NCBI GenBank assembly: GCA_963762255.1
Contig: CAVXKA010000001.1
Coordinates: forward strand, 128,001-192,000
Length of the DNA stretch: 64,000 bases
Reading direction: 5' to 3'
Origin: Candidatus Eiseniibacteriota bacterium
GTDB taxonomy: Bacteria > Eisenbacteria > RBG-16-71-46 > JABDJR01
Shown here: positions 1 through 64,000 of the stretch, in pieces
Numbering within the stretch: the first letter of the stretch is position 1
Layout of the letters: every line of letters begins with the position of its first letter
The notes under the pieces: model-generated
What the model was told of the DNA's origin: nothing
What the model saw: the letters and a program-made list of their open reading frames with translations, nothing else
Databases searched by the model: none
Translations under genes and position numbers: made by a program

Positions 1-1052
1 CCCTCAAGCTCCTCCACGACAGGATGGGGGGAGCCCGTGCCCTCTATCTTGGGATCCTCGGCCTCAAGCGCGCGGAGATCACCCAGCGGCTCGGCCACGT
101 CATCCACGACCACTACGCCGCCCCGCTGTCCCGCGTGAACCTGATCGAGTTCGTGCGGGACAAGGCCAACAAGGGCGAGGTAGAGGAAGGCCTCGACACG
201 AAGCTGGAGAGCTTGTTCGAGATGTGCCAGCCGTTCTGGCATGCTCAACCGTTGATGGCCGGTATGTCATTCCCCGAGTTCGTGGCCGCCAGTGTCCATC
301 CGGTGCTCAAGGAGGACAACTCCCTCGCCTGGCCGCCGGAGATGGATAAGTGGATCAAGAAGCACGGCGGCGATCAGGGGCGAAAGTTCAGCCTCATCCC
401 AAGCGACGTTCCCTACGAGATCGTGCTCAGCCGCCGCACCCACGGCGCCCGGGCGTTCTATCTTGCCCAGGCGGCGGATTGGAAGAAACTCCATGAGCGG
501 CAGCGGGAGACGGCACGCGGCAAGTACCCGCTGGAGATCGGGGCCCAGTTCAAGGACGCCCCCGATCTGTTTCCCGACGACCAGGGGCTGCGATGGATGT
601 TCACGCTCGGGATCGCGTTTGGGTTCATCGTGGTGAGGGGAGACTATTACTACTTCAATCTGGAAGAAGGCGCCGACGGCTCGCTCATCGCGCTGTACGA
701 GGCGCGAGGGCAGGTGCTCGACACGCTGGAGGGAGTGGGGCCACTCCCCGCCAAGGTGGGCGTACTCAACTATCGCCGGGGCAAGGGAAGGCCGAAGGCT
801 AGCCTGCTGCTCGGGCAGGGCCGGGAGAAGGCATTCAAGGGATTCGTCAAGGACGAGCACTTCCAGGATCTTCTCAACCGGGCCTGGAGGGAGTACCACC
901 AGGACGCGGGCACGGCCGCGGTCAAGGCTATGCTCACCGAATACGTGGCGCGGGTGCTCACCCCGGAATCGGAAGGGAATACTCCGCTGGCGGTGCTGAT
1001 CACGAAGGAGAAGCAGGCACTGGAGCGCTCCCTGCTTGCGCTCGGCGCCTGA
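1..1052 (+). CDS. C-terminal part of a large protein, probably tubulin-like domain (Tubulin_2 type) family; 5' truncated by window edge
   Basis: The frame is open from position 3 to the stop at 1052 with GC3-rich codons. Segments 'LFEMCQPFW' and 'PYEIVLSRRTHGARAFYL' resemble C-terminal regions of bacterial tubulin-like proteins (from memory). The GTPase domain itself is not in the window. Confidence 0.45.
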   Translation, partial: LKLLHDRMGGARALYLGILGLKRAEITQRLGHVIHDHYAAPLSRVNLIEFVRDKANKGEVEEGLDTKLESLFEMCQPFWHAQPLMAGMSFPEFVAASVHPVLKEDNSLAWPPEMDKWIKKHGGDQGRKFSLIPSDVPYEIVLSRRTHGARAFYLAQAADWKKLHERQRETARGKYPLEIGAQFKDAPDLFPDDQGLRWMFTLGIAFGFIVVRGDYYYFNLEEGADGSLIALYEARGQVLDTLEGVGPLPAKVGVLNYRRGKGRPKASLLLGQGREKAFKGFVKDEHFQDLLNRAWREYHQDAGTAAVKAMLTEYVARVLTPESEGNTPLAVLITKEKQALERSLLALGA

Positions 1053-1063
1053 GCTGAGTCGGC

Positions 1064-3163
1064 ATGGAAACCTACCCCGGCGCGGATACCCCTTCGGTCA
1101 CCTTGAGCGTGCTCGCGGGCGTGGGGGCCCGCGGCGAGCGGATCACTCACTTGCTCGAGGATCTTGTCGCTTCGCTCCCTGAGCCGCTGAAGGCGGCCAT
1201 CCGGGTCGTCCACGGCGCGGACGCCGCAGCGCTGCTGCAGCAGGTGCGAGCGGCGCGCGCGTCCCTTACCGATCAGGTGAACACCGAGCGCATCCTCGCC
1301 GGGAAGTGGCAGGTGGAGGGACGCGATACCGGCGGGGTGCGCGTCCAGCTCTGCATCGCCGCCGCCGAAGGAGAGGACGCGGGGCTCGATCAGACGGTTC
1401 GCACTCTGCAGAACGACAACGGCTCCGACACAATCCGCACGATCACAATCGCGACGAATCCGGTGGACGTCACGCCGGCGGGCGAGGCGAGAGGCGTGCG
1501 CCGCTACTTCGTCGGCCCGCGCAACGCCGCCGGTGAGACAACCGGGGATGATGCGATCATCGGAAGTGTCGCGGGAGCGCTGCTGCTGTTCGCGTTGCCT
1601 GGATCACGACCCGGGCCGGACCCCACCGAGGACCGCGCGGCCACGTTCGGCCTCTCCGCTTTTCATGGGGTGATCGGAGCCTCCCGCCGCCAGCTTGCGC
1701 GCCATCTGGCCGCCGCCCTACTCGCGATCCACGGTCGCCCCGCCTCGGAAGTGGACCAGCAGCGGTTTCAGGGGCAGGACCTTGCGGAGTTCGTGCAAGA
1801 TCATTCGCTGGAGACCTTGCTGCCGCGGCTCTTCGATCCTCGGCTGTTCGACACAGGCCGCACGGAGCCGATCCCGGCGGTGCCCCAGATCGACGACAAC
1901 CGCTTAGTGGAAATCACCCTCGATCGTGGGGCGGTGGCGCTCAAGCTCGCGCCGGGAGAGGAGACGCTCTGGTCCGAGCAGCTCGTGCGGTACTCGCGCA
2001 CGCTGGAAATGACGGTGGCGGTGCGGTGGCGGCGCCAGATGGAGTCTGCGTTCCGCAACCTCGCGAGGACGGTGCCGGACGCGTTGGTTGAGCGCGTCAG
2101 GACGTACGTTGCGCGGACGGTGAACGGCCACGCCCTCATGCGAGACGCCCTCGAGCGCGTCCGAACCGATCACGAGCACGAATTGCTGTCCTTGCCCGAT
2201 CCATCCGCCCGGCTGGAGCCGGCGTTGCGCGAACTGGACCACGCTGTGGCCGCGCGCCCAGGGGCGCTCGACCTGTGGCTGCGGACCGCGCTGTGGGTGC
2301 TGCCGGCGGCGGGAGCGGCGGCACTCGTCCTGACCCGGTTAATGGATGATGACCGGGAGAAATGGTTCGCTCTGGGGGTGGCGGTACTCGTGGCGGCGGC
2401 AGGTGTACTTGGAGTCGTCCAGCGGCTGGACGCGGCACGCCAGCGCATCCTCAAGAGCCGCGACCGCGCGGTGGCCATCATCCTCGACCGTCAGGAGGCG
2501 ATTCTCTCGCAGAATGCGGTCGGGTACGTGCAGGACTTGGTCGCCCTCCTGCGTCGCGGTCGGGAGAGTGCCCTGGAGTTCCTCGCCAAGGACGAGGAGG
2601 CGATCACGGTGGCGCGCAGGACTCTAGATGAGGCGCTGGCCCGCCCGGTAGAGGGGCCGGTGACTTTCGAGCCTGTCCTTCGCACTCGCAAGGAGTATGA
2701 GGAGGCGCACCGCCTGCTGAACGCGAACACAGATCAGTTGCTGGAGGGGCTTGGAGGAGAGGATGGACTCTCCCCGCAAGCGGTGCAGATCGCACACAAC
2801 ATGGCGCTGCCGGAGTGGCTGACGACATGGTGCGACGCGCGAATCGTCGAGGGCAGGGCTGTCCGCCCAATCCCGTTCTCGTCGGCCTGGGAGATCCGCT
2901 TGAAGGGTCGCCCCGAGGGCAACGTGCACGACGAGCTCGCCGCCTTGCAGCGGCGGGCGGAGCCACTGGGAAGCGTGGAGATGTCCTGCAAGCAGATGGC
3001 GATGCGGGTGGTTCCTGCGGGCGTACCGACGGAGGGGATGGAACCGGCCACTGAAGAGGTGGGCGGATTGCAGGAAGTGGTCGAGGTGCCATCCCCGCAC
3101 GCACTCCCCCTCTTTGTCTGCTGGAAAGGCGCGCTCCTGCGCCCGCATGAGGGGACGCGATGA
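1064..3163 (+). CDS. Hypothetical membrane protein with a degenerate tubulin/Rossmann-like N-terminus, helical core and two TM helices
   Basis: 699-aa ORF with N-terminal 'VLAGVGARGERI' and hydrophobic pair 'ALWVLPAAGAAALVL' / 'WFALGVAVLVAAAGVLGVV'. It lies 11 bp after the upstream gene and has an ATGA overlap with the next. Confidence 0.6.
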   Translation: METYPGADTPSVTLSVLAGVGARGERITHLLEDLVASLPEPLKAAIRVVHGADAAALLQQVRAARASLTDQVNTERILAGKWQVEGRDTGGVRVQLCIAAAEGEDAGLDQTVRTLQNDNGSDTIRTITIATNPVDVTPAGEARGVRRYFVGPRNAAGETTGDDAIIGSVAGALLLFALPGSRPGPDPTEDRAATFGLSAFHGVIGASRRQLARHLAAALLAIHGRPASEVDQQRFQGQDLAEFVQDHSLETLLPRLFDPRLFDTGRTEPIPAVPQIDDNRLVEITLDRGAVALKLAPGEETLWSEQLVRYSRTLEMTVAVRWRRQMESAFRNLARTVPDALVERVRTYVARTVNGHALMRDALERVRTDHEHELLSLPDPSARLEPALRELDHAVAARPGALDLWLRTALWVLPAAGAAALVLTRLMDDDREKWFALGVAVLVAAAGVLGVVQRLDAARQRILKSRDRAVAIILDRQEAILSQNAVGYVQDLVALLRRGRESALEFLAKDEEAITVARRTLDEALARPVEGPVTFEPVLRTRKEYEEAHRLLNANTDQLLEGLGGEDGLSPQAVQIAHNMALPEWLTTWCDARIVEGRAVRPIPFSSAWEIRLKGRPEGNVHDELAALQRRAEPLGSVEMSCKQMAMRVVPAGVPTEGMEPATEEVGGLQEVVEVPSPHALPLFVCWKGALLRPHEGTR

Positions 3164-4356
3164 ACCCGCGCCGCCTGAACGCCCGCACGCTGAGTTCGCT
3201 GCTGTGGATGGTACTCGTTCTCGTCCCGCCGCTGCGCGCCGGGGTGGAGCGGGTGGCGCAGGCGTTATGGCCGGACGGCGGGATCTTCGCCCGGCTGGCT
3301 TCGGGGAGCCCGCGATGGGTGCCGTTCCTCGCTCTGGTGGCGATGGGTTACGCCGCCGTGTGGGCGCTCCTCAAGTTCGTGGTCCTCCCCTACATCCAGG
3401 AGGTCGATCGGGATCCCGCAGCGCCGCCGGGGCCGGGGCAGGGATTCTTCATTCCCACCGGCCGGCCAGACGGGGCATCCGTGCTCGCGCTATTGGTCAC
3501 AGCGATGTGGCTGGTGTTCCTGGCAGCGCTCACGGTGGTGACGCTGCCGTGGGTTGTGGGTGCGGTGCTCATTGTGGTCGGCGTGGTGAGGCAGGGGTAT
3601 CTCCCGAGACCCCGGCCGGAACCCTCGCCGGTGCCTGTGCCTCCGTCGCCGTTGCCTGCACCCCCGTCACCGCCGCGCAGTACCGAGGAAGAGGATGCCG
3701 TCAACTACTATCGGACCTATCAGTGGTGGTTCGATGAGACCCCGTACCTGCGCTCCTCGAATCCCACAAAACAGGAGATGCGACTAGCAATTCCAAAGGC
3801 CAAGTATCAGGAGTTCAAGGCCCGCTCCCATGCGGTCTCCGCACCGGGGGACATCGTCGCGTTCGCGAACGCAGACCTGGATGGGGACTGGGTTCGGGAG
3901 ACCGCGGCCAAGCTAAGAAGCATTACCGGGGCCAGCGAATTGGATGAGCTCGGTGAGATTCACCTTGCGATGGCCTTCACGCTCAGCATGGCCTACGCAG
4001 ACGACACGGTCGAACATGGAGGCGAGTACCCCAAGTTCCCCATCGAATCCCTGGTGGACAAGCGGGGCGACTGCGAGGACCACGCGATCCTGTGCGGGGC
4101 GGTTCTCCATGTACTCGGGCATCGGACGTCGCTTGTCTTGATGGAGGTGGATACCGGCGGCGGCCATGCAGCGCTCGCGGTGAAAGCGGATGTTCCGATA
4201 GGAGGCAAGTTCTTCGATGCCGCCGGCGAGAGGCTCTACTACTGTGAAGTGACGCCGGCGAGCGTAACCACCGAGACATCGCCGAGCGTTCAGTGGTGGT
4301 TGGGGATGGAGCCGCCGGCTGGGGCGCGGGGGTTCAGACTCTTTCCGATCGGGTAG
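3160..4356 (+). CDS. Membrane protein with Pro-rich linker and C-terminal transglutaminase-like (papain-fold) cysteine domain
   Basis: Several N-terminal TM segments, linker 'PEPSPVPVPPSPLPAPPSPP', and catalytic-type motifs 'RGDCEDHAIL', 'GHAALAV', 'YYCEVT'. Confidence 0.75.
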   Translation: MNPRRLNARTLSSLLWMVLVLVPPLRAGVERVAQALWPDGGIFARLASGSPRWVPFLALVAMGYAAVWALLKFVVLPYIQEVDRDPAAPPGPGQGFFIPTGRPDGASVLALLVTAMWLVFLAALTVVTLPWVVGAVLIVVGVVRQGYLPRPRPEPSPVPVPPSPLPAPPSPPRSTEEEDAVNYYRTYQWWFDETPYLRSSNPTKQEMRLAIPKAKYQEFKARSHAVSAPGDIVAFANADLDGDWVRETAAKLRSITGASELDELGEIHLAMAFTLSMAYADDTVEHGGEYPKFPIESLVDKRGDCEDHAILCGAVLHVLGHRTSLVLMEVDTGGGHAALAVKADVPIGGKFFDAAGERLYYCEVTPASVTTETSPSVQWWLGMEPPAGARGFRLFPIG

Positions 4357-4389
4357 CCGGCCATCAGCTTCGCTGCCTATCCCCAATCA

Positions 4390-5316
4390 TCACACAGGTG
4401 GAATCTGCGGCCTCTCGTAGGCGATATCGTAGACAAGAGCGGCCGGTTCCTTCCCGGCCGGGGCCGGAAGTGTTGTGATGTACTGGAACTTGACACCGTT
4501 GGTCAATGTGACGGCGGCAGCGGCTATGCTCGCGGTCTTGAGACCACCCGTGACGTTGATCAAGATACCGGAATCATGAGTGCCATACTTTGAACGTTCG
4601 TGCTGAATCAGATCCTCGATCGCGCTCTTCACCTCCCCAAACAGTTCGAACTCGACCGCGCGTGTGGCTTTGATGAGCTCGACCCCCGGAAGAAATCGCC
4701 CGAGCAGCTTCACGCAGAGATCCAATTCGCCCCAAGATCCCGGATCCCCACCAAGACGATCGGCTGACCCCACGAGGTAGATTCGCCGGACGACTCCCTG
4801 GTGATGACTGACGGCTCTCAGAAGCTGGAGCCAGTTCCATCTCTTGTCGGCAGATTCCAGAGCAACCCTGGGGATTGACGCATCCAGCGAACGGAATTCC
4901 AGCGGGATGCGGCGCGATCCATCGATGAGGAGTTCTCCGTCGCCGCTCTCCGGCACATCCTTGAGCAAGAGAGGCTTCTGCGGGGACACCAGGAGGATAA
5001 GCACCTTGTGGGGCCATACGTGAAGCGGGGACAGACTCTTCGGCAGCACAAAGGAACTCCGCATCAGGTACAGCATCACAATGAATGCAAGAAACACCAG
5101 GCAGAGCGCGATAGCTAGCAGTACGCGCACCGCGGGGCTGTCCAGGAATGGCCACCATGTGGCGAAGGGGATGTTCCCAATGGCATTTGCTGCCAAGCTT
5201 CCCGAGAGGACGACGCCCACGGCGAGCAGAATCGCCCTCTTGGGGATTACCCTCAATTCGCGGAATCTGGCCCCTACTTCCATGCTGGTTTTCCCCCGAC
5301 CGGATCCTACCAACAC
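4390..5316 (-). CDS. Cam1-like 2TM-CARF membrane effector of type III CRISPR
   Basis: Two N-terminal TM helices, then CARF motifs 'KVLILLVS' and 'INVTGGLKTASIAAA...FQYI'; no nuclease domain. Last gene of the Cas10 operon. The start may be the ATG at 5283. Confidence 0.75.
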   Translation of the reverse strand: MLVGSGRGKTSMEVGARFRELRVIPKRAILLAVGVVLSGSLAANAIGNIPFATWWPFLDSPAVRVLLAIALCLVFLAFIVMLYLMRSSFVLPKSLSPLHVWPHKVLILLVSPQKPLLLKDVPESGDGELLIDGSRRIPLEFRSLDASIPRVALESADKRWNWLQLLRAVSHHQGVVRRIYLVGSADRLGGDPGSWGELDLCVKLLGRFLPGVELIKATRAVEFELFGEVKSAIEDLIQHERSKYGTHDSGILINVTGGLKTASIAAAAVTLTNGVKFQYITTLPAPAGKEPAALVYDIAYERPQIPPV

Positions 5317-5446
5317 TCCTCCACGAGCGGTAATTCTGTCACGACCTTACGGGCATTCAGGCTTTCATCTTCGCGGTGCCGCGACTGCGACACATCTATG
5401 GCGGGAGCGAGATCATCACCTCACTCACGTCCGGTCTCGAGTGCCC

Positions 5447-7858
5447 TTAGCCGTGCCAGGAAATCGGCCGCCTCTCTTGCGCTCCGGTCGACCCCACCGA
5501 ACGTCCCTGTCTCTTCTGGGCTACCCGGCGAAGCAGGGCGTCCCGATCACGCGCCCATTTCTTCAGGGCCTTGGAGTCGGATTCCTGCGGCTTCCGTGCC
5601 TCGTGGCCCGCAAGCTCTGCTTCGGCCGCAGTGACCTCGGAACCGCCACTCTTGGCCGCCCTTGTCTCGAGCAGTTTGACCGGCTCCGGGAAGAGGGCCA
5701 GCACGGCGCTCGCCCATTCCTTGGGCCTGGAAGCCATGGACGGAGGGACCTCCCGACAGTTGCGAAGAAGGTAGTTGGCCTGTTCTGCAACCGGCCGATC
5801 GAGAACGGCCCCGAGAATCCCCCTGACGATGTCGAGTGGATCCTGTGGAGGAGGTGGGGGCGGTGGCGGCGGCGGTGACCCACCTCGGGCTTGCGGACCT
5901 GTCCCCACACCAGATACGGGCCGCGAGACCAGCGGCCCCCCGGGCCTTGAGGGTGCCCCTGCAGCGCGGATCCTGCGACCGGGCATCCGGGTGATGTATC
6001 GAGGAAGCACCGCAAGGTCCCTCTTGGCTTCCGTGAATTCCTTATGTTGCAACACCATGTACGTGAGGCGATCCGCAACCGCGTTCGAGGGGTCGGCCAT
6101 GCCAAGAAGTTGGACGAGTTGCTCCGACTCCGCCCAGCCTGGCACGCGATTCTCCATGTATGCCTCAAAACCCTTGCGAGCGTCCTGTAGAGATATTGAC
6201 TTTCCGTCCGCAAGTCGGACCAACCTACATCCTTGCTCGTGCAGCTTCACTGCGCCGAAGCCGAACGGCTTGGCCAACCCTAGCGCATGACAACAGGCTT
6301 CACGGCCACCGAAATCCAGCGCCCAAGCTAGCGCGCCGAACTCGACCTCTCTCAAGTTGTGGACACGGATGCGGCCCCGGAACCGCGTCCCTGCCGGCAG
6401 TGCTCTCCACTGAGTCGCCACGCTGGCATTGCCCTGGACGGGAGACTCATTGCTAGGCCTCACGGGATAGCGCTTCCAGCCGCGCAAACGGACGTTTTCA
6501 TCCATGAGCGTGGCGTAGCCTCTATCCTTCCGGACCTTCGGGTTCTCCCCCCCCGCCTGGGGATCTAACCGGTCGGATTGCTCGATGTAGGCCGGATAAA
6601 ATGTCGGTTTGGGGCCGTTCAGGATCGCCCCGCTGTCCCGCAACTGGTACTGACCCTCGGCGGCAGTGAACAACCCGATGTGGACCCGCCCCCGTGCCGA
6701 CATGGCCCCCGCGGCATGGGACCGCGAGTAGCCGAAGATTGCGTCCGCCAAGTCCATCACCGGGCTTCCTGCTTCAGGAGACCCCGTGGCCGGATCAGGA
6801 TTGTGCAATAGGCAGGAGTTGTCGATCGCATCACCGAGAGTGTGTCGGTAAGCAAGACGGAACATCTGGGTGAGCCCGATGCAATCAATCACCCTCGGAT
6901 CTCGCTCTGACCTCAGGAAGAAGATCGGAACCCTGTCACCACCTTCCAGGCGGGCCCTCCAGAACCCCCACTCGTCGTTGGGCCGCGCCTCGCCTCCATG
7001 ACGTTCACCTTGCTCCAGACTATGATTGAGTTCAAAATCGTGCCGCACCCGATCATCGATAGCCACGGCGGCACCCTTGGATCCATAGAACACGAACTCC
7101 CTGTGCTTCCCCTTGTTCTCTCCCCCGGGGAGGAGCCGCGCGTTTGGACTCGGTTGTCCAGTGAATACCAGGGTTCCATCGACATCGCCCGCTCGAAGGT
7201 CGGCAAGGCTGAAGCGGAGATGCCCCCGGCCGTTGCTCATCCGGTGGTCGATCACTGCGCCGGGACAAAACTGGATTTCCAGGGGTTGCCCGCTCTGCGC
7301 CCAGGCGCCGTACTTGTCTTGGAGTGACGACCGATTGATGAAGCACCTGCGGAGGGCCGCGGCATCCTCGCCCAGATACCCGAGCAGGTCGGCCTGCTCG
7401 ACGCGACTCACCTCGCACGGTTGAATGAACCAATCCCCATTACGTTCCTGGAGCCACCCGGGCTCTGCCCGTGGCTCATAGACTTCATTACCCACGGTCT
7501 TCGTCATGCGCGAGATGTAGAGTTGCCTGTTCTGCAGATCCCGCACGGCGTAGCGGCGGGAACGATCCACGAACTGGAACTTGCTGAACGTAATGATTTC
7601 AAGCACGTTCCGAAGCATCCCCTTGACCGAACTCCCCGGAATGGCGTACCTGCCATCTGGAGTTCTGAAGGGCGTGACGCGATCCCCTTCCCGCCCTCCG
7701 CCAACACAAATGGCCGTGGTCGCCTCCAGATCGATCTCGATCTCGCCGCAGATTCCGTCGGAGAAGGGAACGTCCTGGCTGATCAGGGGTGCCCATTCCG
7801 GGGTTACGACAACCTCGTTGAGAGGCACGAAGTTGTAGGGAGCGTGAACCTGACTCAT
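5447..7858 (-). CDS. cas7: Type III-D Cas7 with large insertion (TIGR03986-type RAMP) plus C-terminal extension
   Basis: Starts 'MSQVHAPYNFVPL'; has 'IPGSSVKGMLRNVLE', 'LRGWKRYP' and G-rich loop 'LGLAKPFGFG'. The ATG at 7858 overlaps the csx19 stop. Confidence 0.9.
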   Translation of the reverse strand: MSQVHAPYNFVPLNEVVVTPEWAPLISQDVPFSDGICGEIEIDLEATTAICVGGGREGDRVTPFRTPDGRYAIPGSSVKGMLRNVLEIITFSKFQFVDRSRRYAVRDLQNRQLYISRMTKTVGNEVYEPRAEPGWLQERNGDWFIQPCEVSRVEQADLLGYLGEDAAALRRCFINRSSLQDKYGAWAQSGQPLEIQFCPGAVIDHRMSNGRGHLRFSLADLRAGDVDGTLVFTGQPSPNARLLPGGENKGKHREFVFYGSKGAAVAIDDRVRHDFELNHSLEQGERHGGEARPNDEWGFWRARLEGGDRVPIFFLRSERDPRVIDCIGLTQMFRLAYRHTLGDAIDNSCLLHNPDPATGSPEAGSPVMDLADAIFGYSRSHAAGAMSARGRVHIGLFTAAEGQYQLRDSGAILNGPKPTFYPAYIEQSDRLDPQAGGENPKVRKDRGYATLMDENVRLRGWKRYPVRPSNESPVQGNASVATQWRALPAGTRFRGRIRVHNLREVEFGALAWALDFGGREACCHALGLAKPFGFGAVKLHEQGCRLVRLADGKSISLQDARKGFEAYMENRVPGWAESEQLVQLLGMADPSNAVADRLTYMVLQHKEFTEAKRDLAVLPRYITRMPGRRIRAAGAPSRPGGPLVSRPVSGVGTGPQARGGSPPPPPPPPPPQDPLDIVRGILGAVLDRPVAEQANYLLRNCREVPPSMASRPKEWASAVLALFPEPVKLLETRAAKSGGSEVTAAEAELAGHEARKPQESDSKALKKWARDRDALLRRVAQKRQGRSVGSTGAQERRPISWHG

Positions 7859-8250
7859 CGCGACTCTCCCGCGTTGACAAAACCGGCGAAACGGGCGACA
7901 GCAGGCCACAGCACCGTGCGACCTGGTGGGTCCTGCTGTGGCAGCCAACCCACTTCGTACTTGGCTTTCACCTGTGGCTCGCCCTGAACGAACATCTCGC
8001 GGAATGTCCCGATGGAGACTGGGTCCTCGGAACGCGCTAGCCGCCGCAGGATCCACTGGAAGCCACCAAGATGACGAAGATGGAGGGAACTCCCGTCGCT
8101 GCAGAGCCATTCCCCTGCCAGTGGGGTTCCAGCGCGCCTACTGATGACTGTCGGGGTCCTCATTGTCACCAACTCATCCGAGACGCATAGCCACCCGACC
8201 ACGGCGGGGAGTTTCTCCAGTTTCTTCCATACATCATCGACGGTCGCCAA
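7855..8250 (-). CDS. csx19: Csx19 (type III-D signature protein); true start uncertain
   Basis: Lies between double Cas7 and Cas7-insertion; C-terminal 'YEVGW...ARFAGF' motif. May begin at the ATG at 8338 across a G10 run. Confidence 0.75.
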   Translation of the reverse strand: MATVDDVWKKLEKLPAVVGWLCVSDELVTMRTPTVISRRAGTPLAGEWLCSDGSSLHLRHLGGFQWILRRLARSEDPVSIGTFREMFVQGEPQVKAKYEVGWLPQQDPPGRTVLWPAVARFAGFVNAGESR

Positions 8251-8327
8251 TCTCTCGACTCCGGTTTCGTCGATGCGAAAGCGAGCGCCCCCCCCCCGCC
8301 AGTATCAGCACCTGACCAACCTGCGCC

Positions 8328-9791
8328 TCACTTAGCATTGCCGTCTGCCCCCATTGAACTCCGCCAGAGCGCCTCGAAAGAGGACGACCCGACAAGATGG
8401 AATACCCCGTGTCCCCGACCATACCCGGCTCCGATCTGGACCCTGCCTTCGCAGAGATCTCGGAGTGCCTCGCGAAAGGCGTCTCGGGCAATCGAGTCGA
8501 CCCTGTCGAGATCCTCGACAAGGAGTCGAAGGACCACCTGCGGTCCCTTGAAGAGCACGCGTTCCGAGAACAGGACGCCGGCCCGCGCTCCGCCAGTGAA
8601 GCGGTCGATGCTCACGTGGTCGAGCCGTGCCGTTGGACGCGGACCATCCATATCCAGCCACGCATCGTCAATAAAGACTTTGCCAGCACAGCCCTCTCCG
8701 GCCCCCTCGTCTGCCTGTCCGTGCAGAGTCCCGAAGAGAGCCTGGACCGAAGGGTTCCTGCTCCCCGTCCATTGCTCCAGGTCCTGCACGCTCTCTGCCT
8801 GATCGGCGTACCGTCCGCGCAAGCGGTTGTCGTGGAAGGCCACCCGGTGCGCCAGGGCCCCCTTGACCGACGACCCTGGAATGAACATCGCCTGCTCACA
8901 CACCACGGCGATGTCGGCGTCCCAGCGGATCCGCTCCTCCCGGACCGGGTTGAAGTCCGGGCTCCTTTCGTCCTCGTGTTCGACCCAAGGCTCGGTTCCG
9001 TTGAAGCCCCAGAACCCTTCTGCCTCAAGCGACAGAGCCAGTGCCCGAAGGGCCGCTGGGGGTGGGCCCAGGGACAATTCCAGTGGCTCAAGGTAGCGGG
9101 CTTCGACATCCAGTCTGGCGCTGTGGCCCATGTACGCGTTTGGAGCATGGCCCGAGGCATGGTCAAACTTGCCGTATAGGCACTTCACGACCGCAAAGCT
9201 ACCCAACCCTCTTCGGCCGGCGCCTCCCACACGCATCCACCCCCCAGCGAGATGCCGCAAGATCCACAGAAAATCCGACTCGTCTTCGGGTCGGTCATCA
9301 CCGGCTTCCAGATGAAGCTCAAAGGTGAACCGGTGGCCCGCAGGCACGAGAGCCTGATCGAACTTTCCCCTACTGTCCGCGGCACCCCGGTGCGAGATTC
9401 GGACATGATCCCGAACGGTCATCCCCATGGCGTTAGCGAGGACAGGATCAGCGTTCCACACTCCAACCCGCAAGCCATCAACAGGGCGGTTTCTGGAATC
9501 GTGGATATGTGCCCAGGTGACCCACAGCCTGGAACCCTCCCCCAGCCCGTTCTCTGCATCATCTGATCCGCCGAACAACTGGGTGGTCCTGGCGGACCCA
9601 TGCTCACGCTCAAAGGCATGACGGATCATGCCAGTCAGGGATGTGCCCGGTATCACTGGCAGGTCGTTAGCATCGAGCACTGGGCCAGTGTCGGCGAGGA
9701 GCAGTCGCCCTGAGGATCCTACGAGAAACGGCGTCCGGAACTCGATGGTCACTCGGGCTATTCGACGGAACAGGATGGTCCCTGTGCTCAT
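8328..9791 (-). CDS. cas7: Double RAMP Cas7-Cas7 (Csm3-like) protein
   Basis: Two RAMP units: 'IPGTSLTGMIRH...VGGAGRRGLG' and 'IPGSSVKGALAHR...IGAGYGRGHG'. Confidence 0.88.
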   Translation of the reverse strand: MSTGTILFRRIARVTIEFRTPFLVGSSGRLLLADTGPVLDANDLPVIPGTSLTGMIRHAFEREHGSARTTQLFGGSDDAENGLGEGSRLWVTWAHIHDSRNRPVDGLRVGVWNADPVLANAMGMTVRDHVRISHRGAADSRGKFDQALVPAGHRFTFELHLEAGDDRPEDESDFLWILRHLAGGWMRVGGAGRRGLGSFAVVKCLYGKFDHASGHAPNAYMGHSARLDVEARYLEPLELSLGPPPAALRALALSLEAEGFWGFNGTEPWVEHEDERSPDFNPVREERIRWDADIAVVCEQAMFIPGSSVKGALAHRVAFHDNRLRGRYADQAESVQDLEQWTGSRNPSVQALFGTLHGQADEGAGEGCAGKVFIDDAWLDMDGPRPTARLDHVSIDRFTGGARAGVLFSERVLFKGPQVVLRLLVEDLDRVDSIARDAFREALRDLCEGRVQIGAGYGRGHGVFHLVGSSSFEALWRSSMGADGNAK

Positions 9792-11314
9792 GCCTGCACT
9801 CCTTCCCTGAGCCTGGACTGTCGCCGGGCGACCAAGTGCGCCGTCAGATGCAGGCAGAGCTTCTTCTCAGCTTCGCCGACCTCCTGGGGCGTGGCTTCAA
9901 GGAACCACTCATAGAGTGGTTTGCCAGATATCGCCGTTCTCCACGTGTTGGCACCCACCCCACCTGTTCCCGCCTCGACCCCGAAGTGCTCTTGGCGTAG
10001 GGTCTGCTCAAGCTCTGCAAACGAGACCGCTCCGCTTCGGCACGCCAAGGCGCATGCCTGGGCCACGGCATTCCACTGTGACCGGGATGGCACCGGGTCC
10101 CGCTTCCGCCGCGCGCGCCCCAGTCGGGTCGACAACTCTCGTGCCGATACCTCCGCTTGGAGAACGACCCTTTCCTCCGCGACAACTTGACGACTTTGCT
10201 CCAGGATCCAGTCTGCGAGAGGGGATTCTGGTTTCTGGCCAACGGGCACCTGCTGCTCGGCAGAGTACTCTCTGAACTCTGGATGCAGGGTGGCCAGGAA
10301 CCAGGGTTCGACTACCACTTGGCCGAGACCCTCCTGCCGGAAGAGCCCCACTCCGGATTCCAGTGCCACCTCAAGCGCCTGAACGTCCACCTTCGTCGCT
10401 CCCGCGAAAGTCAGCGTGCTACCCCGTTCCAGAACGCGTCGCTCAAGGTCTCTCGAGCGCCTCTTCCCGTTGTAGGGCACGAATCGCCGGACGGACCATG
10501 CCGATTTCGGGACAACCAATTTCCAGTCCTCAGGGAATCCGAAATGTGCCGGGTGCGGTATCTGAGCCGGTTCCCCGGACAACGGGTCGGCAAGCGCGGT
10601 GTCGGAGTTCAGCACGAGGGTCACGGTGGTTGCGGAGTGCGACCGCGAGGGCTTCACAGCCGCGGTATCCACAAGCATGGTGCGAATCCTGCCGTACTCT
10701 GCCGATCGGGAACGTCCAATCCAGAAGGTCCCACGGGCCAACTCCTCCTGAAGGCGTGCGTCGACATCCGGGCTCACGTCATCGTCTAACTGAATGTGCG
10801 AACGCCAGGACGAACCTGCCGCGAGAGACTCGTATCCAAAAAGGCTGCCTTCTGCCGGTGCACCGCGCCGATCGCGGGACACCGCTGTCTTGAGGCGATA
10901 CTCCCGATCAACGCCAATCACCCTGCCGTCCGCCCTGAAATATCCCTCTTCCATCCGGCGACAGCGCTGCTGCCTTCGCAGGTCATCTTCCAGGTGATTC
11001 AGGCAGTAAATGTTGGCGGAGACATACCTCGAGTCCTGCACGACGGAGGTGTTCGCCACCCGCAACCAGCCCAGGGGAACCAGGTGGGCGCCCCCCGCAG
11101 GCGATATGGGCAGCGCGTCGAGAAAGCGCACCTGGCCACTGTGGAACGTCACAAATGCGTGAAGCCCCAGCTTCTGGTAGAGCCTTGCCGCGAATGCCCC
11201 CAGGAAGTTGGAGCCGCGCAGATACGTGAGGCTTTGGTGCACGCCGAGAGATGCTGCGTTCACGGTCTGGATGACACCCGATTCGAGAAAGACGTCATAG
11301 GCGATGATTCTCAT
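9788..11314 (-). CDS. csx10: Cas5-group RAMP (Csx10-like) with C-terminal helical domain, probably fused Cas11
   Basis: Motifs 'YLRGSNFLGAFA', 'IGRSRSAEYG', 'GVGLFRQEGLG'; C-terminal region 'PSRSQWNAV' resembles the small subunit. Confidence 0.8.
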   Translation of the reverse strand: MRIIAYDVFLESGVIQTVNAASLGVHQSLTYLRGSNFLGAFAARLYQKLGLHAFVTFHSGQVRFLDALPISPAGGAHLVPLGWLRVANTSVVQDSRYVSANIYCLNHLEDDLRRQQRCRRMEEGYFRADGRVIGVDREYRLKTAVSRDRRGAPAEGSLFGYESLAAGSSWRSHIQLDDDVSPDVDARLQEELARGTFWIGRSRSAEYGRIRTMLVDTAAVKPSRSHSATTVTLVLNSDTALADPLSGEPAQIPHPAHFGFPEDWKLVVPKSAWSVRRFVPYNGKRRSRDLERRVLERGSTLTFAGATKVDVQALEVALESGVGLFRQEGLGQVVVEPWFLATLHPEFREYSAEQQVPVGQKPESPLADWILEQSRQVVAEERVVLQAEVSARELSTRLGRARRKRDPVPSRSQWNAVAQACALACRSGAVSFAELEQTLRQEHFGVEAGTGGVGANTWRTAISGKPLYEWFLEATPQEVGEAEKKLCLHLTAHLVARRQSRLREGVQA

Positions 11315-11874
11315 ACCTCCACCTCCCCGAGCTTCATCGCTACCCTTCCAAGCCCCCGACGCCGTCCGCTACCCAGACCTCGAACGAAGCACAGACCCGC
11401 GCGTAGCGCCTCTTCAGCTCCACCGGGATCCCCCAGGGCGTGAACGCGAGCAGTGAGCGTGACCGGGATCGAGACCTCCACGAAACGCAGTGTCTCGTCT
11501 GCCGCCTGTCCAGTACGGCCTTCTATCGCGGTCATTCCTAGGCGCCTGAACAGCACCTCGCAGCGCGCCTCCGGATCGGTGGCGACCCACGCCTCCAACT
11601 CCTTACCCAGTGTCGCGTCCGAGAAGCGAAGGCTTCCCTCCTGCTGGGGCTTGCCAAACAACCGGGCGACCGTTCCCGCGGGCACGGCATGGTGTCCGGC
11701 TTCCTCAGCCTGGTGCACTCCCTCTCGCACGAGTCCCCGGAGTGTCTTCCCAGGCAGATATGGCAACCCGGCCGGCGTCTTTACCGGTTCCGAGTCAACG
11801 ACAGGACCTCGGCTCCGGCCGCTTCCCGCGTGCCAGTACTCAAGAATCTCGACCGTCAGGCTCCATTCCCTCAT
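11311..11874 (-). CDS. cas7: Cas7/RAMP (Csm3-like) protein
   Basis: Motifs 'WHAGSG', 'LPYLPGKTLRGLVRE', 'LGSGRRRGLG'. Confidence 0.88.
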   Translation of the reverse strand: MREWSLTVEILEYWHAGSGRSRGPVVDSEPVKTPAGLPYLPGKTLRGLVREGVHQAEEAGHHAVPAGTVARLFGKPQQEGSLRFSDATLGKELEAWVATDPEARCEVLFRRLGMTAIEGRTGQAADETLRFVEVSIPVTLTARVHALGDPGGAEEALRAGLCFVRGLGSGRRRGLGRVAMKLGEVEV

Positions 11875-13508
11875 GCCTTACCCCCACGCTTAGGGCGCTC
11901 CATCAGGCGCACTACATAGGCATCCGCAAGAGGACTACGGATCACACCGTCCGCACCCGGGGCAGTCCAGATTGCTCTCCTGGCATTGGTCAGAGTCTCC
12001 AGAGCTTCCTCGAATTCCTGAAGGCCGGGACCGGCTTTGGGAGACTCAGTTTCCGCGCGCCCCTGCGTCACCTCGAGGATCCGAGCGAAGTCCTCGGTTG
12101 CGGCGACCGGGGAGTCGTGCATGACTTGTAGCAGGGTGCGAACCCGGCCCAATAGTTCAGTCGGAACTGCGTGCGCAAGAGTCCTCAGCGCGGCCAAGCT
12201 GGGCAATCGGTCGGCAGCCGGCCGGGCACCCACCCCGTAGGCCTCCATCGTGAGACGGTAGCCATCCCGGCTCAATTCGCGCCCGACCACTGACTCGGCG
12301 TCGATGGGCAGACTACCGGTGATTCTGAGGAAGGACAGGCCGGAGGGCGGCAACCCTGGATCCACCGACTTGACGTGACGCTTGGCCAGTTCGCACAGTG
12401 AGAAGGCAAGGTCATGGGCACGATCGAACGGGAACCCCGGCTTGACAAAGGCAACGCCGGCACAGGCGCTCAGACCCTCACGAATGCCCAGTTCCGGTTG
12501 TGCGAATCGCTCGGCTGTGAACCTTTCGAAATGAGTCAGAAAGGTTTCTGCGTAGCGCAGCCCAAGACGGCAATTGAGGAGGATCGTCAGATCATCACCG
12601 CCAAGGACAATGGGTCGGGCCGGGAAGACAAGTCGCTCATCATCCCCTCTGGGGTGAGAAATCGCAGCGGGGACCAGCACTTCCCTCGCTGCCTCTTCCG
12701 CCGCACGACGGGTGGCCTCTGTCAGCGCATCTGAAAACGCTGCGAATCGTCCCGCTGAGGCCGCTCCGTCCGTTGCTCCAAGAAGGGCTTGAATCGTCTT
12801 TCCGACATCGTTGCCATCGGCGTGAACAAGCGCGATATAGGGTTCATCCTGATCTGCAAGGAGTCCTTCTTCCGTCTCGGCACCGCTAGCGAAACGGTAC
12901 TTCGAGGTCAGTTCGCCCAGGAACCGGCGATCCAGGGAACTGGTGTCCCGAATCCCGGCACGGGCGAGCTCGTCCCTTGCTCTCTCTTTGGCCCAACTTG
13001 TCCGGTCTATTCGGAGGCGCTCCCCCGCTATCGAGATCTCGAATTCGACCGGCATCGAGGTCTGCGGATCGCGCTCCACAATGGGAGAGGGAACCGGCAG
13101 ATCCTCTACTGCCCATGCCCGCGACGCCTGCAACTCCTCTGCGAGGCGCCGCATGGCCTCGCCAAGTCCCCGCTCGTCCACCACCACGAGCGCCTGTTCG
13201 AGGAGGGCGCCCGGAGCGCGAGCTTCCACGATGAACGGCCAGACCTCATACAGGAATGCAAGCGCGTCCGCGTTCCTGGTCATGAGACGCACACCGGCGG
13301 CTGCGTGACTCAGGATGGTCACCTCGGAATCACGCATCCCCGAGGCGGCCAGGGCCCTCTTGAACGTGGCATCACAGAGATCCTCGAGAAGCTGGGATCC
13401 GCCTTGGACCTCGCGGAGGCGGGGACGGGTCAGGAGGTAGCGTTGAACTCTAGCGATCGAAAATCCGTAGAGCCACTGCCCCTGGGAAACAACCGATGCA
13501 GGTTCCAT
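11871..13508 (-). CDS. cas10: Cas10 lacking HD domain, with intact Palm2 cyclase motif
   Basis: 545 aa with 'ALVHADGNDVG', 'PIVLGGDDL' and 'SACAGVAFVKPGFPF'; no N-terminal HD domain. Confidence 0.92.
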   Translation of the reverse strand: MEPASVVSQGQWLYGFSIARVQRYLLTRPRLREVQGGSQLLEDLCDATFKRALAASGMRDSEVTILSHAAAGVRLMTRNADALAFLYEVWPFIVEARAPGALLEQALVVVDERGLGEAMRRLAEELQASRAWAVEDLPVPSPIVERDPQTSMPVEFEISIAGERLRIDRTSWAKERARDELARAGIRDTSSLDRRFLGELTSKYRFASGAETEEGLLADQDEPYIALVHADGNDVGKTIQALLGATDGAASAGRFAAFSDALTEATRRAAEEAAREVLVPAAISHPRGDDERLVFPARPIVLGGDDLTILLNCRLGLRYAETFLTHFERFTAERFAQPELGIREGLSACAGVAFVKPGFPFDRAHDLAFSLCELAKRHVKSVDPGLPPSGLSFLRITGSLPIDAESVVGRELSRDGYRLTMEAYGVGARPAADRLPSLAALRTLAHAVPTELLGRVRTLLQVMHDSPVAATEDFARILEVTQGRAETESPKAGPGLQEFEEALETLTNARRAIWTAPGADGVIRSPLADAYVVRLMERPKRGGKA

Positions 13509-13762
13509 GACATGCCCTCGACCCCCGGGATTTCCCCAGGGAATGGACGTTCTGCTTCCTGGAACTCCTTGACCGAGGGCCGAGGGAAGCGGAATGGTCG
13601 GTTGGGGGGGGCCGACAGGTGCAGAGCGCAGTCTAGGTCAGAGAGCGATCGAGTCCAATACCGAATTTCTGCGGGCGCACGGCACAGATACGAATACGAA
13701 TCATCCATAATATGGACTTGCATACATGGCCCATTTGTGTCTCGTCACGAGAGGAAGTGATG

Positions 13763-16700
13763 GAAGCAATCCCCGCGGATTGGGGCAGTAATCGGAACTC
13801 AAACCAATCTTGTCGTTGAGACGCGCATGGGCGCTGAGTCTCAATCCCCACGGCTCGGGGCAGTAATCGGAACCTGGTGGACGGCTATATCACCTGGCGC
13901 TTGGCGATCGTGCCTCAATCCCCACGGCTCGGGGCAGTAATCGGAACGAAAGTCTTTGTCGGCTGTTCCGCAGGAACGGCCATCAAGTCTCAATCCCCAC
14001 GGCTCGGGGCAGTAATCGGGACGGTCGCATCCTAGAGGAGATCGACCGATGACCGCGCGTCTCAATCCCCACGGCTCGGGGCAGTAATCGGAACGCGACT
14101 TAGTCCGTCGGGACCAGGAGGCGAGGTACCCGTCTCAATCCCCACGGCTCGGGGCAGTAATCGGAACCTGCTGGCGCATCCGGCGAACCACCTGCTCGGC
14201 GTTTTGTCTCAATCCCCACGGCTCGGGGCAGTAATCGGAACTTTCGAGCAAACGGCATGCCCTTTCCAAGGGCTGAGAGTCTCAATCCCCACGGCTCGGG
14301 GCAGTAATCGGAACAGACCGCAACCCCGGAGGAAGGTGCGCGGCGCCACCTGTCTCAATCCCTACGGCTCGGGGCAGTAATCGGAACGCAGAGGAATTCA
14401 AGCTGGGCGTCCCCGAGGATATGCTCGTCTCAATCCCCACGGCTCGGGGCAGTAATCGGAACCGGACGGTCGCCGCCGCTCTCGTCCTCGCGGGACTCGA
14501 GTCTCAATCCCCACGGCTCGGGGCAGTAATAGGAACGTGTGGGGTGGCATACATCAAGAAGGACGAGAAGGACCCGTCTCAATCCCCACGGCTCGGGGCA
14601 GTAATCGGAACAAGAAGTATAGTGTAGCTCTTGAGTACCTTAAGGTCAGACTGTCTCAATCCCCACGGCTCGGGGCAGTAATCGGAACTCTACAACGTGG
14701 GGGCGGACAACGCTCGCACGACCAGTCTCAATCCCCACGGCTCGGGGCAGTAATCGGAACGGTCCTGCTGCAGGTCCACGAGATCGGCGACCCGAGGTCT
14801 CAATCCCCATGGCTCGGGGCAGTAATCAGAACCCAGGGACTTCGAGTGCGACGACTGCGGCGCAATCGTGTCTCAATCCCCACGGCTCGGGGCAGTAATC
14901 AGAACTGACTCGCGAGTGGACCAAGGATGCGACTACCGGTACGTCTCAATCCCCACGGCTCGGGGCAGTAATCGGAACGTGTGGCATACGTGAAGGAGTG
15001 CTCGCAGAGGTTTGAGTCTCAATCCCCACGGCTCGGGGCAGTAATCGGAACGCACGCCCCGGTTCCCGACCCCCGCCGGGCCGCCGAAGTCTCAATCCCC
15101 ACGGCTCGGGGCAGTAATCGGAACTTGCGTGAACAACGCTACCCACAAACGTGGGGGCAAAGTCTCAATCCCCACGGCTCGGGGCGGTAATCGGAACGAA
15201 AGAAGCCGAAACCCTGGAGGTGAAATGAGCGAGGTCTCAATCCCCACGGCTCGGGGCAGTAATCGGAACGCCACACACAAGGCGCGAAACGAAAGGAACG
15301 GAACGTGGTCTCAATCCCCACGGCTCGGGGCAGTAATCGGAACACCCATACACGCATGCACAGGGGGAGGACAAGTAGCATAGGTCTCAATCCCCACGGC
15401 TCGGGGCAGTAATCGGAACAAGACCCCGGCCGAGGGTGCGAAGGCCTTCTTCGAGTCTCAATCCCCACGGCTCGGGGCAGTAATCGGAACCTCGTTATCG
15501 ACGGCATGGTGAACCTTTACACGGTGAACGTCTCAATCCCCACGGCTCGGGGCAGTAATCGGAACAACGCGGGGAGCTGGGGAAACGCCGTCGACGTTCT
15601 CGTCTCAATCCCCACGGCTCGGGGCAGTAATCGGAACGTACGACAAGTTTCCCAGCGAAGACCACAAGTACATGTCTCAATCCCCACGGCTCGGGGCAGT
15701 AATCGGAACTGAACTGTGTTACTGGATTGGTGGTAGTGTCGTGAATGTCTCAATCCCCACGGCTCGGGGCAGTAATCGGAACGAAGGAGTTTCCGGTCCT
15801 GCGATGGTCCTTGAAAAGTCTCAATCCCCACGGCTCGGGGCAGTAATCGGAACCATCGCCTGCGCCATCTTCTAGCCCACCCCGCACCTTCTTGTCTCAA
15901 TCCCCACGGCTCGGGGCAGTAATCGGAACCGGCGACCGGGTCATCGTCAAGGCGGCCATTCTGGCGTCTCAATCCCCACGGCTCGGGGCAGTAATCGGAA
16001 CAAATTCTAAATAGAAGACGCACCGAAGGCTTTCCGCCATGTCTCAATCCCCACGGCTCGGGGCAGTAATCGGAACCAGCGGCCCTGCTGGTGTGGAAGT
16101 GGCGAAAAAACGAGAGTCTCAATCCCCACGGCTCGGGGCAGTAATTGGAACGATTACTGTGGTCGCACTACTCACCTACGGCACAACTGGTCTCAATCCC
16201 CACGGCTCGGGGCAGTAATCGGAACTGGTTTCCTATGATGCCTTAAGCATCATCGGTGCCGGGTCTCAATCCCCACGGCTCGGGGCAGTAATCGGAACTG
16301 AACTGTGTTACTGGATTGGTGGTAGTGTCGTGAATGTCTCAATCCCCACGGCTCGGGGCAGTAATCGGAACGAAGGAGTTTCCGGTCCTGCGATGGTCCT
16401 TGAAAAGTCTCAATCCCCACGGCTCGGGGCAGTAATCGGAACAGAACACCAGCGGTCCCGCTGGCGTGGAAGTCGCGAAGGTCTCAATCCCCACGGCTCG
16501 GGGCAGTAATCGGAACACGTGTCCTGGCAGTGCTACACTCGGTGTCGGAACGATGCGTCTCAATCCCCACGGCTCGGGGCAGTAATCGGAACGTGCTCAC
16601 GAGTGATATGCGCCATACCTTTGATCTTGCGTCTCAATCCCCACGGCTCGGGGCAGTAATCGGAACGAGACTGACTCTCGTTTTGTTGGTCGCTTGTGCG

Positions 16701-17178
16701 GCCAGTCTCAATCCCCACGGCTCGGGGCAGTAATCGGAACAGATGGTGAGGCGTTCGGTAGTCGCCTCGCTTCTCAGTCTCAATCCCCACGGCTCGGGGC
16801 AGTAATCGGAACTAAACAACGTATTAGGATTACTAGATTGTTCTTGCGGAAGTCTCAATCCCCACGGCTCGGGGCAGTAATCGGAACCGGCCAACCTCCT
16901 CCCCGACGGCAGGCCCGGATCCGGTCTCAATCCCCACGGCTCGGGGCAGTAATCGGAACGATCGTGATCTGGTTCGGATTGGGGCTCATCGTTCTGTCTC
17001 AATCCCCACGGCTCGGGGCAGTAATCGGAACGTGGAGATTCCCATCACGATTGGCGCGTGGGAGATCGGTCTCAATCCCCACGGCTCGGGGCAGTAATCG
17101 GAACCAGCTGCTGTTCGGTCTGTCCCTGGGTGCGTCCGATCTGTCTCAATCCCCACGGCTCGGGGCAGTAATCGGAAC
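13763..17178 (-). CRISPR. CRISPR array 1: about 47 repeats of 36 bp (GTTCCGATTACTGCCCCGAGCCGTGGGGATTGAGAC on - strand) and about 46 spacers of roughly 35-41 bp
   Basis: Repeats counted by eye. The degenerate repeat at 13763-13798 marks the trailer end. The CCCC/GGGG stem and ATTGAGAC 3' end on the - strand give the orientation. Confidence 0.98.
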
Positions 17179-17300
17179 GGTACGCCCGTAACCCCTTGTC
17201 TGACAAGGGCTCTGATGGTGGTTTCCGCCGACCTCGGTCGAACCACCCCGAAACTTCGCGTGGCGCAAGAAACGCATTCGATAACCTCTTGTCTCACAAC
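17179..17300 (-). promoter_or_regulatory. Leader of CRISPR array 1
   Basis: Adjacent to the non-degenerate end and similar to the sequence right of array 2 (gtaacc.ctt..c...caagg..tctg...tttccgccgac). Perfect inverted repeat cccttgtc-t-gacaaggg at 17193-17209. The far boundary is approximate. Confidence 0.7.
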
Positions 17301-17622
17301 ATCCGCCGGCCGCGACCGACGCCCGGCGACCGAATCGCCACGGAGCTATGCAGTTGTGCCAGTCCATCGCGTCCCCCGCCTCCACCTCACCCGACCGGCG
17401 GAGGCCCCTGCACGGCCTTCCGACAGCCCCACCGCCGCCTTCCCCGCTCGCAGAAGTATGTGGCCATCCGTCATCGAATTCTGTTGCCATGGAAAGTTCA
17501 AGGGTCTATAGAAAGAACTGTTCGATCATCTTCCGGCCCTATCCCCTGTGGCATCCCGAAGATGGTAGCGCAATCCGCGTCTGAAAGACGTGCTGCAAAC
17601 TGTCCCCACTGGAGGATCGGCG

Positions 17623-19731
17623 ATGGGAGAACTCTTCGAGAAGGTCACCTCACCCCTGATTCTCGCAGAGGGGTTCGATCGAGTCGAGGAGAACCACGGT
17701 TCTCCGGGAACCGACGGGCAGACGATCGAGGTGTTCGCCGCGAACCTCGACTTGAACCTCTCGCTGCTGCAATCAGAGTTGCGCTCGGAGCAGTACCGCC
17801 CGCGACCTCTCCTGCGCGTCGGCATTCCCAAGGAGACCGGCGGCACGCGATACCTCTCGATCCCCACCGTGCGGGATCGCGTGGCACAGAGCGCCGTCTA
17901 TCTCGTTCTGGCCCCCCTGCTCGAACCTGAATTCGAGGATGCGAGCTTTGCCTACCGTCCCGGACGGTCGGTCGATCAGGCCATCCAGCGCGTCCTCTCC
18001 TTGCGGAACGCGGGATTCACGTGGCTCCTCGACGCCGACATCTTTCACTTCTTCGACGAGATCCCGCACGATCGGCTATTCGCACTCCTGGAGCGGTTCG
18101 TGCCCGACGAGAAGATCACGGATCTACTGAAGCAATGGACCGCATGCGAGATCTGGTTCGAGGGCAAGACCTACCGCATGGTCAAGGGCATTCCCCAGGG
18201 TTCGCCGCTGTCCCCTGTCATGGCTAACCTCTATCTCGATCGACTGGACGAGGCTTTTCTCGAGACCCAGCATCGGATCGTTCGCTTCGCGGATGACTTC
18301 ATCGTGCTGTGCCGGAACCGGTCGGACGCGGAGGGAGCACAGGCGCTCTCGACCCGAATCCTCTCGGAGCTTGGCCTTCAACTCCACCCCGAGAAGACAC
18401 GGGTCACGAGCTTCGAGCAGGGGTTTCGTTATCTTGGCGTTCAGTTCCTTCGCTCGTTCGCCTTCAGGCCGATCGAGGCCCCCGAACCTAGCGAGGGCTC
18501 CACCGCGGCGGCGATAAGGTCGACCGAGCCTCTCGTGCCGGCGCTCCCCCCACCCAAGTCGAAGACAACGGTAGGGGGGGCATTTCGCGCGGCCCTGGAG
18601 GGACTCCCCCCGGGTGAGGCGGCGCACCGCTGGTCGGACCTGCATGTGTCCACGGGGTCGGCGCCTTCTGATGAGTCGGCCGTCTCGCCAGATCTTCCAA
18701 CACCGACAGCCGGTCATGACCCGACGCTTCGGACTCTCTACCTCATGGAACAGGGGGCCGAACTCGGCAAGGAAGACGAGCGATTCGTGGTCCGCAAGGA
18801 GGGCCGAATTCTCGCCAAGGTCCCCGCACTCAAGGTGAATCAGATCCTGGTATTCGGCAACATCCGCCTATCCACGCCGTCGGTCCAGTTCTGCCTTGTG
18901 CGGGACATCCCGATCTACCTGCTTTCGAGCCGCGGACGCTACTACGGCGTCATCGAATCGACTCAGGGGAACCGCGTCATGCTTCATGGGGCCCAATTCA
19001 ATCGGGCCGGCGACGACGGATTCCGATTGACGGTTTCCAGAGGGTTCGTGAAGGGGAAGATCGCGAATTGTCGAACCGTCCTGCAGCGACACGCTCGTTC
19101 CCGCAGCGAAACCGGGCTCCAGGAGTCCCTGGGCCGGATGAAGGAGATGCTCGACGGCCTGGACAGGGCGGAGACGCTGGATCAGCTTCGCGGAATGGAA
19201 GGGGCTGCGGCGGCATCCTACTTCTCGGCGCTCTCCGGACTGCTAGGGCCGGAATGGGGATTTTCGCGGCGAGAGCGCCAGCCGCCGACCGATCCCGTCA
19301 ATAGCATGTTGTCCTTCGGTTACACGCTCCTCTTCTACAACGTCTATTCGCTCTTGCGCGCCGCCGGGCTTCATCCCTATGTCGGCATCTATCACTCCCT
19401 GAGGGATAACCACCCCGCCCTGGTTTCGGACCTGATGGAGGAGTTTCGGGCACCTCTGGTCGACCGAACCGTGCTCAGTCTCATCGATCGCAAACAGGTG
19501 AAGCCCGGCGATTTCACGATCGGCACGGAGAAGGAGCCGGGGTGCTTTCTCTCCGAAGACGCTCGTCGCATCGTGGGAGCTGCCTTCGAAGAGGCGTTCA
19601 ACCGCTTGGTGACTCATCCGGACGCCGGGGAGAAATGTGACTACCGAAGGGTGATCTTCCTGCAGGCTTTGCGCGTCCAGGGAGCCATCGAAGCTCGAGA
19701 GCCGGCCTACGAGCCCTTCATCTTGAAGTGA
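17623..19731 (+). CDS. cas1: Reverse transcriptase-Cas1 fusion (RT-Cas1)
   Basis: Group II intron-type RT motifs 'RYLSIPTVRDRVAQ', 'GIPQGSPLSP', 'VRFADDF'; Cas1 motifs 'LRGMEGAAAASYF', 'DPVNSMLSFGY', 'ALVSDLMEEFR'. GGAGG precedes the ATG at 17623. Confidence 0.95.
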   Translation: MGELFEKVTSPLILAEGFDRVEENHGSPGTDGQTIEVFAANLDLNLSLLQSELRSEQYRPRPLLRVGIPKETGGTRYLSIPTVRDRVAQSAVYLVLAPLLEPEFEDASFAYRPGRSVDQAIQRVLSLRNAGFTWLLDADIFHFFDEIPHDRLFALLERFVPDEKITDLLKQWTACEIWFEGKTYRMVKGIPQGSPLSPVMANLYLDRLDEAFLETQHRIVRFADDFIVLCRNRSDAEGAQALSTRILSELGLQLHPEKTRVTSFEQGFRYLGVQFLRSFAFRPIEAPEPSEGSTAAAIRSTEPLVPALPPPKSKTTVGGAFRAALEGLPPGEAAHRWSDLHVSTGSAPSDESAVSPDLPTPTAGHDPTLRTLYLMEQGAELGKEDERFVVRKEGRILAKVPALKVNQILVFGNIRLSTPSVQFCLVRDIPIYLLSSRGRYYGVIESTQGNRVMLHGAQFNRAGDDGFRLTVSRGFVKGKIANCRTVLQRHARSRSETGLQESLGRMKEMLDGLDRAETLDQLRGMEGAAAASYFSALSGLLGPEWGFSRRERQPPTDPVNSMLSFGYTLLFYNVYSLLRAAGLHPYVGIYHSLRDNHPALVSDLMEEFRAPLVDRTVLSLIDRKQVKPGDFTIGTEKEPGCFLSEDARRIVGAAFEEAFNRLVTHPDAGEKCDYRRVIFLQALRVQGAIEAREPAYEPFILK

Positions 19732-19741
19732 GGACGCAAGG

Positions 19742-20053
19742 GTGTGCACTCTGCCCCAACCAGCCGCTTCGCCGCGACACGTGTGGGTCATCGCGTACGA
19801 CATCCGGGATGACAAGCGACGTGTTCGTGTGGCGAAGCATCTCTGTAGCTACGGGGAACGTGTTCAGCACAGCGTGTTCGAGAGCCGTCTGACTTCCGGG
19901 GAGGTTGCCTTGCTCCGCTCCGAACTCCGAGAGATCGTGGATCTCAAGGAGGACCAGCTTCGGTTCTACCCGCTGTGTCTGACCTGCGAGGCTCGGATCC
20001 GCCGGCAGGGCACCGCCACCACACTGGATGCGGATGGATACTCGATCATCTGA
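19742..20053 (+). CDS. cas2: Cas2
   Basis: 'VIAYDIRDDKRRVRVAK...GERVQHSVFE...DQLRFYPLC'. Confidence 0.93.
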   Translation: MCTLPQPAASPRHVWVIAYDIRDDKRRVRVAKHLCSYGERVQHSVFESRLTSGEVALLRSELREIVDLKEDQLRFYPLCLTCEARIRRQGTATTLDADGYSII

Positions 20054-20054
20054 C

Positions 20055-20331
20055 ATGTTCATCGTCGTCTCGTACGATGTCGCCGGCAGCAAGGCGCGCC
20101 GACGTGTGGCGTCCGAGTTGGAGAATTTCGGTATCAGGACCCAGTACAGCATCTTCGAGTGCCACCTGGACGATAAGCGGCTGGAGGACTTGGAAGGACG
20201 TTCTCGCTGAGCTGATTGACTGGGAGACCGATCGGGTGGCTTACTACAGTCTCTGCGCGGACGATGCCGGGCAAATCCTCACCGATGGGCCGGGCGCGGT
20301 GGCGGCGGACTCGGACTACCACATCATCTAA
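20055..20331 (+). pseudogene. cas2: Second cas2 interrupted by an apparent +1 frameshift near 20201
   Basis: 'MFIVVSYDV...RTQYSIFEC' stops at 20210; the continuation 'LAELIDWETDRVAYYSLC' is in another frame. Removing one T at 20201-20202 restores a full Cas2. Confidence 0.85.
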
Positions 20332-20343
20332 GGACGCTCGGAC

Positions 20344-21282
20344 ATGCGCCTCGCTGACAGGATCCGGCTCAACCTCGCGGACCTGGCGGTGCTTCCACGC
20401 CGGCTGGAGCTGAAGCTCGCTGAACCCTGCCCCGTTTCTGTTGCGTTGCTGCGCGGTGTCTGGGGAGCCGCGCTCCACGAATCAGCGGGAGAGGTCTATC
20501 GCGAAGTATTCGAGGGCGAAGGATCCGCGCATCTTCGGACCCCCCAGTACGTGCTCAGGCTGGCCCAGCCCCCGGGAACCTCCACGGTTACCCTTGAATG
20601 GGTGACCTTCGGATCTGCTTTGCGTTGCGGCGAGGCTCTAATTCAGGCTTGGCGGCTCGCGGGCGTCATGGGCCTGGGGTCTGAGCGCATTCCATTCCAG
20701 GTGCGTGAAGTCTTGGAATTGGGCCCGGGGGGCGCGCCGGCACCGGTGGGGACATGGCCGGAGGGTTGGCCCGTCTCACTTGACCGGAGCCCCGTGTCCG
20801 GTGTCGACGGGACGCTGCCTGTTCGCGTCGCCTTTCCGTCGGGGGTTCGCGTGATGAGGCGCCTAGCGGGAACTTCGCGCGCGGTTCTCACCGAGTCCCC
20901 TGGCCCCGCTGAGATCGCACTGGGAGCGCTCCGCAGGTTAGCCGCATGCATGCCCGAGGGCTCGGGCATCAACGATGGCCGCGGGCTGCTTGGCTTGCAC
21001 GACGATGTCCGCGACTACGCCCAGGGCGTGCCTCACCTTGGGTGGCAGGGACAGCGATCCGACTACTCCCGCTATTCCGCCCGTCAGCGCGACGAATACG
21101 AGATTCGCGCCGTGACTGGACATCTGGACCTGCCGAAGGGGAGCGGGGAAATCTGGCCGCTCATCGCCGCGGCGCAGTGGCTCCACATCGGCAAGGGTAC
21201 GACGCTCGGGCTGGGACAGCTTGTGATCCTGCCGCTTCCGGATCCGAGCACCTCGGACACAGGGGAGATCCCACAGCTATGA
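20344..21282 (+). CDS. cas6: Cas6 pre-crRNA processing endoribonuclease
   Basis: 'LLRGVWGAAL', 'RYSARQ' and C-terminal G-loop 'HIGKGTTLGLG'. Confidence 0.9.
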   Translation: MRLADRIRLNLADLAVLPRRLELKLAEPCPVSVALLRGVWGAALHESAGEVYREVFEGEGSAHLRTPQYVLRLAQPPGTSTVTLEWVTFGSALRCGEALIQAWRLAGVMGLGSERIPFQVREVLELGPGGAPAPVGTWPEGWPVSLDRSPVSGVDGTLPVRVAFPSGVRVMRRLAGTSRAVLTESPGPAEIALGALRRLAACMPEGSGINDGRGLLGLHDDVRDYAQGVPHLGWQGQRSDYSRYSARQRDEYEIRAVTGHLDLPKGSGEIWPLIAAAQWLHIGKGTTLGLGQLVILPLPDPSTSDTGEIPQL

Positions 21283-22745
21283 AGACGGCTACGCTGGACG
21301 CAGAACTTACGGCCATCGTCGAGAGATGGCGGACCGCAGACCGAAGAGAACAGGACATCATATATGCGAAAGAATTCGCTCCGGGATTCGTGCCTCTCTT
21401 CGCCCAACTTCCTCTGGCGGGAGCCCCGGAATCACTTGGGCGGCCAAAGGGCTTGGTCAGCGTACTTGGTCTATCGTGGCAGCCGGCAGCCTTGATGTCG
21501 GCATGGGCGCATCCAGAGCGGCTATTGGTCCTGGGGACCAAGGAGTCGTTCGCGGTCGAGGTCGCCGGGCGCCACGTCTTGGAGCTGATCCTTCAGTTCT
21601 CCGGTCTGTCGGCCGCAATGGTGGAGCATCGTGCGTTGGAGAGCGACGACGAGGCCGGAATCTACCGTGAAGTTCGCCAGTTCCTGGATCGCCACGGATA
21701 CCGGCCGCGCGAGGTATTCATCGACCCAACCGGTGGAAAGAAGTCGATGTCCGCCGCCGCCAGCCTCGCCGGGTACCTCAGCGGTTCCCCTCTGGTCTAC
21801 GTGGACTACGCCCAATACCAGGAACGAAATCGCATCCCGCTCGCGGGGTCGGAGTTCCCGCGACTGCTGGCGAACCCACTCGATGTCTTCGGCGACATTG
21901 AGAAGGGCCGAGTGTTCGACGCGTTCGATTCCGGTCACTTCGATGAGGCAGAGATCCGCGCCACCGAGTTGGCGGGGCACCTGTACGAACCTCGTCCTGC
22001 GGAGACGCTAGCCCGCGCGGCTGCGGGCTACGGCGCATGGGATGCGTTTCGTTTTCGCGATGCCCTGGCAACACTCAGAGAGGTGCAGGCATTGCTGTCG
22101 AAGCACGACCCCCAAGACCGATGGCACGAAGTCCAGGATATCCGGGAATTACTGCCCGCTCATCTCCAGCACCTGGAGGCGGTCTGTGCCGGCGGCGATA
22201 CGCCGGAGACTTGGCAGGCAGGACGGTGCGTTCTATTGAATCATCTTGCCGCGGCACGCCGCGCCCTGGCCTGGAAGCGGACGAGCGTCGCCGTACTCCT
22301 GCTCTACGCCACCATTGAACGGATGTTGAACCTCTACCTGCGAGCACACTTCGGGATGCGGATGGAGCAGCCGGACTTCACGGCGGTAGACGCGCTCATA
22401 GATCGCGCCGAGTATGAGAAGGCCGGAGCGCTTCTGGGGGAGTCATCTGCATGGCCTCCCCATGAGGGGCCTTTGATGTTCGCGAGTGGGTTGCGCCTTC
22501 TTGCCGGGTTGCGACCCGGCTTGCTGAGCGATAGCGACTTGAAGACGCTCCGGGATCTTGGCAATGTTCGCAATACCTGTGAGTTCGAACACGGTTTCAT
22601 GCCCCGGCCGCCTGACCGCAAACGTGTGGATGATCTCGCGAAGCGGGTTACTCGAATTCTGGAGCACGTCGACGACGCGTGGGGCGGTGAGGATGAACTG
22701 GCAAGATTGCGATTTCCGAGGCTTGTGCCCGGAGGGGCTTCGTAA
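21279..22745 (+). CDS. CARF-HEPN protein (TIGR02710-like), putative cOA-activated ribonuclease
   Basis: CARF motif 'IDPTGGKKSMS', then 'LLANPLDVFG' and C-terminal 'RNTCEFEHG' HEPN-like motif; ATGA overlap with cas6. Confidence 0.82.
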   Translation: MKTATLDAELTAIVERWRTADRREQDIIYAKEFAPGFVPLFAQLPLAGAPESLGRPKGLVSVLGLSWQPAALMSAWAHPERLLVLGTKESFAVEVAGRHVLELILQFSGLSAAMVEHRALESDDEAGIYREVRQFLDRHGYRPREVFIDPTGGKKSMSAAASLAGYLSGSPLVYVDYAQYQERNRIPLAGSEFPRLLANPLDVFGDIEKGRVFDAFDSGHFDEAEIRATELAGHLYEPRPAETLARAAAGYGAWDAFRFRDALATLREVQALLSKHDPQDRWHEVQDIRELLPAHLQHLEAVCAGGDTPETWQAGRCVLLNHLAAARRALAWKRTSVAVLLLYATIERMLNLYLRAHFGMRMEQPDFTAVDALIDRAEYEKAGALLGESSAWPPHEGPLMFASGLRLLAGLRPGLLSDSDLKTLRDLGNVRNTCEFEHGFMPRPPDRKRVDDLAKRVTRILEHVDDAWGGEDELARLRFPRLVPGGAS

Positions 22746-22918
22746 CAAGGCTTTCAGGAAAGCGCGCCTTCCTTCTGTCCGGCGTGTACCCCGGCGCGGC
22801 AGAACACCACGGGTGCGTAATCCCAGGTCTGCCGTCCGGCACACCATGACCCCACGCTAACGTCCCCACGCGGCAGCCGCGAGCCAGGATCCGAGAGAGG
22901 GGGAAGGCGTGATCAAGA

Positions 22919-23917
22919 GCCTCAATCCCCACTTCTTGGGGCGGTAATAGCAAGGACCGATCAAGTCGGGCGCTACCAGCTCGCATCTCAACCGTTCTCA
23001 ATCCCCACGTCTCGGGGCAGTAATCGCAAGGCTCGACCTCTGCATTACCGCCGAGTACTACCGAGAGTCTCAATCCCCACGGCTCGGGGCAGTAATCCCA
23101 AGTCGTCGTCACCTCAGTGGCGAAGACTTGTTTCCGGGTGTCTTAATCCCCACGTCTCGGGGCAGTTATCGCAAGTTGAAACCGGGGCACATCATCCAGG
23201 TCTCGAATGACATGTCTCAATCCCCACGTCTCGGGGCAGCTATCGCAAGCAGCGCGACGCTCGGCTTCATGGACAACACGCCGCGGGCGTCTCAATCCCC
23301 ACGCCTCGGGGCAGTAATCGCAAGGCCGCCGCGATGGTCGCCATCCAGTTCGCGGAGTCGATGTCTCAATCCCCACGTCTCCGGGCAGTAATCGCAAGTC
23401 TCCAGCGGTGACACGACCGATGGGACGCTTCGCTTGTCTCAATCCCCACGTCTCGGGGCAGTAATCGCGAGTCTGATTTCCATCGGCCTGTGCGCCTGCG
23501 CCGACAAGGTCTCAATCCCCACGTCTCGGGGCAGTAATCGCAAGTGGTTCCCCCTTCCGGGTTGGGACCGAATCCTAGCCCATCAAATGCAAGTCCCACC
23601 GGACTAAGAATCGGGGGGCATGTCAGCTTCGCCGAAGCGGCCTAATCCCACCCTGGGGATCAAGTCTCAATCCCCACGTCTCGGGGCAGTAATCGCAAGT
23701 ACATCAAGCAGAGAGTGTGTATCAAGTGGTAGGTGGTCTCAATCCCCACGTCTCGGGGCAGTAATCGCAAGCCTTTGTCACGTGGAAGACTGGGAACTCG
23801 CTCGTTAGGTCTCAATCCCCACGTCTCGGGGCAGGAATCGCAAGTCGCGCGGCCATCCGCGCCAAGATGGAGGGGGAATGAGTCTCAATCCCCACGTCTC
23901 GGGGCAGTAATCGCAAG
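22919..23917 (-). CRISPR. CRISPR array 2: about 14 repeats (CTTGCGATTACTGCCCCGAGACGTGGGGATTGAGAC on - strand)
   Basis: 36-bp repeats, more degenerate at the left end, with leader-like sequence on the right; one 119-bp spacer at 23545-23663. Confidence 0.96.
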
Positions 23918-24020
23918 TCTACCGCTGTAACCTCTTATCCTGCAAGGACTCTGGGGCTGATTTCCGCCGACTTCGACGGTGCGAGCCCCACCTCCATGGC
24001 GCACTTGAAGTGGCAAGCCA
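23918..24020 (-). promoter_or_regulatory. Leader of CRISPR array 2
   Basis: Shares 'gtaacc.ctt', 'caagg..tctg' and 'tttccgccgac' blocks with the array 1 leader at the same distance from the repeat. Confidence 0.65.
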
Positions 24021-24589
24021 TGACCTCTTCTTTCACAAGCCCCGCCAGCCGCGGCCCGTCTGACGCGCCGTAACGTTGGACTTCCCCATCCATTCCGATG
24101 ATTGACAACTCCACGCCCTCGCGACACCGGCGGGCGGCGGGTGGGCTTGCAGAACCTCTCCACGTCCGATTCTGTCTGGGGGAGGTCACACTGAGAATAG
24201 GAGCCGATCATCGCGAAACCGTCTGGGCGCATGCGGAGCCTGTCGGCAAGAGCATGACACATGGCGGTTCGCCGCCAACACGATCCACGCGCAGCTCAAC
24301 CGACTCCGGGCCGCGGACCCGGCGATGGGGCCGCTGATCACGGACCTGTGGCGCATGGTCAAGCGAGGCATGGATGCCGCTTGGCGCGAGAAGCTGGGAC
24401 GCTACGTCTCATTCCTGAGCCCCCCGCAAAGATCTTGTCATGCTCGCAGCGCTGTCCTATGGTCGGGCTCGACCCTCACAGGAGGTTATGTGGTGAGCAC
24501 ACCCCTCGCCCCTGTCCTGGATCGCGAGCGCGCCCTTGCCTCGGCGACCGCGCCACTCGTCGCGCTCGCAGTGTTCATCGGAACGCTCT

Positions 24590-25070
24590 CCTCCCCTTCG
24601 AAGCCGGGGACACGCTCACCATCGTGCAGCGATCGAGAATCGAGCCGACCGAGTGCCGCAAGGGAAGCAAGATCATCTGGACTTGGCGTGCCGGACCCGT
24701 TGTCCCCCCGGAGCCGGAGGACCTGGCGCCTCCTCCCGAGGATTTGATCCCGACCATCAGCGTCGGGCTGAACCGCATTGCGTGGGGCCCCTCGGCGACG
24801 TGGGAGGAGCCTGCGACCAGCTATTGGAGCAAACTTGCCGAGACCACATTCGAGGGTGTCGATGAGACGATCACTTCGGATCGTGACGAGAGCGGGCTGC
24901 CGGCGTTCGAGCGCGTCTTGGCCCGCGTGCAGGCCAACGTCCGGTACGTGGCCGTCGAGCTCGGCAAGGGAGGCAAGATCCCGCACGCCGCCGACGACCG
25001 ATTGCGTGATCTGCTGGCCCTCTGCAAGGCATGGCAGGAGTCCCGGAACAGCGCAGCGATCGTGGAGTAG
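24590..25070 (+). pseudogene. Remnant of a DUF3857/transglutaminase-like gene
   Basis: 'VQANVRYVAVELGKGGKIPH' resembles the pre-catalytic segment of that family, but the GDCKD motif is absent and there is no clear start. Confidence 0.5.
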
Positions 25071-25089
25071 GGCCGGCGAGCCGGTCTGC

Positions 25090-26271
25090 TCAGTCGGTCC
25101 GAACTCGCTGGTAGGCTTCGCGAAACGGAATCCCCTCTTCCTGCACCAGGCGGTACGCGCATTCCGCCGCGCGCAGCGAGGGATCCATAGCTTCACTCAG
25201 GCGCGCCGCCTCGAACCGGATGCCGGGGATCGCATGCGCGAACATGTGCGCGGTCGCGCTCACCGAGTCGAAACCCCGGAATAGCGGCTTCTTGATGAGC
25301 TGGAGATCGCGATGGTAGCCCGACGGCATCTTGGCGGTGATGTCGAGCACCTCGTGGAGCGCGGCGAACGCTTCCGCGGTACGCCCGCGCGCGAGCTCGA
25401 AGAGGTCCGGGTTTCGCTTCTGCGGGAGCATGGATGACCCCGTGGTGAATTCGTGAGGCAACACGACGAATCCGAACTCCGCCGTGGCGAAGAGACAGAG
25501 ATCCGCGGCGAGCCTTCCGAAATCCTGCGCGAGCAACGCGGCTTCGAAGAGCGCGGATGCCTCCGCTTTTCCCCGCGAAAGCTGAACGGCGGTCACAGGC
25601 TCGTGCGTCTCCGCGAAACCGAGGCCGTGAGTCGTGTGTTCGCGATCGAGCGCGAGCACCGGCACGCCATAACCCGCCGCAGAGCCGAGCGGGTTCTTGT
25701 CCGCGCGCCGCCGCGCGGCGCGCAGGCCTTCGGCGTCGTCTTCGATTTCGGACGCGAATGCATCGGCCCACAGCGCGACGGTAGAAGGCATGGCGCGCTG
25801 CAGGTGCGTGTAGCCGGGCATGGCAAGATGCCCCTCGCGCGCGGCGAGATCGTGGAGCGCCGCGGTCACGGCGTCGGCTTCCTCCGCGAGTGCGTCGAGC
25901 GCGTCCTTGAGCCAGAGCCGTAGCGCCGCCAGTACCTGATCGTTGCGCGAGCGCCCGAGATGAATGCGCTGTCCCGCTTCGCCGACCGCCGCCACCAGAC
26001 GATTCTCGATTGCGGTGTGGCAATCCTCTTCTTCGAGCGAGACCCGCCACGCGCCGCGCACGTGGGATTCGGCGACGGCGGTGAGCGCAACGTCGAGCGC
26101 GGTGAAATCCTCCGCGGAGAGATAACCGCACGCGCGCAGCATCGCCGCATGAGCGCGGGACGCGCGCACATCGTAGCCGACGAGCCGGTCATCGAGCACA
26201 TGATCCTCGCCCGCGGTGTAGTTGAGCACGAACCGGTCGAGCGGCTCGCCGCGGTCCCAGAGACGGGTCAT
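25090..26271 (-). CDS. argH: Argininosuccinate lyase
   Basis: 'HLGRSRNDQV', 'MPGYTHLQRAMP', 'GSSMLPQKRNPD'. Confidence 0.95.
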   Translation of the reverse strand: MTRLWDRGEPLDRFVLNYTAGEDHVLDDRLVGYDVRASRAHAAMLRACGYLSAEDFTALDVALTAVAESHVRGAWRVSLEEEDCHTAIENRLVAAVGEAGQRIHLGRSRNDQVLAALRLWLKDALDALAEEADAVTAALHDLAAREGHLAMPGYTHLQRAMPSTVALWADAFASEIEDDAEGLRAARRRADKNPLGSAAGYGVPVLALDREHTTHGLGFAETHEPVTAVQLSRGKAEASALFEAALLAQDFGRLAADLCLFATAEFGFVVLPHEFTTGSSMLPQKRNPDLFELARGRTAEAFAALHEVLDITAKMPSGYHRDLQLIKKPLFRGFDSVSATAHMFAHAIPGIRFEAARLSEAMDPSLRAAECAYRLVQEEGIPFREAYQRVRTD

Positions 26272-27455
26272 GACGGGGCTCCTTTGCTCACCGGAGAAGC
26301 GGCATTGATCAGGGCGTCGGGCGCTGCGGCGGAAATCCGCCCGGCGCATTCGCGCACCGCGCGCTCGTAGAAGCGCGCGCCCTCCACGATCTCGCTTTCG
26401 AGAACATACTCGTCCGGCGTGTGGGAGCGCTCGGTGCGGCCCGGCCCGACCTTGATGCCGGGAATGCCGCGGAAGAACACCAGGTCGGAGAGGCCTCGCG
26501 ATCCGAAGAGCTTTGCTTGAGGGCGGGCCACGCGCGCCGCCTCCACCAACGGATGCCCGGCGTCTATCGCGCAGGGGTGAAGGCGGTCGCTCAAGACGCG
26601 CAGCTCGCCTTCAATGACAGTGCGCAACACGGCGAGCACCTCCGCCACGCCGGGCTCTGGGTTCACCCGCACGTCGAGCACGCAGCTCGCCTCGCCCGGC
26701 ACCATGTTGCGCGCCGCACCGCCCTGAATCACGGTCGGCTCCACGGTAACGGGGCCGAGATCGGGATGCGCGGGGCCCAGGTCGACCGCGCTTAACGCAA
26801 CCAGATCCCGCGCCAGCGCGTGGATCGCGCTCGTGGCGCCCAACGCGCGGCCGTGCGCTGCGTGGCAGCCTTGTCCGTGAGCGACCAGTTCCAACACGAG
26901 AAGCCCCTTTTGAGCGATGGCGATGTCGAGGCCGGTCGGCTCGCCCACGATCACCGCGTCGGGCGTGAGGCCGCGACGCGCGAGTTCGGCGACGAGAGCC
27001 TCGGCGCCCTTGCCGCCGGTTTCTTCCTCGGAGGTCAACGCGAGCAGGAGCCGCAGACCGGGAGCGGCCTCGCGCGCACCGGCTGCGCGCCCGCCGCTCA
27101 CGCGATCGCGTAGTCTCAGGAACGCGGCGATCATGGTCGCTACGGAAGCCTTGGCATCGTTGCTCCCGAGCCCGTAGACGCGCCCCTCCTCGACCGTTAC
27201 GTCGTGCGGTGCGCGCGTCCACGCCGGGGTCGGCGGCACCGTGTCGAGGTGCGAGCAGAGGCAGACGGTCGGGCCGCTGCTATGCGTCGTCATGCCGTCC
27301 CACACCGCGAAGAGGCTGTTGCCGTATCGCTCCGCTACCACCCCACGCGCGCTCAACCACTCGACGAGGTACGCGCACAGCGCATCCTCGTCGCGCGACA
27401 CCGACGGGATCGCGACGATCTTGCGATGGAGCGCGAGCAGCTCGGCGTCGGTCAC
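26268..27455 (-). CDS. argE: M20 deacetylase (acetylornithine/acetylcitrulline deacetylase)
   Basis: 'SHLDTVP', 'GLGSNDAK', 'EEETGG', 'SHTPDE'; lies in the arg operon. Confidence 0.85.
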   Translation of the reverse strand: MTDAELLALHRKIVAIPSVSRDEDALCAYLVEWLSARGVVAERYGNSLFAVWDGMTTHSSGPTVCLCSHLDTVPPTPAWTRAPHDVTVEEGRVYGLGSNDAKASVATMIAAFLRLRDRVSGGRAAGAREAAPGLRLLLALTSEEETGGKGAEALVAELARRGLTPDAVIVGEPTGLDIAIAQKGLLVLELVAHGQGCHAAHGRALGATSAIHALARDLVALSAVDLGPAHPDLGPVTVEPTVIQGGAARNMVPGEASCVLDVRVNPEPGVAEVLAVLRTVIEGELRVLSDRLHPCAIDAGHPLVEAARVARPQAKLFGSRGLSDLVFFRGIPGIKVGPGRTERSHTPDEYVLESEIVEGARFYERAVRECAGRISAAAPDALINAASPVSKGAPS

Positions 27456-28438
27456 CGCACCGCACTCCTCGCGCCCGTCGCATCGACCGGCGCGGTCGTC
27501 TCCGTCACCGCCCCCTGCTCCGACGGCGCAAGATCGGCCATGTCCCGCACGATCAACGTGCCGGATCCCTCGTTGGTGAACACCTCCAGAAGGAGACTTC
27601 CCCGCTGCTTGTGTCCCACCACATGCACGCGACGGACGCCGCCCGAAAGCGCCGAGCGCGCGGCGTCGGTCTTGGGAAGCATGCCGCCGTCGAGCGTGCC
27701 TCGCGCCTCCATCGCCGCGAGCGTCTCGAAATCCAGAATGCTCACGAGCGACATCGGCACGCTCTTGTCCTCGAGGATCCCCGGCGTGTCGGTGAGGAAG
27801 ATGAGCTTCTCGGCGGCAAGCGCCGAGGCCACCGCGGCCGCCACCGTGTCCGCGTTGATGTTGAGCACGCGTCCCGTGTCGTCGGCGGCCAACGGGCTCA
27901 TCACGGGAACGAAACCGGCGTCGAGCAGGCGGTCCAGGGCCCCGCGATCCACCGACACGATGTCCCCCACCTCACCGTAGTCGATCGCCACCGGGCCGTG
28001 TCCGAGGTCCTTCATGACCGGCGGACGAATCCGCGCGCGCACGATCCCCGCGTCCACCCCGGACACCCCCACCGCGGCAATGTGCGCCGCGCGGCAGGCT
28101 GCGAGGATCGCGGTGTTGACGGTGCCGTTCAAGGTCATCACCGCGGCCTGCAAGGTTGCCGGATCGGTGACGCGCCGCCCGTCGACCTTGCGCGTCTCGA
28201 TGCCCAACCGTTCGGCCAGGGCCGTGATTTGCGGACCGCCGCCGTGAACGAGCGCCACCCGGATGCCGAACTCGGTCAAGACCGAGACCTGCTCGGCGAT
28301 CCGCGCGAGCGCGGCGGCATCCGTGCAGGTCGAACCCCCGAGCTTGATCACGAACGTCTTACCCTTGTAGAGGCGCACGTACGGAAGCGCGCCGGTCAGC
28401 GCGGCAAGCGTGGCCTCGCGATCGTGAGCGCCCGTCAT
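27452..28438 (-). CDS. argB: Acetylglutamate kinase
   Basis: 'VIKLGGS', 'VHGGGPQI', 'NINADTVA', 'GGMLPK'. Confidence 0.95.
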   Translation of the reverse strand: MTGAHDREATLAALTGALPYVRLYKGKTFVIKLGGSTCTDAAALARIAEQVSVLTEFGIRVALVHGGGPQITALAERLGIETRKVDGRRVTDPATLQAAVMTLNGTVNTAILAACRAAHIAAVGVSGVDAGIVRARIRPPVMKDLGHGPVAIDYGEVGDIVSVDRGALDRLLDAGFVPVMSPLAADDTGRVLNINADTVAAAVASALAAEKLIFLTDTPGILEDKSVPMSLVSILDFETLAAMEARGTLDGGMLPKTDAARSALSGGVRRVHVVGHKQRGSLLLEVFTNEGSGTLIVRDMADLAPSEQGAVTETTAPVDATGARSAVR

Positions 28439-29484
28439 CGTCCCGCCTCCGCAAGCGCGCTCTTGAAGACCCGCACGCCTACCGGACCCGAGAGCATCTC
28501 CTCGAGCAACGCCTTCTGTCCGTGAAGCCGGTTGCCGGCCTGGCGCACGACGACGCTGCGCGGGCCGTCGAGCACCTCGTCGGAGACCTTGACGTTGCGT
28601 CGCACGGGAAGGCAGTGCATGAACTTCGCGTTCGGCCGCGCGGAGGCGAACCACGACTCGCTTACGCACCAATCGCGGAGAGTTGCGCGCATCGGTGCCT
28701 CATCCGCGGGACGCCCGTAGTGCTCGCGAGCCGCCCACGACTTTGCATAGATCACATGCGCGCCGTCCATGGCGGCGGCGCGATCGGAGGTCTCGGCGAT
28801 CGAGCCTCCCGAACGCGCGGCCAACCCACGCGCCTTGGCCATGATCGGCTCGGGCAGCGCATAGCCCTCGGGGCGCAGCACCGTCACCTGCATACCGCGC
28901 CGCGCCGCCATGGCCAGGGCCGAAGCGGGCACCGCGTAAGGCAGCGGCTTCGGGTGGTACGCCCACGAGAGAACGAACTTCCCCCCTGAGCGCGGAATAT
29001 CGAGATCCTCGAGCGTCTTCCAGTCGGCCAGCGCCTGACACGGATGCGAGACCGCAGATTCGAGGTTGATGAACGGCACCGGCGAGAGATCGGCCATGAG
29101 CTTGATGAGGCCGTCGGCGAGATCCTCCTCCAGGTCCTTCCCCTTGGCGAAGCAGCGCACGCCGAGCGCGCTTGCATACTCGGCCAGCACCGGGATCGCC
29201 TCGCGCACGTGCTCCACCGCGTCTCCGTCCATGACCGTGCCGTCGCGCGTCTCCAACGTCCACGATCCCTGGCCGGGGATGATGGTGAAGCTCGTGCCGC
29301 CTAGCTGCGCGATCCCCGCTTCCATCGAAGCCAGCGTTCGCAGCGACGGGTTCATGAAGAGAAGCCCGACCGTGTTGCCGCGAAGGGAGTGGTTGTAGGG
29401 GGCGTGTTCCAGCTCGCGCGCGCGTCGCAGCACCGCTTCGAGGCGGTCGTCGGAAAGGTCGTCGAGTTCGAGAAAACGGTTCAT
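28435..29484 (-). CDS. argF: N-acetylornithine carbamoyltransferase (ArgF')
   Basis: 'FMNPSLRT', 'HPCQALAD', 'WAYHPKPLP', 'HCLPVRRN'; these are AOTCase-type signatures. Confidence 0.9.
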   Translation of the reverse strand: MNRFLELDDLSDDRLEAVLRRARELEHAPYNHSLRGNTVGLLFMNPSLRTLASMEAGIAQLGGTSFTIIPGQGSWTLETRDGTVMDGDAVEHVREAIPVLAEYASALGVRCFAKGKDLEEDLADGLIKLMADLSPVPFINLESAVSHPCQALADWKTLEDLDIPRSGGKFVLSWAYHPKPLPYAVPASALAMAARRGMQVTVLRPEGYALPEPIMAKARGLAARSGGSIAETSDRAAAMDGAHVIYAKSWAAREHYGRPADEAPMRATLRDWCVSESWFASARPNAKFMHCLPVRRNVKVSDEVLDGPRSVVVRQAGNRLHGQKALLEEMLSGPVGVRVFKSALAEAGR

Positions 29485-29531
29485 ATTGAAAGTCTCCTTG
29501 AGAACGGTGGCGGCCGGGATGCGACCGCGAC

Positions 29532-30698
29532 TCAGGCTTCGATGTCTCGAAGCGCGGCGACGAGAAGGTCTACGTGTTGGTCTTCGAGCACGAGCGGCGG
29601 AAGCAGGCGCACGACATGCGGGTCCGCGCTTCCCCCGGCGAGGATCCCATGGTCGAGAAGCGCCGCGAGCACCGTCCTGGCCGGTGGTAGCGTGCGGAGC
29701 CCGAGAAGGAAACCCATGCCTTGCACGTCGGTGACCGCCCCGATCACGCACTCCTCGCGGAGCCGGGCCGAGAGCCGCCGCACGTTCGCAAGCAACCCGT
29801 CCTCTTCGATCGCGTCGATGACCGCGGTCACCATGGCCATCGCAAGCGGGCCGCCGCCGAAGGTCGTGCCGAGCGCTCCGCGCGGCACGCTCGAGGCGAG
29901 TTCCTCGCCGAGGAGCACCGCGCCCACCGGGAACCCGCCGCCCAACCCCTTGGCGGTGGTGAGAAGGTCGGGTGTGATCCCGTGCGCCTGTGCCGCGAAC
30001 GGGTGTCCTGTGCGCCCCATGCCGCACTGCACCTCGTCGAAGATGAGTAGAGCCCCGGAAGCGCGCGTGACGGCGCGGGCGTGCTCCAGAAACGCAAGCG
30101 ACAATGCCCGCGCGCCGGCCACACCCTGCACCGGCTCCACGATCACCGCGGCTACATCGGAACCCATTGCGCGCTCGAGCGCGTCCGCGTCGTCGAACGG
30201 AACGAAGGTGACCGGAAACGGCGTCTGCGGAAACCCATACCAGCCCGCGCTTCCCGTGGTGAGCGCCGCGGCCGCGGCCGTGCGGCCGTGAAAGGCGCCC
30301 TCCACAGCGACCACGCGAGTTCGGCGCGTGGCCAGGAATGCGATGCGCAACGCGTTTTCGTTGGCTTCCGCCCCCGAGTTCACGAAGAAGGCGCGGGTGA
30401 ATCCCGCCGGACCGAATCCCACCAACCGCGCCGCCGCGCGCTCGCGCACCGCCAACGGCACCGCGTTGCTCTGGAAGAAGAGCGTTCTCGCCTGTTCGTG
30501 GAGCGCATGCACCAGTCGGGGATGCCCATAGCCGAGGAGCGCCACCGCGTGGCCACCGTAGAAGTCGAGCACGCGCGTGCCGTCTTCTGTGACGAGGAAG
30601 ACGCCCTCGCCGCGCGCCGCGCGGAGATCGACAGGCGCATAGACATCGAGCAAGGCGGTTGCGGGCGCGGTCGCGTTGGAGAAACGGGTGGCGGCCAC
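29532..30698 (-). CDS. argD: Acetylornithine aminotransferase
   Basis: 'NSGAEANE', 'FHGRT', 'DEVQCGMGRTG', 'AKGLGGGFP'. Confidence 0.9.
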   Translation of the reverse strand: MAATRFSNATAPATALLDVYAPVDLRAARGEGVFLVTEDGTRVLDFYGGHAVALLGYGHPRLVHALHEQARTLFFQSNAVPLAVRERAAARLVGFGPAGFTRAFFVNSGAEANENALRIAFLATRRTRVVAVEGAFHGRTAAAAALTTGSAGWYGFPQTPFPVTFVPFDDADALERAMGSDVAAVIVEPVQGVAGARALSLAFLEHARAVTRASGALLIFDEVQCGMGRTGHPFAAQAHGITPDLLTTAKGLGGGFPVGAVLLGEELASSVPRGALGTTFGGGPLAMAMVTAVIDAIEEDGLLANVRRLSARLREECVIGAVTDVQGMGFLLGLRTLPPARTVLAALLDHGILAGGSADPHVVRLLPPLVLEDQHVDLLVAALRDIEA

Positions 30699-30700
30699 GA

Positions 30701-31876
30701 TCAGAACACCCCCAGGCCCGGAAGCCGGAGGCCGGTGTCGTCGGAGAGATCGAAGAGACGGTTCATCCACTGCACGGCGCCGCCGGCAGCGCCTTTGACC
30801 AGATTGTCGATGACGGAGGTCACGACCAGCGTCCGACCGCGCGTCGCTATGCCGAGGCGGCAGCGATTGGTGCCCACGACCTCGGTGAGCCTGGGCGGGG
30901 TTTCCGTGGCATGCACGAAGGGAGCGCCCGCATAGAACACGTTGAGAATCGCGACCGCCTCCGCGGCGGGCATCGGCTGCTTCAACGTGAGCCGCAGCGT
31001 GGCGTGAATGCCGCGCACGAAGGGCCCCGAGTGCGGCACGAACTCCACCTCGGGCTCGCGCCCGCCGCGGGCCGCACTCAAGAGCATACGCATCTCCGCT
31101 TCATGGCGGTGCACGAGCGGCGCGTACGCGTACATTGCACTTCGCCGCTCCGGATGATGCGTGTTGGCGGTGGGCGCGCGGCCACTCCCCGAGCTTCCCG
31201 TCACCGCCGAGACGAACACGTCGTCCTCGACGAGGCCCGCGGCGAAGAACGGATAGGCGGCGAGCACCGCCGCGGTGGTGAAGCAGCCGGGCTGCGTCGC
31301 ATGCAACGGCGCGGGTCCGGCATGATGCTCCGGCACCGCGCAGGTGAAGGAGGCGGCGCGGTGCGGCGCACGGTGCTCCCGGCCGTAGATCGCCTCGTAC
31401 CGACCGGTGTCGGTGAAGCGGAAATCGGCCGAGAGGTCCACCGCGCGCGGCATCACGCCGCGCTCCTCGAACGCACCAAGAAGCGAGTCGAGCAGCGCCG
31501 CGGTCTCGCCGTGAGGCGTGGCCGCGAATACAGCAATAGGTGCGCCGGGCAGGACCTGATTCAGAGGCTCGGCCGCCCGAGCCGATGACTCGGCGCCGTC
31601 AGCCTGCGCGCTCGACGCAAGCGCATCTACCCCGGAGAAGCGCAACCCCTCGGGAAGCGTCCCCGCCAGGTGCGGGAACGCGTCCGCCACGAACGTGCCG
31701 GCGTGGGTACTCGACGTCACCGCCGCCACGCGAAAGACCGGATGCCCGGCCAGGAGCCGCAGCAATTCACCGGCCACGTACCCCGTGCCGCCGAGCACGA
31801 TCGCAGGCACGGTGGCCCGCGCGGACAGCGACGTCTCCGGCGGCAAGAACGCTGACGCGACCGCGCGGTTAGACAT
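30701..31876 (-). CDS. argC: N-acetyl-gamma-glutamyl-phosphate reductase
   Basis: 'GGTGYVAGEL', 'DLSADFR', 'PGCFTT', 'DNLVKGAAG'. Confidence 0.95.
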   Translation of the reverse strand: MSNRAVASAFLPPETSLSARATVPAIVLGGTGYVAGELLRLLAGHPVFRVAAVTSSTHAGTFVADAFPHLAGTLPEGLRFSGVDALASSAQADGAESSARAAEPLNQVLPGAPIAVFAATPHGETAALLDSLLGAFEERGVMPRAVDLSADFRFTDTGRYEAIYGREHRAPHRAASFTCAVPEHHAGPAPLHATQPGCFTTAAVLAAYPFFAAGLVEDDVFVSAVTGSSGSGRAPTANTHHPERRSAMYAYAPLVHRHEAEMRMLLSAARGGREPEVEFVPHSGPFVRGIHATLRLTLKQPMPAAEAVAILNVFYAGAPFVHATETPPRLTEVVGTNRCRLGIATRGRTLVVTSVIDNLVKGAAGGAVQWMNRLFDLSDDTGLRLPGLGVF

Positions 31877-32942
31877 CGGTATCTCCCACGATGACAGGCA
31901 TCGCCATGCTCCGCAGCACGAGATCGGCGAGCGCCGGGCCGTTCGAGCGCGCGTTCACCGCGCTCACGCTCGTCTCGCGCTCCACGAGCCGCGTTCCCGC
32001 GACGTTGTCGGTGGCGGGACCGGTGACCGCAGTGGTCGCGATCCCGTGCCGCTCTCGCAGGAGTCGCGCGCCTCCCCACGCACCGACCGGATCGTTGGCG
32101 GCGAGCACGACCGCGCTGAAACTCGCGCGCAGCGCCTCGTCGTCGAGAATGGCGTCCACCCCGTAGAGCCCTACCAGCCCGTCTCCCATCTCGAGCACGA
32201 TCACGTCCGGCGCGTCCGTGGCAAGCTGCGTGACGATGGTGCGCGCGATGCGCGGAGCACTCTCGGCGGTGGTGGTCACGACCCCGAGATCGGTGAAGAT
32301 GAGCGTGCGAGACGCGCCCGCGTCCTCCATGGCCAGGATGTCGCGACGCAACGAGACGCCTGTGGTCTTGCCGGCGGCCACCTTGAGCCCCTGATGCGCG
32401 AACGCCTCGATCAGCGCGCACGCGGCCGCCGTCTTGCCCGAGTTCATGCAGGTGCCCACGATCGCGACGACCGGCACGCCCGCGGTCACGATCGCATCGG
32501 ACAGCGGCAGCGCACCCTGTGCGATGTGTGCGGGATGGCCGACGCGCTCCCCGAGAATCGGAAAGTGCAGCACCTGACCCAGCACCTCGCCCACGAAGGG
32601 CTCGCCGAAATCGGGGTTCACGCCGTCGCAGAGACCGATGACGCCGCCCATGTTCAAGATATGCAGGCGATCGCCTACTTCCACCCGCGACGGCACCACG
32701 CCCGAGTATCCGAAGAGCGCCTTGCGATGGCCGAGCGCACCCGCCACCACGTTTCCCGGGCGGATCTTGGAGAAGCGCCCGGAGGGAAGTTCGATCTGGT
32801 CGTACGTCGTCTTGGTCGAGAGCACGCGTACGGCGATGACGCCGCCTTCCACGGCGGGGATGTCCGCACCGAGGCGCACCTCACGCGAGAGCCGGCAGTT
32901 GAGCGTGACCGATCCGATCTTGTCGAGGAGGACCTTCTTCAT
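31869..32942 (-). CDS. DUF1611/DgcN-like P-loop protein embedded in the arg operon
   Basis: 'VVAIVGTCMNSGKT', 'AAGKTTG', 'DVIVLEMGDGL'; overlaps both argG and argC. Confidence 0.7.
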   Translation of the reverse strand: MKKVLLDKIGSVTLNCRLSREVRLGADIPAVEGGVIAVRVLSTKTTYDQIELPSGRFSKIRPGNVVAGALGHRKALFGYSGVVPSRVEVGDRLHILNMGGVIGLCDGVNPDFGEPFVGEVLGQVLHFPILGERVGHPAHIAQGALPLSDAIVTAGVPVVAIVGTCMNSGKTAAACALIEAFAHQGLKVAAGKTTGVSLRRDILAMEDAGASRTLIFTDLGVVTTTAESAPRIARTIVTQLATDAPDVIVLEMGDGLVGLYGVDAILDDEALRASFSAVVLAANDPVGAWGGARLLRERHGIATTAVTGPATDNVAGTRLVERETSVSAVNARSNGPALADLVLRSMAMPVIVGDTDV

Positions 32943-34207
32943 CGCGCGCCCTCACTCGCGACGACCGCGATCGCCGGCGACGGCGCCGCCGCGCCGGACT
33001 TTGCCCCCGCGCGCTCGTGCAGCATTCCCGGCAGCGCGAGCATGCGCGAGAAGCCCCGCGCATCGGCCGCCGTCCACTCGCCGGCGGCCTCGCCGTAGAC
33101 CGCGCGCGACGCCGCGCGCAGCGAGTGCGGCGAAGAGACCCCCTCCACGAACGCGAAGCCCGGCCGGAACAGCATCGTGACCTCGCCGGTCACCCGCTCC
33201 TGCGAGCGCACGAAGAGCGCCTCGATGTCACGGCACGCCGGCTCCAGGAACTGTCCCTCGTGCACGAGATCGCCGTAGATGACCGCGAGACCGTCCTTCA
33301 CCCGCTGCTGGCGCGCGGTCAGCGTGAGCTTCTCCAGCTCGCGATGCGCGGCGATGAGGGTGACCGCGGCCGGCGCCTCGAAGGCCACGCGACCCTTGAG
33401 ACCGAAGATCGTGTCGCCGAGATGGATGCCGCGGCCGATGCCGAACGCGCCCGCCATCGCGTTCAAGCGTTCGATGAGATCGACCGGCGCCATCGTCACG
33501 CCGTCCACCGCGACAGGAAGACCGAGCTCGAAGCGCACCGAGTGGCGCTCGGGCTCGCGAGGACGGTCGAACGCGCCCGCGGTCAGCACCCACGCGGACT
33601 CGGGGAGCGGCTCCACCGTGTCCGTCGTCTCCTTGCCGCCGATCGTCACGCCCCAGAGGCCGGCGTTCACGGAGTACGCCGCGCGCTCCGACGGCCACGC
33701 GATGCTCCGCTCGACCAGCCACGCCACCTCGTCCGCGCGCGAGAAGCCTTCGTCGCGAATGGGGGCGAGGATCTCGAGCGAGGGATCGAGCGTGCGCAGG
33801 GCGACCTCGAACCGCACTTGATCGTTGCCGGCGGCGGTGCAGCCATGGGCCACGGCATGCGCGCCCAGCTCGCGAGCCGTCTCGGCCACCACGCGAGCCT
33901 GCAGGCTGCGCTCCGCGCCCACGCAGAGCGGGTAGAGATGACCGCGCAGCACGTTTCCCATGATGAGAAAGGAGAGCGTCTCGTTGAAGAAGTCCTCGCG
34001 TGCGTCCACCAGGATGTGGCGCGACGCACCAAGTTCGCGCGCGCGCAGGCGCAACCGCTCACGGGCCGCGTCGTCGAGCCCGCCCGTGTCCACGGTGACC
34101 GTCACGATCTCCGCGTTGTGCCGCTCGCCCAGCCACGGCACGCAGAAGGAGGTATCGAGCCCCCCGCTGAACGCGAGAACGATGGGACCGTCCTTCAACT
34201 CACTCAC
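32939..34207 (-). CDS. argG: Argininosuccinate synthase
   Basis: 'LAFSGGLDTS', 'HGCTAAGNDQVRFE', 'KGRVAFEAPA'. Confidence 0.95.
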   Translation of the reverse strand: MSELKDGPIVLAFSGGLDTSFCVPWLGERHNAEIVTVTVDTGGLDDAARERLRLRARELGASRHILVDAREDFFNETLSFLIMGNVLRGHLYPLCVGAERSLQARVVAETARELGAHAVAHGCTAAGNDQVRFEVALRTLDPSLEILAPIRDEGFSRADEVAWLVERSIAWPSERAAYSVNAGLWGVTIGGKETTDTVEPLPESAWVLTAGAFDRPREPERHSVRFELGLPVAVDGVTMAPVDLIERLNAMAGAFGIGRGIHLGDTIFGLKGRVAFEAPAAVTLIAAHRELEKLTLTARQQRVKDGLAVIYGDLVHEGQFLEPACRDIEALFVRSQERVTGEVTMLFRPGFAFVEGVSSPHSLRAASRAVYGEAAGEWTAADARGFSRMLALPGMLHERAGAKSGAAAPSPAIAVVASEGAR

Positions 34208-34673
34208 TCTTCGACTCCTTCGCCAGCGCGGCGATCCGCGCGTGCACACGCAACTGATGAGCTCGGCCGGTCGTGGCGATGAAGAGCGTGTCGTCGCCCG
34301 CCACCGTGCCCGCCACCTCCGGCCAGCCCGCGCCGTCGACGGCCAGCGCCACCGACGAAGCCATCCCCGTCGTGGTCCTCACCACCAACAGATGCGGCCC
34401 GGCAGCGGTGACCTTTGCAATGAACAGCGCGACCTCGGCCAGCCGCGTCGCCGGGCGATCCCCGGCCGAGAGCGTCTTCGCCAGCACGTAGCGCCCTCCC
34501 ACCTTGGCCACCCCCATCTCTTGAAGATCGCGGGAGACGCTCGGTTGGGTGACCCGGAAACCGAGCTTCTTGAGCCGCTGAAGGAGCTCCGTCTGGTTCC
34601 GCACGGCTTCCTTGTCGACGATCTTCTCGATCGCCGCCCAGCGCTCCTGCCACTCCTCGTTGCGATGCGACAT
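34200..34673 (-). CDS. argR: Arginine repressor
   Basis: 'VTQPSVSRDL', 'GTVAGDDT'. Confidence 0.95.
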   Translation of the reverse strand: MSHRNEEWQERWAAIEKIVDKEAVRNQTELLQRLKKLGFRVTQPSVSRDLQEMGVAKVGGRYVLAKTLSAGDRPATRLAEVALFIAKVTAAGPHLLVVRTTTGMASSVALAVDGAGWPEVAGTVAGDDTLFIATTGRAHQLRVHARIAALAKESKSE

Positions 34674-34754
34674 CCCGACCTCCGCTCGTAACTTGTTAAT
34701 CCGCAATGAGTTTCGACTTGTCTCGGCAAGCCCGCGCCCGCGCCCGAAAAGAAC

Positions 34755-34794
34755 ATGCGCAAGATACTATTTGTATGCGCATGAAAATGCAACA
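34755..34794. promoter_or_regulatory. Putative tandem ARG boxes upstream of argR
   Basis: AT-rich imperfect palindrome gcgcatgaaaatgcaa (34777-34792), with a weaker copy 'atgcgcaagatact' about 20 bp to the left. Confidence 0.6.
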
Positions 34795-34943
34795 AGAAAA
34801 TGCGGGGGATCGTGCAGCCGGCTCGCACCGAGGGGCAGCGGACGAAGGCGGGGGTGGCGCGTCGAGGACCTGAACGGAGCGCGGCGACGGAGACCGGGGT
34901 ATGATCCCGCCTCGGCTCGAGTCACCCGCTCCGGAGGCACCGT

Positions 34944-35630
34944 ATGGCCATCCCGCTTCGCGACATTCAATCGCGCAGGACGTTTCCCGTTGTCACCATC
35001 GCGCTCGTCGCTCTCAACGCGGCCGCGTTCCTCTATGAGCTGTCACTCGGAGCACGGCTGGACGGTTTCCTGCAGCAGATGGCGTTCAACCCTGCTTCCT
35101 ACAACGAACCGGGGCGCATCCTCGGAGACGGTCGCTCGATCCTCGTCTCCATGTTTCTGCACGGAGGCTGGGCGCACCTTCTAGGCAACATGCTCTATCT
35201 CTGGATCTTCGGGGACAACGTCGAGGACCGCCTGGGGCACTTGAAGTACCTGGCCTTCTACCTCGGCTGCGGCTGGGTCGCCACCCTCGCTCACGCCTGG
35301 GCCAACCCGCACTCGGCAATGCCGGCCATCGGCGCAAGCGGCGCGATCGCCGGGGTGCTCGGCGCCTACCTGGTGATGTTCCCTCGCGCACGGGTGGTGA
35401 CGCTGATCCCGCTCGGCTTCTTCCTGCGCCTCACCGAACTCCCCGCCGTCCTCGTGCTCGGGTTCTGGTTCGTGCTCCAGCTCTTCAGCGGCGTGGCTTC
35501 GCTCGGAGCACGCACCGCCGATAGCGGCGGGGTCGCGTTCTGGGCGCACATCGGCGGGTTCGCCGCGGGGCTGGCGGTGGGGTTCGCCGCGCGGGCGCTG
35601 CGCCTCGGCGAGGGGCCTCGCACCCGCTAG
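34944..35630 (+). CDS. Rhomboid family intramembrane serine protease
   Basis: 'SMFLHGGWAHLLGNM', 'GASGAIAG', 'AHIGGF'. Confidence 0.93.
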   Translation: MAIPLRDIQSRRTFPVVTIALVALNAAAFLYELSLGARLDGFLQQMAFNPASYNEPGRILGDGRSILVSMFLHGGWAHLLGNMLYLWIFGDNVEDRLGHLKYLAFYLGCGWVATLAHAWANPHSAMPAIGASGAIAGVLGAYLVMFPRARVVTLIPLGFFLRLTELPAVLVLGFWFVLQLFSGVASLGARTADSGGVAFWAHIGGFAAGLAVGFAARALRLGEGPRTR

Positions 35631-35631
35631 T

Positions 35632-36756
35632 TCACGCCCGGCGGCCCTCGGTGTAGATCCGATAGCAGGCGAGGAACAGAGCGAGCGCTCCGGGGCCGAG
35701 CAGCAATCCCAGGAACCCGAACGCGCGCAGCCCCCCGAGGATCGCCAGGAAAAGCCACAGCACCGGGAGCTTCACGTCGCGCCCGATCAGGTACGGTCGG
35801 AGGAAGTTGTCCACGAGGCTCACGACCAGCGCTCCCCAGATCATGAGACCCACCCCCGCGCCCACGCGGCCGACGATGATGAGCCCGATCGCGGTGGGGA
35901 GCCACACCGCGACCGGCCCCACGAACGGTAGGAGCGCGGCGATGAAAGTGATGGCGCTCAAGAGCACCGGCGCCGGCACCCCCACGAACCAGAACGCGGC
36001 GCCGGCAAGAACGGCCTGCACGCTCGCCGTTACCAGCACGCCGCGAAAGACCGCGTTCACGGTGTCGCCGGCGATCTTGAGAAGCGTCTTGGCGTATGTG
36101 GGCTCCAAGGGCAGACCGGCTTCGATCTGGCGCAGCCACCCCGGTCCGTGGCGCAAGAAGAAGAAGTAGGTGATCAGAGTCACCCCGATGCCGATCGCGG
36201 TTCCTGGCGCGTTGCGGCCGATGACGTGGAGCTGGGTCTGGGCCAGTTCCCCGAGCCCCGACACCGCTTGGCGGAGCGCGGCCTCGATCCCATCGGCCCC
36301 CAGTTGCGCCTGATCGGGGAAGACCCAATCGGCGAGTGGGCGCAGCCGTGACCCGTCCAGCCACGCGGCCACACGCTGGAACGTGTCCGGGCCCAGGTAG
36401 TCCCTCACCGACGGCCAGAGGTTGCTCACCTCGCCGATGGAGGTCTTCACCAGAAGCGCCGCGGGCAGCGCGAAGATCGCCAGGGTGAGGATCGTGGAGA
36501 GAAGCGCGGCAAGGGTGGCGCGCCCTCGCACCCATCCGAGGATCGTCCGGTGCACGGGAAAGAAGAGCGTGGCCAGCGCCGCCGCCCACAAGATGGGGCG
36601 AATGACCGGCGCATAGATGACGATCAGAAGCGCGAAGAGCGCGAGCGCGATGACGCCGAAGCCGAGCGCAAGCGCATGGCGCCGGAGTTCTCCGACTCCG
36701 GAGACGAGAGGCTCGGAGCCCGGCTCATGCTGTTCCGGCAGGACGGGATCGCTCAT
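35632..36756 (-). CDS. AI-2E family transporter
   Basis: Multi-TM protein with 'VDNFLRP' and 'FGFLGLLLGP'. Confidence 0.88.
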   Translation of the reverse strand: MSDPVLPEQHEPGSEPLVSGVGELRRHALALGFGVIALALFALLIVIYAPVIRPILWAAALATLFFPVHRTILGWVRGRATLAALLSTILTLAIFALPAALLVKTSIGEVSNLWPSVRDYLGPDTFQRVAAWLDGSRLRPLADWVFPDQAQLGADGIEAALRQAVSGLGELAQTQLHVIGRNAPGTAIGIGVTLITYFFFLRHGPGWLRQIEAGLPLEPTYAKTLLKIAGDTVNAVFRGVLVTASVQAVLAGAAFWFVGVPAPVLLSAITFIAALLPFVGPVAVWLPTAIGLIIVGRVGAGVGLMIWGALVVSLVDNFLRPYLIGRDVKLPVLWLFLAILGGLRAFGFLGLLLGPGALALFLACYRIYTEGRRA

Positions 36757-36947
36757 ACCGGGGCAGTATACGTCTTCAGCGGGCGGGAATCGAAGAGGCC
36801 TCGGAAACACCCTGGCGACGAACGGACGCTGCCGCGGCAAAAACGAATTTCGGATCGTCCCGTCAGGCTTCCCCCGTGCCCTTCGGAATCCCCCTCCTCC
36901 GTTCGACCGGTAGCGTCCGCCGCCGCCAGGATTCTCGCGTGCTCAGC

Positions 36948-37352
36948 TCAATGCGCTTCCAACTCCGATGCCTCTTCGATCATCCGGACGAGCGCGGCCA
37001 GCGAGTTCGACTTGAAATGGATCCGACCGACTCCCAGATTCCGAAGGCGCTCACGAGCGCCCTCGGTCAGGGATCGCGTCACTACCACCACCCGAAGACG
37101 CTCCTCGAAGGTGAGCCTCTCCAGAACCTCGATACCCTCCTCCTCGTCCAGCATGGCGAGATGCCTGGGCATGTTGAGGTCCAAGAGCACGACTTCGTGA
37201 ATCGCCTCACGGATCGTCTCCAGCGCCCGCTGCGTGTCCGGCAACCACGCCATGCCGCTGCTTTCCGGCAGCGCCGCACCCAAGTCGTGCGCGAACATCG
37301 GATCGTCGTCGATCAGCAGAACCATGGAATGCTCCCGGGTCCAAGTTGCCAT
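36948..37352 (-). CDS. Single-domain response regulator
   Basis: 'VLLIDDD', 'VLLDLNMP', 'HFKS'. Confidence 0.8.
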   Translation of the reverse strand: MATWTREHSMVLLIDDDPMFAHDLGAALPESSGMAWLPDTQRALETIREAIHEVVLLDLNMPRHLAMLDEEEGIEVLERLTFEERLRVVVVTRSLTEGARERLRNLGVGRIHFKSNSLAALVRMIEEASELEAH

Positions 37353-37374
37353 CGGATTCACTGTGGAATCGCAA

Positions 37375-37390
37375 TGCATGGTTGGTGCCA
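37375..37390 (-). promoter_or_regulatory. Putative sigma-54 (-24/-12) promoter
   Basis: TGGCACCAACCATGCA on the - strand, with correct GG-N10-GC spacing, just upstream of the receiver gene. Confidence 0.6.
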
Positions 37391-37533
37391 CCGGGAAAGG
37401 GCCGCGGGACGCTCCCCGCGGTCCGGCGCGGTCGGTTGGAAACAACGGGTGTTTCCGCGGGAAACGGGGGGTTCCGCAGGCGCGCGCGGGAGCCGGATGA
37501 CGGCAGGCGCGCCGGTTGCGAGCGGCTGGGGAG

Positions 37534-38889
37534 TTAGCTCCCGGCTTCCCGGAGGATTCGGTTCAGCCCTTGCGGTGTGATGCCGAGGCTCGCCGCGGCC
37601 GCGCGCTTGTCCCCATCTTCGTCGGCAAGCGCTCGCCGCACGACGGCCAGTCTCGTCCTATCCAGGATCTCCTGCAACGTGCCCTGAGGGGCGCTGTTCG
37701 TGTCCGCTCCGTCCGAACCACTTCCCCGCACGTCGGCCGCTCCGGTCGCCGGCAAGTGCTCAGGGCTCGGCGCGCCCCCACCGCTCACCGCCACCGCATA
37801 GGCGACCGCGTTGCGCAGATGCCGCACGCTCTTCCATGCCCGCTTGCCTACCTCTTGTAGGAATTCCTCGGTGACGGAGCGCTCGCGGACGGAGTTCTCC
37901 CGCGCCGCCTCGGCGGCGAACCGCCGCACCAAGCCGGGAACATCAGCAGCGCGCTCGCTCAGATCGGGCACCCGCACCGGAGAAGCACCGCGCAGTCGGT
38001 CCAGAAGATCCGGCAACAACAGCCCCTTCGCGACCAGAGCATCCAGATTCTTGTTGCTGGTAGCGATCACGCGACAGCGTGTCGCGATCTCGCGGGTTCC
38101 CCCCAGGCGCCGGATCACCTTGCGCTCCAGCGGTTCGAGGAGTTTCGCCTGTTTCTCCGGGGGAAGGCAGTCGATATCGTCCAGGACGAGGGTTCCGTCC
38201 TCCGCGCGTTCGAATCCCCCGAGCGATCGGGCGGTCGCGCCGGTAAAGGCTCCCGGTTCGTGACCGAAGAGTTGATCGTCCACCACCGAGGTGTCGAGCG
38301 TGCCGCAGTGGAGCACCTCGAACGGCCTACCGAGCCGGCTCTGCTCGTGAATGAAGCGCGCGACCGCGTACTTCCCCGCGCCGACCCCCCCCGTGATGAG
38401 AACCGGCAAGGTATGGAGCGCGGCGCGGCGGGCCTCCTCCAGTGTGGCCTTCATGGAGGCCGATTCGGCGATGAGCACCGCGTCCCGCGCGCCCGTTCCC
38501 TCGGCGCGTTCCACGCGGTGTCGCACGCGTCGCAGCACGAGCGCCTGGCGGATGGCGCGCCGAAGCGCCTCCGAGCCCGCCGACTTGCGGAGGTAGTCCT
38601 CGACTCCCAGCTCGCCTGCGCGCTCGAGCGCCTCCTCGGTTTCGTCGCCGGTCACCACGAGGATGGCGGTGCGCGGGTCGATGCGGCGCAACTCCCGGAT
38701 CACGTCGAACCCGCTCCCCGCTCCAAGGTGCAGGTCCACCAGCGCGGCAGCGATCTCGCCCTGAGTGGCCGCGGCCACGGCTTCGTCCACGGTGCGCGCG
38801 ATCCGGCAGTCGAAGTCAGCGGCGAGAAACCGCTTCAGATCCTCCGCGGTTTCGCGCTCGTCCTCGACGATGAGTATCGTTGCCGACAT
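37534..38889 (-). CDS. Sigma-54-dependent NtrC-family response regulator
   Basis: Receiver 'ILIVEDE', AAA+ 'GHEPGAFTGA' and a C-terminal Fis-type HTH; Walker motifs somewhat divergent. Confidence 0.9.
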   Translation of the reverse strand: MSATILIVEDERETAEDLKRFLAADFDCRIARTVDEAVAAATQGEIAAALVDLHLGAGSGFDVIRELRRIDPRTAILVVTGDETEEALERAGELGVEDYLRKSAGSEALRRAIRQALVLRRVRHRVERAEGTGARDAVLIAESASMKATLEEARRAALHTLPVLITGGVGAGKYAVARFIHEQSRLGRPFEVLHCGTLDTSVVDDQLFGHEPGAFTGATARSLGGFERAEDGTLVLDDIDCLPPEKQAKLLEPLERKVIRRLGGTREIATRCRVIATSNKNLDALVAKGLLLPDLLDRLRGASPVRVPDLSERAADVPGLVRRFAAEAARENSVRERSVTEEFLQEVGKRAWKSVRHLRNAVAYAVAVSGGGAPSPEHLPATGAADVRGSGSDGADTNSAPQGTLQEILDRTRLAVVRRALADEDGDKRAAAASLGITPQGLNRILREAGS

Positions 38890-38905
38890 GGAAATACCTC
38901 GCTCG

Positions 38906-41323
38906 CTACGCCGTGGAGCGGTGCAGCTCGATCTCGAACACCGTACGCTCCCATGGCGTGCTTTCGCGGACATAGATTCGGCCTGAATACGCTTCGATCG
39001 CGCGGCGGGCCGCCGACAGGCCGAGTCCCCCCGCGGGAGCTTTCGTCGAGTGCCCGTGGAACACCCGGTCAAAGTCCTCCGACCGCAACCCTCGGCCGTT
39101 GTCCTCGATCGCGATCAGGATCTTGCGCTCTCCGAAGATGATGCGCACGCTCACCGAGGGATTCGCGCTTCCCTCGCACGCCTCGATCGCGTTCACGAGC
39201 ATATCGCGAAGCGTCCGGCGTAGTGACGAAGCGGTCATGAACGCACGGCCCCCCACTTGTCCTCTCACCTGGATCTCGTGCAGGGCCACGCCGGCTGCCT
39301 CGAAGCGTTCGCGGAGACTGGCTGCGGCGTCGGTCGCCTTCCGGTACGGATCGGCAGATGGCGCGCGCAGCGCGGAGCGGTTGAGCCGGCGCAGCGACTC
39401 CTCGAACCGTTCCACCGCACGCGATGCTTTCCGGCAGGCATGGACGGCCGATTCTCCGGGAGTCGGAACCGCCACCGCGCTCATGGCGCGTCCGACCGTT
39501 CTGCGCAGCACCCACCCGCGCGCCACGAGCCGGAATGCGGCCGGCCCCTGGCCAAGGCAGAGTGCTGGGCCGATCAGGGGTGGGATCATGCCGAGGAGCC
39601 GCATCGGTGCCTGCGGCGTCCAGTACTGCCGCGCCCAATCCTCGAGGATCGCACGCCCCATGGGAATGTCCTCCAACCGAGTGCAGGTGCGCAGTGCGGC
39701 GAGAAGGCGCGTGAGCGGTTCCTGACTACGGCCATCCTTCGTGCGCTCGCCGTGGCGCACGAGCGCGAGGTCTGCGACCAACGTGCGCGCGGGCCATGTG
39801 AACCCGAGCGGCTCACCGAGACGGCGCAATCCCCAGGTTGCCGCCGCCAGACCGGCCGCGATGCCGAGCACCCACAGAGTCGACCGGAACGGAGCGAGCG
39901 GGTCGGAGATAGGACGGTACATGTACAGTGCGCCGCCGTTCGTGCCGAGAAGCAGGATCTTCTCGTGGGGCGCGACTCTCATGGCCCCCAGCTGCATCAC
40001 CGTCCCGGCGGGCGGGCGAAGGTGCGCAACCGGGCGCAATCTGCCATCCAGCACCTCGAGCGAAGACTCTCCGACCGCGCCGGAATAGATCTCGAAATCC
40101 CCGTCCGAATCCAGATCGTCGACCAGGAACGGCGAATCACCGCCGGCTTCGAGCTCCGTGGCGTGGCGCGAGACGACCGGGTCGAGGTTCGCGTCCAGGA
40201 TCGACAGCGTCTTGTCGCGCGTGAGAAGCGCGATGTGCTTGCCCTGCCGACCCGCTGGTGTCGCGGTGGCCAGACCGCTCGGACCGTTTGGGATGCGCCT
40301 CTCGCGGCGCACCGAACCGGTCTTCAGGTCGAGGACGCGAAGCCACGCGGGCGAACCGGCGGCGGCGCTCTTCTCCTCGCTGGCGACGATCACCTCGCGC
40401 GTGCCGTCGCCGTCCAGGTCGTCCACCACCATGCGTGGCGCGATACCCGCTCCCCCGACCCGCGTCACCCACGCGAGGCTTCCGGTCCCGTCCACCGCGG
40501 CCACCACCGAGATCGAGTCGCAGAACCCGGAAGCGCAGGCGCCGTTGCCATAGCCGGCGGCGCCGAACACGACCCGGGTCTCTTCAGGGCGTTTTCCCCA
40601 GCTCACGACGATCGGTTCCACCACGCAGGGGCCGATGAAGCGCTGCCAGAGCGCCTCGCTGGCAGGGCCGAAGGCGGCGATGCCCCGAGGTTGGAGCGAG
40701 AAGCCGGCGGAGAATGCGACGAGGCAAGGGGGCGATGCATCGCCCCAGGGCGCCGTCCCGAGCCACCAGGCAGCCGCGTCCCATGGGTAAGGCCCGCGCT
40801 GCGTGAGCATCCCGCCCACGTCTTCGCGCGCCACCGCGATCGTGCGGTGGGGCGCGAGGCGGTGATCTTGAGCCGGTCTGAACGCCTTGAGCTTCAGCGA
40901 ATCGGGATGGAGCAGGGTGATCACGACGAGCGAGCCGGACGAATCGCCGCCGTCGACGCAGCCGACTCCCGCAATGACCCAACCCCGATCCTGGGTCAGT
41001 TGCTCGCGGAGGAGCAGGTGATGGCGATCCCAACTCCTGACGTAGACAATCTGCCCGACCGCCAGAATCAGCTCATCGATTCCGTCGTCTTGGAGATCGC
41101 CAACCCGGAAGTGAACCGGGCCATAGGGATGGGAGCTTTCCAGGCGGAAGGACTTCTCCCTGGGAGCGCTACATCCCCAAGCTGCGAGGAACAGCACCGC
41201 GCAGCATGCTGTCCCCGCAAGCGCGCGGCCAGGCGGGCCCACGAATCCTCCCCGAGGCGCAAACGCCTCCAAGTGTTCGGACTCACCGGCACGCGGAACC
41301 AGGGGGAAGCGGCTCGCGGCCAT
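38906..41323 (-). CDS. Membrane sensor histidine kinase with FG-GAP-like beta-propeller ectodomain
   Basis: 'GDLQDDGIDEL', 'DDLDGDGTREV', 'DDLDSDGDFEI', a TM helix, and HATPase boxes 'NAIEA', 'EDNGRG', 'GGLGL'. The start is uncertain. Confidence 0.8.
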   Translation of the reverse strand: MAASRFPLVPRAGESEHLEAFAPRGGFVGPPGRALAGTACCAVLFLAAWGCSAPREKSFRLESSHPYGPVHFRVGDLQDDGIDELILAVGQIVYVRSWDRHHLLLREQLTQDRGWVIAGVGCVDGGDSSGSLVVITLLHPDSLKLKAFRPAQDHRLAPHRTIAVAREDVGGMLTQRGPYPWDAAAWWLGTAPWGDASPPCLVAFSAGFSLQPRGIAAFGPASEALWQRFIGPCVVEPIVVSWGKRPEETRVVFGAAGYGNGACASGFCDSISVVAAVDGTGSLAWVTRVGGAGIAPRMVVDDLDGDGTREVIVASEEKSAAAGSPAWLRVLDLKTGSVRRERRIPNGPSGLATATPAGRQGKHIALLTRDKTLSILDANLDPVVSRHATELEAGGDSPFLVDDLDSDGDFEIYSGAVGESSLEVLDGRLRPVAHLRPPAGTVMQLGAMRVAPHEKILLLGTNGGALYMYRPISDPLAPFRSTLWVLGIAAGLAAATWGLRRLGEPLGFTWPARTLVADLALVRHGERTKDGRSQEPLTRLLAALRTCTRLEDIPMGRAILEDWARQYWTPQAPMRLLGMIPPLIGPALCLGQGPAAFRLVARGWVLRRTVGRAMSAVAVPTPGESAVHACRKASRAVERFEESLRRLNRSALRAPSADPYRKATDAAASLRERFEAAGVALHEIQVRGQVGGRAFMTASSLRRTLRDMLVNAIEACEGSANPSVSVRIIFGERKILIAIEDNGRGLRSEDFDRVFHGHSTKAPAGGLGLSAARRAIEAYSGRIYVRESTPWERTVFEIELHRSTA

Positions 41324-41458
41324 ACTGAGTATGGACGGTGCAATTTCGACTGCCTCGTAGTATGAATTACCCCGTATCCGGTGGCAAGCAGCACCTTGCG
41401 GTGCGCACCGATCTGTGGGCTGACCGGTCCGCGGATCGACGCAGAAGGAGGGCATTCC

Positions 41459-42172
41459 ATGTCCAAGGTTCCCATGTCCGGCCGTCTCACCGCCGAGTTC
41501 GTCGGCACGTTCTGGCTCGTCCTCGGGGGCTGCGGCAGCGCCGTGCTCGCCGCCAAGTTTCCGAACCTGGGGATCGGATTCGCCGGCGTCGCGCTCGCCT
41601 TCGGTCTCACTGTCCTCACCATGGCCTTTGCGATCGGCCACATCTCCGGGTGCCACTTGAACCCGGCGGTTTCCTTCGGCCTGTGGGCGGGCAAGCGGTT
41701 CCCGTCCTCCGATCTCGTCCCGTACATCGTCGCGCAGGTGCTGGGCGCGATCGCCGCGGCGGCGGTGCTCTACGTGATCGCGTCCGGCCAGGCAAACTTC
41801 GACGCCGCGGCCTCCGGCTTCGCCGCCAACGGCTACGGCGAGCACTCCCCGGGCAAGTACACGCTCCTCGCCGCGCTGGTGTGCGAGGTCGTGATGACGT
41901 TCATGTTCCTGTTCGTCATCCTCGGCGCCACCGATTCGCGCGCGCCGGCGGGCTTCGCGCCGATCGCCATCGGACTTTGCCTGACTCTCATCCACCTGAT
42001 CAGCATTCCGGTCACCAATACGTCCGTGAATCCGGCACGGAGCACCGGCCCCGCGCTCTTCGCCGGTGGCTGGGCGCTCGGTCAGCTCTGGCTTTTCTGG
42101 GTGGCGCCGATCCTCGGTGCGGTCCTCGCCGGGATTTTTTATCGCTCGACGATGGAGGCGAAGGGGAAGTAA
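41459..42172 (+). CDS. aqpZ: Aquaporin Z
   Basis: Two NPA motifs ('[11 protein letters not shown]', 'SVNPARS'). Confidence 0.96.
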
Positions 42173-42306
42173 TCGGCCTTGGGTGAGCTATAATTGGACG
42201 CAGACATCACGGACTCGTGACCGTGGACATTGTGCCGCGGGCCCCGCCCACCCCGGGGCTCGCGGGCGTTCATCATCGTGTTGCACAACTTTGGGGGGAA
42301 TCACCC

Positions 42307-42729
42307 ATGCGATCCGCACCTGTGCTGTTCACGGCCGCTCTCATCGTTGCCTCGCTCGTACCCGCCGCGGCCTCGGCGGGGAACCCCAATGCCTCATCGC
42401 GCACCAAGGCCACGTACGCGCGGGAGTTGCCGCTCTCCCAGGCCGGCACCTGGACGGTGAATCCGCTGCTCTCGCGACGCCTGGTCGAGGTCTCCCCCGA
42501 CGTCTTCGCGGCGGTCAAGGGGAAGCACGAGCGACGGCACGTACGCATCGCGCGCTGGATCGAGGGGCTCCGCGGCGAACCGCGGACGGTCTTCGCGCGT
42601 GAAGGCATGCCGGTCTACCGCTACCGCGAACTCGTGGACAGCCATCTCTTCGAGATCTGGACCTACCCGGAGCGGCATCTCTCCTACGTGTTCGAGGGTG
42701 ACCGGCTGGTGGGCACCGAGCCCTTCTAG
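42307..42729 (+). CDS. Small secreted hypothetical protein
   Basis: Signal peptide ending 'AAASA' and C-terminal 'EIWTYP...YVFEGDRLV'. Confidence 0.65.
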   Translation: MRSAPVLFTAALIVASLVPAAASAGNPNASSRTKATYARELPLSQAGTWTVNPLLSRRLVEVSPDVFAAVKGKHERRHVRIARWIEGLRGEPRTVFAREGMPVYRYRELVDSHLFEIWTYPERHLSYVFEGDRLVGTEPF

Positions 42730-42815
42730 CCCGACCTGCCGGCCCCATCTCGAACACATAGTTAGCCGCGAAGTTCGACCCCCTGGAAAAACCGCTTGAT
42801 CCCCCCTTGCGTCAG

Positions 42816-42838
42816 GTGTATAAGTGTACTAAGACACT
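42816..42838. promoter_or_regulatory. Putative YtrA/GntR operator
   Basis: Imperfect palindrome gtgtataagtgtactaagacac just upstream of the GntR gene. Confidence 0.55.
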
Positions 42839-42854
42839 GTACCAGGGAGCGCGG

Positions 42855-43283
42855 ATGCTGATTGTTCTGGATCCCCATAGCGGCGTGCCGGTCTACCGGC
42901 AGCTCATGGACCAGATCAAGTTCCACATCGCGAGCGGGCTCTTGAGGCCGGGGGATCCGCTGCCGTCCACGCGCGCCCTCTCCTCGGAGTTGGGCTTGAA
43001 CCCCATGACGGTGAGCAAGGCGTACAGCTATCTCGAGCTGGAGGAGGTGGTGGAGCGCCGACCCGGTCTCCCTCTGGTGGTGCGCCCGGTGGAGCCCGCC
43101 GAGGTTCTCGCGCGCAAGCTGGATCAGCTTCGCCAGAGCCTGGCCGGTTCGGCCACGGTGGCGCGCCAGTTGGGGATCGACCCCGCCGAGGCGATGCACG
43201 TCTTCGGCGACATGCTGAACGGAGCCGGGGCGAGTGCGACCGGCGAGGGCCCGGACGAACCGGGCCGGGAGCAGGGGCAATGA
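42855..43283 (+). CDS. GntR (YtrA subfamily) transcriptional regulator
   Basis: 'PVYRQLMDQI', 'LPSTRALS...NPMTVSKAY'. Confidence 0.92.
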   Translation: MLIVLDPHSGVPVYRQLMDQIKFHIASGLLRPGDPLPSTRALSSELGLNPMTVSKAYSYLELEEVVERRPGLPLVVRPVEPAEVLARKLDQLRQSLAGSATVARQLGIDPAEAMHVFGDMLNGAGASATGEGPDEPGREQGQ

Positions 43284-44212
43284 ATCCGACCGAACCTGAC
43301 TCGCTGACACGGGGGACGGGGCACAAGGCGCGCGCGATCTGCGAAGTACGCGATCTCACCAAGCGCTTCGGCAGCGTCACCGCGCTGGAGCGCGTCACCC
43401 TCGACATCCCCGCTGGATCGGTGGTGGGGCTCATCGGGCGCAACGGGAGCGGGAAGACCACGCTGCTTCGCAACTTGATCGGGCTCCAGCTTCCCACCTC
43501 GGGGAGCTGCACCACGCTGGGCCGCGCCTGCGACAAGCTCGGCGCGGATGAGCTCGCGCGCATCGGGGTCGTGCACCAGGAGAACCGGTTCGTCGAGTGG
43601 ATGTCGGTGGAGCAGCACCTCGCCTATGTGGGTTCCTTCTACCCGCTCTGGGACAAGGAGCGTGAGGCGCGGCTCCTGCGCGAATTGGAGCTCGACCGCA
43701 AGGCGCAGGTGGGAAACCTCTCCCCCGGCAACGCTCAGAAGCTCGGGATCCTCCTGGCCGTGTGCCATCACCCGGAGCTTCTCTTCCTGGATGAGCCGGT
43801 GAGCGCGCTCGATCCGATCGCCCGCGAGATGATGCTCAAGTTTCTCTTCGAGCTGCTGGAGGATTCCGGGCGCACGATCGTCATCTCCTCGCACGTGTTG
43901 CGCGACGTGGAGAAGATCGTGGATCACGTGATCTGTCTCGATCGCGGACGGGTGCGCCACGCCGCGCCGTTGGATGAACTGCAGGAGCGGTTCTGCGAGT
44001 GGCTGGTCATCTCGAAGAGCGGGAAGCTCCCCGTGTACTTCTCCGAACGCTACGTCCTATCCCACGAGGGAACGAGCTTCGAGGCCCGACTCTTCGTGCG
44101 CGACGCCAACGGCGCCCTCCCCGAGTTCTGCGCGGCCTACGACGCCGAGGTCACGCCGCGCCCGCTCAACCTCGAACGGCTCTTCCCGCTTCTCCTGGAG
44201 GAGAAGGTCTGA
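43280..44212 (+). CDS. ABC transporter ATP-binding protein
   Basis: 'GRNGSGKTT', 'LSPG', 'FLDEP', 'SSH'. Confidence 0.93.
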   Translation: MNPTEPDSLTRGTGHKARAICEVRDLTKRFGSVTALERVTLDIPAGSVVGLIGRNGSGKTTLLRNLIGLQLPTSGSCTTLGRACDKLGADELARIGVVHQENRFVEWMSVEQHLAYVGSFYPLWDKEREARLLRELELDRKAQVGNLSPGNAQKLGILLAVCHHPELLFLDEPVSALDPIAREMMLKFLFELLEDSGRTIVISSHVLRDVEKIVDHVICLDRGRVRHAAPLDELQERFCEWLVISKSGKLPVYFSERYVLSHEGTSFEARLFVRDANGALPEFCAAYDAEVTPRPLNLERLFPLLLEEKV

Positions 44213-45732
44213 TGCGCGCGCGGGCGCTGGGGCGGATACTGGCCCGGCCGGCCATGCTCTTCTGGTTCTTCACGCTCGTTTCCAGCGTCCTGCTGCTGGT
44301 GGAGCTGGCGGGAGTGGTGCGCGGCGTGCCGTTCCCGATGGACGCTTTGCTCTCGGTGGGGCGATCCCCCGCCTCCGAGGACGCGGTCCATCTCCTCCAC
44401 TTCACGCTGATCGTCATGACCGCCATGCTGGGGTTCCTGGTGGGACAGGCCGCGAGAGAAGTGCAACACGCTTACTTCGCCTGGGCGGTGCCCGGGCTGC
44501 GCCGCGATCTGGGTCACGGGGTCGCGGCGGTCGGGGCCCTGTGCGCGATCGGGGTCGCCGCCGGCTACGCGCCTCTCGACGGGCCGCTGTCGCCGCCGGT
44601 CGCCGGCGCTCTGGCTCTGACCGCGTTTGCGCTCGGCTCCGCCATCGAGGGGCTCACGTTGTTCATGGCGTTTCGTCCGCGCGCGCTCCTGCCCGCACTC
44701 GCCCTGGGCGCGCTCGCGTTCGGGATCGATGGACCCGCGCGATGGGCCGCCGCCTGGCCCGTACCGTTCGTCGTTGCCGCGGTCGCCTTCGCCGCCCTCA
44801 TCCTCTATCGCGTGAATGCCGACGACGCGGTCAGGGCGCGGATCTTCACTCCGACCTACTCTCTCCTCAATTCGTTCTCCGCCGGCGCCAAGCGCTGCTT
44901 CGCCCAGGAGATGGCCTCGGCGCGCGCCGGTCGGGGCGGGGCTTGGCGCTCAGAGCCGCTGCGGGACGACACCGCGGCGTGGGTGCGCGCGGCGGCGTAC
45001 GAACGATACGGCACGAGATCGTGGCGGTATCTCGCCGATGCGGCGGCGCTGGCCGCGGTCTCGGTGGGTATGGTGGCGGTCTTCAGTTTCCAGGAGGGAC
45101 TGGCCGGCCGCGGTTCGCGGGATGACGGGTGGTTGTTCGTGGTCCGGTCGATCTTCGCGACGCGCGGAGCGGGACATGCCGGCATGCCCCCGCTCTGCTG
45201 GCTCACCGCCTGGGTCATCGCCGCGTTCGCCTGGGGCCGCTCCGCGAGCTGGCTCCTCTTTCCTCGCTGGGGGCGGTTCTATCCGATCTCCAGGGCCTCG
45301 CTGGCTCGCGTGGCGTTCTGGTCGAGCCTTCAGCAGAACGCGGGGCACTGCGTGGTCACCGGCCTCGTCTTCGCCGCCGGCGGATTGGCTGCCGCCGCGC
45401 TCTCGGGGGAATCCATCTCACTCGACGGAATCCCGGTCTTCCTGCGTGCCCTGGGTCTCGTGTTCGCGCTGCTGCCGCTCCAGCAGTGGTTGCGCCTGCG
45501 CCACGCCCGCCGGGCCGAGATGGGACGCGGGAGCAGCTTTGCGTTCCTCACCGTCGCGCTCTCGTTCGCGTTCTGCACCGTGGTGACGCTGTGGACGATC
45601 GGCTACCCCCATGCGCTCCGCGGGCTGCCCCCGCTTGCGGAGGCTGCGATTCTCGTTTTCCTGGCCCTCGGTCTCCAGCTCTTCTACCAAGGCCGGCTGC
45701 GCGCGCACTTCGCGCGCGCTGACCTGGCGTAG
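44212..45732 (+). CDS. Multi-pass membrane protein, putative ABC permease
   Basis: Many hydrophobic segments; TGATG overlap with the ATPase gene. Confidence 0.75.
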   Translation: MRARALGRILARPAMLFWFFTLVSSVLLLVELAGVVRGVPFPMDALLSVGRSPASEDAVHLLHFTLIVMTAMLGFLVGQAAREVQHAYFAWAVPGLRRDLGHGVAAVGALCAIGVAAGYAPLDGPLSPPVAGALALTAFALGSAIEGLTLFMAFRPRALLPALALGALAFGIDGPARWAAAWPVPFVVAAVAFAALILYRVNADDAVRARIFTPTYSLLNSFSAGAKRCFAQEMASARAGRGGAWRSEPLRDDTAAWVRAAAYERYGTRSWRYLADAAALAAVSVGMVAVFSFQEGLAGRGSRDDGWLFVVRSIFATRGAGHAGMPPLCWLTAWVIAAFAWGRSASWLLFPRWGRFYPISRASLARVAFWSSLQQNAGHCVVTGLVFAAGGLAAAALSGESISLDGIPVFLRALGLVFALLPLQQWLRLRHARRAEMGRGSSFAFLTVALSFAFCTVVTLWTIGYPHALRGLPPLAEAAILVFLALGLQLFYQGRLRAHFARADLA

Positions 45733-45746
45733 TCCGGAGGATCCTC

Positions 45747-46649
45747 ATGTCGCTCAACCTGGAACTTCGAGGGGTCCGCAAAGCCTTCGACCAGTTCGTC
45801 GCCGTCGACGGCGTCTCGCTCCGCGTGCCGGAGGGGACGGTGTTCGGACTCCTCGGCCCCAACGGTGCGGGCAAGACCACGACCATCCGCATGATCATGA
45901 ACATCATCGCCCCGGATTCCGGGGAGGTGCTCTTCTTCGAGCGCCCGCGCAAGGAAGCCGACATGCATCGGATCGGCTACCTCCCCGAGGAGCGCGGGCT
46001 CTACCGCAAGATGACCGTCGCGGAGCATCTGCTCTACTTCGGCGAGCTGCACGGGCTCAAGCGCGCGGAGCTGCGGCCCCGCATCACGCGGTGGTTGGAG
46101 CGGCTCGAGCTCGCGCAGTGGACGAACCGCAAAGTGGAGGAACTCTCGAAGGGGATGCAGCAGAAGATCCAGCTGGCGGGGACCCTCATCCATGACCCGC
46201 AGATCGTGATCCTCGACGAGCCGTTCTCCGGCCTCGATCCGATCAACCAGCAGCTCTTCAAGGACCTGCTCGCCGAGTACAAGGCGGCGGGCAAGAGCAT
46301 CCTCTTCTCGACCCACGTCATGGAGCAGGCGGAGAAGCTCTGCGACCACGTCTGCCTCATCTTTCGGGGCAGGGCCATCCTGGACGGCGAACTGAAGACG
46401 ATCAAGCAGCAGTGGGGCGGCAACTCGTACAAGCTCGTGGCGGAGGGCGATACGGAGCGGTTGAAGCGGACGCCAGGCGTGCTGAGCGTTGTCGAACGGG
46501 ACGGCTCGATGAAGATGCTGCTGGGACCGGGAATCCAGGGTCCGGACGTGCTGAAAGAAGTCGTGCAGTTCATGAGAGTGCAGGAGTTCCGCTCGGAAGA
46601 GCCGGAGCTGGAAGAGATCTTCATCAAGGCGGTGCAGGATGCGCGTTGA
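45747..46649 (+). CDS. ABC transporter ATP-binding protein (NatA/YhaQ-like)
   Basis: 'GPNGAGKTT', 'LSKGMQQK', 'LDEPFSGLDP'. Confidence 0.93.
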   Translation: MSLNLELRGVRKAFDQFVAVDGVSLRVPEGTVFGLLGPNGAGKTTTIRMIMNIIAPDSGEVLFFERPRKEADMHRIGYLPEERGLYRKMTVAEHLLYFGELHGLKRAELRPRITRWLERLELAQWTNRKVEELSKGMQQKIQLAGTLIHDPQIVILDEPFSGLDPINQQLFKDLLAEYKAAGKSILFSTHVMEQAEKLCDHVCLIFRGRAILDGELKTIKQQWGGNSYKLVAEGDTERLKRTPGVLSVVERDGSMKMLLGPGIQGPDVLKEVVQFMRVQEFRSEEPELEEIFIKAVQDAR

Positions 46650-47919
46650 CATGATCAAGGTGATCGCTCGGCGGGAGTACGTCACCCACGTCAAGACAAA
46701 GGGGTTCTGGATCGGCACGGTGGCGCTGCCGGTGTTCATCCTCGCGATGGCCGTGCTGCCGGCTCTGGTCATGACCAAGGCCAAGACGGTCCATCGCATG
46801 GTGGTCGTGGACCAGACGGGGGCGCTCGGCGGCGATCTCGTCGGCCGGCTCAACGAACAGCCGGCAGGGGGGCGTAAGCCGGTCGGATTCGAGGCCACGC
46901 TCCAGTCGGCCGACGGCGACATCGAGGCCAGGAAGGCGGAACTCGACCGTGAGGTCATGGCGGGAACGATCGACTCCTGGGCCTGGATCGCGCCGGAGGA
47001 CCTCGACGACGGCCGCGTGGAGTATCACGCCGAGAACGTCTCGAACTTCGCCACCCAGGAGGTTCTCGAGAACGCGCTCTCCAACGTCGTGCGCCGTTAC
47101 CGCCTCCAGCAGGCTGGCTACGATCCCGACCAGATTCATGGTCTGGAAGGCTCGATGAAGCTGACCACCGTTCGGGTGAGCGAGGGAGGCAGCCGCGAAG
47201 AGGGCGCGGCGTCGAGCTTCATACTCGCCTATGTGCTCTTCCTACTCCTCTACATGGTGCTCATCATCTACGGCCAGCAGGTCATGCAAGGGGTCATCGA
47301 AGAGAAGACCTCCCGGGTCGTGGAGCTCGTGGTCTCCTCGGCGAAGCCCTTCGAGCTGATGATGGGCAAGCTTGTCGGGATCTGCCTGACCGCGCTCACT
47401 CAACTTTCGGTTTGGCTGGGAACCCTGGCCGTGATCACGCTGCCGGCGATGGCGGCCTCGTTCGCCTGGCTTCCCCCCGATCTCAAGATCCCCACGCTCT
47501 CCGTCGTCGTCGTAGGGCACTTCTTCATCCTGTTCTTCCTCGGGTTCTTCCTGTTCGCGAGCTTCTACGCCGCGATCGGGGCGGCGTTCAACAACGTGCA
47601 GGAGGCGTCGCAGCTCTCCACCTTCGCCATCATGTTCCTGGTGGCGCCGTTCCTGTTCATGATGCCGGTCATCAACGACCCGGACTCCACGCTGGCCGTC
47701 GTGCTCTCGATGATCCCCACGTTCACCCCCCTGCTCATGATGCTCCGGATCACGGTGAAGATGCCGCCCTGGTGGCAGATCGTGATCGCCTACGCCCTCA
47801 CCGGCGCGTTCACGGTGTTCATGATCTGGGTAGCGGGGCGGATCTACCGTATCGGGATCCTCATGTACGGGAAGAAACCCACTTTCACCGAGATCCTGCG
47901 CTGGGCGAGGGTTTCCTAG
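46639..47919 (+). CDS. ABC-2 permease (NatB/YhaP-like)
   Basis: 'VIEEKTSRVVE', 'GILMYGKKP'. Confidence 0.9.
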   Translation: MRVDMIKVIARREYVTHVKTKGFWIGTVALPVFILAMAVLPALVMTKAKTVHRMVVVDQTGALGGDLVGRLNEQPAGGRKPVGFEATLQSADGDIEARKAELDREVMAGTIDSWAWIAPEDLDDGRVEYHAENVSNFATQEVLENALSNVVRRYRLQQAGYDPDQIHGLEGSMKLTTVRVSEGGSREEGAASSFILAYVLFLLLYMVLIIYGQQVMQGVIEEKTSRVVELVVSSAKPFELMMGKLVGICLTALTQLSVWLGTLAVITLPAMAASFAWLPPDLKIPTLSVVVVGHFFILFFLGFFLFASFYAAIGAAFNNVQEASQLSTFAIMFLVAPFLFMMPVINDPDSTLAVVLSMIPTFTPLLMMLRITVKMPPWWQIVIAYALTGAFTVFMIWVAGRIYRIGILMYGKKPTFTEILRWARVS

Positions 47920-47968
47920 CGGTTCTGGCATACTCTCCGGTTCGGTTCTCATTCCGGGAGGTGTCAGG

Positions 47969-49333
47969 GTGTCCGCGGCCGTTCACGAATTCCGCGCGCT
48001 GAGCCGGCTCGCGGTGCCGGTGGTCATCACCCAGGTAGCCACCATGCTGCCCGGGGTGGTGGACATCGTCATGGTGGGACGGGTCAGCGTCGATGCGATC
48101 AACGCGGTCGCGCTGGGGCGGCTCTGGCTTTTCGGCACCCTCCTCTTCGGCATGGGAGTCGTCTTCGGGATCGATCCCCTCATCGCCCAGGCGCATGGCC
48201 GCCGCGACGAGCGGACGATGGGGCTCGCCTTGCAGCGCGGAGCGGTGCTGGCCGCGTTGATCTCGATCCCTCTCACCGGGCTGTGGCTTCTCACCGCCCC
48301 GGTCCTTCGGCTCTTCGGACAGGATCCCGCCTTCGCCCGCCTCGCCCAGGACTACGTCTGGGTGCAGATACCGGGCCTGCTCCCATTTCTTCTCTACATC
48401 GTGCTCCGTCAGTACCTCCAGGACCGGACGATCGTGCGGCCGGTGATGTGGACGGTGGTCGGCGCCACCGCTCTCAACGTGCTCCTCGACTGGATGCTGA
48501 TCTTCGGCCGCCTGGGCGCCCCCGCGATGGGAGTGGCGGGAGCGGGCGTGGCCGCCACGATCACGCGTTATGTGATGTTCGCCTCCCTCACCGGCATCAC
48601 CTTCGGGTTCAAGCTCCACAGAGGCGGGTGGATTCCCCTCACCCGCGAAGCGCTGCGGCTCTCGGGTCTGCGCGAGATCTTCCGCTTCGGCCTGCCGGTG
48701 GGACTGCAGCTCAGCCTCGAGATCTGGGCGTTCGAGATTGCCACGCTTCTTGCCGGGCGGCTTGGAGGCGTGGAGCTTGCCGCGCACACGATCGCGATCA
48801 ATCTCGCCTCGCTCAGCTTCATGGTGCCGCTCGGGGTGTCGCTGGCGGCGGTGACCCGCGTGGGGAACCTCATCGGGGAGCGCCGGCAGCAAGAGGCGCA
48901 GACCGCCGCATGGGTGGCGTTCGGCATGGGCGCGGGGGTGATGGCCGTGTCCGGGGCGCTCTTCGTGACCCTTCGTTACGCACTACCGCGGCTCTACACA
49001 CCCGATCTGGCCGTGATCGCGGCGACCGCCGCGGTGTTGCCCATCGCGGCCATGTTCCAGATCTTCGACGGCACTCAGGTGGTGGGCGGCGGCATCCTGC
49101 GCGGGATGGGGCGCACGCGACCGGCCGCGGTGTTCAACGTGGTCGGGTACTACTGTCTCGCGTTGCCGCTCGCGATGTGGCTTGCGTTTGCGCGCGGCAT
49201 GGGCTTGCCGGGGATCTGGTGGGGGATGGCCCTTGGGCTTGCGTCGGTGGCGTGCATGCTGGTGGTGTTCGTGTGGCGACACGGGCCGCGGCACGCGGTG
49301 CCGGTGGAGACGAAGAGCACCGCGGACGCCTAG
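47969..49333 (+). CDS. MATE family efflux transporter
   Basis: About 12 TM helices with 'LAAHTIAIN', 'RVGNLIG', 'FQIFDG...GILRG'. Confidence 0.92.
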   Translation: MSAAVHEFRALSRLAVPVVITQVATMLPGVVDIVMVGRVSVDAINAVALGRLWLFGTLLFGMGVVFGIDPLIAQAHGRRDERTMGLALQRGAVLAALISIPLTGLWLLTAPVLRLFGQDPAFARLAQDYVWVQIPGLLPFLLYIVLRQYLQDRTIVRPVMWTVVGATALNVLLDWMLIFGRLGAPAMGVAGAGVAATITRYVMFASLTGITFGFKLHRGGWIPLTREALRLSGLREIFRFGLPVGLQLSLEIWAFEIATLLAGRLGGVELAAHTIAINLASLSFMVPLGVSLAAVTRVGNLIGERRQQEAQTAAWVAFGMGAGVMAVSGALFVTLRYALPRLYTPDLAVIAATAAVLPIAAMFQIFDGTQVVGGGILRGMGRTRPAAVFNVVGYYCLALPLAMWLAFARGMGLPGIWWGMALGLASVACMLVVFVWRHGPRHAVPVETKSTADA

Positions 49334-51732
49334 CCGTGGACCAGCACCTTGCTCACTAACTTCGCCAGGTCGCCCATCAGGACCGGCTTCATGACGAACT
49401 CGTCGATCCCGAGCGCCTTGGCTGCTTCCGGGGTGATGCGCTCGCTGTAGCCCGTGCACATGATCACGGGTAGGTCGGGCCGCAGGATCTTGAGTCGCTG
49501 CGTCAGAACGTCCCCCGTGATCCCCGGCATGGTCAGGTCGGTGATGACGAGATCGACCGCGCCCGGAGCCGCCTCAATGGCGGCCAGCGCGTCCATCCCG
49601 TTCGTGCGCGTCCTGACCTCATAGCCGACCGACTGCAGCATCTCCGCCACGGCACCCGCCACCAGCGGCTCGTCGTCAACGACGAGGATGCGTCCGGTGC
49701 CTCGCTGGAGCGGTTCCGCGGCGGCTTTCCGTGCAGGCGTCTCTCGCTTCACCGCGGGGAAGTACAAGTCGAACGTCGATCCTTTCCCCGCCTCGCTGGT
49801 GACCGTGATGGCGCCGCGGCAGCTTGTCACCACGCCATGGACCACCGCGAGCCCCATGCCCGTGCCCTGTCCCTTCTCCCGCGTCGTGTAGAACGGCTCG
49901 AAGATGCGCGCCATGACCTCCGGGGACATGCCGCAACCGGTGTCGCTCACCGTGAGTCGAACGAATCGGCCGGGCTGCACGCCTGCGTGCCGGGCGGCGA
50001 AGTCCTCATCCAGGTCGACGTCCTCCAGGGTGATCTCCAGGACGCCTCCCCGGTCCTGCATGGCGAGGGCGGCGTTCGTGCAGAGATTGACCACTGCGCG
50101 ATGGATCTCGGTGGGGTCCGTGAGGACCACGCCGTCCGAATGGCAGTGAGTCCGAATCTCGACCGTAGTCGGGATGGAGGCGCGAAGCAGCTTCGCCGCT
50201 TCCTTCACGATGAGACCCACCTGGACCGGCCCTGCTTCCTGCTTCCCCTGCCGGCTGAACAGGAGGATCTGCTTCACGAGGTCGGCCGCGCGGCGAGAGC
50301 TCTGCAAGACGGCTTGCAGGTCATGCTGGAGCTTGGCGTTGTCGCCGCATTTCATCTGAGCCATCTGCGTGTAGCCGATGATCGCGCTCAGGATGTTGTT
50401 GAAGTCGTGGGCGATGCCGCCGGCCAGAGTGCCCATGGCCTGGAGCTTGTAGGCCTGGGCGTTGTGCTCTTCCATCTCGACCTGGCGGGTGACGTCGCGA
50501 CGCTCCGAGACCTGTCCCACGATGCGTCCGGCGGCGTCCCGAATCGGCGTGATGCTCGCGTCCTGCAGGATCAGTCGCCCATCCTTCCTGCGGTTGGTGA
50601 AGCGCCCCTGCCAGGTCCGGCCCGCGGCGATGGCGGCGTCGACCTCCTGGTAAAACTCCGGGGGGTGTTTGCCGCTGTCAAGGAACCTCGGCGAGAGGCC
50701 CATCACTTCCTCGCGCGAATATCCGGTCGTCCGCTCGAAGGCGGCATTCACGTACCGGATCTTGGCCTCGGCGTCGAGCAACAGGATGTCGTCGGCGGCT
50801 TGCTCGACGGCGGCGGCCAGGCTCAGCAGCCACTCTTCGGACTGCTTGCGTTCGGTGATGTCGATCCCGACCGAGATCGTGCCGATCGTCTCGTTGCCCT
50901 CCATCACGCGGCTGTTCCGCCACACGATGTACCGTTCCTCGCCCGACTTGGTCAGAATCGGGTTCTCGAACTCGACAGGGAGCCCGCCGTTGGTCAACCG
51001 TTCGAACTCGTCCCATACCCGGGGGTAGTGATCCCTCGGAACGACCACCTCGAACCAGTTCCGGCCCTCCAGATCCTCGCGTGAGTAGCCGGTGATCGAG
51101 CGCGCGGCCTCGTTGAAGACCTGCACACTTCCTTGCGCATCCAGCCCGATCACCATCGCGTTGGTGGTCGCCATGAAGCTCTCGACGTAGCCCCTGGCGG
51201 ACTGCGGCGCCGGCCCCGATCGCGCCCATTCCTTGGTGTCGCGGTAGATCACCCACGCACCGGTCAGGCATCCGCGATCCACGATTCCGGCGGCGCCGAG
51301 GTGGATTCCGCGAGTCTGACCGGTCTCGTCACGATGTTCGGTCGGAAGTCCCGTCAACGCAAAGCCGGAGTGGATGAAGAGCCGGATGAGCGCGAGTTGC
51401 TCCTCGCGGGATCCTGGCAGCACTTCGGCCAGGCCGCTCCCGCACAGATCCTCGGCGCGCTCGCCCCCGAAACGGCGGGCAAAAGCCGCGTTGCACTCCG
51501 CCACGCTGCCGCGTTCAAGGATCGCGGTCGCCATGTCCCTCTCGGGGAGACCCAGCGCGAGCGGAGGCGTGAACGTGACGCGCATGACGCCGTCGGGGAT
51601 CAGGTCCAGCGGCAGGGGATGCCTGCCGGCAGGATCGATCGGCAACGCATCGAAGTCCCCGTTGGAGACGGCTCCGGGATCCTCCCGCGCCACCGGCGCA
51701 GGTCTCCCCCGGGCAGACGAATCAAGTCCCAC
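49330..51732 (-). CDS. PAS-domain hybrid histidine kinase
   Basis: PAS domains, 'GGIAHDFNN', 'GTGMGL' and a C-terminal receiver. The start is uncertain. Confidence 0.92.
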   Translation of the reverse strand: MGLDSSARGRPAPVAREDPGAVSNGDFDALPIDPAGRHPLPLDLIPDGVMRVTFTPPLALGLPERDMATAILERGSVAECNAAFARRFGGERAEDLCGSGLAEVLPGSREEQLALIRLFIHSGFALTGLPTEHRDETGQTRGIHLGAAGIVDRGCLTGAWVIYRDTKEWARSGPAPQSARGYVESFMATTNAMVIGLDAQGSVQVFNEAARSITGYSREDLEGRNWFEVVVPRDHYPRVWDEFERLTNGGLPVEFENPILTKSGEERYIVWRNSRVMEGNETIGTISVGIDITERKQSEEWLLSLAAAVEQAADDILLLDAEAKIRYVNAAFERTTGYSREEVMGLSPRFLDSGKHPPEFYQEVDAAIAAGRTWQGRFTNRRKDGRLILQDASITPIRDAAGRIVGQVSERRDVTRQVEMEEHNAQAYKLQAMGTLAGGIAHDFNNILSAIIGYTQMAQMKCGDNAKLQHDLQAVLQSSRRAADLVKQILLFSRQGKQEAGPVQVGLIVKEAAKLLRASIPTTVEIRTHCHSDGVVLTDPTEIHRAVVNLCTNAALAMQDRGGVLEITLEDVDLDEDFAARHAGVQPGRFVRLTVSDTGCGMSPEVMARIFEPFYTTREKGQGTGMGLAVVHGVVTSCRGAITVTSEAGKGSTFDLYFPAVKRETPARKAAAEPLQRGTGRILVVDDEPLVAGAVAEMLQSVGYEVRTRTNGMDALAAIEAAPGAVDLVITDLTMPGITGDVLTQRLKILRPDLPVIMCTGYSERITPEAAKALGIDEFVMKPVLMGDLAKLVSKVLVHG

Positions 51733-51826
51733 GAACTCTCCTTCTGAGGTTGGTCGACCTTCGCTCTATCTTCGGTTCTTCTTGAGGGTTACTTGAGCGG
51801 GGGGGGCGGCCGGACTGGGGTTCGGT

Positions 51827-52741
51827 TCAGATCGGCTCGCCGGGCAGGCGCAGCGGCGCCGGAGTCGGTGCAATGACCCGAAGTTCCTGCGATTCAATAG
51901 GATGTCCCACCCGGATTTCCGCCGCATGGAGCAAATAGCCCGGATCCCCCGGGAGCGCGGTGGCGTCGCGGCCCGGCATGCCCCCGACGGTGTAGAGCGG
52001 GTCTCCCACGAGCGGGTGGCCGGCGGCGGCGAGGTGGATGCGGATCTGGTGCGGCCTCCCGGTGGCGATCACCACATCGGCAAGAAACTCAGGGCCGCGG
52101 CGCTCCAGCACCCGGACTTCGGATCGCGCGGGGCGGCCGGCGGGCGACGCCGCGTGGATCGTCCCGAGGATCGCGTGGGGAACGGGGCCGATCGGGACGT
52201 CGATGGCGAAGTTCTCGCACGCGGGGTCGCCCGCCGCAAGCGCGCGATACCGTTTCCACATCGCTCCGGTGCGCAGCGCCTCGGAGAGGTGCGCGCGTGC
52301 GCGCGCCGTGAGCGCGAAGAGCACGACACCCGAAGTCCAGCGCCCGAGGCGGTGCACCGGCGTCGCGAGCGGATCGGTGCGTCGCACCAGCGACAGAAGC
52401 GTGTTCTCGAGGTACCCCCCGCCGGGCAGGGTTGGCAGCCCGGCCGGCTTGGCTACAGCGAGAACGTGTTCGTCACGATGGAGCACGGTGTACGAGGTCG
52501 GCGCCGAGGGCTCGATCCAGGGCGGCCGCGCCCATTCCAGGACCATTCCCTCGGTGAGAAGCGCGTCGGGCCGCGCGGGCTCGCCGTCCAGAAGCACCTC
52601 GCCCGCCTCGATGCGTTCCAGCCATACGTGCTCCCTGGAGTGCGTGTAGCGCTCGCACAGATGGGCGAGCACACGCGTTCCCGGCGTAAGACGTCGCAGG
52701 CGCTCGCGATAGATGAAGCCTCGGTTCAGCGTTTCCGTCAT
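51827..52741 (-). CDS. RluA family pseudouridine synthase
   Basis: 'KPAGL', 'VHRLGRWTSG', 'TGRPHQIR', 'GDPLY'. Confidence 0.88.
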   Translation of the reverse strand: MTETLNRGFIYRERLRRLTPGTRVLAHLCERYTHSREHVWLERIEAGEVLLDGEPARPDALLTEGMVLEWARPPWIEPSAPTSYTVLHRDEHVLAVAKPAGLPTLPGGGYLENTLLSLVRRTDPLATPVHRLGRWTSGVVLFALTARARAHLSEALRTGAMWKRYRALAAGDPACENFAIDVPIGPVPHAILGTIHAASPAGRPARSEVRVLERRGPEFLADVVIATGRPHQIRIHLAAAGHPLVGDPLYTVGGMPGRDATALPGDPGYLLHAAEIRVGHPIESQELRVIAPTPAPLRLPGEPI

Positions 52742-52946
52742 GCCATCATCCTGAACCACTGCGGGCCTTGAGAAAAGTCTCGCCATATCCCCCGCATCTG
52801 TTATGCTGCCCCCTTCGCGCACTTCGGTCTGCGCCGCGCAGGCGGTCGTAACTAGTACGTCTGGCCTCCAAACTCTTAGTCATTATCCCGCCTAGACCGT
52901 CCCATGGCTCATCGCTCTGGGTAGGCTCGCACCCAGGAGCGTTTCC

Positions 52947-54533
52947 ATGTCGTTTCGTACTCTCGGCCTTCGGGCCGAGCTACTCCGTGCCGTTTCCGAT
53001 GAGGGCTATGACCGGCCCACCCCCGTGCAAACCCGGGCCATTCCCGTGGTCCTTGCGGGACGCGATCTCATGGCCGAGGCCCAGACCGGGACCGGCAAGA
53101 CCGCGGCTTTCGTCCTTCCCATGCTGCAACTCTTGAGCGCGCCACCGGCGAGTCCGGCGACCGCGAAGGGCGCGGGCGAGCGGCGAGGCCGTTCCCCCGT
53201 TGCCCCCGTGCGCGCCCTCATCCTCACCCCCACGCGAGAGCTGGCCGCGCAGGTCGAGGAAAGCGTGAAAACCTACGGCAGGCACCTGCCCCAGCGATCC
53301 GCCGTGATCTTCGGCGGCGTGAGCGCGGTGCCTCAGCTTGCCGCGCTCCGCAAGGGCGTCGATATCGTGGTGGCCACGCCGGGACGTCTTCTCGACCACA
53401 TCACGCAGAAGAACATCGATCTGTCCCGGATCGAGATCCTCGTGCTGGACGAAGCGGATCGCATGCTCGACATGGGCTTCATCCGGGACATTCGCAAGAT
53501 CCTCGCCGTGCTGCCCCGCGATCGCCAGAACCTGCTCTTCTCCGCGACGTTCTCGGACGAGATCAAGAAGCTGGCGGGCGACATCCTGCGCTCTCCGGAG
53601 ACGGTGCAGGTGGATCGACGCAACGCGCCGCCCGAGCTGGTGGCGCAGGTGATCCATCCCGTCGACCGGCATCGCAAGCGCGAGCTGCTCTCGCACCTGA
53701 TCAGCGCCGGAAAGTGGAAGCAGGTGCTGGTCTTCACGCGCACGAAGCACGGAGCCAACCGGCTTGCGCAGCAGCTCGAGCTGGACGGCATCACGGCCAT
53801 GGCCATTCACGGCAACAAGAGCCAGGGCGCGCGCACCCAGGCGCTCGGAAGCTTCAAGCGCGGCACGCTGCGGGTGCTGGTAGCGACCGACATCGCCTCG
53901 CGGGGGCTCGACATCGATCAGCTCCCGCACGTGGTGAACTACGAGTTGCCGCATGTTCCGGAGGACTACGTGCACAGGATCGGGCGCACCGGTCGCGCGG
54001 GAACCGAGGGGGCCGCGGTCTCGCTGGTCTGCGTGGACGAGCACAAACTGCTCGCCGACATCGAGCGCCTGCTCAAGCGGGATCTGCCGCGGACGACCTT
54101 GCGCGGATTCGAGCCGGATCCTTCGATCGCGGCCGAGCCGATCGTGAAGGGACGCGCGCCGGCGGGCGGCGGCAAGCCGAGGGCTTCGCGGCCGGGGGCG
54201 AGTTCGCACCGGAACCCGCGGGCGGCGTCGGACTCGCGGCCGGGGGCCGGTGCACGACGCACGTCACAGCCGGCGGGGAAATCACCGAGGGCGGGGGCGT
54301 CGCACCCGCAGCGTCCTCAGGCCGCGGCAACCAGACCACAGCGCGCGCATGCGCCGGCGGCGAGTTCGGCGCGTTCCGGTGCCCCCGCAATGAAGCCACA
54401 CCGCGCCGCCGCACCGGCAGCGAAGGCGTCGTCCGACGCTTCGCCTGCGATGGGCCGAGCGCCGAGGAGCTATCCCTCGTCGTCGAGAGGGCGCCGGTCG
54501 CGACCCGCGCCGCGCCGCACGTCCTCCGTCTAG
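52947..54533 (+). CDS. rhlE: DEAD-box RNA helicase (RhlE-like)
   Basis: 'AQTGTGKT', 'DEAD', 'SAT', 'HRIGRTGR' and a basic low-complexity tail. Confidence 0.92.
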
Positions 54534-54657
54534 TCGCACGTCCGCCGTCTGGCCGCACCGAATCCGGACACGCCGCAGCGACCGATCTCGCGCTTTCGCG
54601 CGGGTGTAGAATCCGGTCGGGCTCGGGGTCACCCCCAGACCGGGCCGGGAGGCGACC

Positions 54658-55941
54658 ATGCGAAGAGAGGCACTCGCTACCGTCGCGCTCGTTGCGGCGA
54701 TCCTCCTCGGATGCGGCGACAGTACCAAGCCAGACGGAGACGGTCGCATTCTCTGGAGTTTCCAGGCGGACGCACCCATCTATTACGGCTCCCCGGCGCT
54801 GAGCGCGGACGATTCGACCGTCTACCTGGGCACGTCCACGTGGTACTACGGGGCGGCGGATAGCGACCACGCCTTTTACGCACTCACCGTCGCCACCGGG
54901 AAGGTGAAATGGAGATACCCGCTGGGCGAGGCGATGGTGCGCTCCTCCGCGGCGGTGGCCCCCGACGGATCGGTCTACTTCGTCACCACGGGTCCCGATG
55001 AGATCGACGGCACCATCAACGATCACCTCGTTCGTCTTGATGCACGGGGGCGCTACCTCTGGAGCTACGACATCAATCCCCAGGTGAAGGGTTCACCGGT
55101 CGGCCACTCTTCGCCCGCGGTGGGTCCGGACGGCACCGTCTATGTGGCCGGCGACGTGCTGTACGCGATCAACCCCGACGGGAGCCGCAAGTGGAAGACG
55201 CTCGACAACCTCGGCGAGGACATGCGGAACTCGCCGGTGATCGGCGCCGACGGCACCGTGTATTTCGTCTATCACAACGTCCCGCTGACCGCGTTCGATC
55301 CCGAGAATGGCAGCGTGCGCTGGTCCACCCCGCTCGGGGTGAATGACCACTGCTTCGCCTCGCCGTCGATCGGCGCGGACGGCACGATCTACGTAGCCAC
55401 GAACCCCGGGGTGCTCTACGCGGTCAGCGCGTCCGGGCAGATTCTGTGGACGTTCGACACCCGGACGGTCGGCTACACCGGCACCATGCGATCCTCGCCG
55501 GCGGTGGATGCGGACGGCACGATCTATTTCGGCACCAACGAGGGGAACCCGACCCCGGCGTTCTTCGCGCTTCACCCGAACGGGACGGTGGCGTGGCGGT
55601 TCGACCCCTCGGATCTCCCCTCCGACACCCCGCCCGACCACTTCGACATCTACTCGTCACCGGCGATCGGGTCGGACGGCACGATCTACTTCGGGCAGGA
55701 GTTCGGGCGCGTGTACGCGTTGGACCCGGCGGACGGTTCCATGCGCTGGATGGAGCCCACGCACGACGGCATCACCTGGTGCTCGCCCGCGCTGACCGCG
55801 GACGGCGTGCTCGTGATCGCCGATCTCTCGGGGCGCGTCTTCGCCATGCAGACCGACAGCCGCGGGCTCAAGACCTCGGCGCCCTGGCCGAAGTTCCGCC
55901 GCGACGCGCGGAACAGCGCGTGCCGGATGGGGGGCGGGTAG
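54658..55941 (+). CDS. PQQ-like beta-propeller lipoprotein
   Basis: Lipobox 'LLGC' and repeated 'SPAIGxDGTIY' units. Confidence 0.85.
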   Translation: MRREALATVALVAAILLGCGDSTKPDGDGRILWSFQADAPIYYGSPALSADDSTVYLGTSTWYYGAADSDHAFYALTVATGKVKWRYPLGEAMVRSSAAVAPDGSVYFVTTGPDEIDGTINDHLVRLDARGRYLWSYDINPQVKGSPVGHSSPAVGPDGTVYVAGDVLYAINPDGSRKWKTLDNLGEDMRNSPVIGADGTVYFVYHNVPLTAFDPENGSVRWSTPLGVNDHCFASPSIGADGTIYVATNPGVLYAVSASGQILWTFDTRTVGYTGTMRSSPAVDADGTIYFGTNEGNPTPAFFALHPNGTVAWRFDPSDLPSDTPPDHFDIYSSPAIGSDGTIYFGQEFGRVYALDPADGSMRWMEPTHDGITWCSPALTADGVLVIADLSGRVFAMQTDSRGLKTSAPWPKFRRDARNSACRMGGG

Positions 55942-55984
55942 GCGTTCAGCAGGCCGGCGCGTCGGACTTGCGAGAGCAAACCGG

Positions 55985-57358
55985 CTAGCCCACAAGCGCA
56001 ACGCGCAGGTCCATGACGTTGGTGCGCGTCGGGCCGGTGCGCACGAGCCCTCCCGTTCGCGCGAAGAACGGATAGGCGTCGTGGCGGTCGAGGAAGTCGC
56101 GTGGGTCGAGTGTGAGGATGCGCGCGGCGCGGGCCACGCTGGCGTCGGCGAGAGCGCCGGCGGCGTCGGTCGGCCCGTCCTCGCCGTCCGTGCCTCCGCT
56201 CAAGACGATCGCCCCGCGCAACCCCGCTTCGCCGAGGTGTGCGAGCGCGGAGAGCGCCAGCTCCTGGTTGCGCCCGCCCTTGCCGTGCTCCCCGCCTAGC
56301 GTGACCGTGGTCTCGCCGCCGCTCAGTATGCACGCGGGTGTCGCGATCGGGCGCCCCTCTTCACGCACGGAGCGAACCAGCCCGGCCAGCACGATGCCAA
56401 CCTCCCGCGATTCGCCCTCGATGCGCGCGCCAAGATCCAGAACACGGTAGCCGCGCGCGCGCGCCAGACGCCCCGCCGCGCGCATCGCGATCACGTTGTT
56501 GCCGATCACCATGTTTCGCACGCGCGAAGGCAACCGCTTGGCGGTCTCGGGAAGCTCGCCCGCGGCGCCGCGCCGCAGGTGCCGCAGCACTCGCGTCGGC
56601 GTCTTCGCCTCGAGCGCGTACTTCGCCAGCACGGCCAGCGCCTCCGCGTAGGTGGTGGGATCGGGCGCGGTCGGACCCGAGGCGATCACGTCGAGCGGAT
56701 CGCCCACCACGTCGGAGACGACGAGGCTCACCACGCGCGCGCGGCCAGCAGCTTCGGCGAGTCGGCCCCCCTTCACGCGGGAGAGATGCTTGCGAACCGC
56801 GTTCATCTCGTTGATGGTGGCCCCGCAGGAGTGAAGCAAGCGGGTCGTCCGCAGCTTGTCATCGAGGGTCACGTCTCCCGCCGGTGCGGGGAGGAGCGCC
56901 GAGCCCCCGCCGGAGATAAGGCAGAGCACGAGATCGCGCGCGCCAAGTCCGCTCAGGAGATCCAGCATGCGCGCGGCGCCGGCGACACCGGCCTCGGTGG
57001 GATTGTTGTCGTATCCCGCGCGGGCGCCGTGGAGCTCGACACGCCGCAATGGATGTACCTGCGCGTCGGGCACGTTGACGCAACCGCGCACGTCGTGCGC
57101 TTCGAGCAGACGATCCCCCAGCGCTTCCTCCAGCGCCTCGGCCATGGCCCCGCCCGCCTTGCCCGCCCCCGCCACGACGACACGGCGCACGCGATCGAGA
57201 GGGACCCGCACGTCCCCTCCGATCGTCAGCGCGTTCCCGCGCACACGCACCGAGCGGCGCACCAGGAATCCTGCGTCGACCGCGCGCACGCCCGCGCCCC
57301 AGATCGCGAGCGCGTCCTCGCGCAGTGTCTTGACCGATCTGCGTCGCGTGGCGCTCAT
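55985..57358 (-). CDS. Glycerate 2-kinase (MOFRL family)
   Basis: 'GAGKA', 'ISGGGSAL', 'SGGETTV', 'GGRNQE', 'TNVMD'. Confidence 0.92.
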   Translation of the reverse strand: MSATRRRSVKTLREDALAIWGAGVRAVDAGFLVRRSVRVRGNALTIGGDVRVPLDRVRRVVVAGAGKAGGAMAEALEEALGDRLLEAHDVRGCVNVPDAQVHPLRRVELHGARAGYDNNPTEAGVAGAARMLDLLSGLGARDLVLCLISGGGSALLPAPAGDVTLDDKLRTTRLLHSCGATINEMNAVRKHLSRVKGGRLAEAAGRARVVSLVVSDVVGDPLDVIASGPTAPDPTTYAEALAVLAKYALEAKTPTRVLRHLRRGAAGELPETAKRLPSRVRNMVIGNNVIAMRAAGRLARARGYRVLDLGARIEGESREVGIVLAGLVRSVREEGRPIATPACILSGGETTVTLGGEHGKGGRNQELALSALAHLGEAGLRGAIVLSGGTDGEDGPTDAAGALADASVARAARILTLDPRDFLDRHDAYPFFARTGGLVRTGPTRTNVMDLRVALVG

Positions 57359-57445
57359 GCCTCTCCTCGTGCAAACGTTGACCGTCCCCGGGGCGCTTCC
57401 TACAATGTCGCGACAGGCCTCCGACCGCCCACCCGAGGATCATCC

Positions 57446-58438
57446 ATGTCCAAGCCCAGAGTGTTCGTGACCCGAGTCATCCCCGCCGGGGGCTTGGACC
57501 GAGTCCGGGCCGCCTGTCGCGCGGAGGTCTGGCCCGAACCGCTCCCCCCGTCGCACGAGATTCTGCGAGAAAAGGCGGCGGAGTGCGAGGGGCTTCTCAC
57601 GATGCTCACCGATCGAGTGGACTGGCGATTGATGGACGACTGCCCGCGTCTCAAGGTGGTGAGCAACTACGCGGTGGGCTACAACAATATCGACGTGCAC
57701 TCGGCGACCGAGCGCGGGATCGCGGTGGGCAACACCCCCGAGGTGCTCACCGATGCGACCGCCGACATGGCGTTCTGCCTGATGATCGCGGCGGCGCGAA
57801 GATTGGTGGAAGCCAACCGCGATCTCCTCTCCGGGCGCTGGAAGACCTGGGAGCCTCTGGGGCACGTCGGCCAGGATCTCACCGGTCGCACGCTCGGCAT
57901 CGTCGGCATGGGGCGGATCGGGACGGCGCTCTCCCGCCGATGCCACGGCGGATGGGGCATGCGCATCCTCTATGCGGACGTGAAGCGGCGCGAGCGCGCG
58001 GAAGAGGAACTGGGCGCAGAGCGCGTGGACTTCGACGAGATGCTCCGTCAGAGCGACTTCGTGAGCGTCCACACCACGCTCAACAACGGAACGCGCGGCA
58101 TGTTCAACGCCGCCGTCTTCCGAAAGATGAAGCGCACCGCGGTGTTCGTGAACACCGCGCGGGGCCCCATCCACGTGCACGAGGACCTCTACCGAGCGCT
58201 GCGGGACCGAGTGATCTTCGCCGCAGGGCTCGACGTGACCGATCCTGAGCCGCTTCCGATCGACGATCCGCTCCTCGCGCTCCCCAATATCGTGATCGCG
58301 CCGCACATCGCGAGCGCCACCGTGACGAGCCGGAACGCGATGGCGGAGATCGCGGCCGAGAACCTCCTTGCGGGACTGGACGGGCGGCCGCTGCGGGCGT
58401 GGGTGAACCCCGAGGTCGAGGGACACCGGCGCGTCTAG
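57446..58438 (+). CDS. D-glycerate dehydrogenase / glyoxylate reductase
   Basis: 'AVGYNNID', 'GMGRIG', 'NTARG', 'PHIASA'. Confidence 0.9.
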   Translation: MSKPRVFVTRVIPAGGLDRVRAACRAEVWPEPLPPSHEILREKAAECEGLLTMLTDRVDWRLMDDCPRLKVVSNYAVGYNNIDVHSATERGIAVGNTPEVLTDATADMAFCLMIAAARRLVEANRDLLSGRWKTWEPLGHVGQDLTGRTLGIVGMGRIGTALSRRCHGGWGMRILYADVKRRERAEEELGAERVDFDEMLRQSDFVSVHTTLNNGTRGMFNAAVFRKMKRTAVFVNTARGPIHVHEDLYRALRDRVIFAAGLDVTDPEPLPIDDPLLALPNIVIAPHIASATVTSRNAMAEIAAENLLAGLDGRPLRAWVNPEVEGHRRV

Positions 58439-58479
58439 TGGCGTAGTATGGTGAGGTTTCTGAGGATCGAAACCGAGCC

Positions 58480-60999
58480 ATGATCGATCGCCTGGAAATC
58501 CTGATCAGCCGCCTGCGGCGCCTCGTGAGCCGGACTCGGTGGAGTTCGCGGCTCCTCGGCCATCCCGCACCCCCCGCGCACACCGACGCGCCCGGCCTCG
58601 TGCTCATTCAAGTCGACGGCCTCGGCGAGAAGATCCTCAAACAGGCGCTCCAGGACGGCGACATGCCGTTCCTCAAAAGGCTGGTCGAACAGGAGCGGCA
58701 CGAGATCCGGTCGGTCTACACCGGGCTTCCCAGCAACACCCCCGGTTTCCACGCCGAGCTCTTCTACGGCGTGCCGTCCGCGGTCCCCTCGTTCCGCTAC
58801 CGCGACCCCGAGACCGGGCAGGTGGTGCTTCTCAACGACAGGGAGACCGTGGTTGCGCTCGAGTCCCGTCTCGCCGAGCAGGGACCGGGGTTGTTGGAGG
58901 GCGGTTCGGCGTGGGCCGGCATCTATAGCGGCGGCGCCACCGAGTCGCACCTCTGCGTGGCCACGCCGGGGCTGCGCCGGGTTCCGCGTCTGTTGCGCCG
59001 GCTCCGACTGGCCGGAGTTCTCGCCGCGCACACGTGGAACATGCTGCGAGTGATCGGCGCGCTCTTCCTCCTGACCGGCGCCGCGCTGCGCAACTGGACG
59101 CGCGGGCGGATCGATCGGCACGATCTGGTCGAGGAGATTCGCGTCATCCCCTTCCGCGTGCTGGTGAGCGCGGCGCTGCGGGAAATCGTGGCCGCAGGCG
59201 CTTCCATCGACACCGAACGCGGACTGCCGATCATCCATCTCAACTTCCCGGGCTATGACGACAACGCGCACCGTCGAGGGCCCGACTCGCGGGTGGCGCG
59301 ATGGTCGCTGCGCGGGATCGATCGATCGATCCAGCGCGTGTGGCTCGCCGCGCACCGCGCCACGGCGCGCGACTATCAGGTCTGGATCTACTCGGACCAC
59401 GGCCAGGAGTCCGTGGTCTCGTTCGAACGACGCACGGGCGAGGCGCTTCCCCAGGCCGTCGATCGCGTCTACGCGTGGGTGCGCGACATCGTCGGGAAGG
59501 AGGGCACGCCGCCTCCCGCCTTCGCCTTCCTGCCGGCGCGCGGAGAGACGCGCGCGCGGACCCTGGCCGCGGGCCTTCCCGATTGGATGGCGGGAGGAGA
59601 GGCGCGGCGCGGCTCTGCGGGCGACGTGCGGGCGAACGAGCGGCGGAGCACGCCTGCGGAGAGCGATGCCGATGAAGGAGCCCTGGAGGTGGTCTATCAG
59701 GGACCGCTGGCATCGGTGCACCTGCCCGCACGGCATGATCGCGCGTTTCTGGCGTGGTTCGCCGAGGTGCTGGCGGCCGAGGGGAGCGTGCCCTGGGTGC
59801 TCGTGCGCGAGAGCGAGACCTCGGCGCTCGCCTTCCACACGGACGGGCGATTCCATCGGCTGCCCGAGGATGCCGCGGTCCTCCTGGGCGACGATCATCC
59901 CTTCCGCGATCTCGCCGCACGAGACCTGGTGCGGCTGGTGAACCATCCGAGCGGAGGCGATCTGCTCCTGCTCGGATGGGATTCGCGCGGTCCCCTATCG
60001 TTCGAGGAAGAACGCGGAAGTCACGGCGGGCCGGGCCCCGCCGAGACCTCCGCGTTCGTGGTGCTCCCCCCCGAGTCCGCGCTGGCTTGCCGCAAGGTGA
60101 CCGGCGTGCGGCCGCTCGATCTGCGCAGTCTGGCCTTCGCCATGCTCGATCGCGCCCTGGAGACGGGTCCCGAGCGAGGCCCCCGGATGGAGGTGCTGGG
60201 CACGCGCGAGCACGTTCTCGCGGAGGATGCAGCCGAGGTCCACCTGCGCCTCATGACCTACAACGTGCACGGATGCCGCGGCATGGACGGCAAGTACGCG
60301 CCGCACCGCATCGCGCGCGTGATCGCACGCGAACGCCCCGACGTGGTCTGTCTCCAGGAATTGGATCAGGAGCGCACGCGATCGGGCGGGATCGACCAGG
60401 TGGCGGTGATCGCGCGGCAACTGCGCGCCGACTATCGATTCCACGCAGCGGCGGAGGTGGACGACGGGCGATTCGGCAACGCGGTGCTCTCGGCGTTTCC
60501 GATCCGCTTCGTGGCGGCCGGCCCGCTTCCCTCCGCCGAACGGGCGAAGGACATGTTCAATCTCGAAGACCGCGGCACTTTGTGGGTGGAACTGGCGCTG
60601 AACGGCGCGTCGATCCAGATTCTCAACACCCACCTGAGCATTCTCCAGCACGAGCGGCGCCTTCAGGTGGAGGCGCTCCTGGGAGCCCAGTGGCTCGGTC
60701 ACCCGGACTGTCGTGAACCGGTCATCCTGGCCGGCGACTTCAACGCCTCGCCCGATTCGTGGTCGGTGCGTCGGGTGGAGAGCCGGCTTCGTAACGTCGT
60801 GCCACCCGACCGCGACGATCGCGACCTGCGCACGTGGAGCGGACGCATGCCGCTGCGGCGGATCGACCACATCTTCGTCGGCGAGGGCGTGCGGGTGGAG
60901 GGCGTGCACGTGCCCCGCAACCGGCTATCCCGCGTGGCATCGGATCACCTACCGATGGTGGTGGACCTGATCTGTCGCGTTCCGGTGAGGATCGAGTAG
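58480..60999 (+). CDS. Fusion of an alkaline-phosphatase/NPP-like domain and an endonuclease/exonuclease/phosphatase domain
   Basis: N-terminal 'IQVDGL', 'YSDHGQ', 'SHGG'; C-terminal 'TYNVH', 'LQE', 'GDFN', 'IDH', 'SDHLP'. Confidence 0.85.
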   Translation: MIDRLEILISRLRRLVSRTRWSSRLLGHPAPPAHTDAPGLVLIQVDGLGEKILKQALQDGDMPFLKRLVEQERHEIRSVYTGLPSNTPGFHAELFYGVPSAVPSFRYRDPETGQVVLLNDRETVVALESRLAEQGPGLLEGGSAWAGIYSGGATESHLCVATPGLRRVPRLLRRLRLAGVLAAHTWNMLRVIGALFLLTGAALRNWTRGRIDRHDLVEEIRVIPFRVLVSAALREIVAAGASIDTERGLPIIHLNFPGYDDNAHRRGPDSRVARWSLRGIDRSIQRVWLAAHRATARDYQVWIYSDHGQESVVSFERRTGEALPQAVDRVYAWVRDIVGKEGTPPPAFAFLPARGETRARTLAAGLPDWMAGGEARRGSAGDVRANERRSTPAESDADEGALEVVYQGPLASVHLPARHDRAFLAWFAEVLAAEGSVPWVLVRESETSALAFHTDGRFHRLPEDAAVLLGDDHPFRDLAARDLVRLVNHPSGGDLLLLGWDSRGPLSFEEERGSHGGPGPAETSAFVVLPPESALACRKVTGVRPLDLRSLAFAMLDRALETGPERGPRMEVLGTREHVLAEDAAEVHLRLMTYNVHGCRGMDGKYAPHRIARVIARERPDVVCLQELDQERTRSGGIDQVAVIARQLRADYRFHAAAEVDDGRFGNAVLSAFPIRFVAAGPLPSAERAKDMFNLEDRGTLWVELALNGASIQILNTHLSILQHERRLQVEALLGAQWLGHPDCREPVILAGDFNASPDSWSVRRVESRLRNVVPPDRDDRDLRTWSGRMPLRRIDHIFVGEGVRVEGVHVPRNRLSRVASDHLPMVVDLICRVPVRIE

Positions 61000-61032
61000 A
61001 CTACCGCCGTCCCCGGACCCAAGGAGGAACGT

Positions 61033-61479
61033 ATGTTCAAGGAGTTCAAGGAATTCGCCATGCGCGGCAATGTCGTGGACATGGCGGTCGGTATCATCAT
61101 CGGCGTCGCGTTCGGAGGGATCATCAGCTCCCTGGTGAACGACATCATCATGCCGCCAATCGGGCTCGCCCTCGGGCGTGTGGACTTCGGCAACCTGTTC
61201 CTCGTCATGAAGGAAGGCGCGACAGCGGGTCCCTACGCGAGCGTGGCCGCGGCCAAGGCGGCGGGAGCGACGACCCTCAACTACGGCATGTTCATCAACA
61301 CGATCATCAACTTCCTGATCGTGGCGTTCGCGGTGTTCATTCTCGTGAAGCAGATGAACCGGCTGAAGAAGGACGCGCCGGCGCCAGCGCCCACTACGAA
61401 GGCGTGCCCCTTCTGCGCCACCGACATCCCGATCCCGGCCAAGCGCTGCCCGCACTGCACGTCGGAGATCAAGGCGTAG
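61033..61479 (+). CDS. mscL: Large-conductance mechanosensitive channel
   Basis: '[20 protein letters not shown]'; C-terminal CPFC/CPHC. Confidence 0.95.
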
Positions 61480-61487
61480 CCGGACGA

Positions 61488-64000
61488 TCAGCGTAAGTAC
61501 ACTAGTCGCTCGGTCCGCGTCTCCCCGCCGGAACGCAGGCGAAGGGTGTAGACGCCGTTGCCCGCATGTACGCCGCGATCGTCGCGGCCGTCCCAGAAGA
61601 GCTGGTACGGTCCCCGCGAGAGCGTCGCTCCGTCGTGGAAGGTGCGGATGCAGCGGCCGGTCACGTCGAAGATCGCGAGGTCTGCGGGGCCGTCCTGCGG
61701 CACCGCGAAGAGGATCTCGGTCCCGGAGCGGAAGGGGTTGGGACGCACCGGCAGCAGCAGCATCGTGGGAGGGTGAAGCGGGAGCCCGCCGACGCCGGTG
61801 ACCTCGAGCACGACGATGCACACCGTGTCGGCGCCGGCGTCGGTGACGATGAGCACTTCGCAGGTGTCCGGCCCCACGTCGCTCTCGGTGACACACGCCG
61901 AGAAACTCGTGCTGTCGCCGGGAAAGAGTTCGGCGGCAAGCCCCGCCAGGTCGAGCCGGCAGGCGGGGTCCGCGCCGGTGATCGACTGGATGTGCAGGAA
62001 CCCATCTCCCGTGTTCTTCACCGAGATCGTCGTGCAGGCCTCCACACCTACCCGCAGCTCGGGAAACACAATGCCGGTGGGCGAAACCGCGAGTATCGGC
62101 TGTGCGGTGCACGCGCCGCATCCAAGCGTGAGCGCACGCACCCGCACGTCGTCGACGTAGATCCCGGTGCCGCCCACGCTGGCGTCGGCGCCCGCCTCGT
62201 AGACCAACCGCACGGAACGCCCGGCAAGGCCCGGATATTGGATGCGAATCGGCTCGAAATCGGGAAGCGTGCTACCGCACCATGCCGCAAGATCCTGCAG
62301 AGGGTTGGCGGAATCGCCGCTCGATCGCACGATCTGTGTGCGGTACTGCCCTTCGAAGAGCGTAGAGAACGCGCCGGCAAGCACGTCGGCGCCATCCACC
62401 TGAATCTTGAGCAGCGCGCCGTCGTACCCCTGGCGTCCGTCCCCCACCGCTTCCATGTCGTAGGTCACCGCGAACGAGACCTCGAGGAGATCCGCGTCCG
62501 GCGGCACCGCGAACGACGGTGAATCGAGACGGCTCCAGTTGGTGTCGGCGTAGTCGGCGCAGTACACGGAACGAGTGCCGGCGGAAGCGAGGTCGGCGGA
62601 GACTTCCCATGGATTGGCGACGCCCTTGCGCTGAAGATGGGACCACCCGGCGGGGAGCCCGGTGGCGACCGACTCGAATCCCTCGGCCAGGAGCAGCGTG
62701 TCCTTCACCACCATGCCCGTCGGCACGGTGAAGGTGAAGCCGAACACGCCGGAGTTCGACGTGCCTTCCAGCCGCAACCGGATCGGATCGCCGCAGGGGT
62801 AAGCGTCATCGAGGCGAATGCGGAACGGCGTCGCGCTTGCGCCGCTTGTGCCGGGTGCGAGATCCGGGAAGGCGGCGTCGGCCTGCAAGACGGAGACCTC
62901 CGCACTGAGGGCCGCGAGCGTGCCGCTGATGCCGCTCACCGTGCCGGTGCATGCGTTGCGCAGGGTGACGGTGAGATCGCCGATCTCCCCGGCCACGAGC
63001 GTCTCATCCGCGGTGCAGCCGATATCGGCCATGGTCACTCCGTCCGGAGTCAGCGAAACCGCCGCCGTGGCCGGGTCCAGCATACCCACATAGGTGTCGG
63101 GCGCAGTGGTGAGATAGTCGGCGGCATCGGTGCGCGCATACGATGCGAACATTCGCCGCACGCCCGCCCTCACCCGCGACGCGCACTGGTTGTAGTCGCC
63201 GATGTTGGGCTGGCCGGTGTCCTGCCCGTACTCGGCATGGAACGGCTCCGTCAGGAGCGAGATCGGGCAGCTCCAGGTGAGCCCGCCGTCCTCGCTATGG
63301 GTGGCGAGAACATCGGTGAGGTCGCTCCCGTCGATACCGGCGCGCTGGTCGTACCAGATCGCGTCGAGGCCGCCGTCGGCGCCCGCGCTGATCCATGGAA
63401 AGAACTGAGCGCGGTCGAGGCCAGGCGCGCTGTTGAGCGTGACCGGCACGCTCCAGTTCAGGCCCCGGTCGGTGGAGCGCGCGTAGTAGACATCGCTGAA
63501 GTCGGCGGTCTGAAGGTTGGCGTAGACGATGTGCAGGCTGCCGTCGGCGGGGCTCACCGCCAGCGCGGGAAAGTCGTTGATGCGATCGCTGCCATAGGGA
63601 GGCAACGGCTCCGAGCCGCCGAGCGCAATGTCCTGCGGCGCCGACCACGTCACACCGTTGTCGAGCGAGCGCACCAGCGACACCGTGCTTACCGCGCCGT
63701 AGGCTCGCCAGACGATGTACGCCCGATTGCCCGAGGGATCGAAGCGCGGGCAGCTCCCTTGCCCGTCTTCGTCGCGTGCGGAGAAGACCGTGACCGGGGA
63801 CCAGGTGAGCCCGAAGTTGTCGCTGCGGATGCAGCTCATCTCCAGCGCGGCGCCGAAGCTCGTCCAGCTCAGGAGAACGCGCCCCGTCTCGGGGTCGACG
63901 TCGTTGAAGACCTTGTCGGCGAAGGCCGAGGCGCTTGTGATCGGTGTCGTCACGCGCGGCGCGCTCCATGTCACGCCGCCGTTGGTGGAGACGTGAATGC
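61488..64000 (-). CDS. Large secreted protein with BNR/Asp-box repeats, Ig-like domains and C-terminal FlgD-type domain; N-terminus outside window
   Basis: 'SxDxGxTWS' repeats and C-terminal 'PNPFR...IFDVTGR...WDGRDDRG...GVY'. Confidence 0.85.
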   Translation of the reverse strand, partial: IHVSTNGGVTWSAPRVTTPITSASAFADKVFNDVDPETGRVLLSWTSFGAALEMSCIRSDNFGLTWSPVTVFSARDEDGQGSCPRFDPSGNRAYIVWRAYGAVSTVSLVRSLDNGVTWSAPQDIALGGSEPLPPYGSDRINDFPALAVSPADGSLHIVYANLQTADFSDVYYARSTDRGLNWSVPVTLNSAPGLDRAQFFPWISAGADGGLDAIWYDQRAGIDGSDLTDVLATHSEDGGLTWSCPISLLTEPFHAEYGQDTGQPNIGDYNQCASRVRAGVRRMFASYARTDAADYLTTAPDTYVGMLDPATAAVSLTPDGVTMADIGCTADETLVAGEIGDLTVTLRNACTGTVSGISGTLAALSAEVSVLQADAAFPDLAPGTSGASATPFRIRLDDAYPCGDPIRLRLEGTSNSGVFGFTFTVPTGMVVKDTLLLAEGFESVATGLPAGWSHLQRKGVANPWEVSADLASAGTRSVYCADYADTNWSRLDSPSFAVPPDADLLEVSFAVTYDMEAVGDGRQGYDGALLKIQVDGADVLAGAFSTLFEGQYRTQIVRSSGDSANPLQDLAAWCGSTLPDFEPIRIQYPGLAGRSVRLVYEAGADASVGGTGIYVDDVRVRALTLGCGACTAQPILAVSPTGIVFPELRVGVEACTTISVKNTGDGFLHIQSITGADPACRLDLAGLAAELFPGDSTSFSACVTESDVGPDTCEVLIVTDAGADTVCIVVLEVTGVGGLPLHPPTMLLLPVRPNPFRSGTEILFAVPQDGPADLAIFDVTGRCIRTFHDGATLSRGPYQLFWDGRDDRGVHAGNGVYTLRLRSGGETRTERLVYLR

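Follow-up and report, generated by a model that had tools for sequence, protein, structure and literature searches.

The window, the whole 64,000-nucleotide stretch of DNA that we analysed, contains at positions 4390–23917 a complete and seemingly intact CRISPR-Cas locus of type III-D with an RT-Cas1 fusion and two signal-activated effectors (Table 1). The effector operon encodes an HD-less Cas10 with a GGDD motif, Cas7, Csx10, Cas7-2x, Csx19 and Cas7-insertion, and beside it lie a 2TM-CARF protein, RT-Cas1, Cas2, Cas6, a Csm6 of the Thermus type and a pair of CRISPR arrays with 47 and 13 repeats. All 11 cas and effector genes are open frames, with translationally coupled overlaps, and PADLOC III-D models for Cas10, Cas5 and Cas7 matched with E-values of 1e-39 to 1e-122. 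ORF, Pfam and PADLOC searches recovered every part listed in an earlier, sequence-only reading of this DNA at the coordinates it had given; that list had missed Csx19, and it had begun Cas7-insertion at 8110 and Csm6 at 20946. The starts are most likely 7858 and 21279, respectively, since family matches begin there and each start overlaps the upstream stop (that of Csx19 in the case of Cas7-insertion) by 4 nt. No cas4 model matched any ORF within the locus, in line with the absence noted before. The whole genome contains one Cas10 and one Cas1, and its only CARF proteins are the two of the locus.

Table 1. Features of the type III-D locus, with positions in the window.
Feature	Position	Strand	Description	Evidence
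2TM-CARF effector	4390–5316	minus	308 aa; two N-terminal transmembrane helices, C-terminal CARF	PADLOC, hydropathy, AF2, Foldseek
Cas7-insertion (TIGR03986 family)	5447–7858	minus	803 aa from likely start	TIGR03986 1.6e-78; PADLOC Cas7_IIId 2.6e-122
Csx19	7855–8250	minus	131 aa	PADLOC Csx19 3.9e-5, residues 5–124
Cas7-2x	8328–9791	minus	487 aa; two fused Cas7 domains	Pfam RAMPs 7.4e-34 in 2 stretches; PADLOC Cas7_IIId 6.5e-97
Csx10	9788–11314	minus	508 aa; Cas5-Cas11 fusion	PADLOC Cas5_IIId 2.6e-52; AF2 and Foldseek
Cas7	11311–11874	minus	187 aa; stand-alone	Pfam RAMPs 2.2e-12; PADLOC Cas7_IIId 1.1e-39
Cas10	11871–13508	minus	545 aa; no HD domain, cyclase GGDD intact	Pfam, PADLOC, motifs, alignment, profile match
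CRISPR array 1	13763–17178	minus	47 repeats of 36 nt, 46 spacers of 35–41 nt	degenerate repeat at 13763 end
Array 1 leader; divergent control region in common with RT-Cas1	17179–17589	minus		homologous to array 2 flank
RT-Cas1	17590–19731	plus	713 aa from GTG start (database form 702 aa); fusion without Cas6 domain	Pfam RVT_1 1.2e-38 and Cas1 1.3e-93, one frame
Cas2	19742–20053	plus	103 aa	Pfam CRISPR_Cas2 2.8e-21; TIGR01573 2.6e-13
Cas6	20344–21282	plus	312 aa	PADLOC Cas6 1.7e-39; Pfam CRISPR_Cas6 8.7e-8
Csm6 (CARF-HEPN ribonuclease, Thermus type)	21279–22745	plus	488 aa from likely start	PDB TtCsm6 match; PADLOC CARF1--CARF_HEPN 3.2e-52
CRISPR array 2	22919–23917	minus	13 repeats, unlike those of array 1 at the low-coordinate end; 11 spacers of 36–40 nt, one 119-nt interval	degenerate repeat at 22919 end
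Leader of array 2	23918–24220 (approximate end)	minus		homology to leader 1

Among solved structures, chains of the Synechocystis III-Dv complex 8S9T are the best matches, by sequence for Cas10, Cas7-2x (8S9T_D, 'Cas7-2x') and Cas7-insertion (8S9T_E), and by fold for Csx10. The AF2 model of Csx10 (pLDDT 86) comprises a RAMP fold (residues 1–340) and a helical domain (365–507), and Foldseek placed 8S9T_A, the Cas7-Cas5-Cas11 chain, at the top (E 3.9e-22, 572 columns), followed by Cmr3 and Csm4; on this evidence the C-terminus is a fused helical Cas11-like domain. The first Cas7 is a separate gene here, leaving only Cas5 and Cas11 fused, whereas Synechocystis has all three in one chain; the stand-alone protein also matches positions 1–203 of the fused Cas5_IIId model PDLC02089 (679 positions). 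Over the 80 related loci that we kept, Cas7 and Csx10 are separate genes in 74–78, and a Csx19 relative stands at the same position in five (both by tblastn). Cas7-insertion scored 265.6 bits against TIGR03986, whose curated cut-off is 161.35. Behind a poly-proline linker, this protein carries an unexplained C-terminal extension (approximately residues 625–803, roughly positions 5447–5985), which had no match in Pfam or Atlas and is shared only with L003.

The GGDD (residues 303–306) and HADGN (residues 229–233) motifs of Cas10 are invariant in all 20 aligned sequences, and the palm-1 motif stands directly at the start of the protein. Pfam detected the palm-2 domain only, and a profile of the 20-sequence alignment matched 8S9T_C, the III-Dv Cas10 of Synechocystis, which also has no HD domain, starting at its chain residue 20 (E 1.1e-51). 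This bears out the earlier description of a GGDD Cas10 that lacks HD. Of the 80 related loci, 76 have the GGDD motif. The absence of HD is the rule, the domain being found in just 3% of III-D Cas10 proteins (PMC11229360).

Adaptation relies on an RT-Cas1, as had been proposed: both domains lie in one frame, which also matches PADLOC Cas1_IIIb (1.2e-115). Residues R232, A234, D235, D236, D148 and D150, together with the Cas1 residues E537, H602, H608, D614 and E617, are invariant in 32/32 aligned sequences; F233 is the majority residue in this alignment, so FADD is normal for the clade. Both arrays have minus-strand polarity, with leaders at their high-coordinate ends and degenerate repeats at their low-coordinate ends. 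The two leaders gave a local alignment score of 60, compared with 19.8 +/- 2.6 (maximum 31) in 200 shuffles and 16–17 for the opposite array ends. Since both leaders sit at the high-coordinate ends, the second passes position 23917, where the locus had been taken to end, and continues to ~24220. On the minus strand, the repeat contains a 5-bp hairpin ending 8 nt before its 3' end, and these last 8 nt are identical between the arrays, while the other end differs. In array 1, a two-spacer unit is duplicated (15710–15817 and 16299–16406). A recent spacer, the fourth from the array 1 leader, is identical at 36/36 positions to conserved, non-coding sequence in the host chromosome; the anti-tag there is non-complementary, pairing with the tag at 2/8 positions.

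The two effectors are a 2TM-CARF and a CARF-HEPN protein, as first read. The former matched the PADLOC models 'TM+CARF' (2.6e-21), CARF8--CARF_TM (2.9e-16) and 'CARF, 2 TMs' (2.1e-15), has two hydrophobic segments in its hydropathy profile, and was modelled by AF2 (pLDDT 89) as long helices (26–46 and 61–84) followed by an alpha/beta domain with a CARF fold. No PDB chain matched it at the sequence level (E<=1), and the top Foldseek match was the Cam1 CARF domain (8T66/8T65, cA4- and cA6-bound entries; E 1e-4, TM-score on target 0.58–0.68). Like this protein, Cam1, Cap1 and Chp1 combine N-terminal membrane helices with a cytosolic cOA-sensing domain in a type III locus; these three are membrane depolarisers, all activated by cA4 (Cam1: PMC10808066). 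Cam1 from Nitrosococcus halophilus has one TM helix in 206 aa and a conserved pore-lining Asp that is required (PMC10808066), in contrast to the two TM helices and 308 aa here; Cap1 has two TM helices and a divergent CARF-like domain, and Chp1 a HAD domain and four TM helices. Cam1-type membrane CARF effectors occur alongside other effectors in ~50% of cases, and Csx1 has been found together with all other cA4 effectors (PMC11229360). In TM1 of our protein, Asn occupies both positions that are acidic in most relatives (n=40; 22 have D and 1 has E at position 44, and 16 have E and 10 have D at position 48). The family comprises 574 representative clusters at E<=0.001.

The Csm6 of Thermus thermophilus (TTHB152) serves type III-A/III-B systems. 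Our Csm6 aligns with it (5FSH/8JBB) over its full length (residues 9–463, E 2.1e-18) in the same CARF–helical–HEPN layout, with identical spacing of the HEPN R-N-x5-H motif (R415/N416/H422 in TtCsm6) and with CARF motif II (T, G, K) kept. TtCsm6 is a cA4-dependent, self-limiting RNase whose own CARF domain cleaves its cA4 activator (PMC10897365), and most of the residues involved in this cleavage are conserved here, which makes the sequence-only statement that the locus has no obvious ring nuclease doubtful. Self-degradation of cA4 by the present protein is nevertheless uncertain, because motif I is G-L-S where TtCsm6 has G-T-S, and the cleavage residue N164 is replaced by Tyr; the R173 equivalent is Ile.

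Gene and domain content, the conservation of catalytic residues, the polarity of the arrays and the distribution of the layout are observed here; beside them we set a model that draws on homologues for complex assembly, messenger identity, effector activities and RNA-derived acquisition, and that we regard as probable overall: signalling defence by a III-D complex acting through cOA and two CARF effectors, with acquisition by RT-Cas1. Both arrays would be transcribed on the minus strand from the homologous leaders, and Cas6 would cleave at the hairpin base within each repeat, producing an 8-nt 5' tag. The crRNA would be held in a complex of Cas10, Cas7, Csx10, Cas7-2x, Csx19 and Cas7-insertion, which would bind RNA complementary to it. 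As an HD nuclease is missing from Cas10, defence would rest on cyclic oligoadenylate from the GGDD cyclase, most likely cA4. This signal would activate the Csm6 HEPN RNase, which probably also degrades it, and the two-helix CARF protein, whose probable action is to disturb the membrane. RT-Cas1 and Cas2 would insert spacers and be able to draw them from RNA. The earlier reading (RNA-capable spacer capture, RNA targeting and cOA defence by way of an RNase and a membrane protein, without an HD DNase) is the standard one and agrees with these results; the catalytic motifs are intact in Cas10, RT, Cas1 and HEPN.

One rival reading concerns the source of spacers. If the RT domain were accessory and spacers essentially DNA-derived, the system would not be an RNA recorder in nature, a reading that we consider possible, if rather unlikely. 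RT-Cas1 systems acquire from DNA and RNA alike (PMC11014452), and megablast of the array-1 region (46 spacers) against phage and plasmid collections gave no match. The RT motifs are, however, invariant across the clade, and in the characterised III-D system of Vibrio vulnificus YJ016, RT active-site mutations reduce acquisition (PMC6821258). The same paper describes RNA-derived acquisition by this RT-Cas1 using a td intron, and also cites a Fusicatenibacter system; a self-splicing-intron assay, proposed earlier for our locus, has thus already been published for a III-D RT-Cas1.

That the locus has been silenced or attenuated in its host, or is disabled in part, with no current signalling defence, appears improbable. 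With full activity of the system and transcription of the site on the matching strand, a perfect self-match such as that of the fourth spacer, with its 2/8 tag pairing, could hardly be tolerated; in TM1, the 2TM-CARF protein is without both usual acidic residues, and array 2 contains several variant repeats and a decayed 119-nt interval. Against this, the genes are all open and coupled, the catalytic residues are conserved, and the self-match lies in non-coding DNA, so that any harm depends on transcription of the site and its strand. The array 1 repeats, 38/47 identical to the consensus and 7/47 with one mismatch, argue for recent use.

A related III-D2 Cas10 with GGDD chemistry produces SAM-AMP and SAM-AMP2, and no cOA (PMC13294483), so the GGDD motif alone leaves the messenger unfixed, and our Cas10 has Ser at the palm-1 position where the L. 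lactis protein has D253 and the III-D2 protein E8. Ser and Ala are the commonest residues there among the 80 relatives (S 37, A 23, E 15, N 3, T 1, K 1), so Ser marks nothing special. A SAM-AMP-type or other non-cOA messenger is very improbable, given that both effectors are CARF proteins, that the closest solved Csm6 binds cA4 (PMC10897365), and that Pfam, TIGR and PADLOC searches of the locus found no CorA, NrN or SAM-lyase-type gene.

The cOA-signalling locus that we favour has close counterparts. Synechocystis sp. PCC 6803 III-Dv (8S9T–8S9X; PMC11026444) shares the HD-less GGDD Cas10, Cas7-2x, Csx19 and Cas7-insertion in identical gene order, a separate Cas6 and CARF-HEPN accessory proteins; its locus has this core and, in addition, Csm6 and Csx1 (PMC11026444). 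Unlike it, our locus has the RT-Cas1 fusion, the 2TM-CARF effector and the Cas7-insertion extension; sequence identity is low, with phmmer matches covering only parts of the proteins. The V. vulnificus YJ016 locus, compared here by its description in PMC6821258, likewise has an effector cassette with csx19 and cas6 divergent to an RT-Cas1/Cas2 unit, two CRISPR arrays flanking the adaptation unit and an island setting, but differs in having a second Cas2 gene and in its arrays, which are short (2 and 9 spacers).

The suggestion that the combination might be undescribed therefore fails, given this characterised III-D RT-Cas1 and the usual absence of HD; other bacteria have already yielded every one of the parts, as had been recognised, and most of their pairings. 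Moreover, in three of the related loci, from the public genomes L005, L011 and L036, the 2TM-CARF gene and the RT-Cas1 fusion come directly downstream of the same effector operon. The locus has a GC content of 60–64%, and its flanks 66–70%. Cas10 was found in one of 40 other genomes of the same class, and that match is weak; this rarity points to lateral acquisition of the locus.

We assigned the genes and arrays of the locus in the table below, setting the starts of two proteins differently from their longest open reading frames. In the TIGR03986-family Cas7 (hereafter Cas7-insertion), whose longest frame has 887 aa, family matches set in near residue 88, where a methionine overlaps the csx19 stop by 4 nt; in the CARF-HEPN protein, they begin after a methionine that overlaps the cas6 stop. 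The composition that the sequence-only reading had described, with an RT-Cas1, a 2TM-CARF protein, a CARF-HEPN protein and a GGDD-bearing Cas10 devoid of an HD domain, is confirmed. The host genome (4.14 Mb in three contigs, 93.6% complete) contains one Cas1 match and one Cas10 palm-2 match, its only CARF matches are the two within the locus, and no further copy of the CRISPR repeat was found elsewhere in it.

Genes and CRISPR arrays of the type III-D locus, in window coordinates
Feature	Position	Strand	Basis or content
Cas10	11871-13508	minus	ORF listing and three profile libraries
Cas7	11311-11874	minus	ORF listing and three profile libraries
Csx10	9788-11314	minus	ORF listing and three profile libraries
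Cas7-2x	8328-9791	minus	ORF listing and three profile libraries
Csx19	7855-8250	minus	ORF listing and three profile libraries
Cas7-insertion (TIGR03986 family)	5447-7858	minus	ORF listing and three profile libraries
2TM-CARF protein	4390-5316	minus	ORF listing and three profile libraries
RT-Cas1	17590-19731	plus	
Cas2	19742-20053	plus	
Cas6	20344-21282	plus	
CARF-HEPN protein	21279-22745	plus	
CRISPR array 1	13763-17178		47 repeats of 36 nt
CRISPR array 2	22919-23917		13 repeats of 36 nt

The effector complex carries the hallmarks of type III-D, namely a III-D Cas10, csx10, the frequently present csx19 and several Cas7 (Csm3-group) genes that include the insertion-bearing Cas7 of family TIGR03986; csx10 is the variant of cas5 that defines III-D (PMC11026444). 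Cas10, Cas7-2x and Cas7-insertion all find their best PDB sequence matches among the chains of 8S9T, the solved III-Dv complex of Synechocystis. Csx10 matched PADLOC Cas5_IIId at 2.6e-52 and TIGR02674 (Csx10) at 0.0015, below the cut-off, and had no PDB match by sequence. For a structural model of Csx10, the window protein was aligned with its counterparts from 31 of the 74 related loci that encode it. The model reached a pLDDT of 86 and shows a RAMP fold at residues 1-340 and an all-helical domain at residues 365-507. When this model was submitted to Foldseek, chain A of 8S9T, a Cas7-Cas5-Cas11 fusion, was returned first (E 3.9e-22 over 572 columns), followed by Cmr3 and Csm4. Together, the predicted helical domain and this fold match indicate that Cas11 is fused to Cas5 in the window Csx10, with the first Cas7 encoded by a separate gene. 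The csx19 assignment is of moderate strength: the protein matches PADLOC Csx19 at 3.9e-5, and support stays at that level because no Pfam or NCBIfam match was found.

While the locus has the Cas7-2x double fusion, Csx19 and Cas7-insertion in common with the III-Dv system of Synechocystis, its Cas7 and Csx10 occupy separate frames overlapping by 4 nt, rather than forming a single Cas7-Cas5-Cas11 polypeptide. The triple fusion, which is the single defining feature of III-Dv proper, is therefore absent. By gene content the locus is also not type III-D2 (PMC13294483), from which it differs in having no Cas7x3, no Cas7-Cas5 fusion and no CorA. The C-terminal ~180 residues of Cas7-insertion (5447-5985) consist of a run of ten prolines and then a domain of ~130 residues. 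Pfam had no match for this extension at E<=1, and the Atlas none that was usable. Of the 61 related Cas7-insertion matches, only that of the closest locus, L003, which belongs to a Myxococcota MAG, continues to align past residue 647.

Cas10 starts at its palm-1 motif, and its HADGN (229-233) and GGDD (303-306) motifs are invariant in an alignment that takes in 19 of 34 returned homologues, all aligned sequences being 516-586 aa long and without an extra N-terminal domain. PADLOC Cas10d matches the window protein at 8.9e-69, and the alignment profile matches the Synechocystis III-Dv Cas10 (8S9T chain C) with an E of 1.1e-51, the match starting at chain residue 20. No HD family was present among the Pfam matches of Cas10. 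With the motifs invariant, no N-terminal domain and the 8S9T match setting in at residue 20, the earlier description of this Cas10 as having GGDD but no HD is therefore correct. This is also the normal state in type III-D, as HD domains occur in 3% of III-D systems according to a survey of 1113 type III loci (PMC11229360). Ser17 was considered as an unusual acceptor site (compare D253 of L. lactis Cas10 and E8 of III-D2 Cas10) and rejected, since serine and alanine are common in relatives; across 80 related loci this position holds S 37 times, A 23, E 15, N 3, T once and K once.

To place the layout among its relatives, we ran a pattern scan over one genome per species, which gave 463 confirmed Cas10 relatives, and kept the best 80 loci. 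Searching these 80 by tblastn with the window proteins detected Cas7 in at least 78, Csx10 in 74, Cas7-2x in 69, Cas7-insertion in 61, Cas1 in 13, an RT domain in 9, Csx19 in 5, 2TM-CARF in 5 and Csm6 in 2; all these counts are lower bounds, because a contig end truncates many of the loci and small or rapidly evolving proteins are poorly recovered by tblastn. The order of the core genes is the same wherever tblastn found them. Cas7 and Csx10 appear as separate matches in these loci, and 40 extracted Csx10 frames span 474-547 aa. Given separate Cas7 and Csx10 in 74-78 of the 80 kept loci, the fused Cas7-Cas5-Cas11 form solved from Synechocystis looks like a derived state. Hosts of the kept loci include Myxococcota, Desulfuromonadales and Geobacter, Bacteroidota, Calditrichia, Nitrospiraceae, Acidobacteriota and Gammaproteobacteria, among others.

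Three of the kept loci (L005, L011 and L036) likewise pair the III-D operon with a 2TM-CARF and an RT-Cas1: in each, Cas7-insertion is followed by a 2TM-CARF protein (PADLOC 1e-37 to 1e-41) and then by an RT-Cas1 fusion (~1e-172). In addition, PMC6821258 describes the study of an RT-Cas1 in a type III-D locus of V. vulnificus, including a td-intron junction assay. The suggestion of the sequence-only reading that the combination might be undescribed is thus not supported. The mechanism that it proposed, in which spacers are acquired from RNA, RNA is targeted and defence proceeds through signalling without DNA cleavage, is plausible and standard for such systems. As a discovery, the locus matters little; it adds one more complete III-D example that is HD-less, relies on signalling only and uses RT-Cas1, from a lineage in which such systems occur sporadically. 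L003, the closest kept locus, has a Cas10 41% identical to that of the window and carries Cas6, a CARF-HEPN protein, a stand-alone RT and an upstream PrimPol. At L003 4851-6749, the PrimPol-type 'adaptation polymerase' (PADLOC 8.7e-78) and the stand-alone RT lie beside the III-D operon, in place of an RT-Cas1 fusion.

The adaptation module is an RT-Cas1 fusion, with a group-II-intron-like RT and Cas1 in one polypeptide, intact active sites and Cas2 10 nt downstream. It has no N-terminal Cas6 domain, Cas6 being a gene of its own. More than 1300 of 8000 candidates scored were relatives at E<=0.001, and we aligned the window protein with 31 hand-picked sequences of the 120 matches listed. In all 32 aligned sequences, the RT residues D148, D150, D235 and D236 and the Cas1 residues E537, H602, H608, D614 and E617 are invariant. 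The RT motif reads F-A-D-D, which might be taken, in place of YADD, for the mark of a dead RT; we rejected this possibility, since most clade members in the same alignment have phenylalanine there and all 32 have A-D-D. As described in PMC6821258, the V. vulnificus III-D locus is likewise divergent, with two flanking arrays, and a Fusicatenibacter system, cited there, has served as a transcriptional recorder.

The CARF-HEPN protein is of the Csm6 type. It aligns over its full length with Thermus thermophilus Csm6 (TtCsm6; E 2.1e-18) and has both the CARF, helical and HEPN layout and the R-x4-6-H motif, while its score against TIGR02710, 69.5 bits, falls under the 83.9 cut-off. Reading the TtCsm6 alignment against the residues named in PMC10897365, we find that the HEPN R-N-x5-H, CARF motif II (T, G, K) and the equivalents of Y161, Y167, R172 and E179 are kept, whereas T59 is replaced by Leu, N164 by Tyr and R173 by Ile. 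By analogy, we infer that the window Csm6 is activated by cA4. TtCsm6 is a cA4-dependent RNase that also cleaves cA4 in its CARF domain (PMC10897365), which suggests that the locus may, with some uncertainty, hold its own off-switch in Csm6. The earlier remark that no ring nuclease is obvious is thus doubtful. A search of the host genome for dedicated ring nucleases with PF08960 gave no match.

The second effector, 2TM-CARF, belongs to a family of 574 representative clusters at E<=0.001 (215 at E<=1e-10). Aligned with 39 of the 150 matches listed, the window protein gave an AF2 model (pLDDT 89) that shows two long helices followed by a CARF fold, for which the best solved match is the CARF domain of Cam1 (E 1e-4, 13% identity); the family profile matches the canonical CARF proteins Crn1 and Card1 weakly. 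Cam1 itself is characterised by a single N-terminal TM helix, a conserved pore-lining Asp and a cA4-binding CARF domain. The window protein resembles it in the CARF fold only; it has two TM helices and Asn in TM1, does not match the Cam1 chains of the PDB by sequence, and is strictly speaking not a Cam1. Cap1 combines two TM helices with a CARF-like domain bearing the motif R-x3-QQ-x10-L. The family consensus (alignment A3) has R-W-N-W-Q-Q, the corresponding positions of the window protein read L-Q, and no Cap1 chain was among the PDB matches by sequence, profile or fold. Residues 44 and 48 of TM1 (window 5176-5187), usually acidic in the family, are both Asn here; among the 40 aligned sequences, 22 have D and one has E at position 44, while 16 have E and 10 have D at position 48. 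Judging from this alignment, these Asn residues may alter or weaken pore function. The known membrane effectors Cam1, Cap1 and Chp1 all couple cA4 to membrane depolarisation, and membrane CARF effectors commonly co-occur with Csx1/Csm6-type RNases (PMC11229360). With two cA4-type effectors and 58 spacers, the locus is a compact test case for the cooperation of an RNase with a membrane effector.

Both arrays are read as minus-strand units on the basis of three features of their sequence. The most degenerate repeat lies at the low-coordinate end in each; the sequences past the high-coordinate ends are homologous, with a local alignment score of 60 against 19.8 +/- 2.6 in 200 shuffles, compared with 16-17 for the other array ends; and on the minus strand, the two repeat variants share their final 8 nt, which immediately follow a 5-bp hairpin. 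The energies of the repeat hairpins are not better than those of shuffles. In array 1, a two-spacer unit with its repeat is present twice (15710-15817 and 16299-16406), indicating internal duplication or recombination between repeats. Array 2 has a 119-nt interval in place of a spacer (23545-23663), which probably holds a decayed repeat. Several repeats of array 2 carry point changes, so that this array looks older or less used. Neither the phage nor the plasmid collections returned a match at E<=1 when searched by megablast with the array-1 region (13763-17215).

We also compared 57 spacers with the whole host genome. The fourth spacer from the array-1 leader (16888-16923) is identical over all of its 36 positions to a site on contig 2 (876170-876205, or 9971-10006 of the extracted stretch L002), the next-best spacer matches being <=25 nt. 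The matched site lies between a patatin/POTRA/Omp85 gene on the minus strand and ctaA on the plus strand, upstream of the patatin/Omp85-like gene. The surrounding 445-bp intergenic region (L002 9812-10256) is present in 5 of the 12 relatives searched, conserved to 82% within the genus of the host and to 70-73% in another genus of the family, and its conservation falls into blocks that include the protospacer. Four candidate ORFs around the site are not conserved as proteins beyond the same genus, no Rfam family reached the gathering threshold, no sigma-70-like promoter was matched, and fold stability is no better than that of shuffles (z-scores 0.33 and 0.23). The region may represent a regulatory or leader element that is so far uncharacterised.

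If crRNAs are made from the minus strand, this spacer would yield a guide complementary to any RNA that reads into the patatin-like gene; by manual count, the 8-nt crRNA tag pairs with the protospacer flank at 2 positions only. That RT-Cas1 captured a host RNA leader, and that, in addition, self-targeting by the III-D system is tolerated at this site or else its signalling is linked to expression of the patatin-like gene, strikes us as quite unlikely. The self-matching spacer is a concrete site at which natural sampling of host RNA by RT-Cas1 can be tested.

The locus, at 60-64% GC, is poorer in GC than its flanks (66-70%), and a search for Cas10 in 40 other genomes of the same class returned one weak match (E 5.3e-7); it therefore looks laterally acquired. 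No tRNA genes at the island borders were found within window 1-30000. Arginine-synthesis genes flank the locus on one side and genes lacking a clear family assignment on the other. Upstream, window 24-4356 encodes three proteins of 342, 699 and 398 aa, among which the only family match is a weak transglutaminase-like domain in the third.

Follow-up and report, generated by a model that had tools for sequence, protein, structure and literature searches.

A P-loop protein encoded between argG and argC is a probable N-acylglutamate synthase of arg operons that lack argA and argJ

Which protein catalyses the first step of arginine synthesis in an organism whose single arg operon encodes all other steps of the pathway, and in which neither argA nor argJ is found? 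This question is raised by a 64,000-nucleotide stretch of DNA (the window) from Candidatus Eiseniibacteriota bacterium, whose genome assembly comprises 4.14 Mb in three contigs and is 93.63% complete. Scans of the window with Pfam and NCBIfam gave the minus-strand gene order argR-argG-X-argC-argD-argF'-argB-M20 deacylase-argH, X being the gene considered here. These scans agree with the original prediction, which was made from the letters of the window and described an ArgR-headed operon with argG, C, D, F', B, E and H but no argA or argJ, and a P-loop gene overlapping both argG and argC.

All coordinates below are positions in the window, on the minus strand. The operon begins with the arginine repressor gene argR (34200..34706; PF01316 and PF02863, TIGR01529 E 7e-29), the true start of which is likely the ATG at 34673, with GGAGG just ahead of it. 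The argininosuccinate synthase gene argG follows (32939..34249; TIGR00032, 303 bits against a cut-off of 268), the 5' end of its ORF being perhaps overcalled. X (31869..32942, 357 aa) lies between argG and argC (30701..31876; TIGR01850, 266 bits, above cut-off). Downstream are argD, for N-acylornithine aminotransferase (29532..30770; PF00202, E 3e-90), argF', for N-acylornithine carbamoyltransferase (28435..29484; NF003384, 393.6 bits against 288), argB, for N-acylglutamate kinase (27452..28672; TIGR00761, 218 bits), a gene for an M20 deacylase of the ArgE/DapE family (26268..27455; PF01546 and PF07687) and argH, for argininosuccinate lyase (25090..26349; TIGR00838, 307 bits, above cut-off). 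The argB and argH ORFs are probably overcalled at their 5' ends; the amino-acid kinase domain of ArgB occupies residues 105-352 of its 406-aa ORF, which has no GNAT domain. The M20 protein is a candidate N-acylcitrulline deacylase; it matched no NCBIfam equivalog above cut-off, the top model being PRK07522 (142 bits against 412).

Translation of X is coupled to that of argG and argC. Its ATG is embedded in the argG stop codon as ATGA (4-nt overlap) and its final codons run over the argC ATG (8-nt overlap). A putative ArgR operator (34755..34782) precedes argR within an AT-rich island and is made up of a pair of palindromic ATGCGCAT-like sites spaced by 20 bp. With at most one mismatch per site and a spacing of 19-21 bp, 24 of 66 related loci have a like pair ahead of argR, compared with none of 3896 control bins taken from other parts of these loci. 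The putative operator is one of four such pairs in the 4.14-Mb genome, and the remaining three are in regions of high G+C content, two falling within called ORFs. We infer that ArgR binds the pair, and X is probably under ArgR control. When the operon was scanned by a simple method for promoters and terminators, nothing exceeded shuffled expectation.

The gap in the pathway was examined in the whole genome. ArgJ (PF01960) had no match, and ArgA had none above cut-off, TIGR01890 matching only ArgB and, at 23 bits, a RimI-like GNAT protein; the PF04768 profile gave no match, and the control for this model matched nowhere either. The genome contains 17 GNAT matches within 14 ORFs. For 13 of these ORFs no model of N-acetylglutamate synthase gives a match at E<=1e-6, and the 14th is the RimI-like protein, the 23 bits of which correspond to the GNAT part of ArgA. 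A small GNAT synthase elsewhere in this genome is possible.

The same searches were extended to a sample of 125 genomes of the phylum, at least 90% complete, a close X orthologue being defined by E<=1e-100. ArgC was present in 62 genomes: eight of these carry a close X orthologue and 43 carry ArgJ, none carries both and 11 carry neither, while the 63 ArgC-less genomes have no close X orthologue and ArgA did not exceed its cut-off in any of the 125. The 11 ArgC-positive genomes that lack X, ArgJ and ArgA, one of which is flagged as unpublished, imply that unknown or small GNAT-type synthases exist; therefore, the gap argument is not by itself diagnostic for X. In 50 further X-bearing genomes, from other phyla, ArgJ was found in none and ArgA above cut-off in none. 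X is thus mutually exclusive with ArgJ and with classical ArgA in 58 genomes (8 + 50), and the assignment of X to the vacant first-enzyme position, proposed at the outset, agrees with both its place in the operon and this exclusion.

The family of X is large, with thousands of members, all labelled 'hypothetical'; 7533 homologues were found at E<=0.001 among 8000 candidates scored, so the gene is real. Its members are almost always located inside arg operons. Using 27 closer homologues as query, we collected 80 related loci from Acidobacteriota, Myxococcota, Planctomycetota and Gammaproteobacteria. X is followed by argC in 78 of them, and in the other two the locus breaks off no more than about 270 bp from X; argG is ahead of X in 69 of the 80, and all arg matches share the strand of X. 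The linkage to arg genes and the anti-correlation with argA and argJ, both suggested as checks of the original prediction, were therefore observed. All 61 genomes sampled from the family to which one genome titled Steroidobacteraceae belongs also contained an X match, in 60 of them at E<=1e-114 and 53-58% identity and in one as a fragment (1.5e-75), and the loci titled Steroidobacteraceae show arg context around X. Thirteen longer proteins in which X is joined to ArgG, ArgC, ArgD or ArgB domains, plus one 626-aa fusion of X with an amino-acid kinase, were considered as Rosetta-stone evidence and rejected: each of the 13 is represented by one sequence from one contig and mirrors the neighbouring genes. 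They are treated as assembly or gene-calling artefacts.

ArgJ could be replaced by X in another sense, if X were itself an ArgJ-like transacylase that acylates glutamate at the expense of N-acylcitrulline or N-acylornithine and so takes the place of both synthase and deacylase. The mutual exclusion of X and ArgJ is in keeping with this idea, as is the absence of an M20 deacylase from the cluster in 14 of the 51 related loci that reach argH. By title, 13 of these 14 loci are gammaproteobacterial or proteobacterial (Steroidobacteraceae, Woeseiaceae and unclassified) and the remaining one is from a delta proteobacterium; according to the accessible part of a preprint (bioRxiv 10.1101/2024.10.14.618325), S. 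denitrificans lacks ArgE as well. However, an M20 deacylase gene adjoins argB in the window and in the other 37 of the 51 loci, DapE-type desuccinylases encoded outside the cluster could supply the missing step, and a recycling enzyme would still require a de novo source of acylglutamate. We know of no precedent for transacylation by a P-loop fold, and we consider this the least probable of the explanations weighed here.

ArgF' is informative about the acyl group. Val90 of ArgF' (codon 29215-29217) occupies the position of Glu92 in the N-acetylornithine enzyme of Xanthomonas; the top PDB match, 3l06, also has V at that position, and 3kzc has E. Among the 57 related loci whose ArgF' covers the site, this residue is Ala in 48, Ser in five, Val in four and Glu in none. 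In the accessible text of the preprint, which cites Shi et al. 2007, replacement of Glu92 by Ala, Pro, Ser or Val (E92A/P/S/V) switches the enzyme to N-succinylornithine, and a non-Glu residue at position 92 is reported for 70 ArgF' encoded beside homologues, leading to the conclusion that the pathway is of the succinyl type (bioRxiv 10.1101/2024.10.14.618325). The Val of ArgF' at the Glu92 position, together with Ala, Ser or Val in 57 of 57 related proteins, therefore indicates that the product of X is probably N-succinylglutamate rather than N-acetylglutamate. The latter, with a pathway on acetylated intermediates, was the product first proposed for X. This proposal accords with the name N-acetylornithine carbamoyltransferase given to ArgF' by NCBIfam NF003384, with the closest solved relatives of ArgF', namely the acetyl-type enzyme of Xanthomonas and mutants of it, and with the acetyl group transferred by DgcN, a structural relative of X described below. 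The residue at position 92, here and in the related loci, nevertheless speaks against it, and we regard N-acetyl-L-glutamate synthesis by X as very unlikely.

The protein itself was analysed for clues to its reaction. A single-sequence AlphaFold2 prediction was unusable (pLDDT 37.9), and an alignment-based model, with a pLDDT of 96.6, was used instead. X has two domains: an all-beta N-terminal domain (residues 1-147, approximately) and a C-terminal P-loop domain resembling BioD and DUF1611_C (about 150-347). The P-loop GTCMNSGKT (32430..32456, residues 163-171) is conserved in an alignment of 79 diverse homologues (G169 and K170 in 78, T171 in 77), Lys192 (codon 32367..32369) is invariant, and E251 and D284 are present in 78 and 79 of the 79 homologues respectively. 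In Pfam and NCBIfam scans X had no GNAT or ArgJ domain, its N-terminal domain had no Pfam match up to E 10, and the weak Pfam matches of the protein were to MobB and CbiA. ESM Atlas searches with residues 1-150 of X and with one homologue returned unnamed clusters, with a minority of MobB, DUF1611 or CbiA labels. Searches of the PDB with the sequence or with the 79-sequence profile reached only the P-loop segments of FtsY, dethiobiotin synthetase and MobB, and returned no DUF1611 or DgcN entry.

Structural comparison of the model with 48161 chains (VIA-align) placed two DUF1611 proteins first, 2g0t (Z 17.0) and 2obn (Z 16.9), with DgcN (7xrj) at rank 6 (Z 16.0); dethiobiotin synthetases were level with them (3of5, Z 16.6; 1a82, Z 16.4), and CTP synthase and formyl-THF synthetase stood lower in the list. 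In a Foldseek search of the PDB, SRP GTPases, BioD and HypB dominated, and DUF1611 entries were absent among the matches listed. The P-loop domain also resembles HypB (VIA-align Z 15.3), UreG (Z 14.2), MeaB/MMAA and the SRP GTPases. These likenesses, like the weak MobB and CbiA matches, would suit a non-catalytic NTPase of the SIMIBI type, acting as a metallochaperone for the M20 enzyme or as an assembly or regulatory factor for ArgB or ArgC. Paralogues of X, 29-34% identical, adjoin ABC exporters and not arg genes, which lends this proposal some support; the fold therefore serves other contexts. Against it, X is present in clusters that have no M20 gene, including eight related loci (six of them with long flanks) in which only X, argC and argB were found. 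An accessory role would moreover leave both the exclusion with ArgJ and ArgA unexplained and the first step of the pathway without an enzyme, and it is judged improbable.

The similarity to dethiobiotin synthetases raises a different question, that of the mechanism by which X would acylate glutamate. In dethiobiotin synthetase, CTP synthase and formyl-THF synthetase, ATP activates an oxygen, which is followed by attack of a nitrogen. By the same logic X could be a BioD-type ATP-dependent succinate:L-glutamate ligase: succinate would be phosphorylated to succinyl phosphate, which would then be attacked by the amine of glutamate, so that no CoA would be required and the succinate released by the deacylase could be reused. 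X has the canonical nucleotide-binding set for such a reaction (GKT, K192, E251 and D284), and in the HMM alignment K192 falls on the Lys of the CKP motif in the catalytic site of dethiobiotin synthetase 3fgn. Dethiobiotin synthetases are among the top Foldseek matches as well as level with DUF1611 by Z score. The DUF1611 proteins, including 2obn and DgcN, have GKM instead of GKT, and the 14 DUF1611 proteins aligned have an invariant Gln at the K192 position. The ligase is a serious alternative because X keeps both the GKT and a lysine like Lys37 of BioD, neither of which is found in DUF1611. On the other hand, the conserved P-loop residues could equally hold the phosphates of CoA, and DgcN, the sole characterised enzyme of this structural neighbourhood that acylates a glutamate amine, is named an N-acetyltransferase; its acetyl donor is reportedly acetyl-CoA. 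By analogy with this acetyltransferase we lean to succinyl-CoA as the donor, a tentative choice with somewhat less than even odds that is narrowly favoured over succinate plus ATP. The ligase, which is one form of the synthase reading and shares in its probability, is taken to be somewhat less likely than transfer from succinyl-CoA. If it were true, a core amino-acid pathway would begin with an enzyme of a new class, which would also form a second branch beside DgcN, mechanistically distinct from it; arginine synthesis would start without a CoA thioester in the Acidobacteriota, Myxococcota, Planctomycetota and Steroidobacteraceae/Woeseiaceae concerned.

We therefore favour, with a probability of roughly 0.7, the reading in which X makes N-acylglutamate, the reaction and the acyl donor being what we infer. 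X would N-acylate L-glutamate as the missing first enzyme of the operon, the likeliest product being N-succinyl-L-glutamate, which would then be converted to arginine by ArgB, ArgC, ArgD, the succinyl-type ArgF', the M20 deacylase, ArgG and ArgH. If this is correct, the first committed step of arginine synthesis is carried out in several large and mostly uncultured groups by a P-loop protein that is unrelated to every characterised N-acetylglutamate synthase, and a recurrent gap in metabolic reconstructions is closed, since such genomes may otherwise score as arginine auxotrophs.

Compared with known enzymes of the first step, X has the same proposed role and the same operon position as ArgA (a kinase-like plus a GNAT domain), ArgJ and the short GNAT synthases, but has no sequence or fold relationship to any of them. 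With BioD it has in common a GxxxxxGKT P-loop, the CKP-type Lys and, following the Walker-B-like strand, an acidic residue, and the Foldseek match is at E ~1e-6; this match is restricted to the C-terminal domain, at 15-17% sequence identity, and X adds a beta domain of 147 residues. Other N-ligases of the BioD type are the N-domain of CTP synthase and CobB/CobQ, and X would depend on ATP if it were a ligase of this kind.

The original prediction also classed X as DUF1611/DgcN-like, which holds in part. DUF1611 proteins (PF07755 plus DUF1611_N; 7XRJ, 2OBN, 2G0T) have, like X, two domains, about 350 residues and a C-terminal BioD-like P-loop, and the structures superimpose on X with an rmsd of 2.8-3.0 A over 181-187 residues (VIA-align), so that the C-terminal domain is a remote structural relative. 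A profile alignment (hhalign) covers that domain only (X 147-342; 176 columns, E 1.9e-4, probability 47.6%), and the homology to DgcN is weak. X does not belong to DUF1611: it scores PF07755 at 17.4 bits against a cut-off of 25, over residues 156-193 only, and at 18.1 bits in the genome search, compared with 206-257 bits for true DUF1611 members of the phylum; six genomes of the phylum sample have both a true DUF1611 protein and X. The N-terminal domains do not align, X having no detectable DUF1611_N, a domain which we take from its Pfam name to be Rossmann-like, whereas that of X is all-beta in the model. The motifs also differ: G(S/T)DCxVGKM and ATGQTG in DUF1611 correspond to GTCMNSGKT and AAGKTTG in X, and the T171 and K192 positions are occupied in DUF1611 by M (14/14) and Q (14/14). 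The reaction proposed for X resembles that of DgcN, which acylates the amino group of a glutamate (PDB title of 7XRJ; accessible text of bioRxiv 10.1101/2024.10.14.618325); DgcN uses D-Glu and an acetyl group, and X would use L-Glu and a succinyl group.

The closest parallel is a protein of Steroidobacter, ACG33_RS14135, which was predicted to be an N-succinylglutamate synthase in the 2026 GapMind preprint, as far as its accessible text goes (bioRxiv 10.1101/2024.10.14.618325). The role proposed for X is consequently not new, contrary to what was first thought, as a prediction for what is probably the same protein family, to judge indirectly from the matches in all 61 genomes mentioned above and the arg context of the Steroidobacteraceae loci, is already in print. 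S. denitrificans was not among the best 120 matches to a Steroidobacteraceae X orthologue, and it reportedly lacks the M20 deacylase that is present in the cluster of the window. In the other respects given in the accessible part of the preprint the two proteins agree: ACG33_RS14135 is a hypothetical protein in clusters with argB, argC, argD, argF', argG, argH and argR, as is X; it never occurs with classical ArgA, as is the case for X in the genome samples described above; it has weak Foldseek similarity to DgcN 7XRJ, which X resembles by VIA-align; and the neighbouring ArgF' has A, P, S or V at position 92, where the neighbour of X has Val.

Pfam and NCBIfam scans of the window placed X, the unnamed 357-aa gene at 31869–32942, in one minus-strand operon with the order argR (34200–34706), argG (32939–34249), X, argC (30701–31876), argD (29532–30770), argF′ (28435–29484; N-acyl-ornithine carbamoyltransferase, matching NF003384 with 393.6 bits where the cut-off is 288), argB (27452–28672, in which the amino-acid kinase domain is the only one), a gene for an M20 ArgE/DapE-family deacylase (26268–27455) and argH (25090–26349). 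The ATG of X overlaps the argG stop codon as ATGA and is preceded by a Shine–Dalgarno-like GAGGG stretch, argC begins with an ATG 8 nt before X ends, and the translation of X carries GTCMNSGKT at residues 163–171. The operon and both overlaps had been part of the original prediction; since the scans and the junction sequences agree with it, this description is correct. Elsewhere in composition, the window has a G+C content of 0.61–0.63 at 4001–24000 versus 0.67–0.70 in the remainder, and a strongly negative AT skew (−0.148) at 44001–52000.

Upstream of argR (34755–34782, minus strand), an AT-rich island contains a pair of palindromic ATGCGCAT-like sites with a spacing of 20 bp. Pairs arranged in this way precede argR in 24 of 66 related loci, drawn from four bacterial groups, and occur in 0 of 3896 control bins. 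The whole genome of the window contains four such pairs; of the other three, all in G+C-rich sequence, two fall within called ORFs. The 34755–34782 pair is probably the ArgR operator of such operons, which would bring X under arginine control. Steroidobacteraceae loci carry a TGCA(T/A)NTTTATGCA variant in place of the pair.

The operon had been said to lack argA and argJ, and this was borne out genome-wide. In the window's genome (4.14 Mb in three contigs, 93.63% complete), a profile search gave no ArgJ match and no ArgA match over the cut-off, the ArgA model matching only ArgB and a RimI-like GNAT protein at 23 bits. X is present there in a single copy. The genome has 17 GNAT matches, corresponding to 14 ORFs, none inside the window, and N-acetylglutamate synthase models had no match at E ≤ 1e-6 among these 14 ORFs; it is possible that a small GNAT synthase escapes recognition in this genome.

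We then compared the distribution of X with those of ArgJ and ArgA in 125 genomes of the phylum (each 90% complete or more; the rows listed all fall in the class of the window or closer). ArgC was found in 62 of them, an ArgJ match in 46 (43 of these ArgC-positive), a close X orthologue (E ≤ 1e-100) in eight and ArgA over the cut-off in none. The 62 ArgC-positive genomes comprised eight with X only, 43 with ArgJ only, none with both and 11 with neither; none of the 63 ArgC-negative genomes had a close X orthologue. Similarly, 50 further X-bearing genomes from other groups (completeness not given) had neither ArgJ (0/50) nor ArgA over the cut-off (0/50), so that the anti-correlation proposed for X and argA/argJ held in the phylum (0/8) as well as elsewhere. 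That X itself is an ArgJ-like transacylase is, in our estimate, highly improbable, and less likely than a synthase role. The pure gap argument for X is weakened by the 11 ArgC-positive genomes that lack X, ArgJ and ArgA (G048, flagged as unpublished, is one of them); the three inspected (loci L099–L101) have a more distant operon that lacks X and runs argR-argC-argB-argD-argG, then argH and/or an argF-like gene. ArgC had no match at E ≤ 1e-30 in 63 of the 125 genomes, including a 100% complete member of the window's own family (G031), and was missing from entire families (0/11 in f6, 0/26 in f16), a pattern suggesting that arginine auxotrophy is widespread in this class or that its pathway is very divergent.

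A one-genome-per-species scan gave 591 relatives. The best 80 loci, titled Acidobacteriota/Thermoanaerobaculia, Myxococcota, Planctomycetota and Gammaproteobacteria (Steroidobacteraceae, Woeseiaceae), were analysed for gene order by tblastn with the window's own proteins as queries. The expected arg-operon linkage was recovered: argC follows X in 78 of the 80 loci, the remaining two being cut off no more than about 270 bp from X, in 69 loci argG lies ahead of X, all arg matches are on the same strand as X, and the most frequent gene order is that of the window. The M20 deacylase is present in 37 of the 51 loci that extend to argH. The other 14, with no M20 gene between argB and argH (L016, L046, L063, L068, L071, L073, L075, L080, L088–L092 and L094), have gammaproteobacterial or proteobacterial titles, one 'delta proteobacterium' among them; a DapE-type desuccinylase encoded elsewhere in the genome could possibly deacylate N-acylcitrulline in these clusters.

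The acyl group was approached through ArgF′. The best PDB match of the window's ArgF′ is chain 3l06. The Xanthomonas entries, compared by their printed sequences, vary at a single position (3kzc E, 3l06 V, 3l02 A, 3l05 S), where the window's enzyme has Val (residue 90). In the 57 related loci whose ArgF′ spans this site, the residue is Ala in 48, Ser in 5 and Val in 4; Glu occurs in none. In the Xanthomonas enzyme, the E92A, P, S or V changes switch the substrate to N-succinylornithine (bioRxiv 10.1101/2024.10.14.618325, citing Shi et al. 2007). Taken together, these residues argue that the pathway is probably succinyl-based and that X would form N-succinyl-L-glutamate, a more probable product than the N-acetyl compound originally proposed; the reading of X as an N-acetylglutamate synthase now appears very unlikely, and less likely than a succinyl synthase. 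X would supply N-succinylglutamate to the arginine pathway, a role to which we give a probability of about 0.7. The original prediction is thus partly supported: the role of missing first enzyme is upheld, whereas the family label, the acyl group and the newness are not.

No family of Pfam or NCBIfam matched X over threshold. The best sub-threshold matches were MobB (22.4 bits), CbiA and DUF1611_C (17.4 bits, cut-off 25), and covered the P-loop alone. Among 8000 scored candidates, 7533 proteins were homologous at E ≤ 0.001; the best 120, at 65–96% identity, all bear the label 'hypothetical protein' and come from Acidobacteria, Myxococcota/Deltaproteobacteria and Planctomycetota. In a 50%-identity library, 1416 representatives passed a limit of E ≤ 0.001, and 171 one of E ≤ 1e-30. 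X belongs to a very large and strongly conserved family that has no name. Longer 'fused' forms of X were discounted as evidence, each being a singleton that mirrors adjacent genes.

An AlphaFold2 model built from a 79-sequence alignment (pLDDT 96.6, pTM 0.93) has an all-beta domain at the N terminus (about residues 1–147), followed by a P-loop domain of the alpha/beta type (about residues 150–347). The former found no family or fold placement in a Pfam scan or, as residues 1–150, in the ESM Atlas. Foldseek placed the latter among SIMIBI NTPases (SRP GTPases, dethiobiotin synthetase, HypB; E 2e-7 to 1e-5). With VIA-align, the DUF1611 structures 2g0t (Z 17.0) and 2obn (Z 16.9) ranked first and second among 48161 representative chains, followed by dethiobiotin synthetases (16.6, 16.4), CTP synthase (16.0) and DgcN 7xrj (16.0); these scores lie within about 1 Z unit, and the alignments (178–194 residues) are nearly confined to the C-terminal domain. 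DUF1611 was represented by 14 bona fide proteins of the same phylum, the first of which matches 2obn (E 4e-71) and 7xrj (E 3e-62); profile–profile comparison with the X family gave E 1.9e-4 and a probability of 47.6% over 176 columns, in the C-terminal domain only. On this evidence, X is distantly related to the DUF1611_C/BioD P-loop domain and stands outside DUF1611 proper: of the label 'DUF1611/DgcN-like', the likeness of fold stands and membership does not. A role as an accessory NTPase is unlikely, and less likely than synthase activity.

Second-tier X homologues (29–34% identity) were found in 11 genomes, nine of which have ArgJ. They adjoin ABC exporters and CarboxypepD_reg proteins, with no arg genes beside them, and are a paralogous subfamily, presumably with another role. 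Those at L095 9210–10385 (G059), L097 9618–10838 (G084) and L098 9110–10252 (G047) have the same two-domain span; the exporter consists of ABC_membrane and ABC_tran, and in G047 a PGA_cap gene lies close to the paralogue. In G032, a close relative, a true DUF1611 gene scoring 206 bits lies at C1:81068–81661, a few kb from the arg operon and about 4.5 kb from the X of that genome (C1:75584–76621). This proximity looks coincidental, as in G033 and G034 the DUF1611 gene is far away or on a separate contig; bona fide DUF1611 genes are absent from the window's own genome.

Likeness to DgcN makes succinyl-CoA a candidate acyl donor for the proposed synthase, and speaks against the version of this role in which X is an ATP-dependent succinate–glutamate ligase. 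In enzymes of the BioD type, an oxygen is phosphorylated at the expense of ATP before a nitrogen attacks. Unlike DUF1611 proteins, which have GKM (14/14 aligned proteins, and the printed 2obn and 7xrj) and an invariant Gln in ATGQTG (14/14), X has a GKT of the Mg-binding type (T171 in 77 of 79 homologues) and, aligned with that Gln, the invariant Lys192, which coincides with the Lys of the CKP motif in an HMM alignment to Mycobacterium tuberculosis dethiobiotin synthetase; E251 (78/79) and D284 (79/79) are also fixed. These residues caution against reading the DgcN analogy literally, and make the ligase a serious, if doubtful, alternative for the way in which X would form N-succinylglutamate.

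X is an additional member of a family whose function has appeared in print as a prediction. Searches of the literature by synthase names and two accession numbers found no paper on an X-type protein apart from one preprint; those for DUF1611 returned unrelated papers only, and those for DgcN ecological papers only. The preprint predicts an N-succinylglutamate synthase for Steroidobacter ACG33_RS14135 on several grounds: it is a hypothetical protein encoded in an arg cluster, arg operons 'virtually always' contain its homologues, ArgA never co-occurs, its similarity to DgcN 7XRJ is weak, and position 92 of adjacent ArgF′ proteins is A, P, S or V; it reports no experiment on the assignment (bioRxiv 10.1101/2024.10.14.618325). 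A first-enzyme role for such a protein, put forward as new for X, had thus been predicted already. When 61 genomes were sampled from the family of a Steroidobacteraceae-titled genome, all 61 had a match to X (60 at 53–58% identity, one a fragment), and the loci titled Steroidobacteraceae have the arg context of the window.
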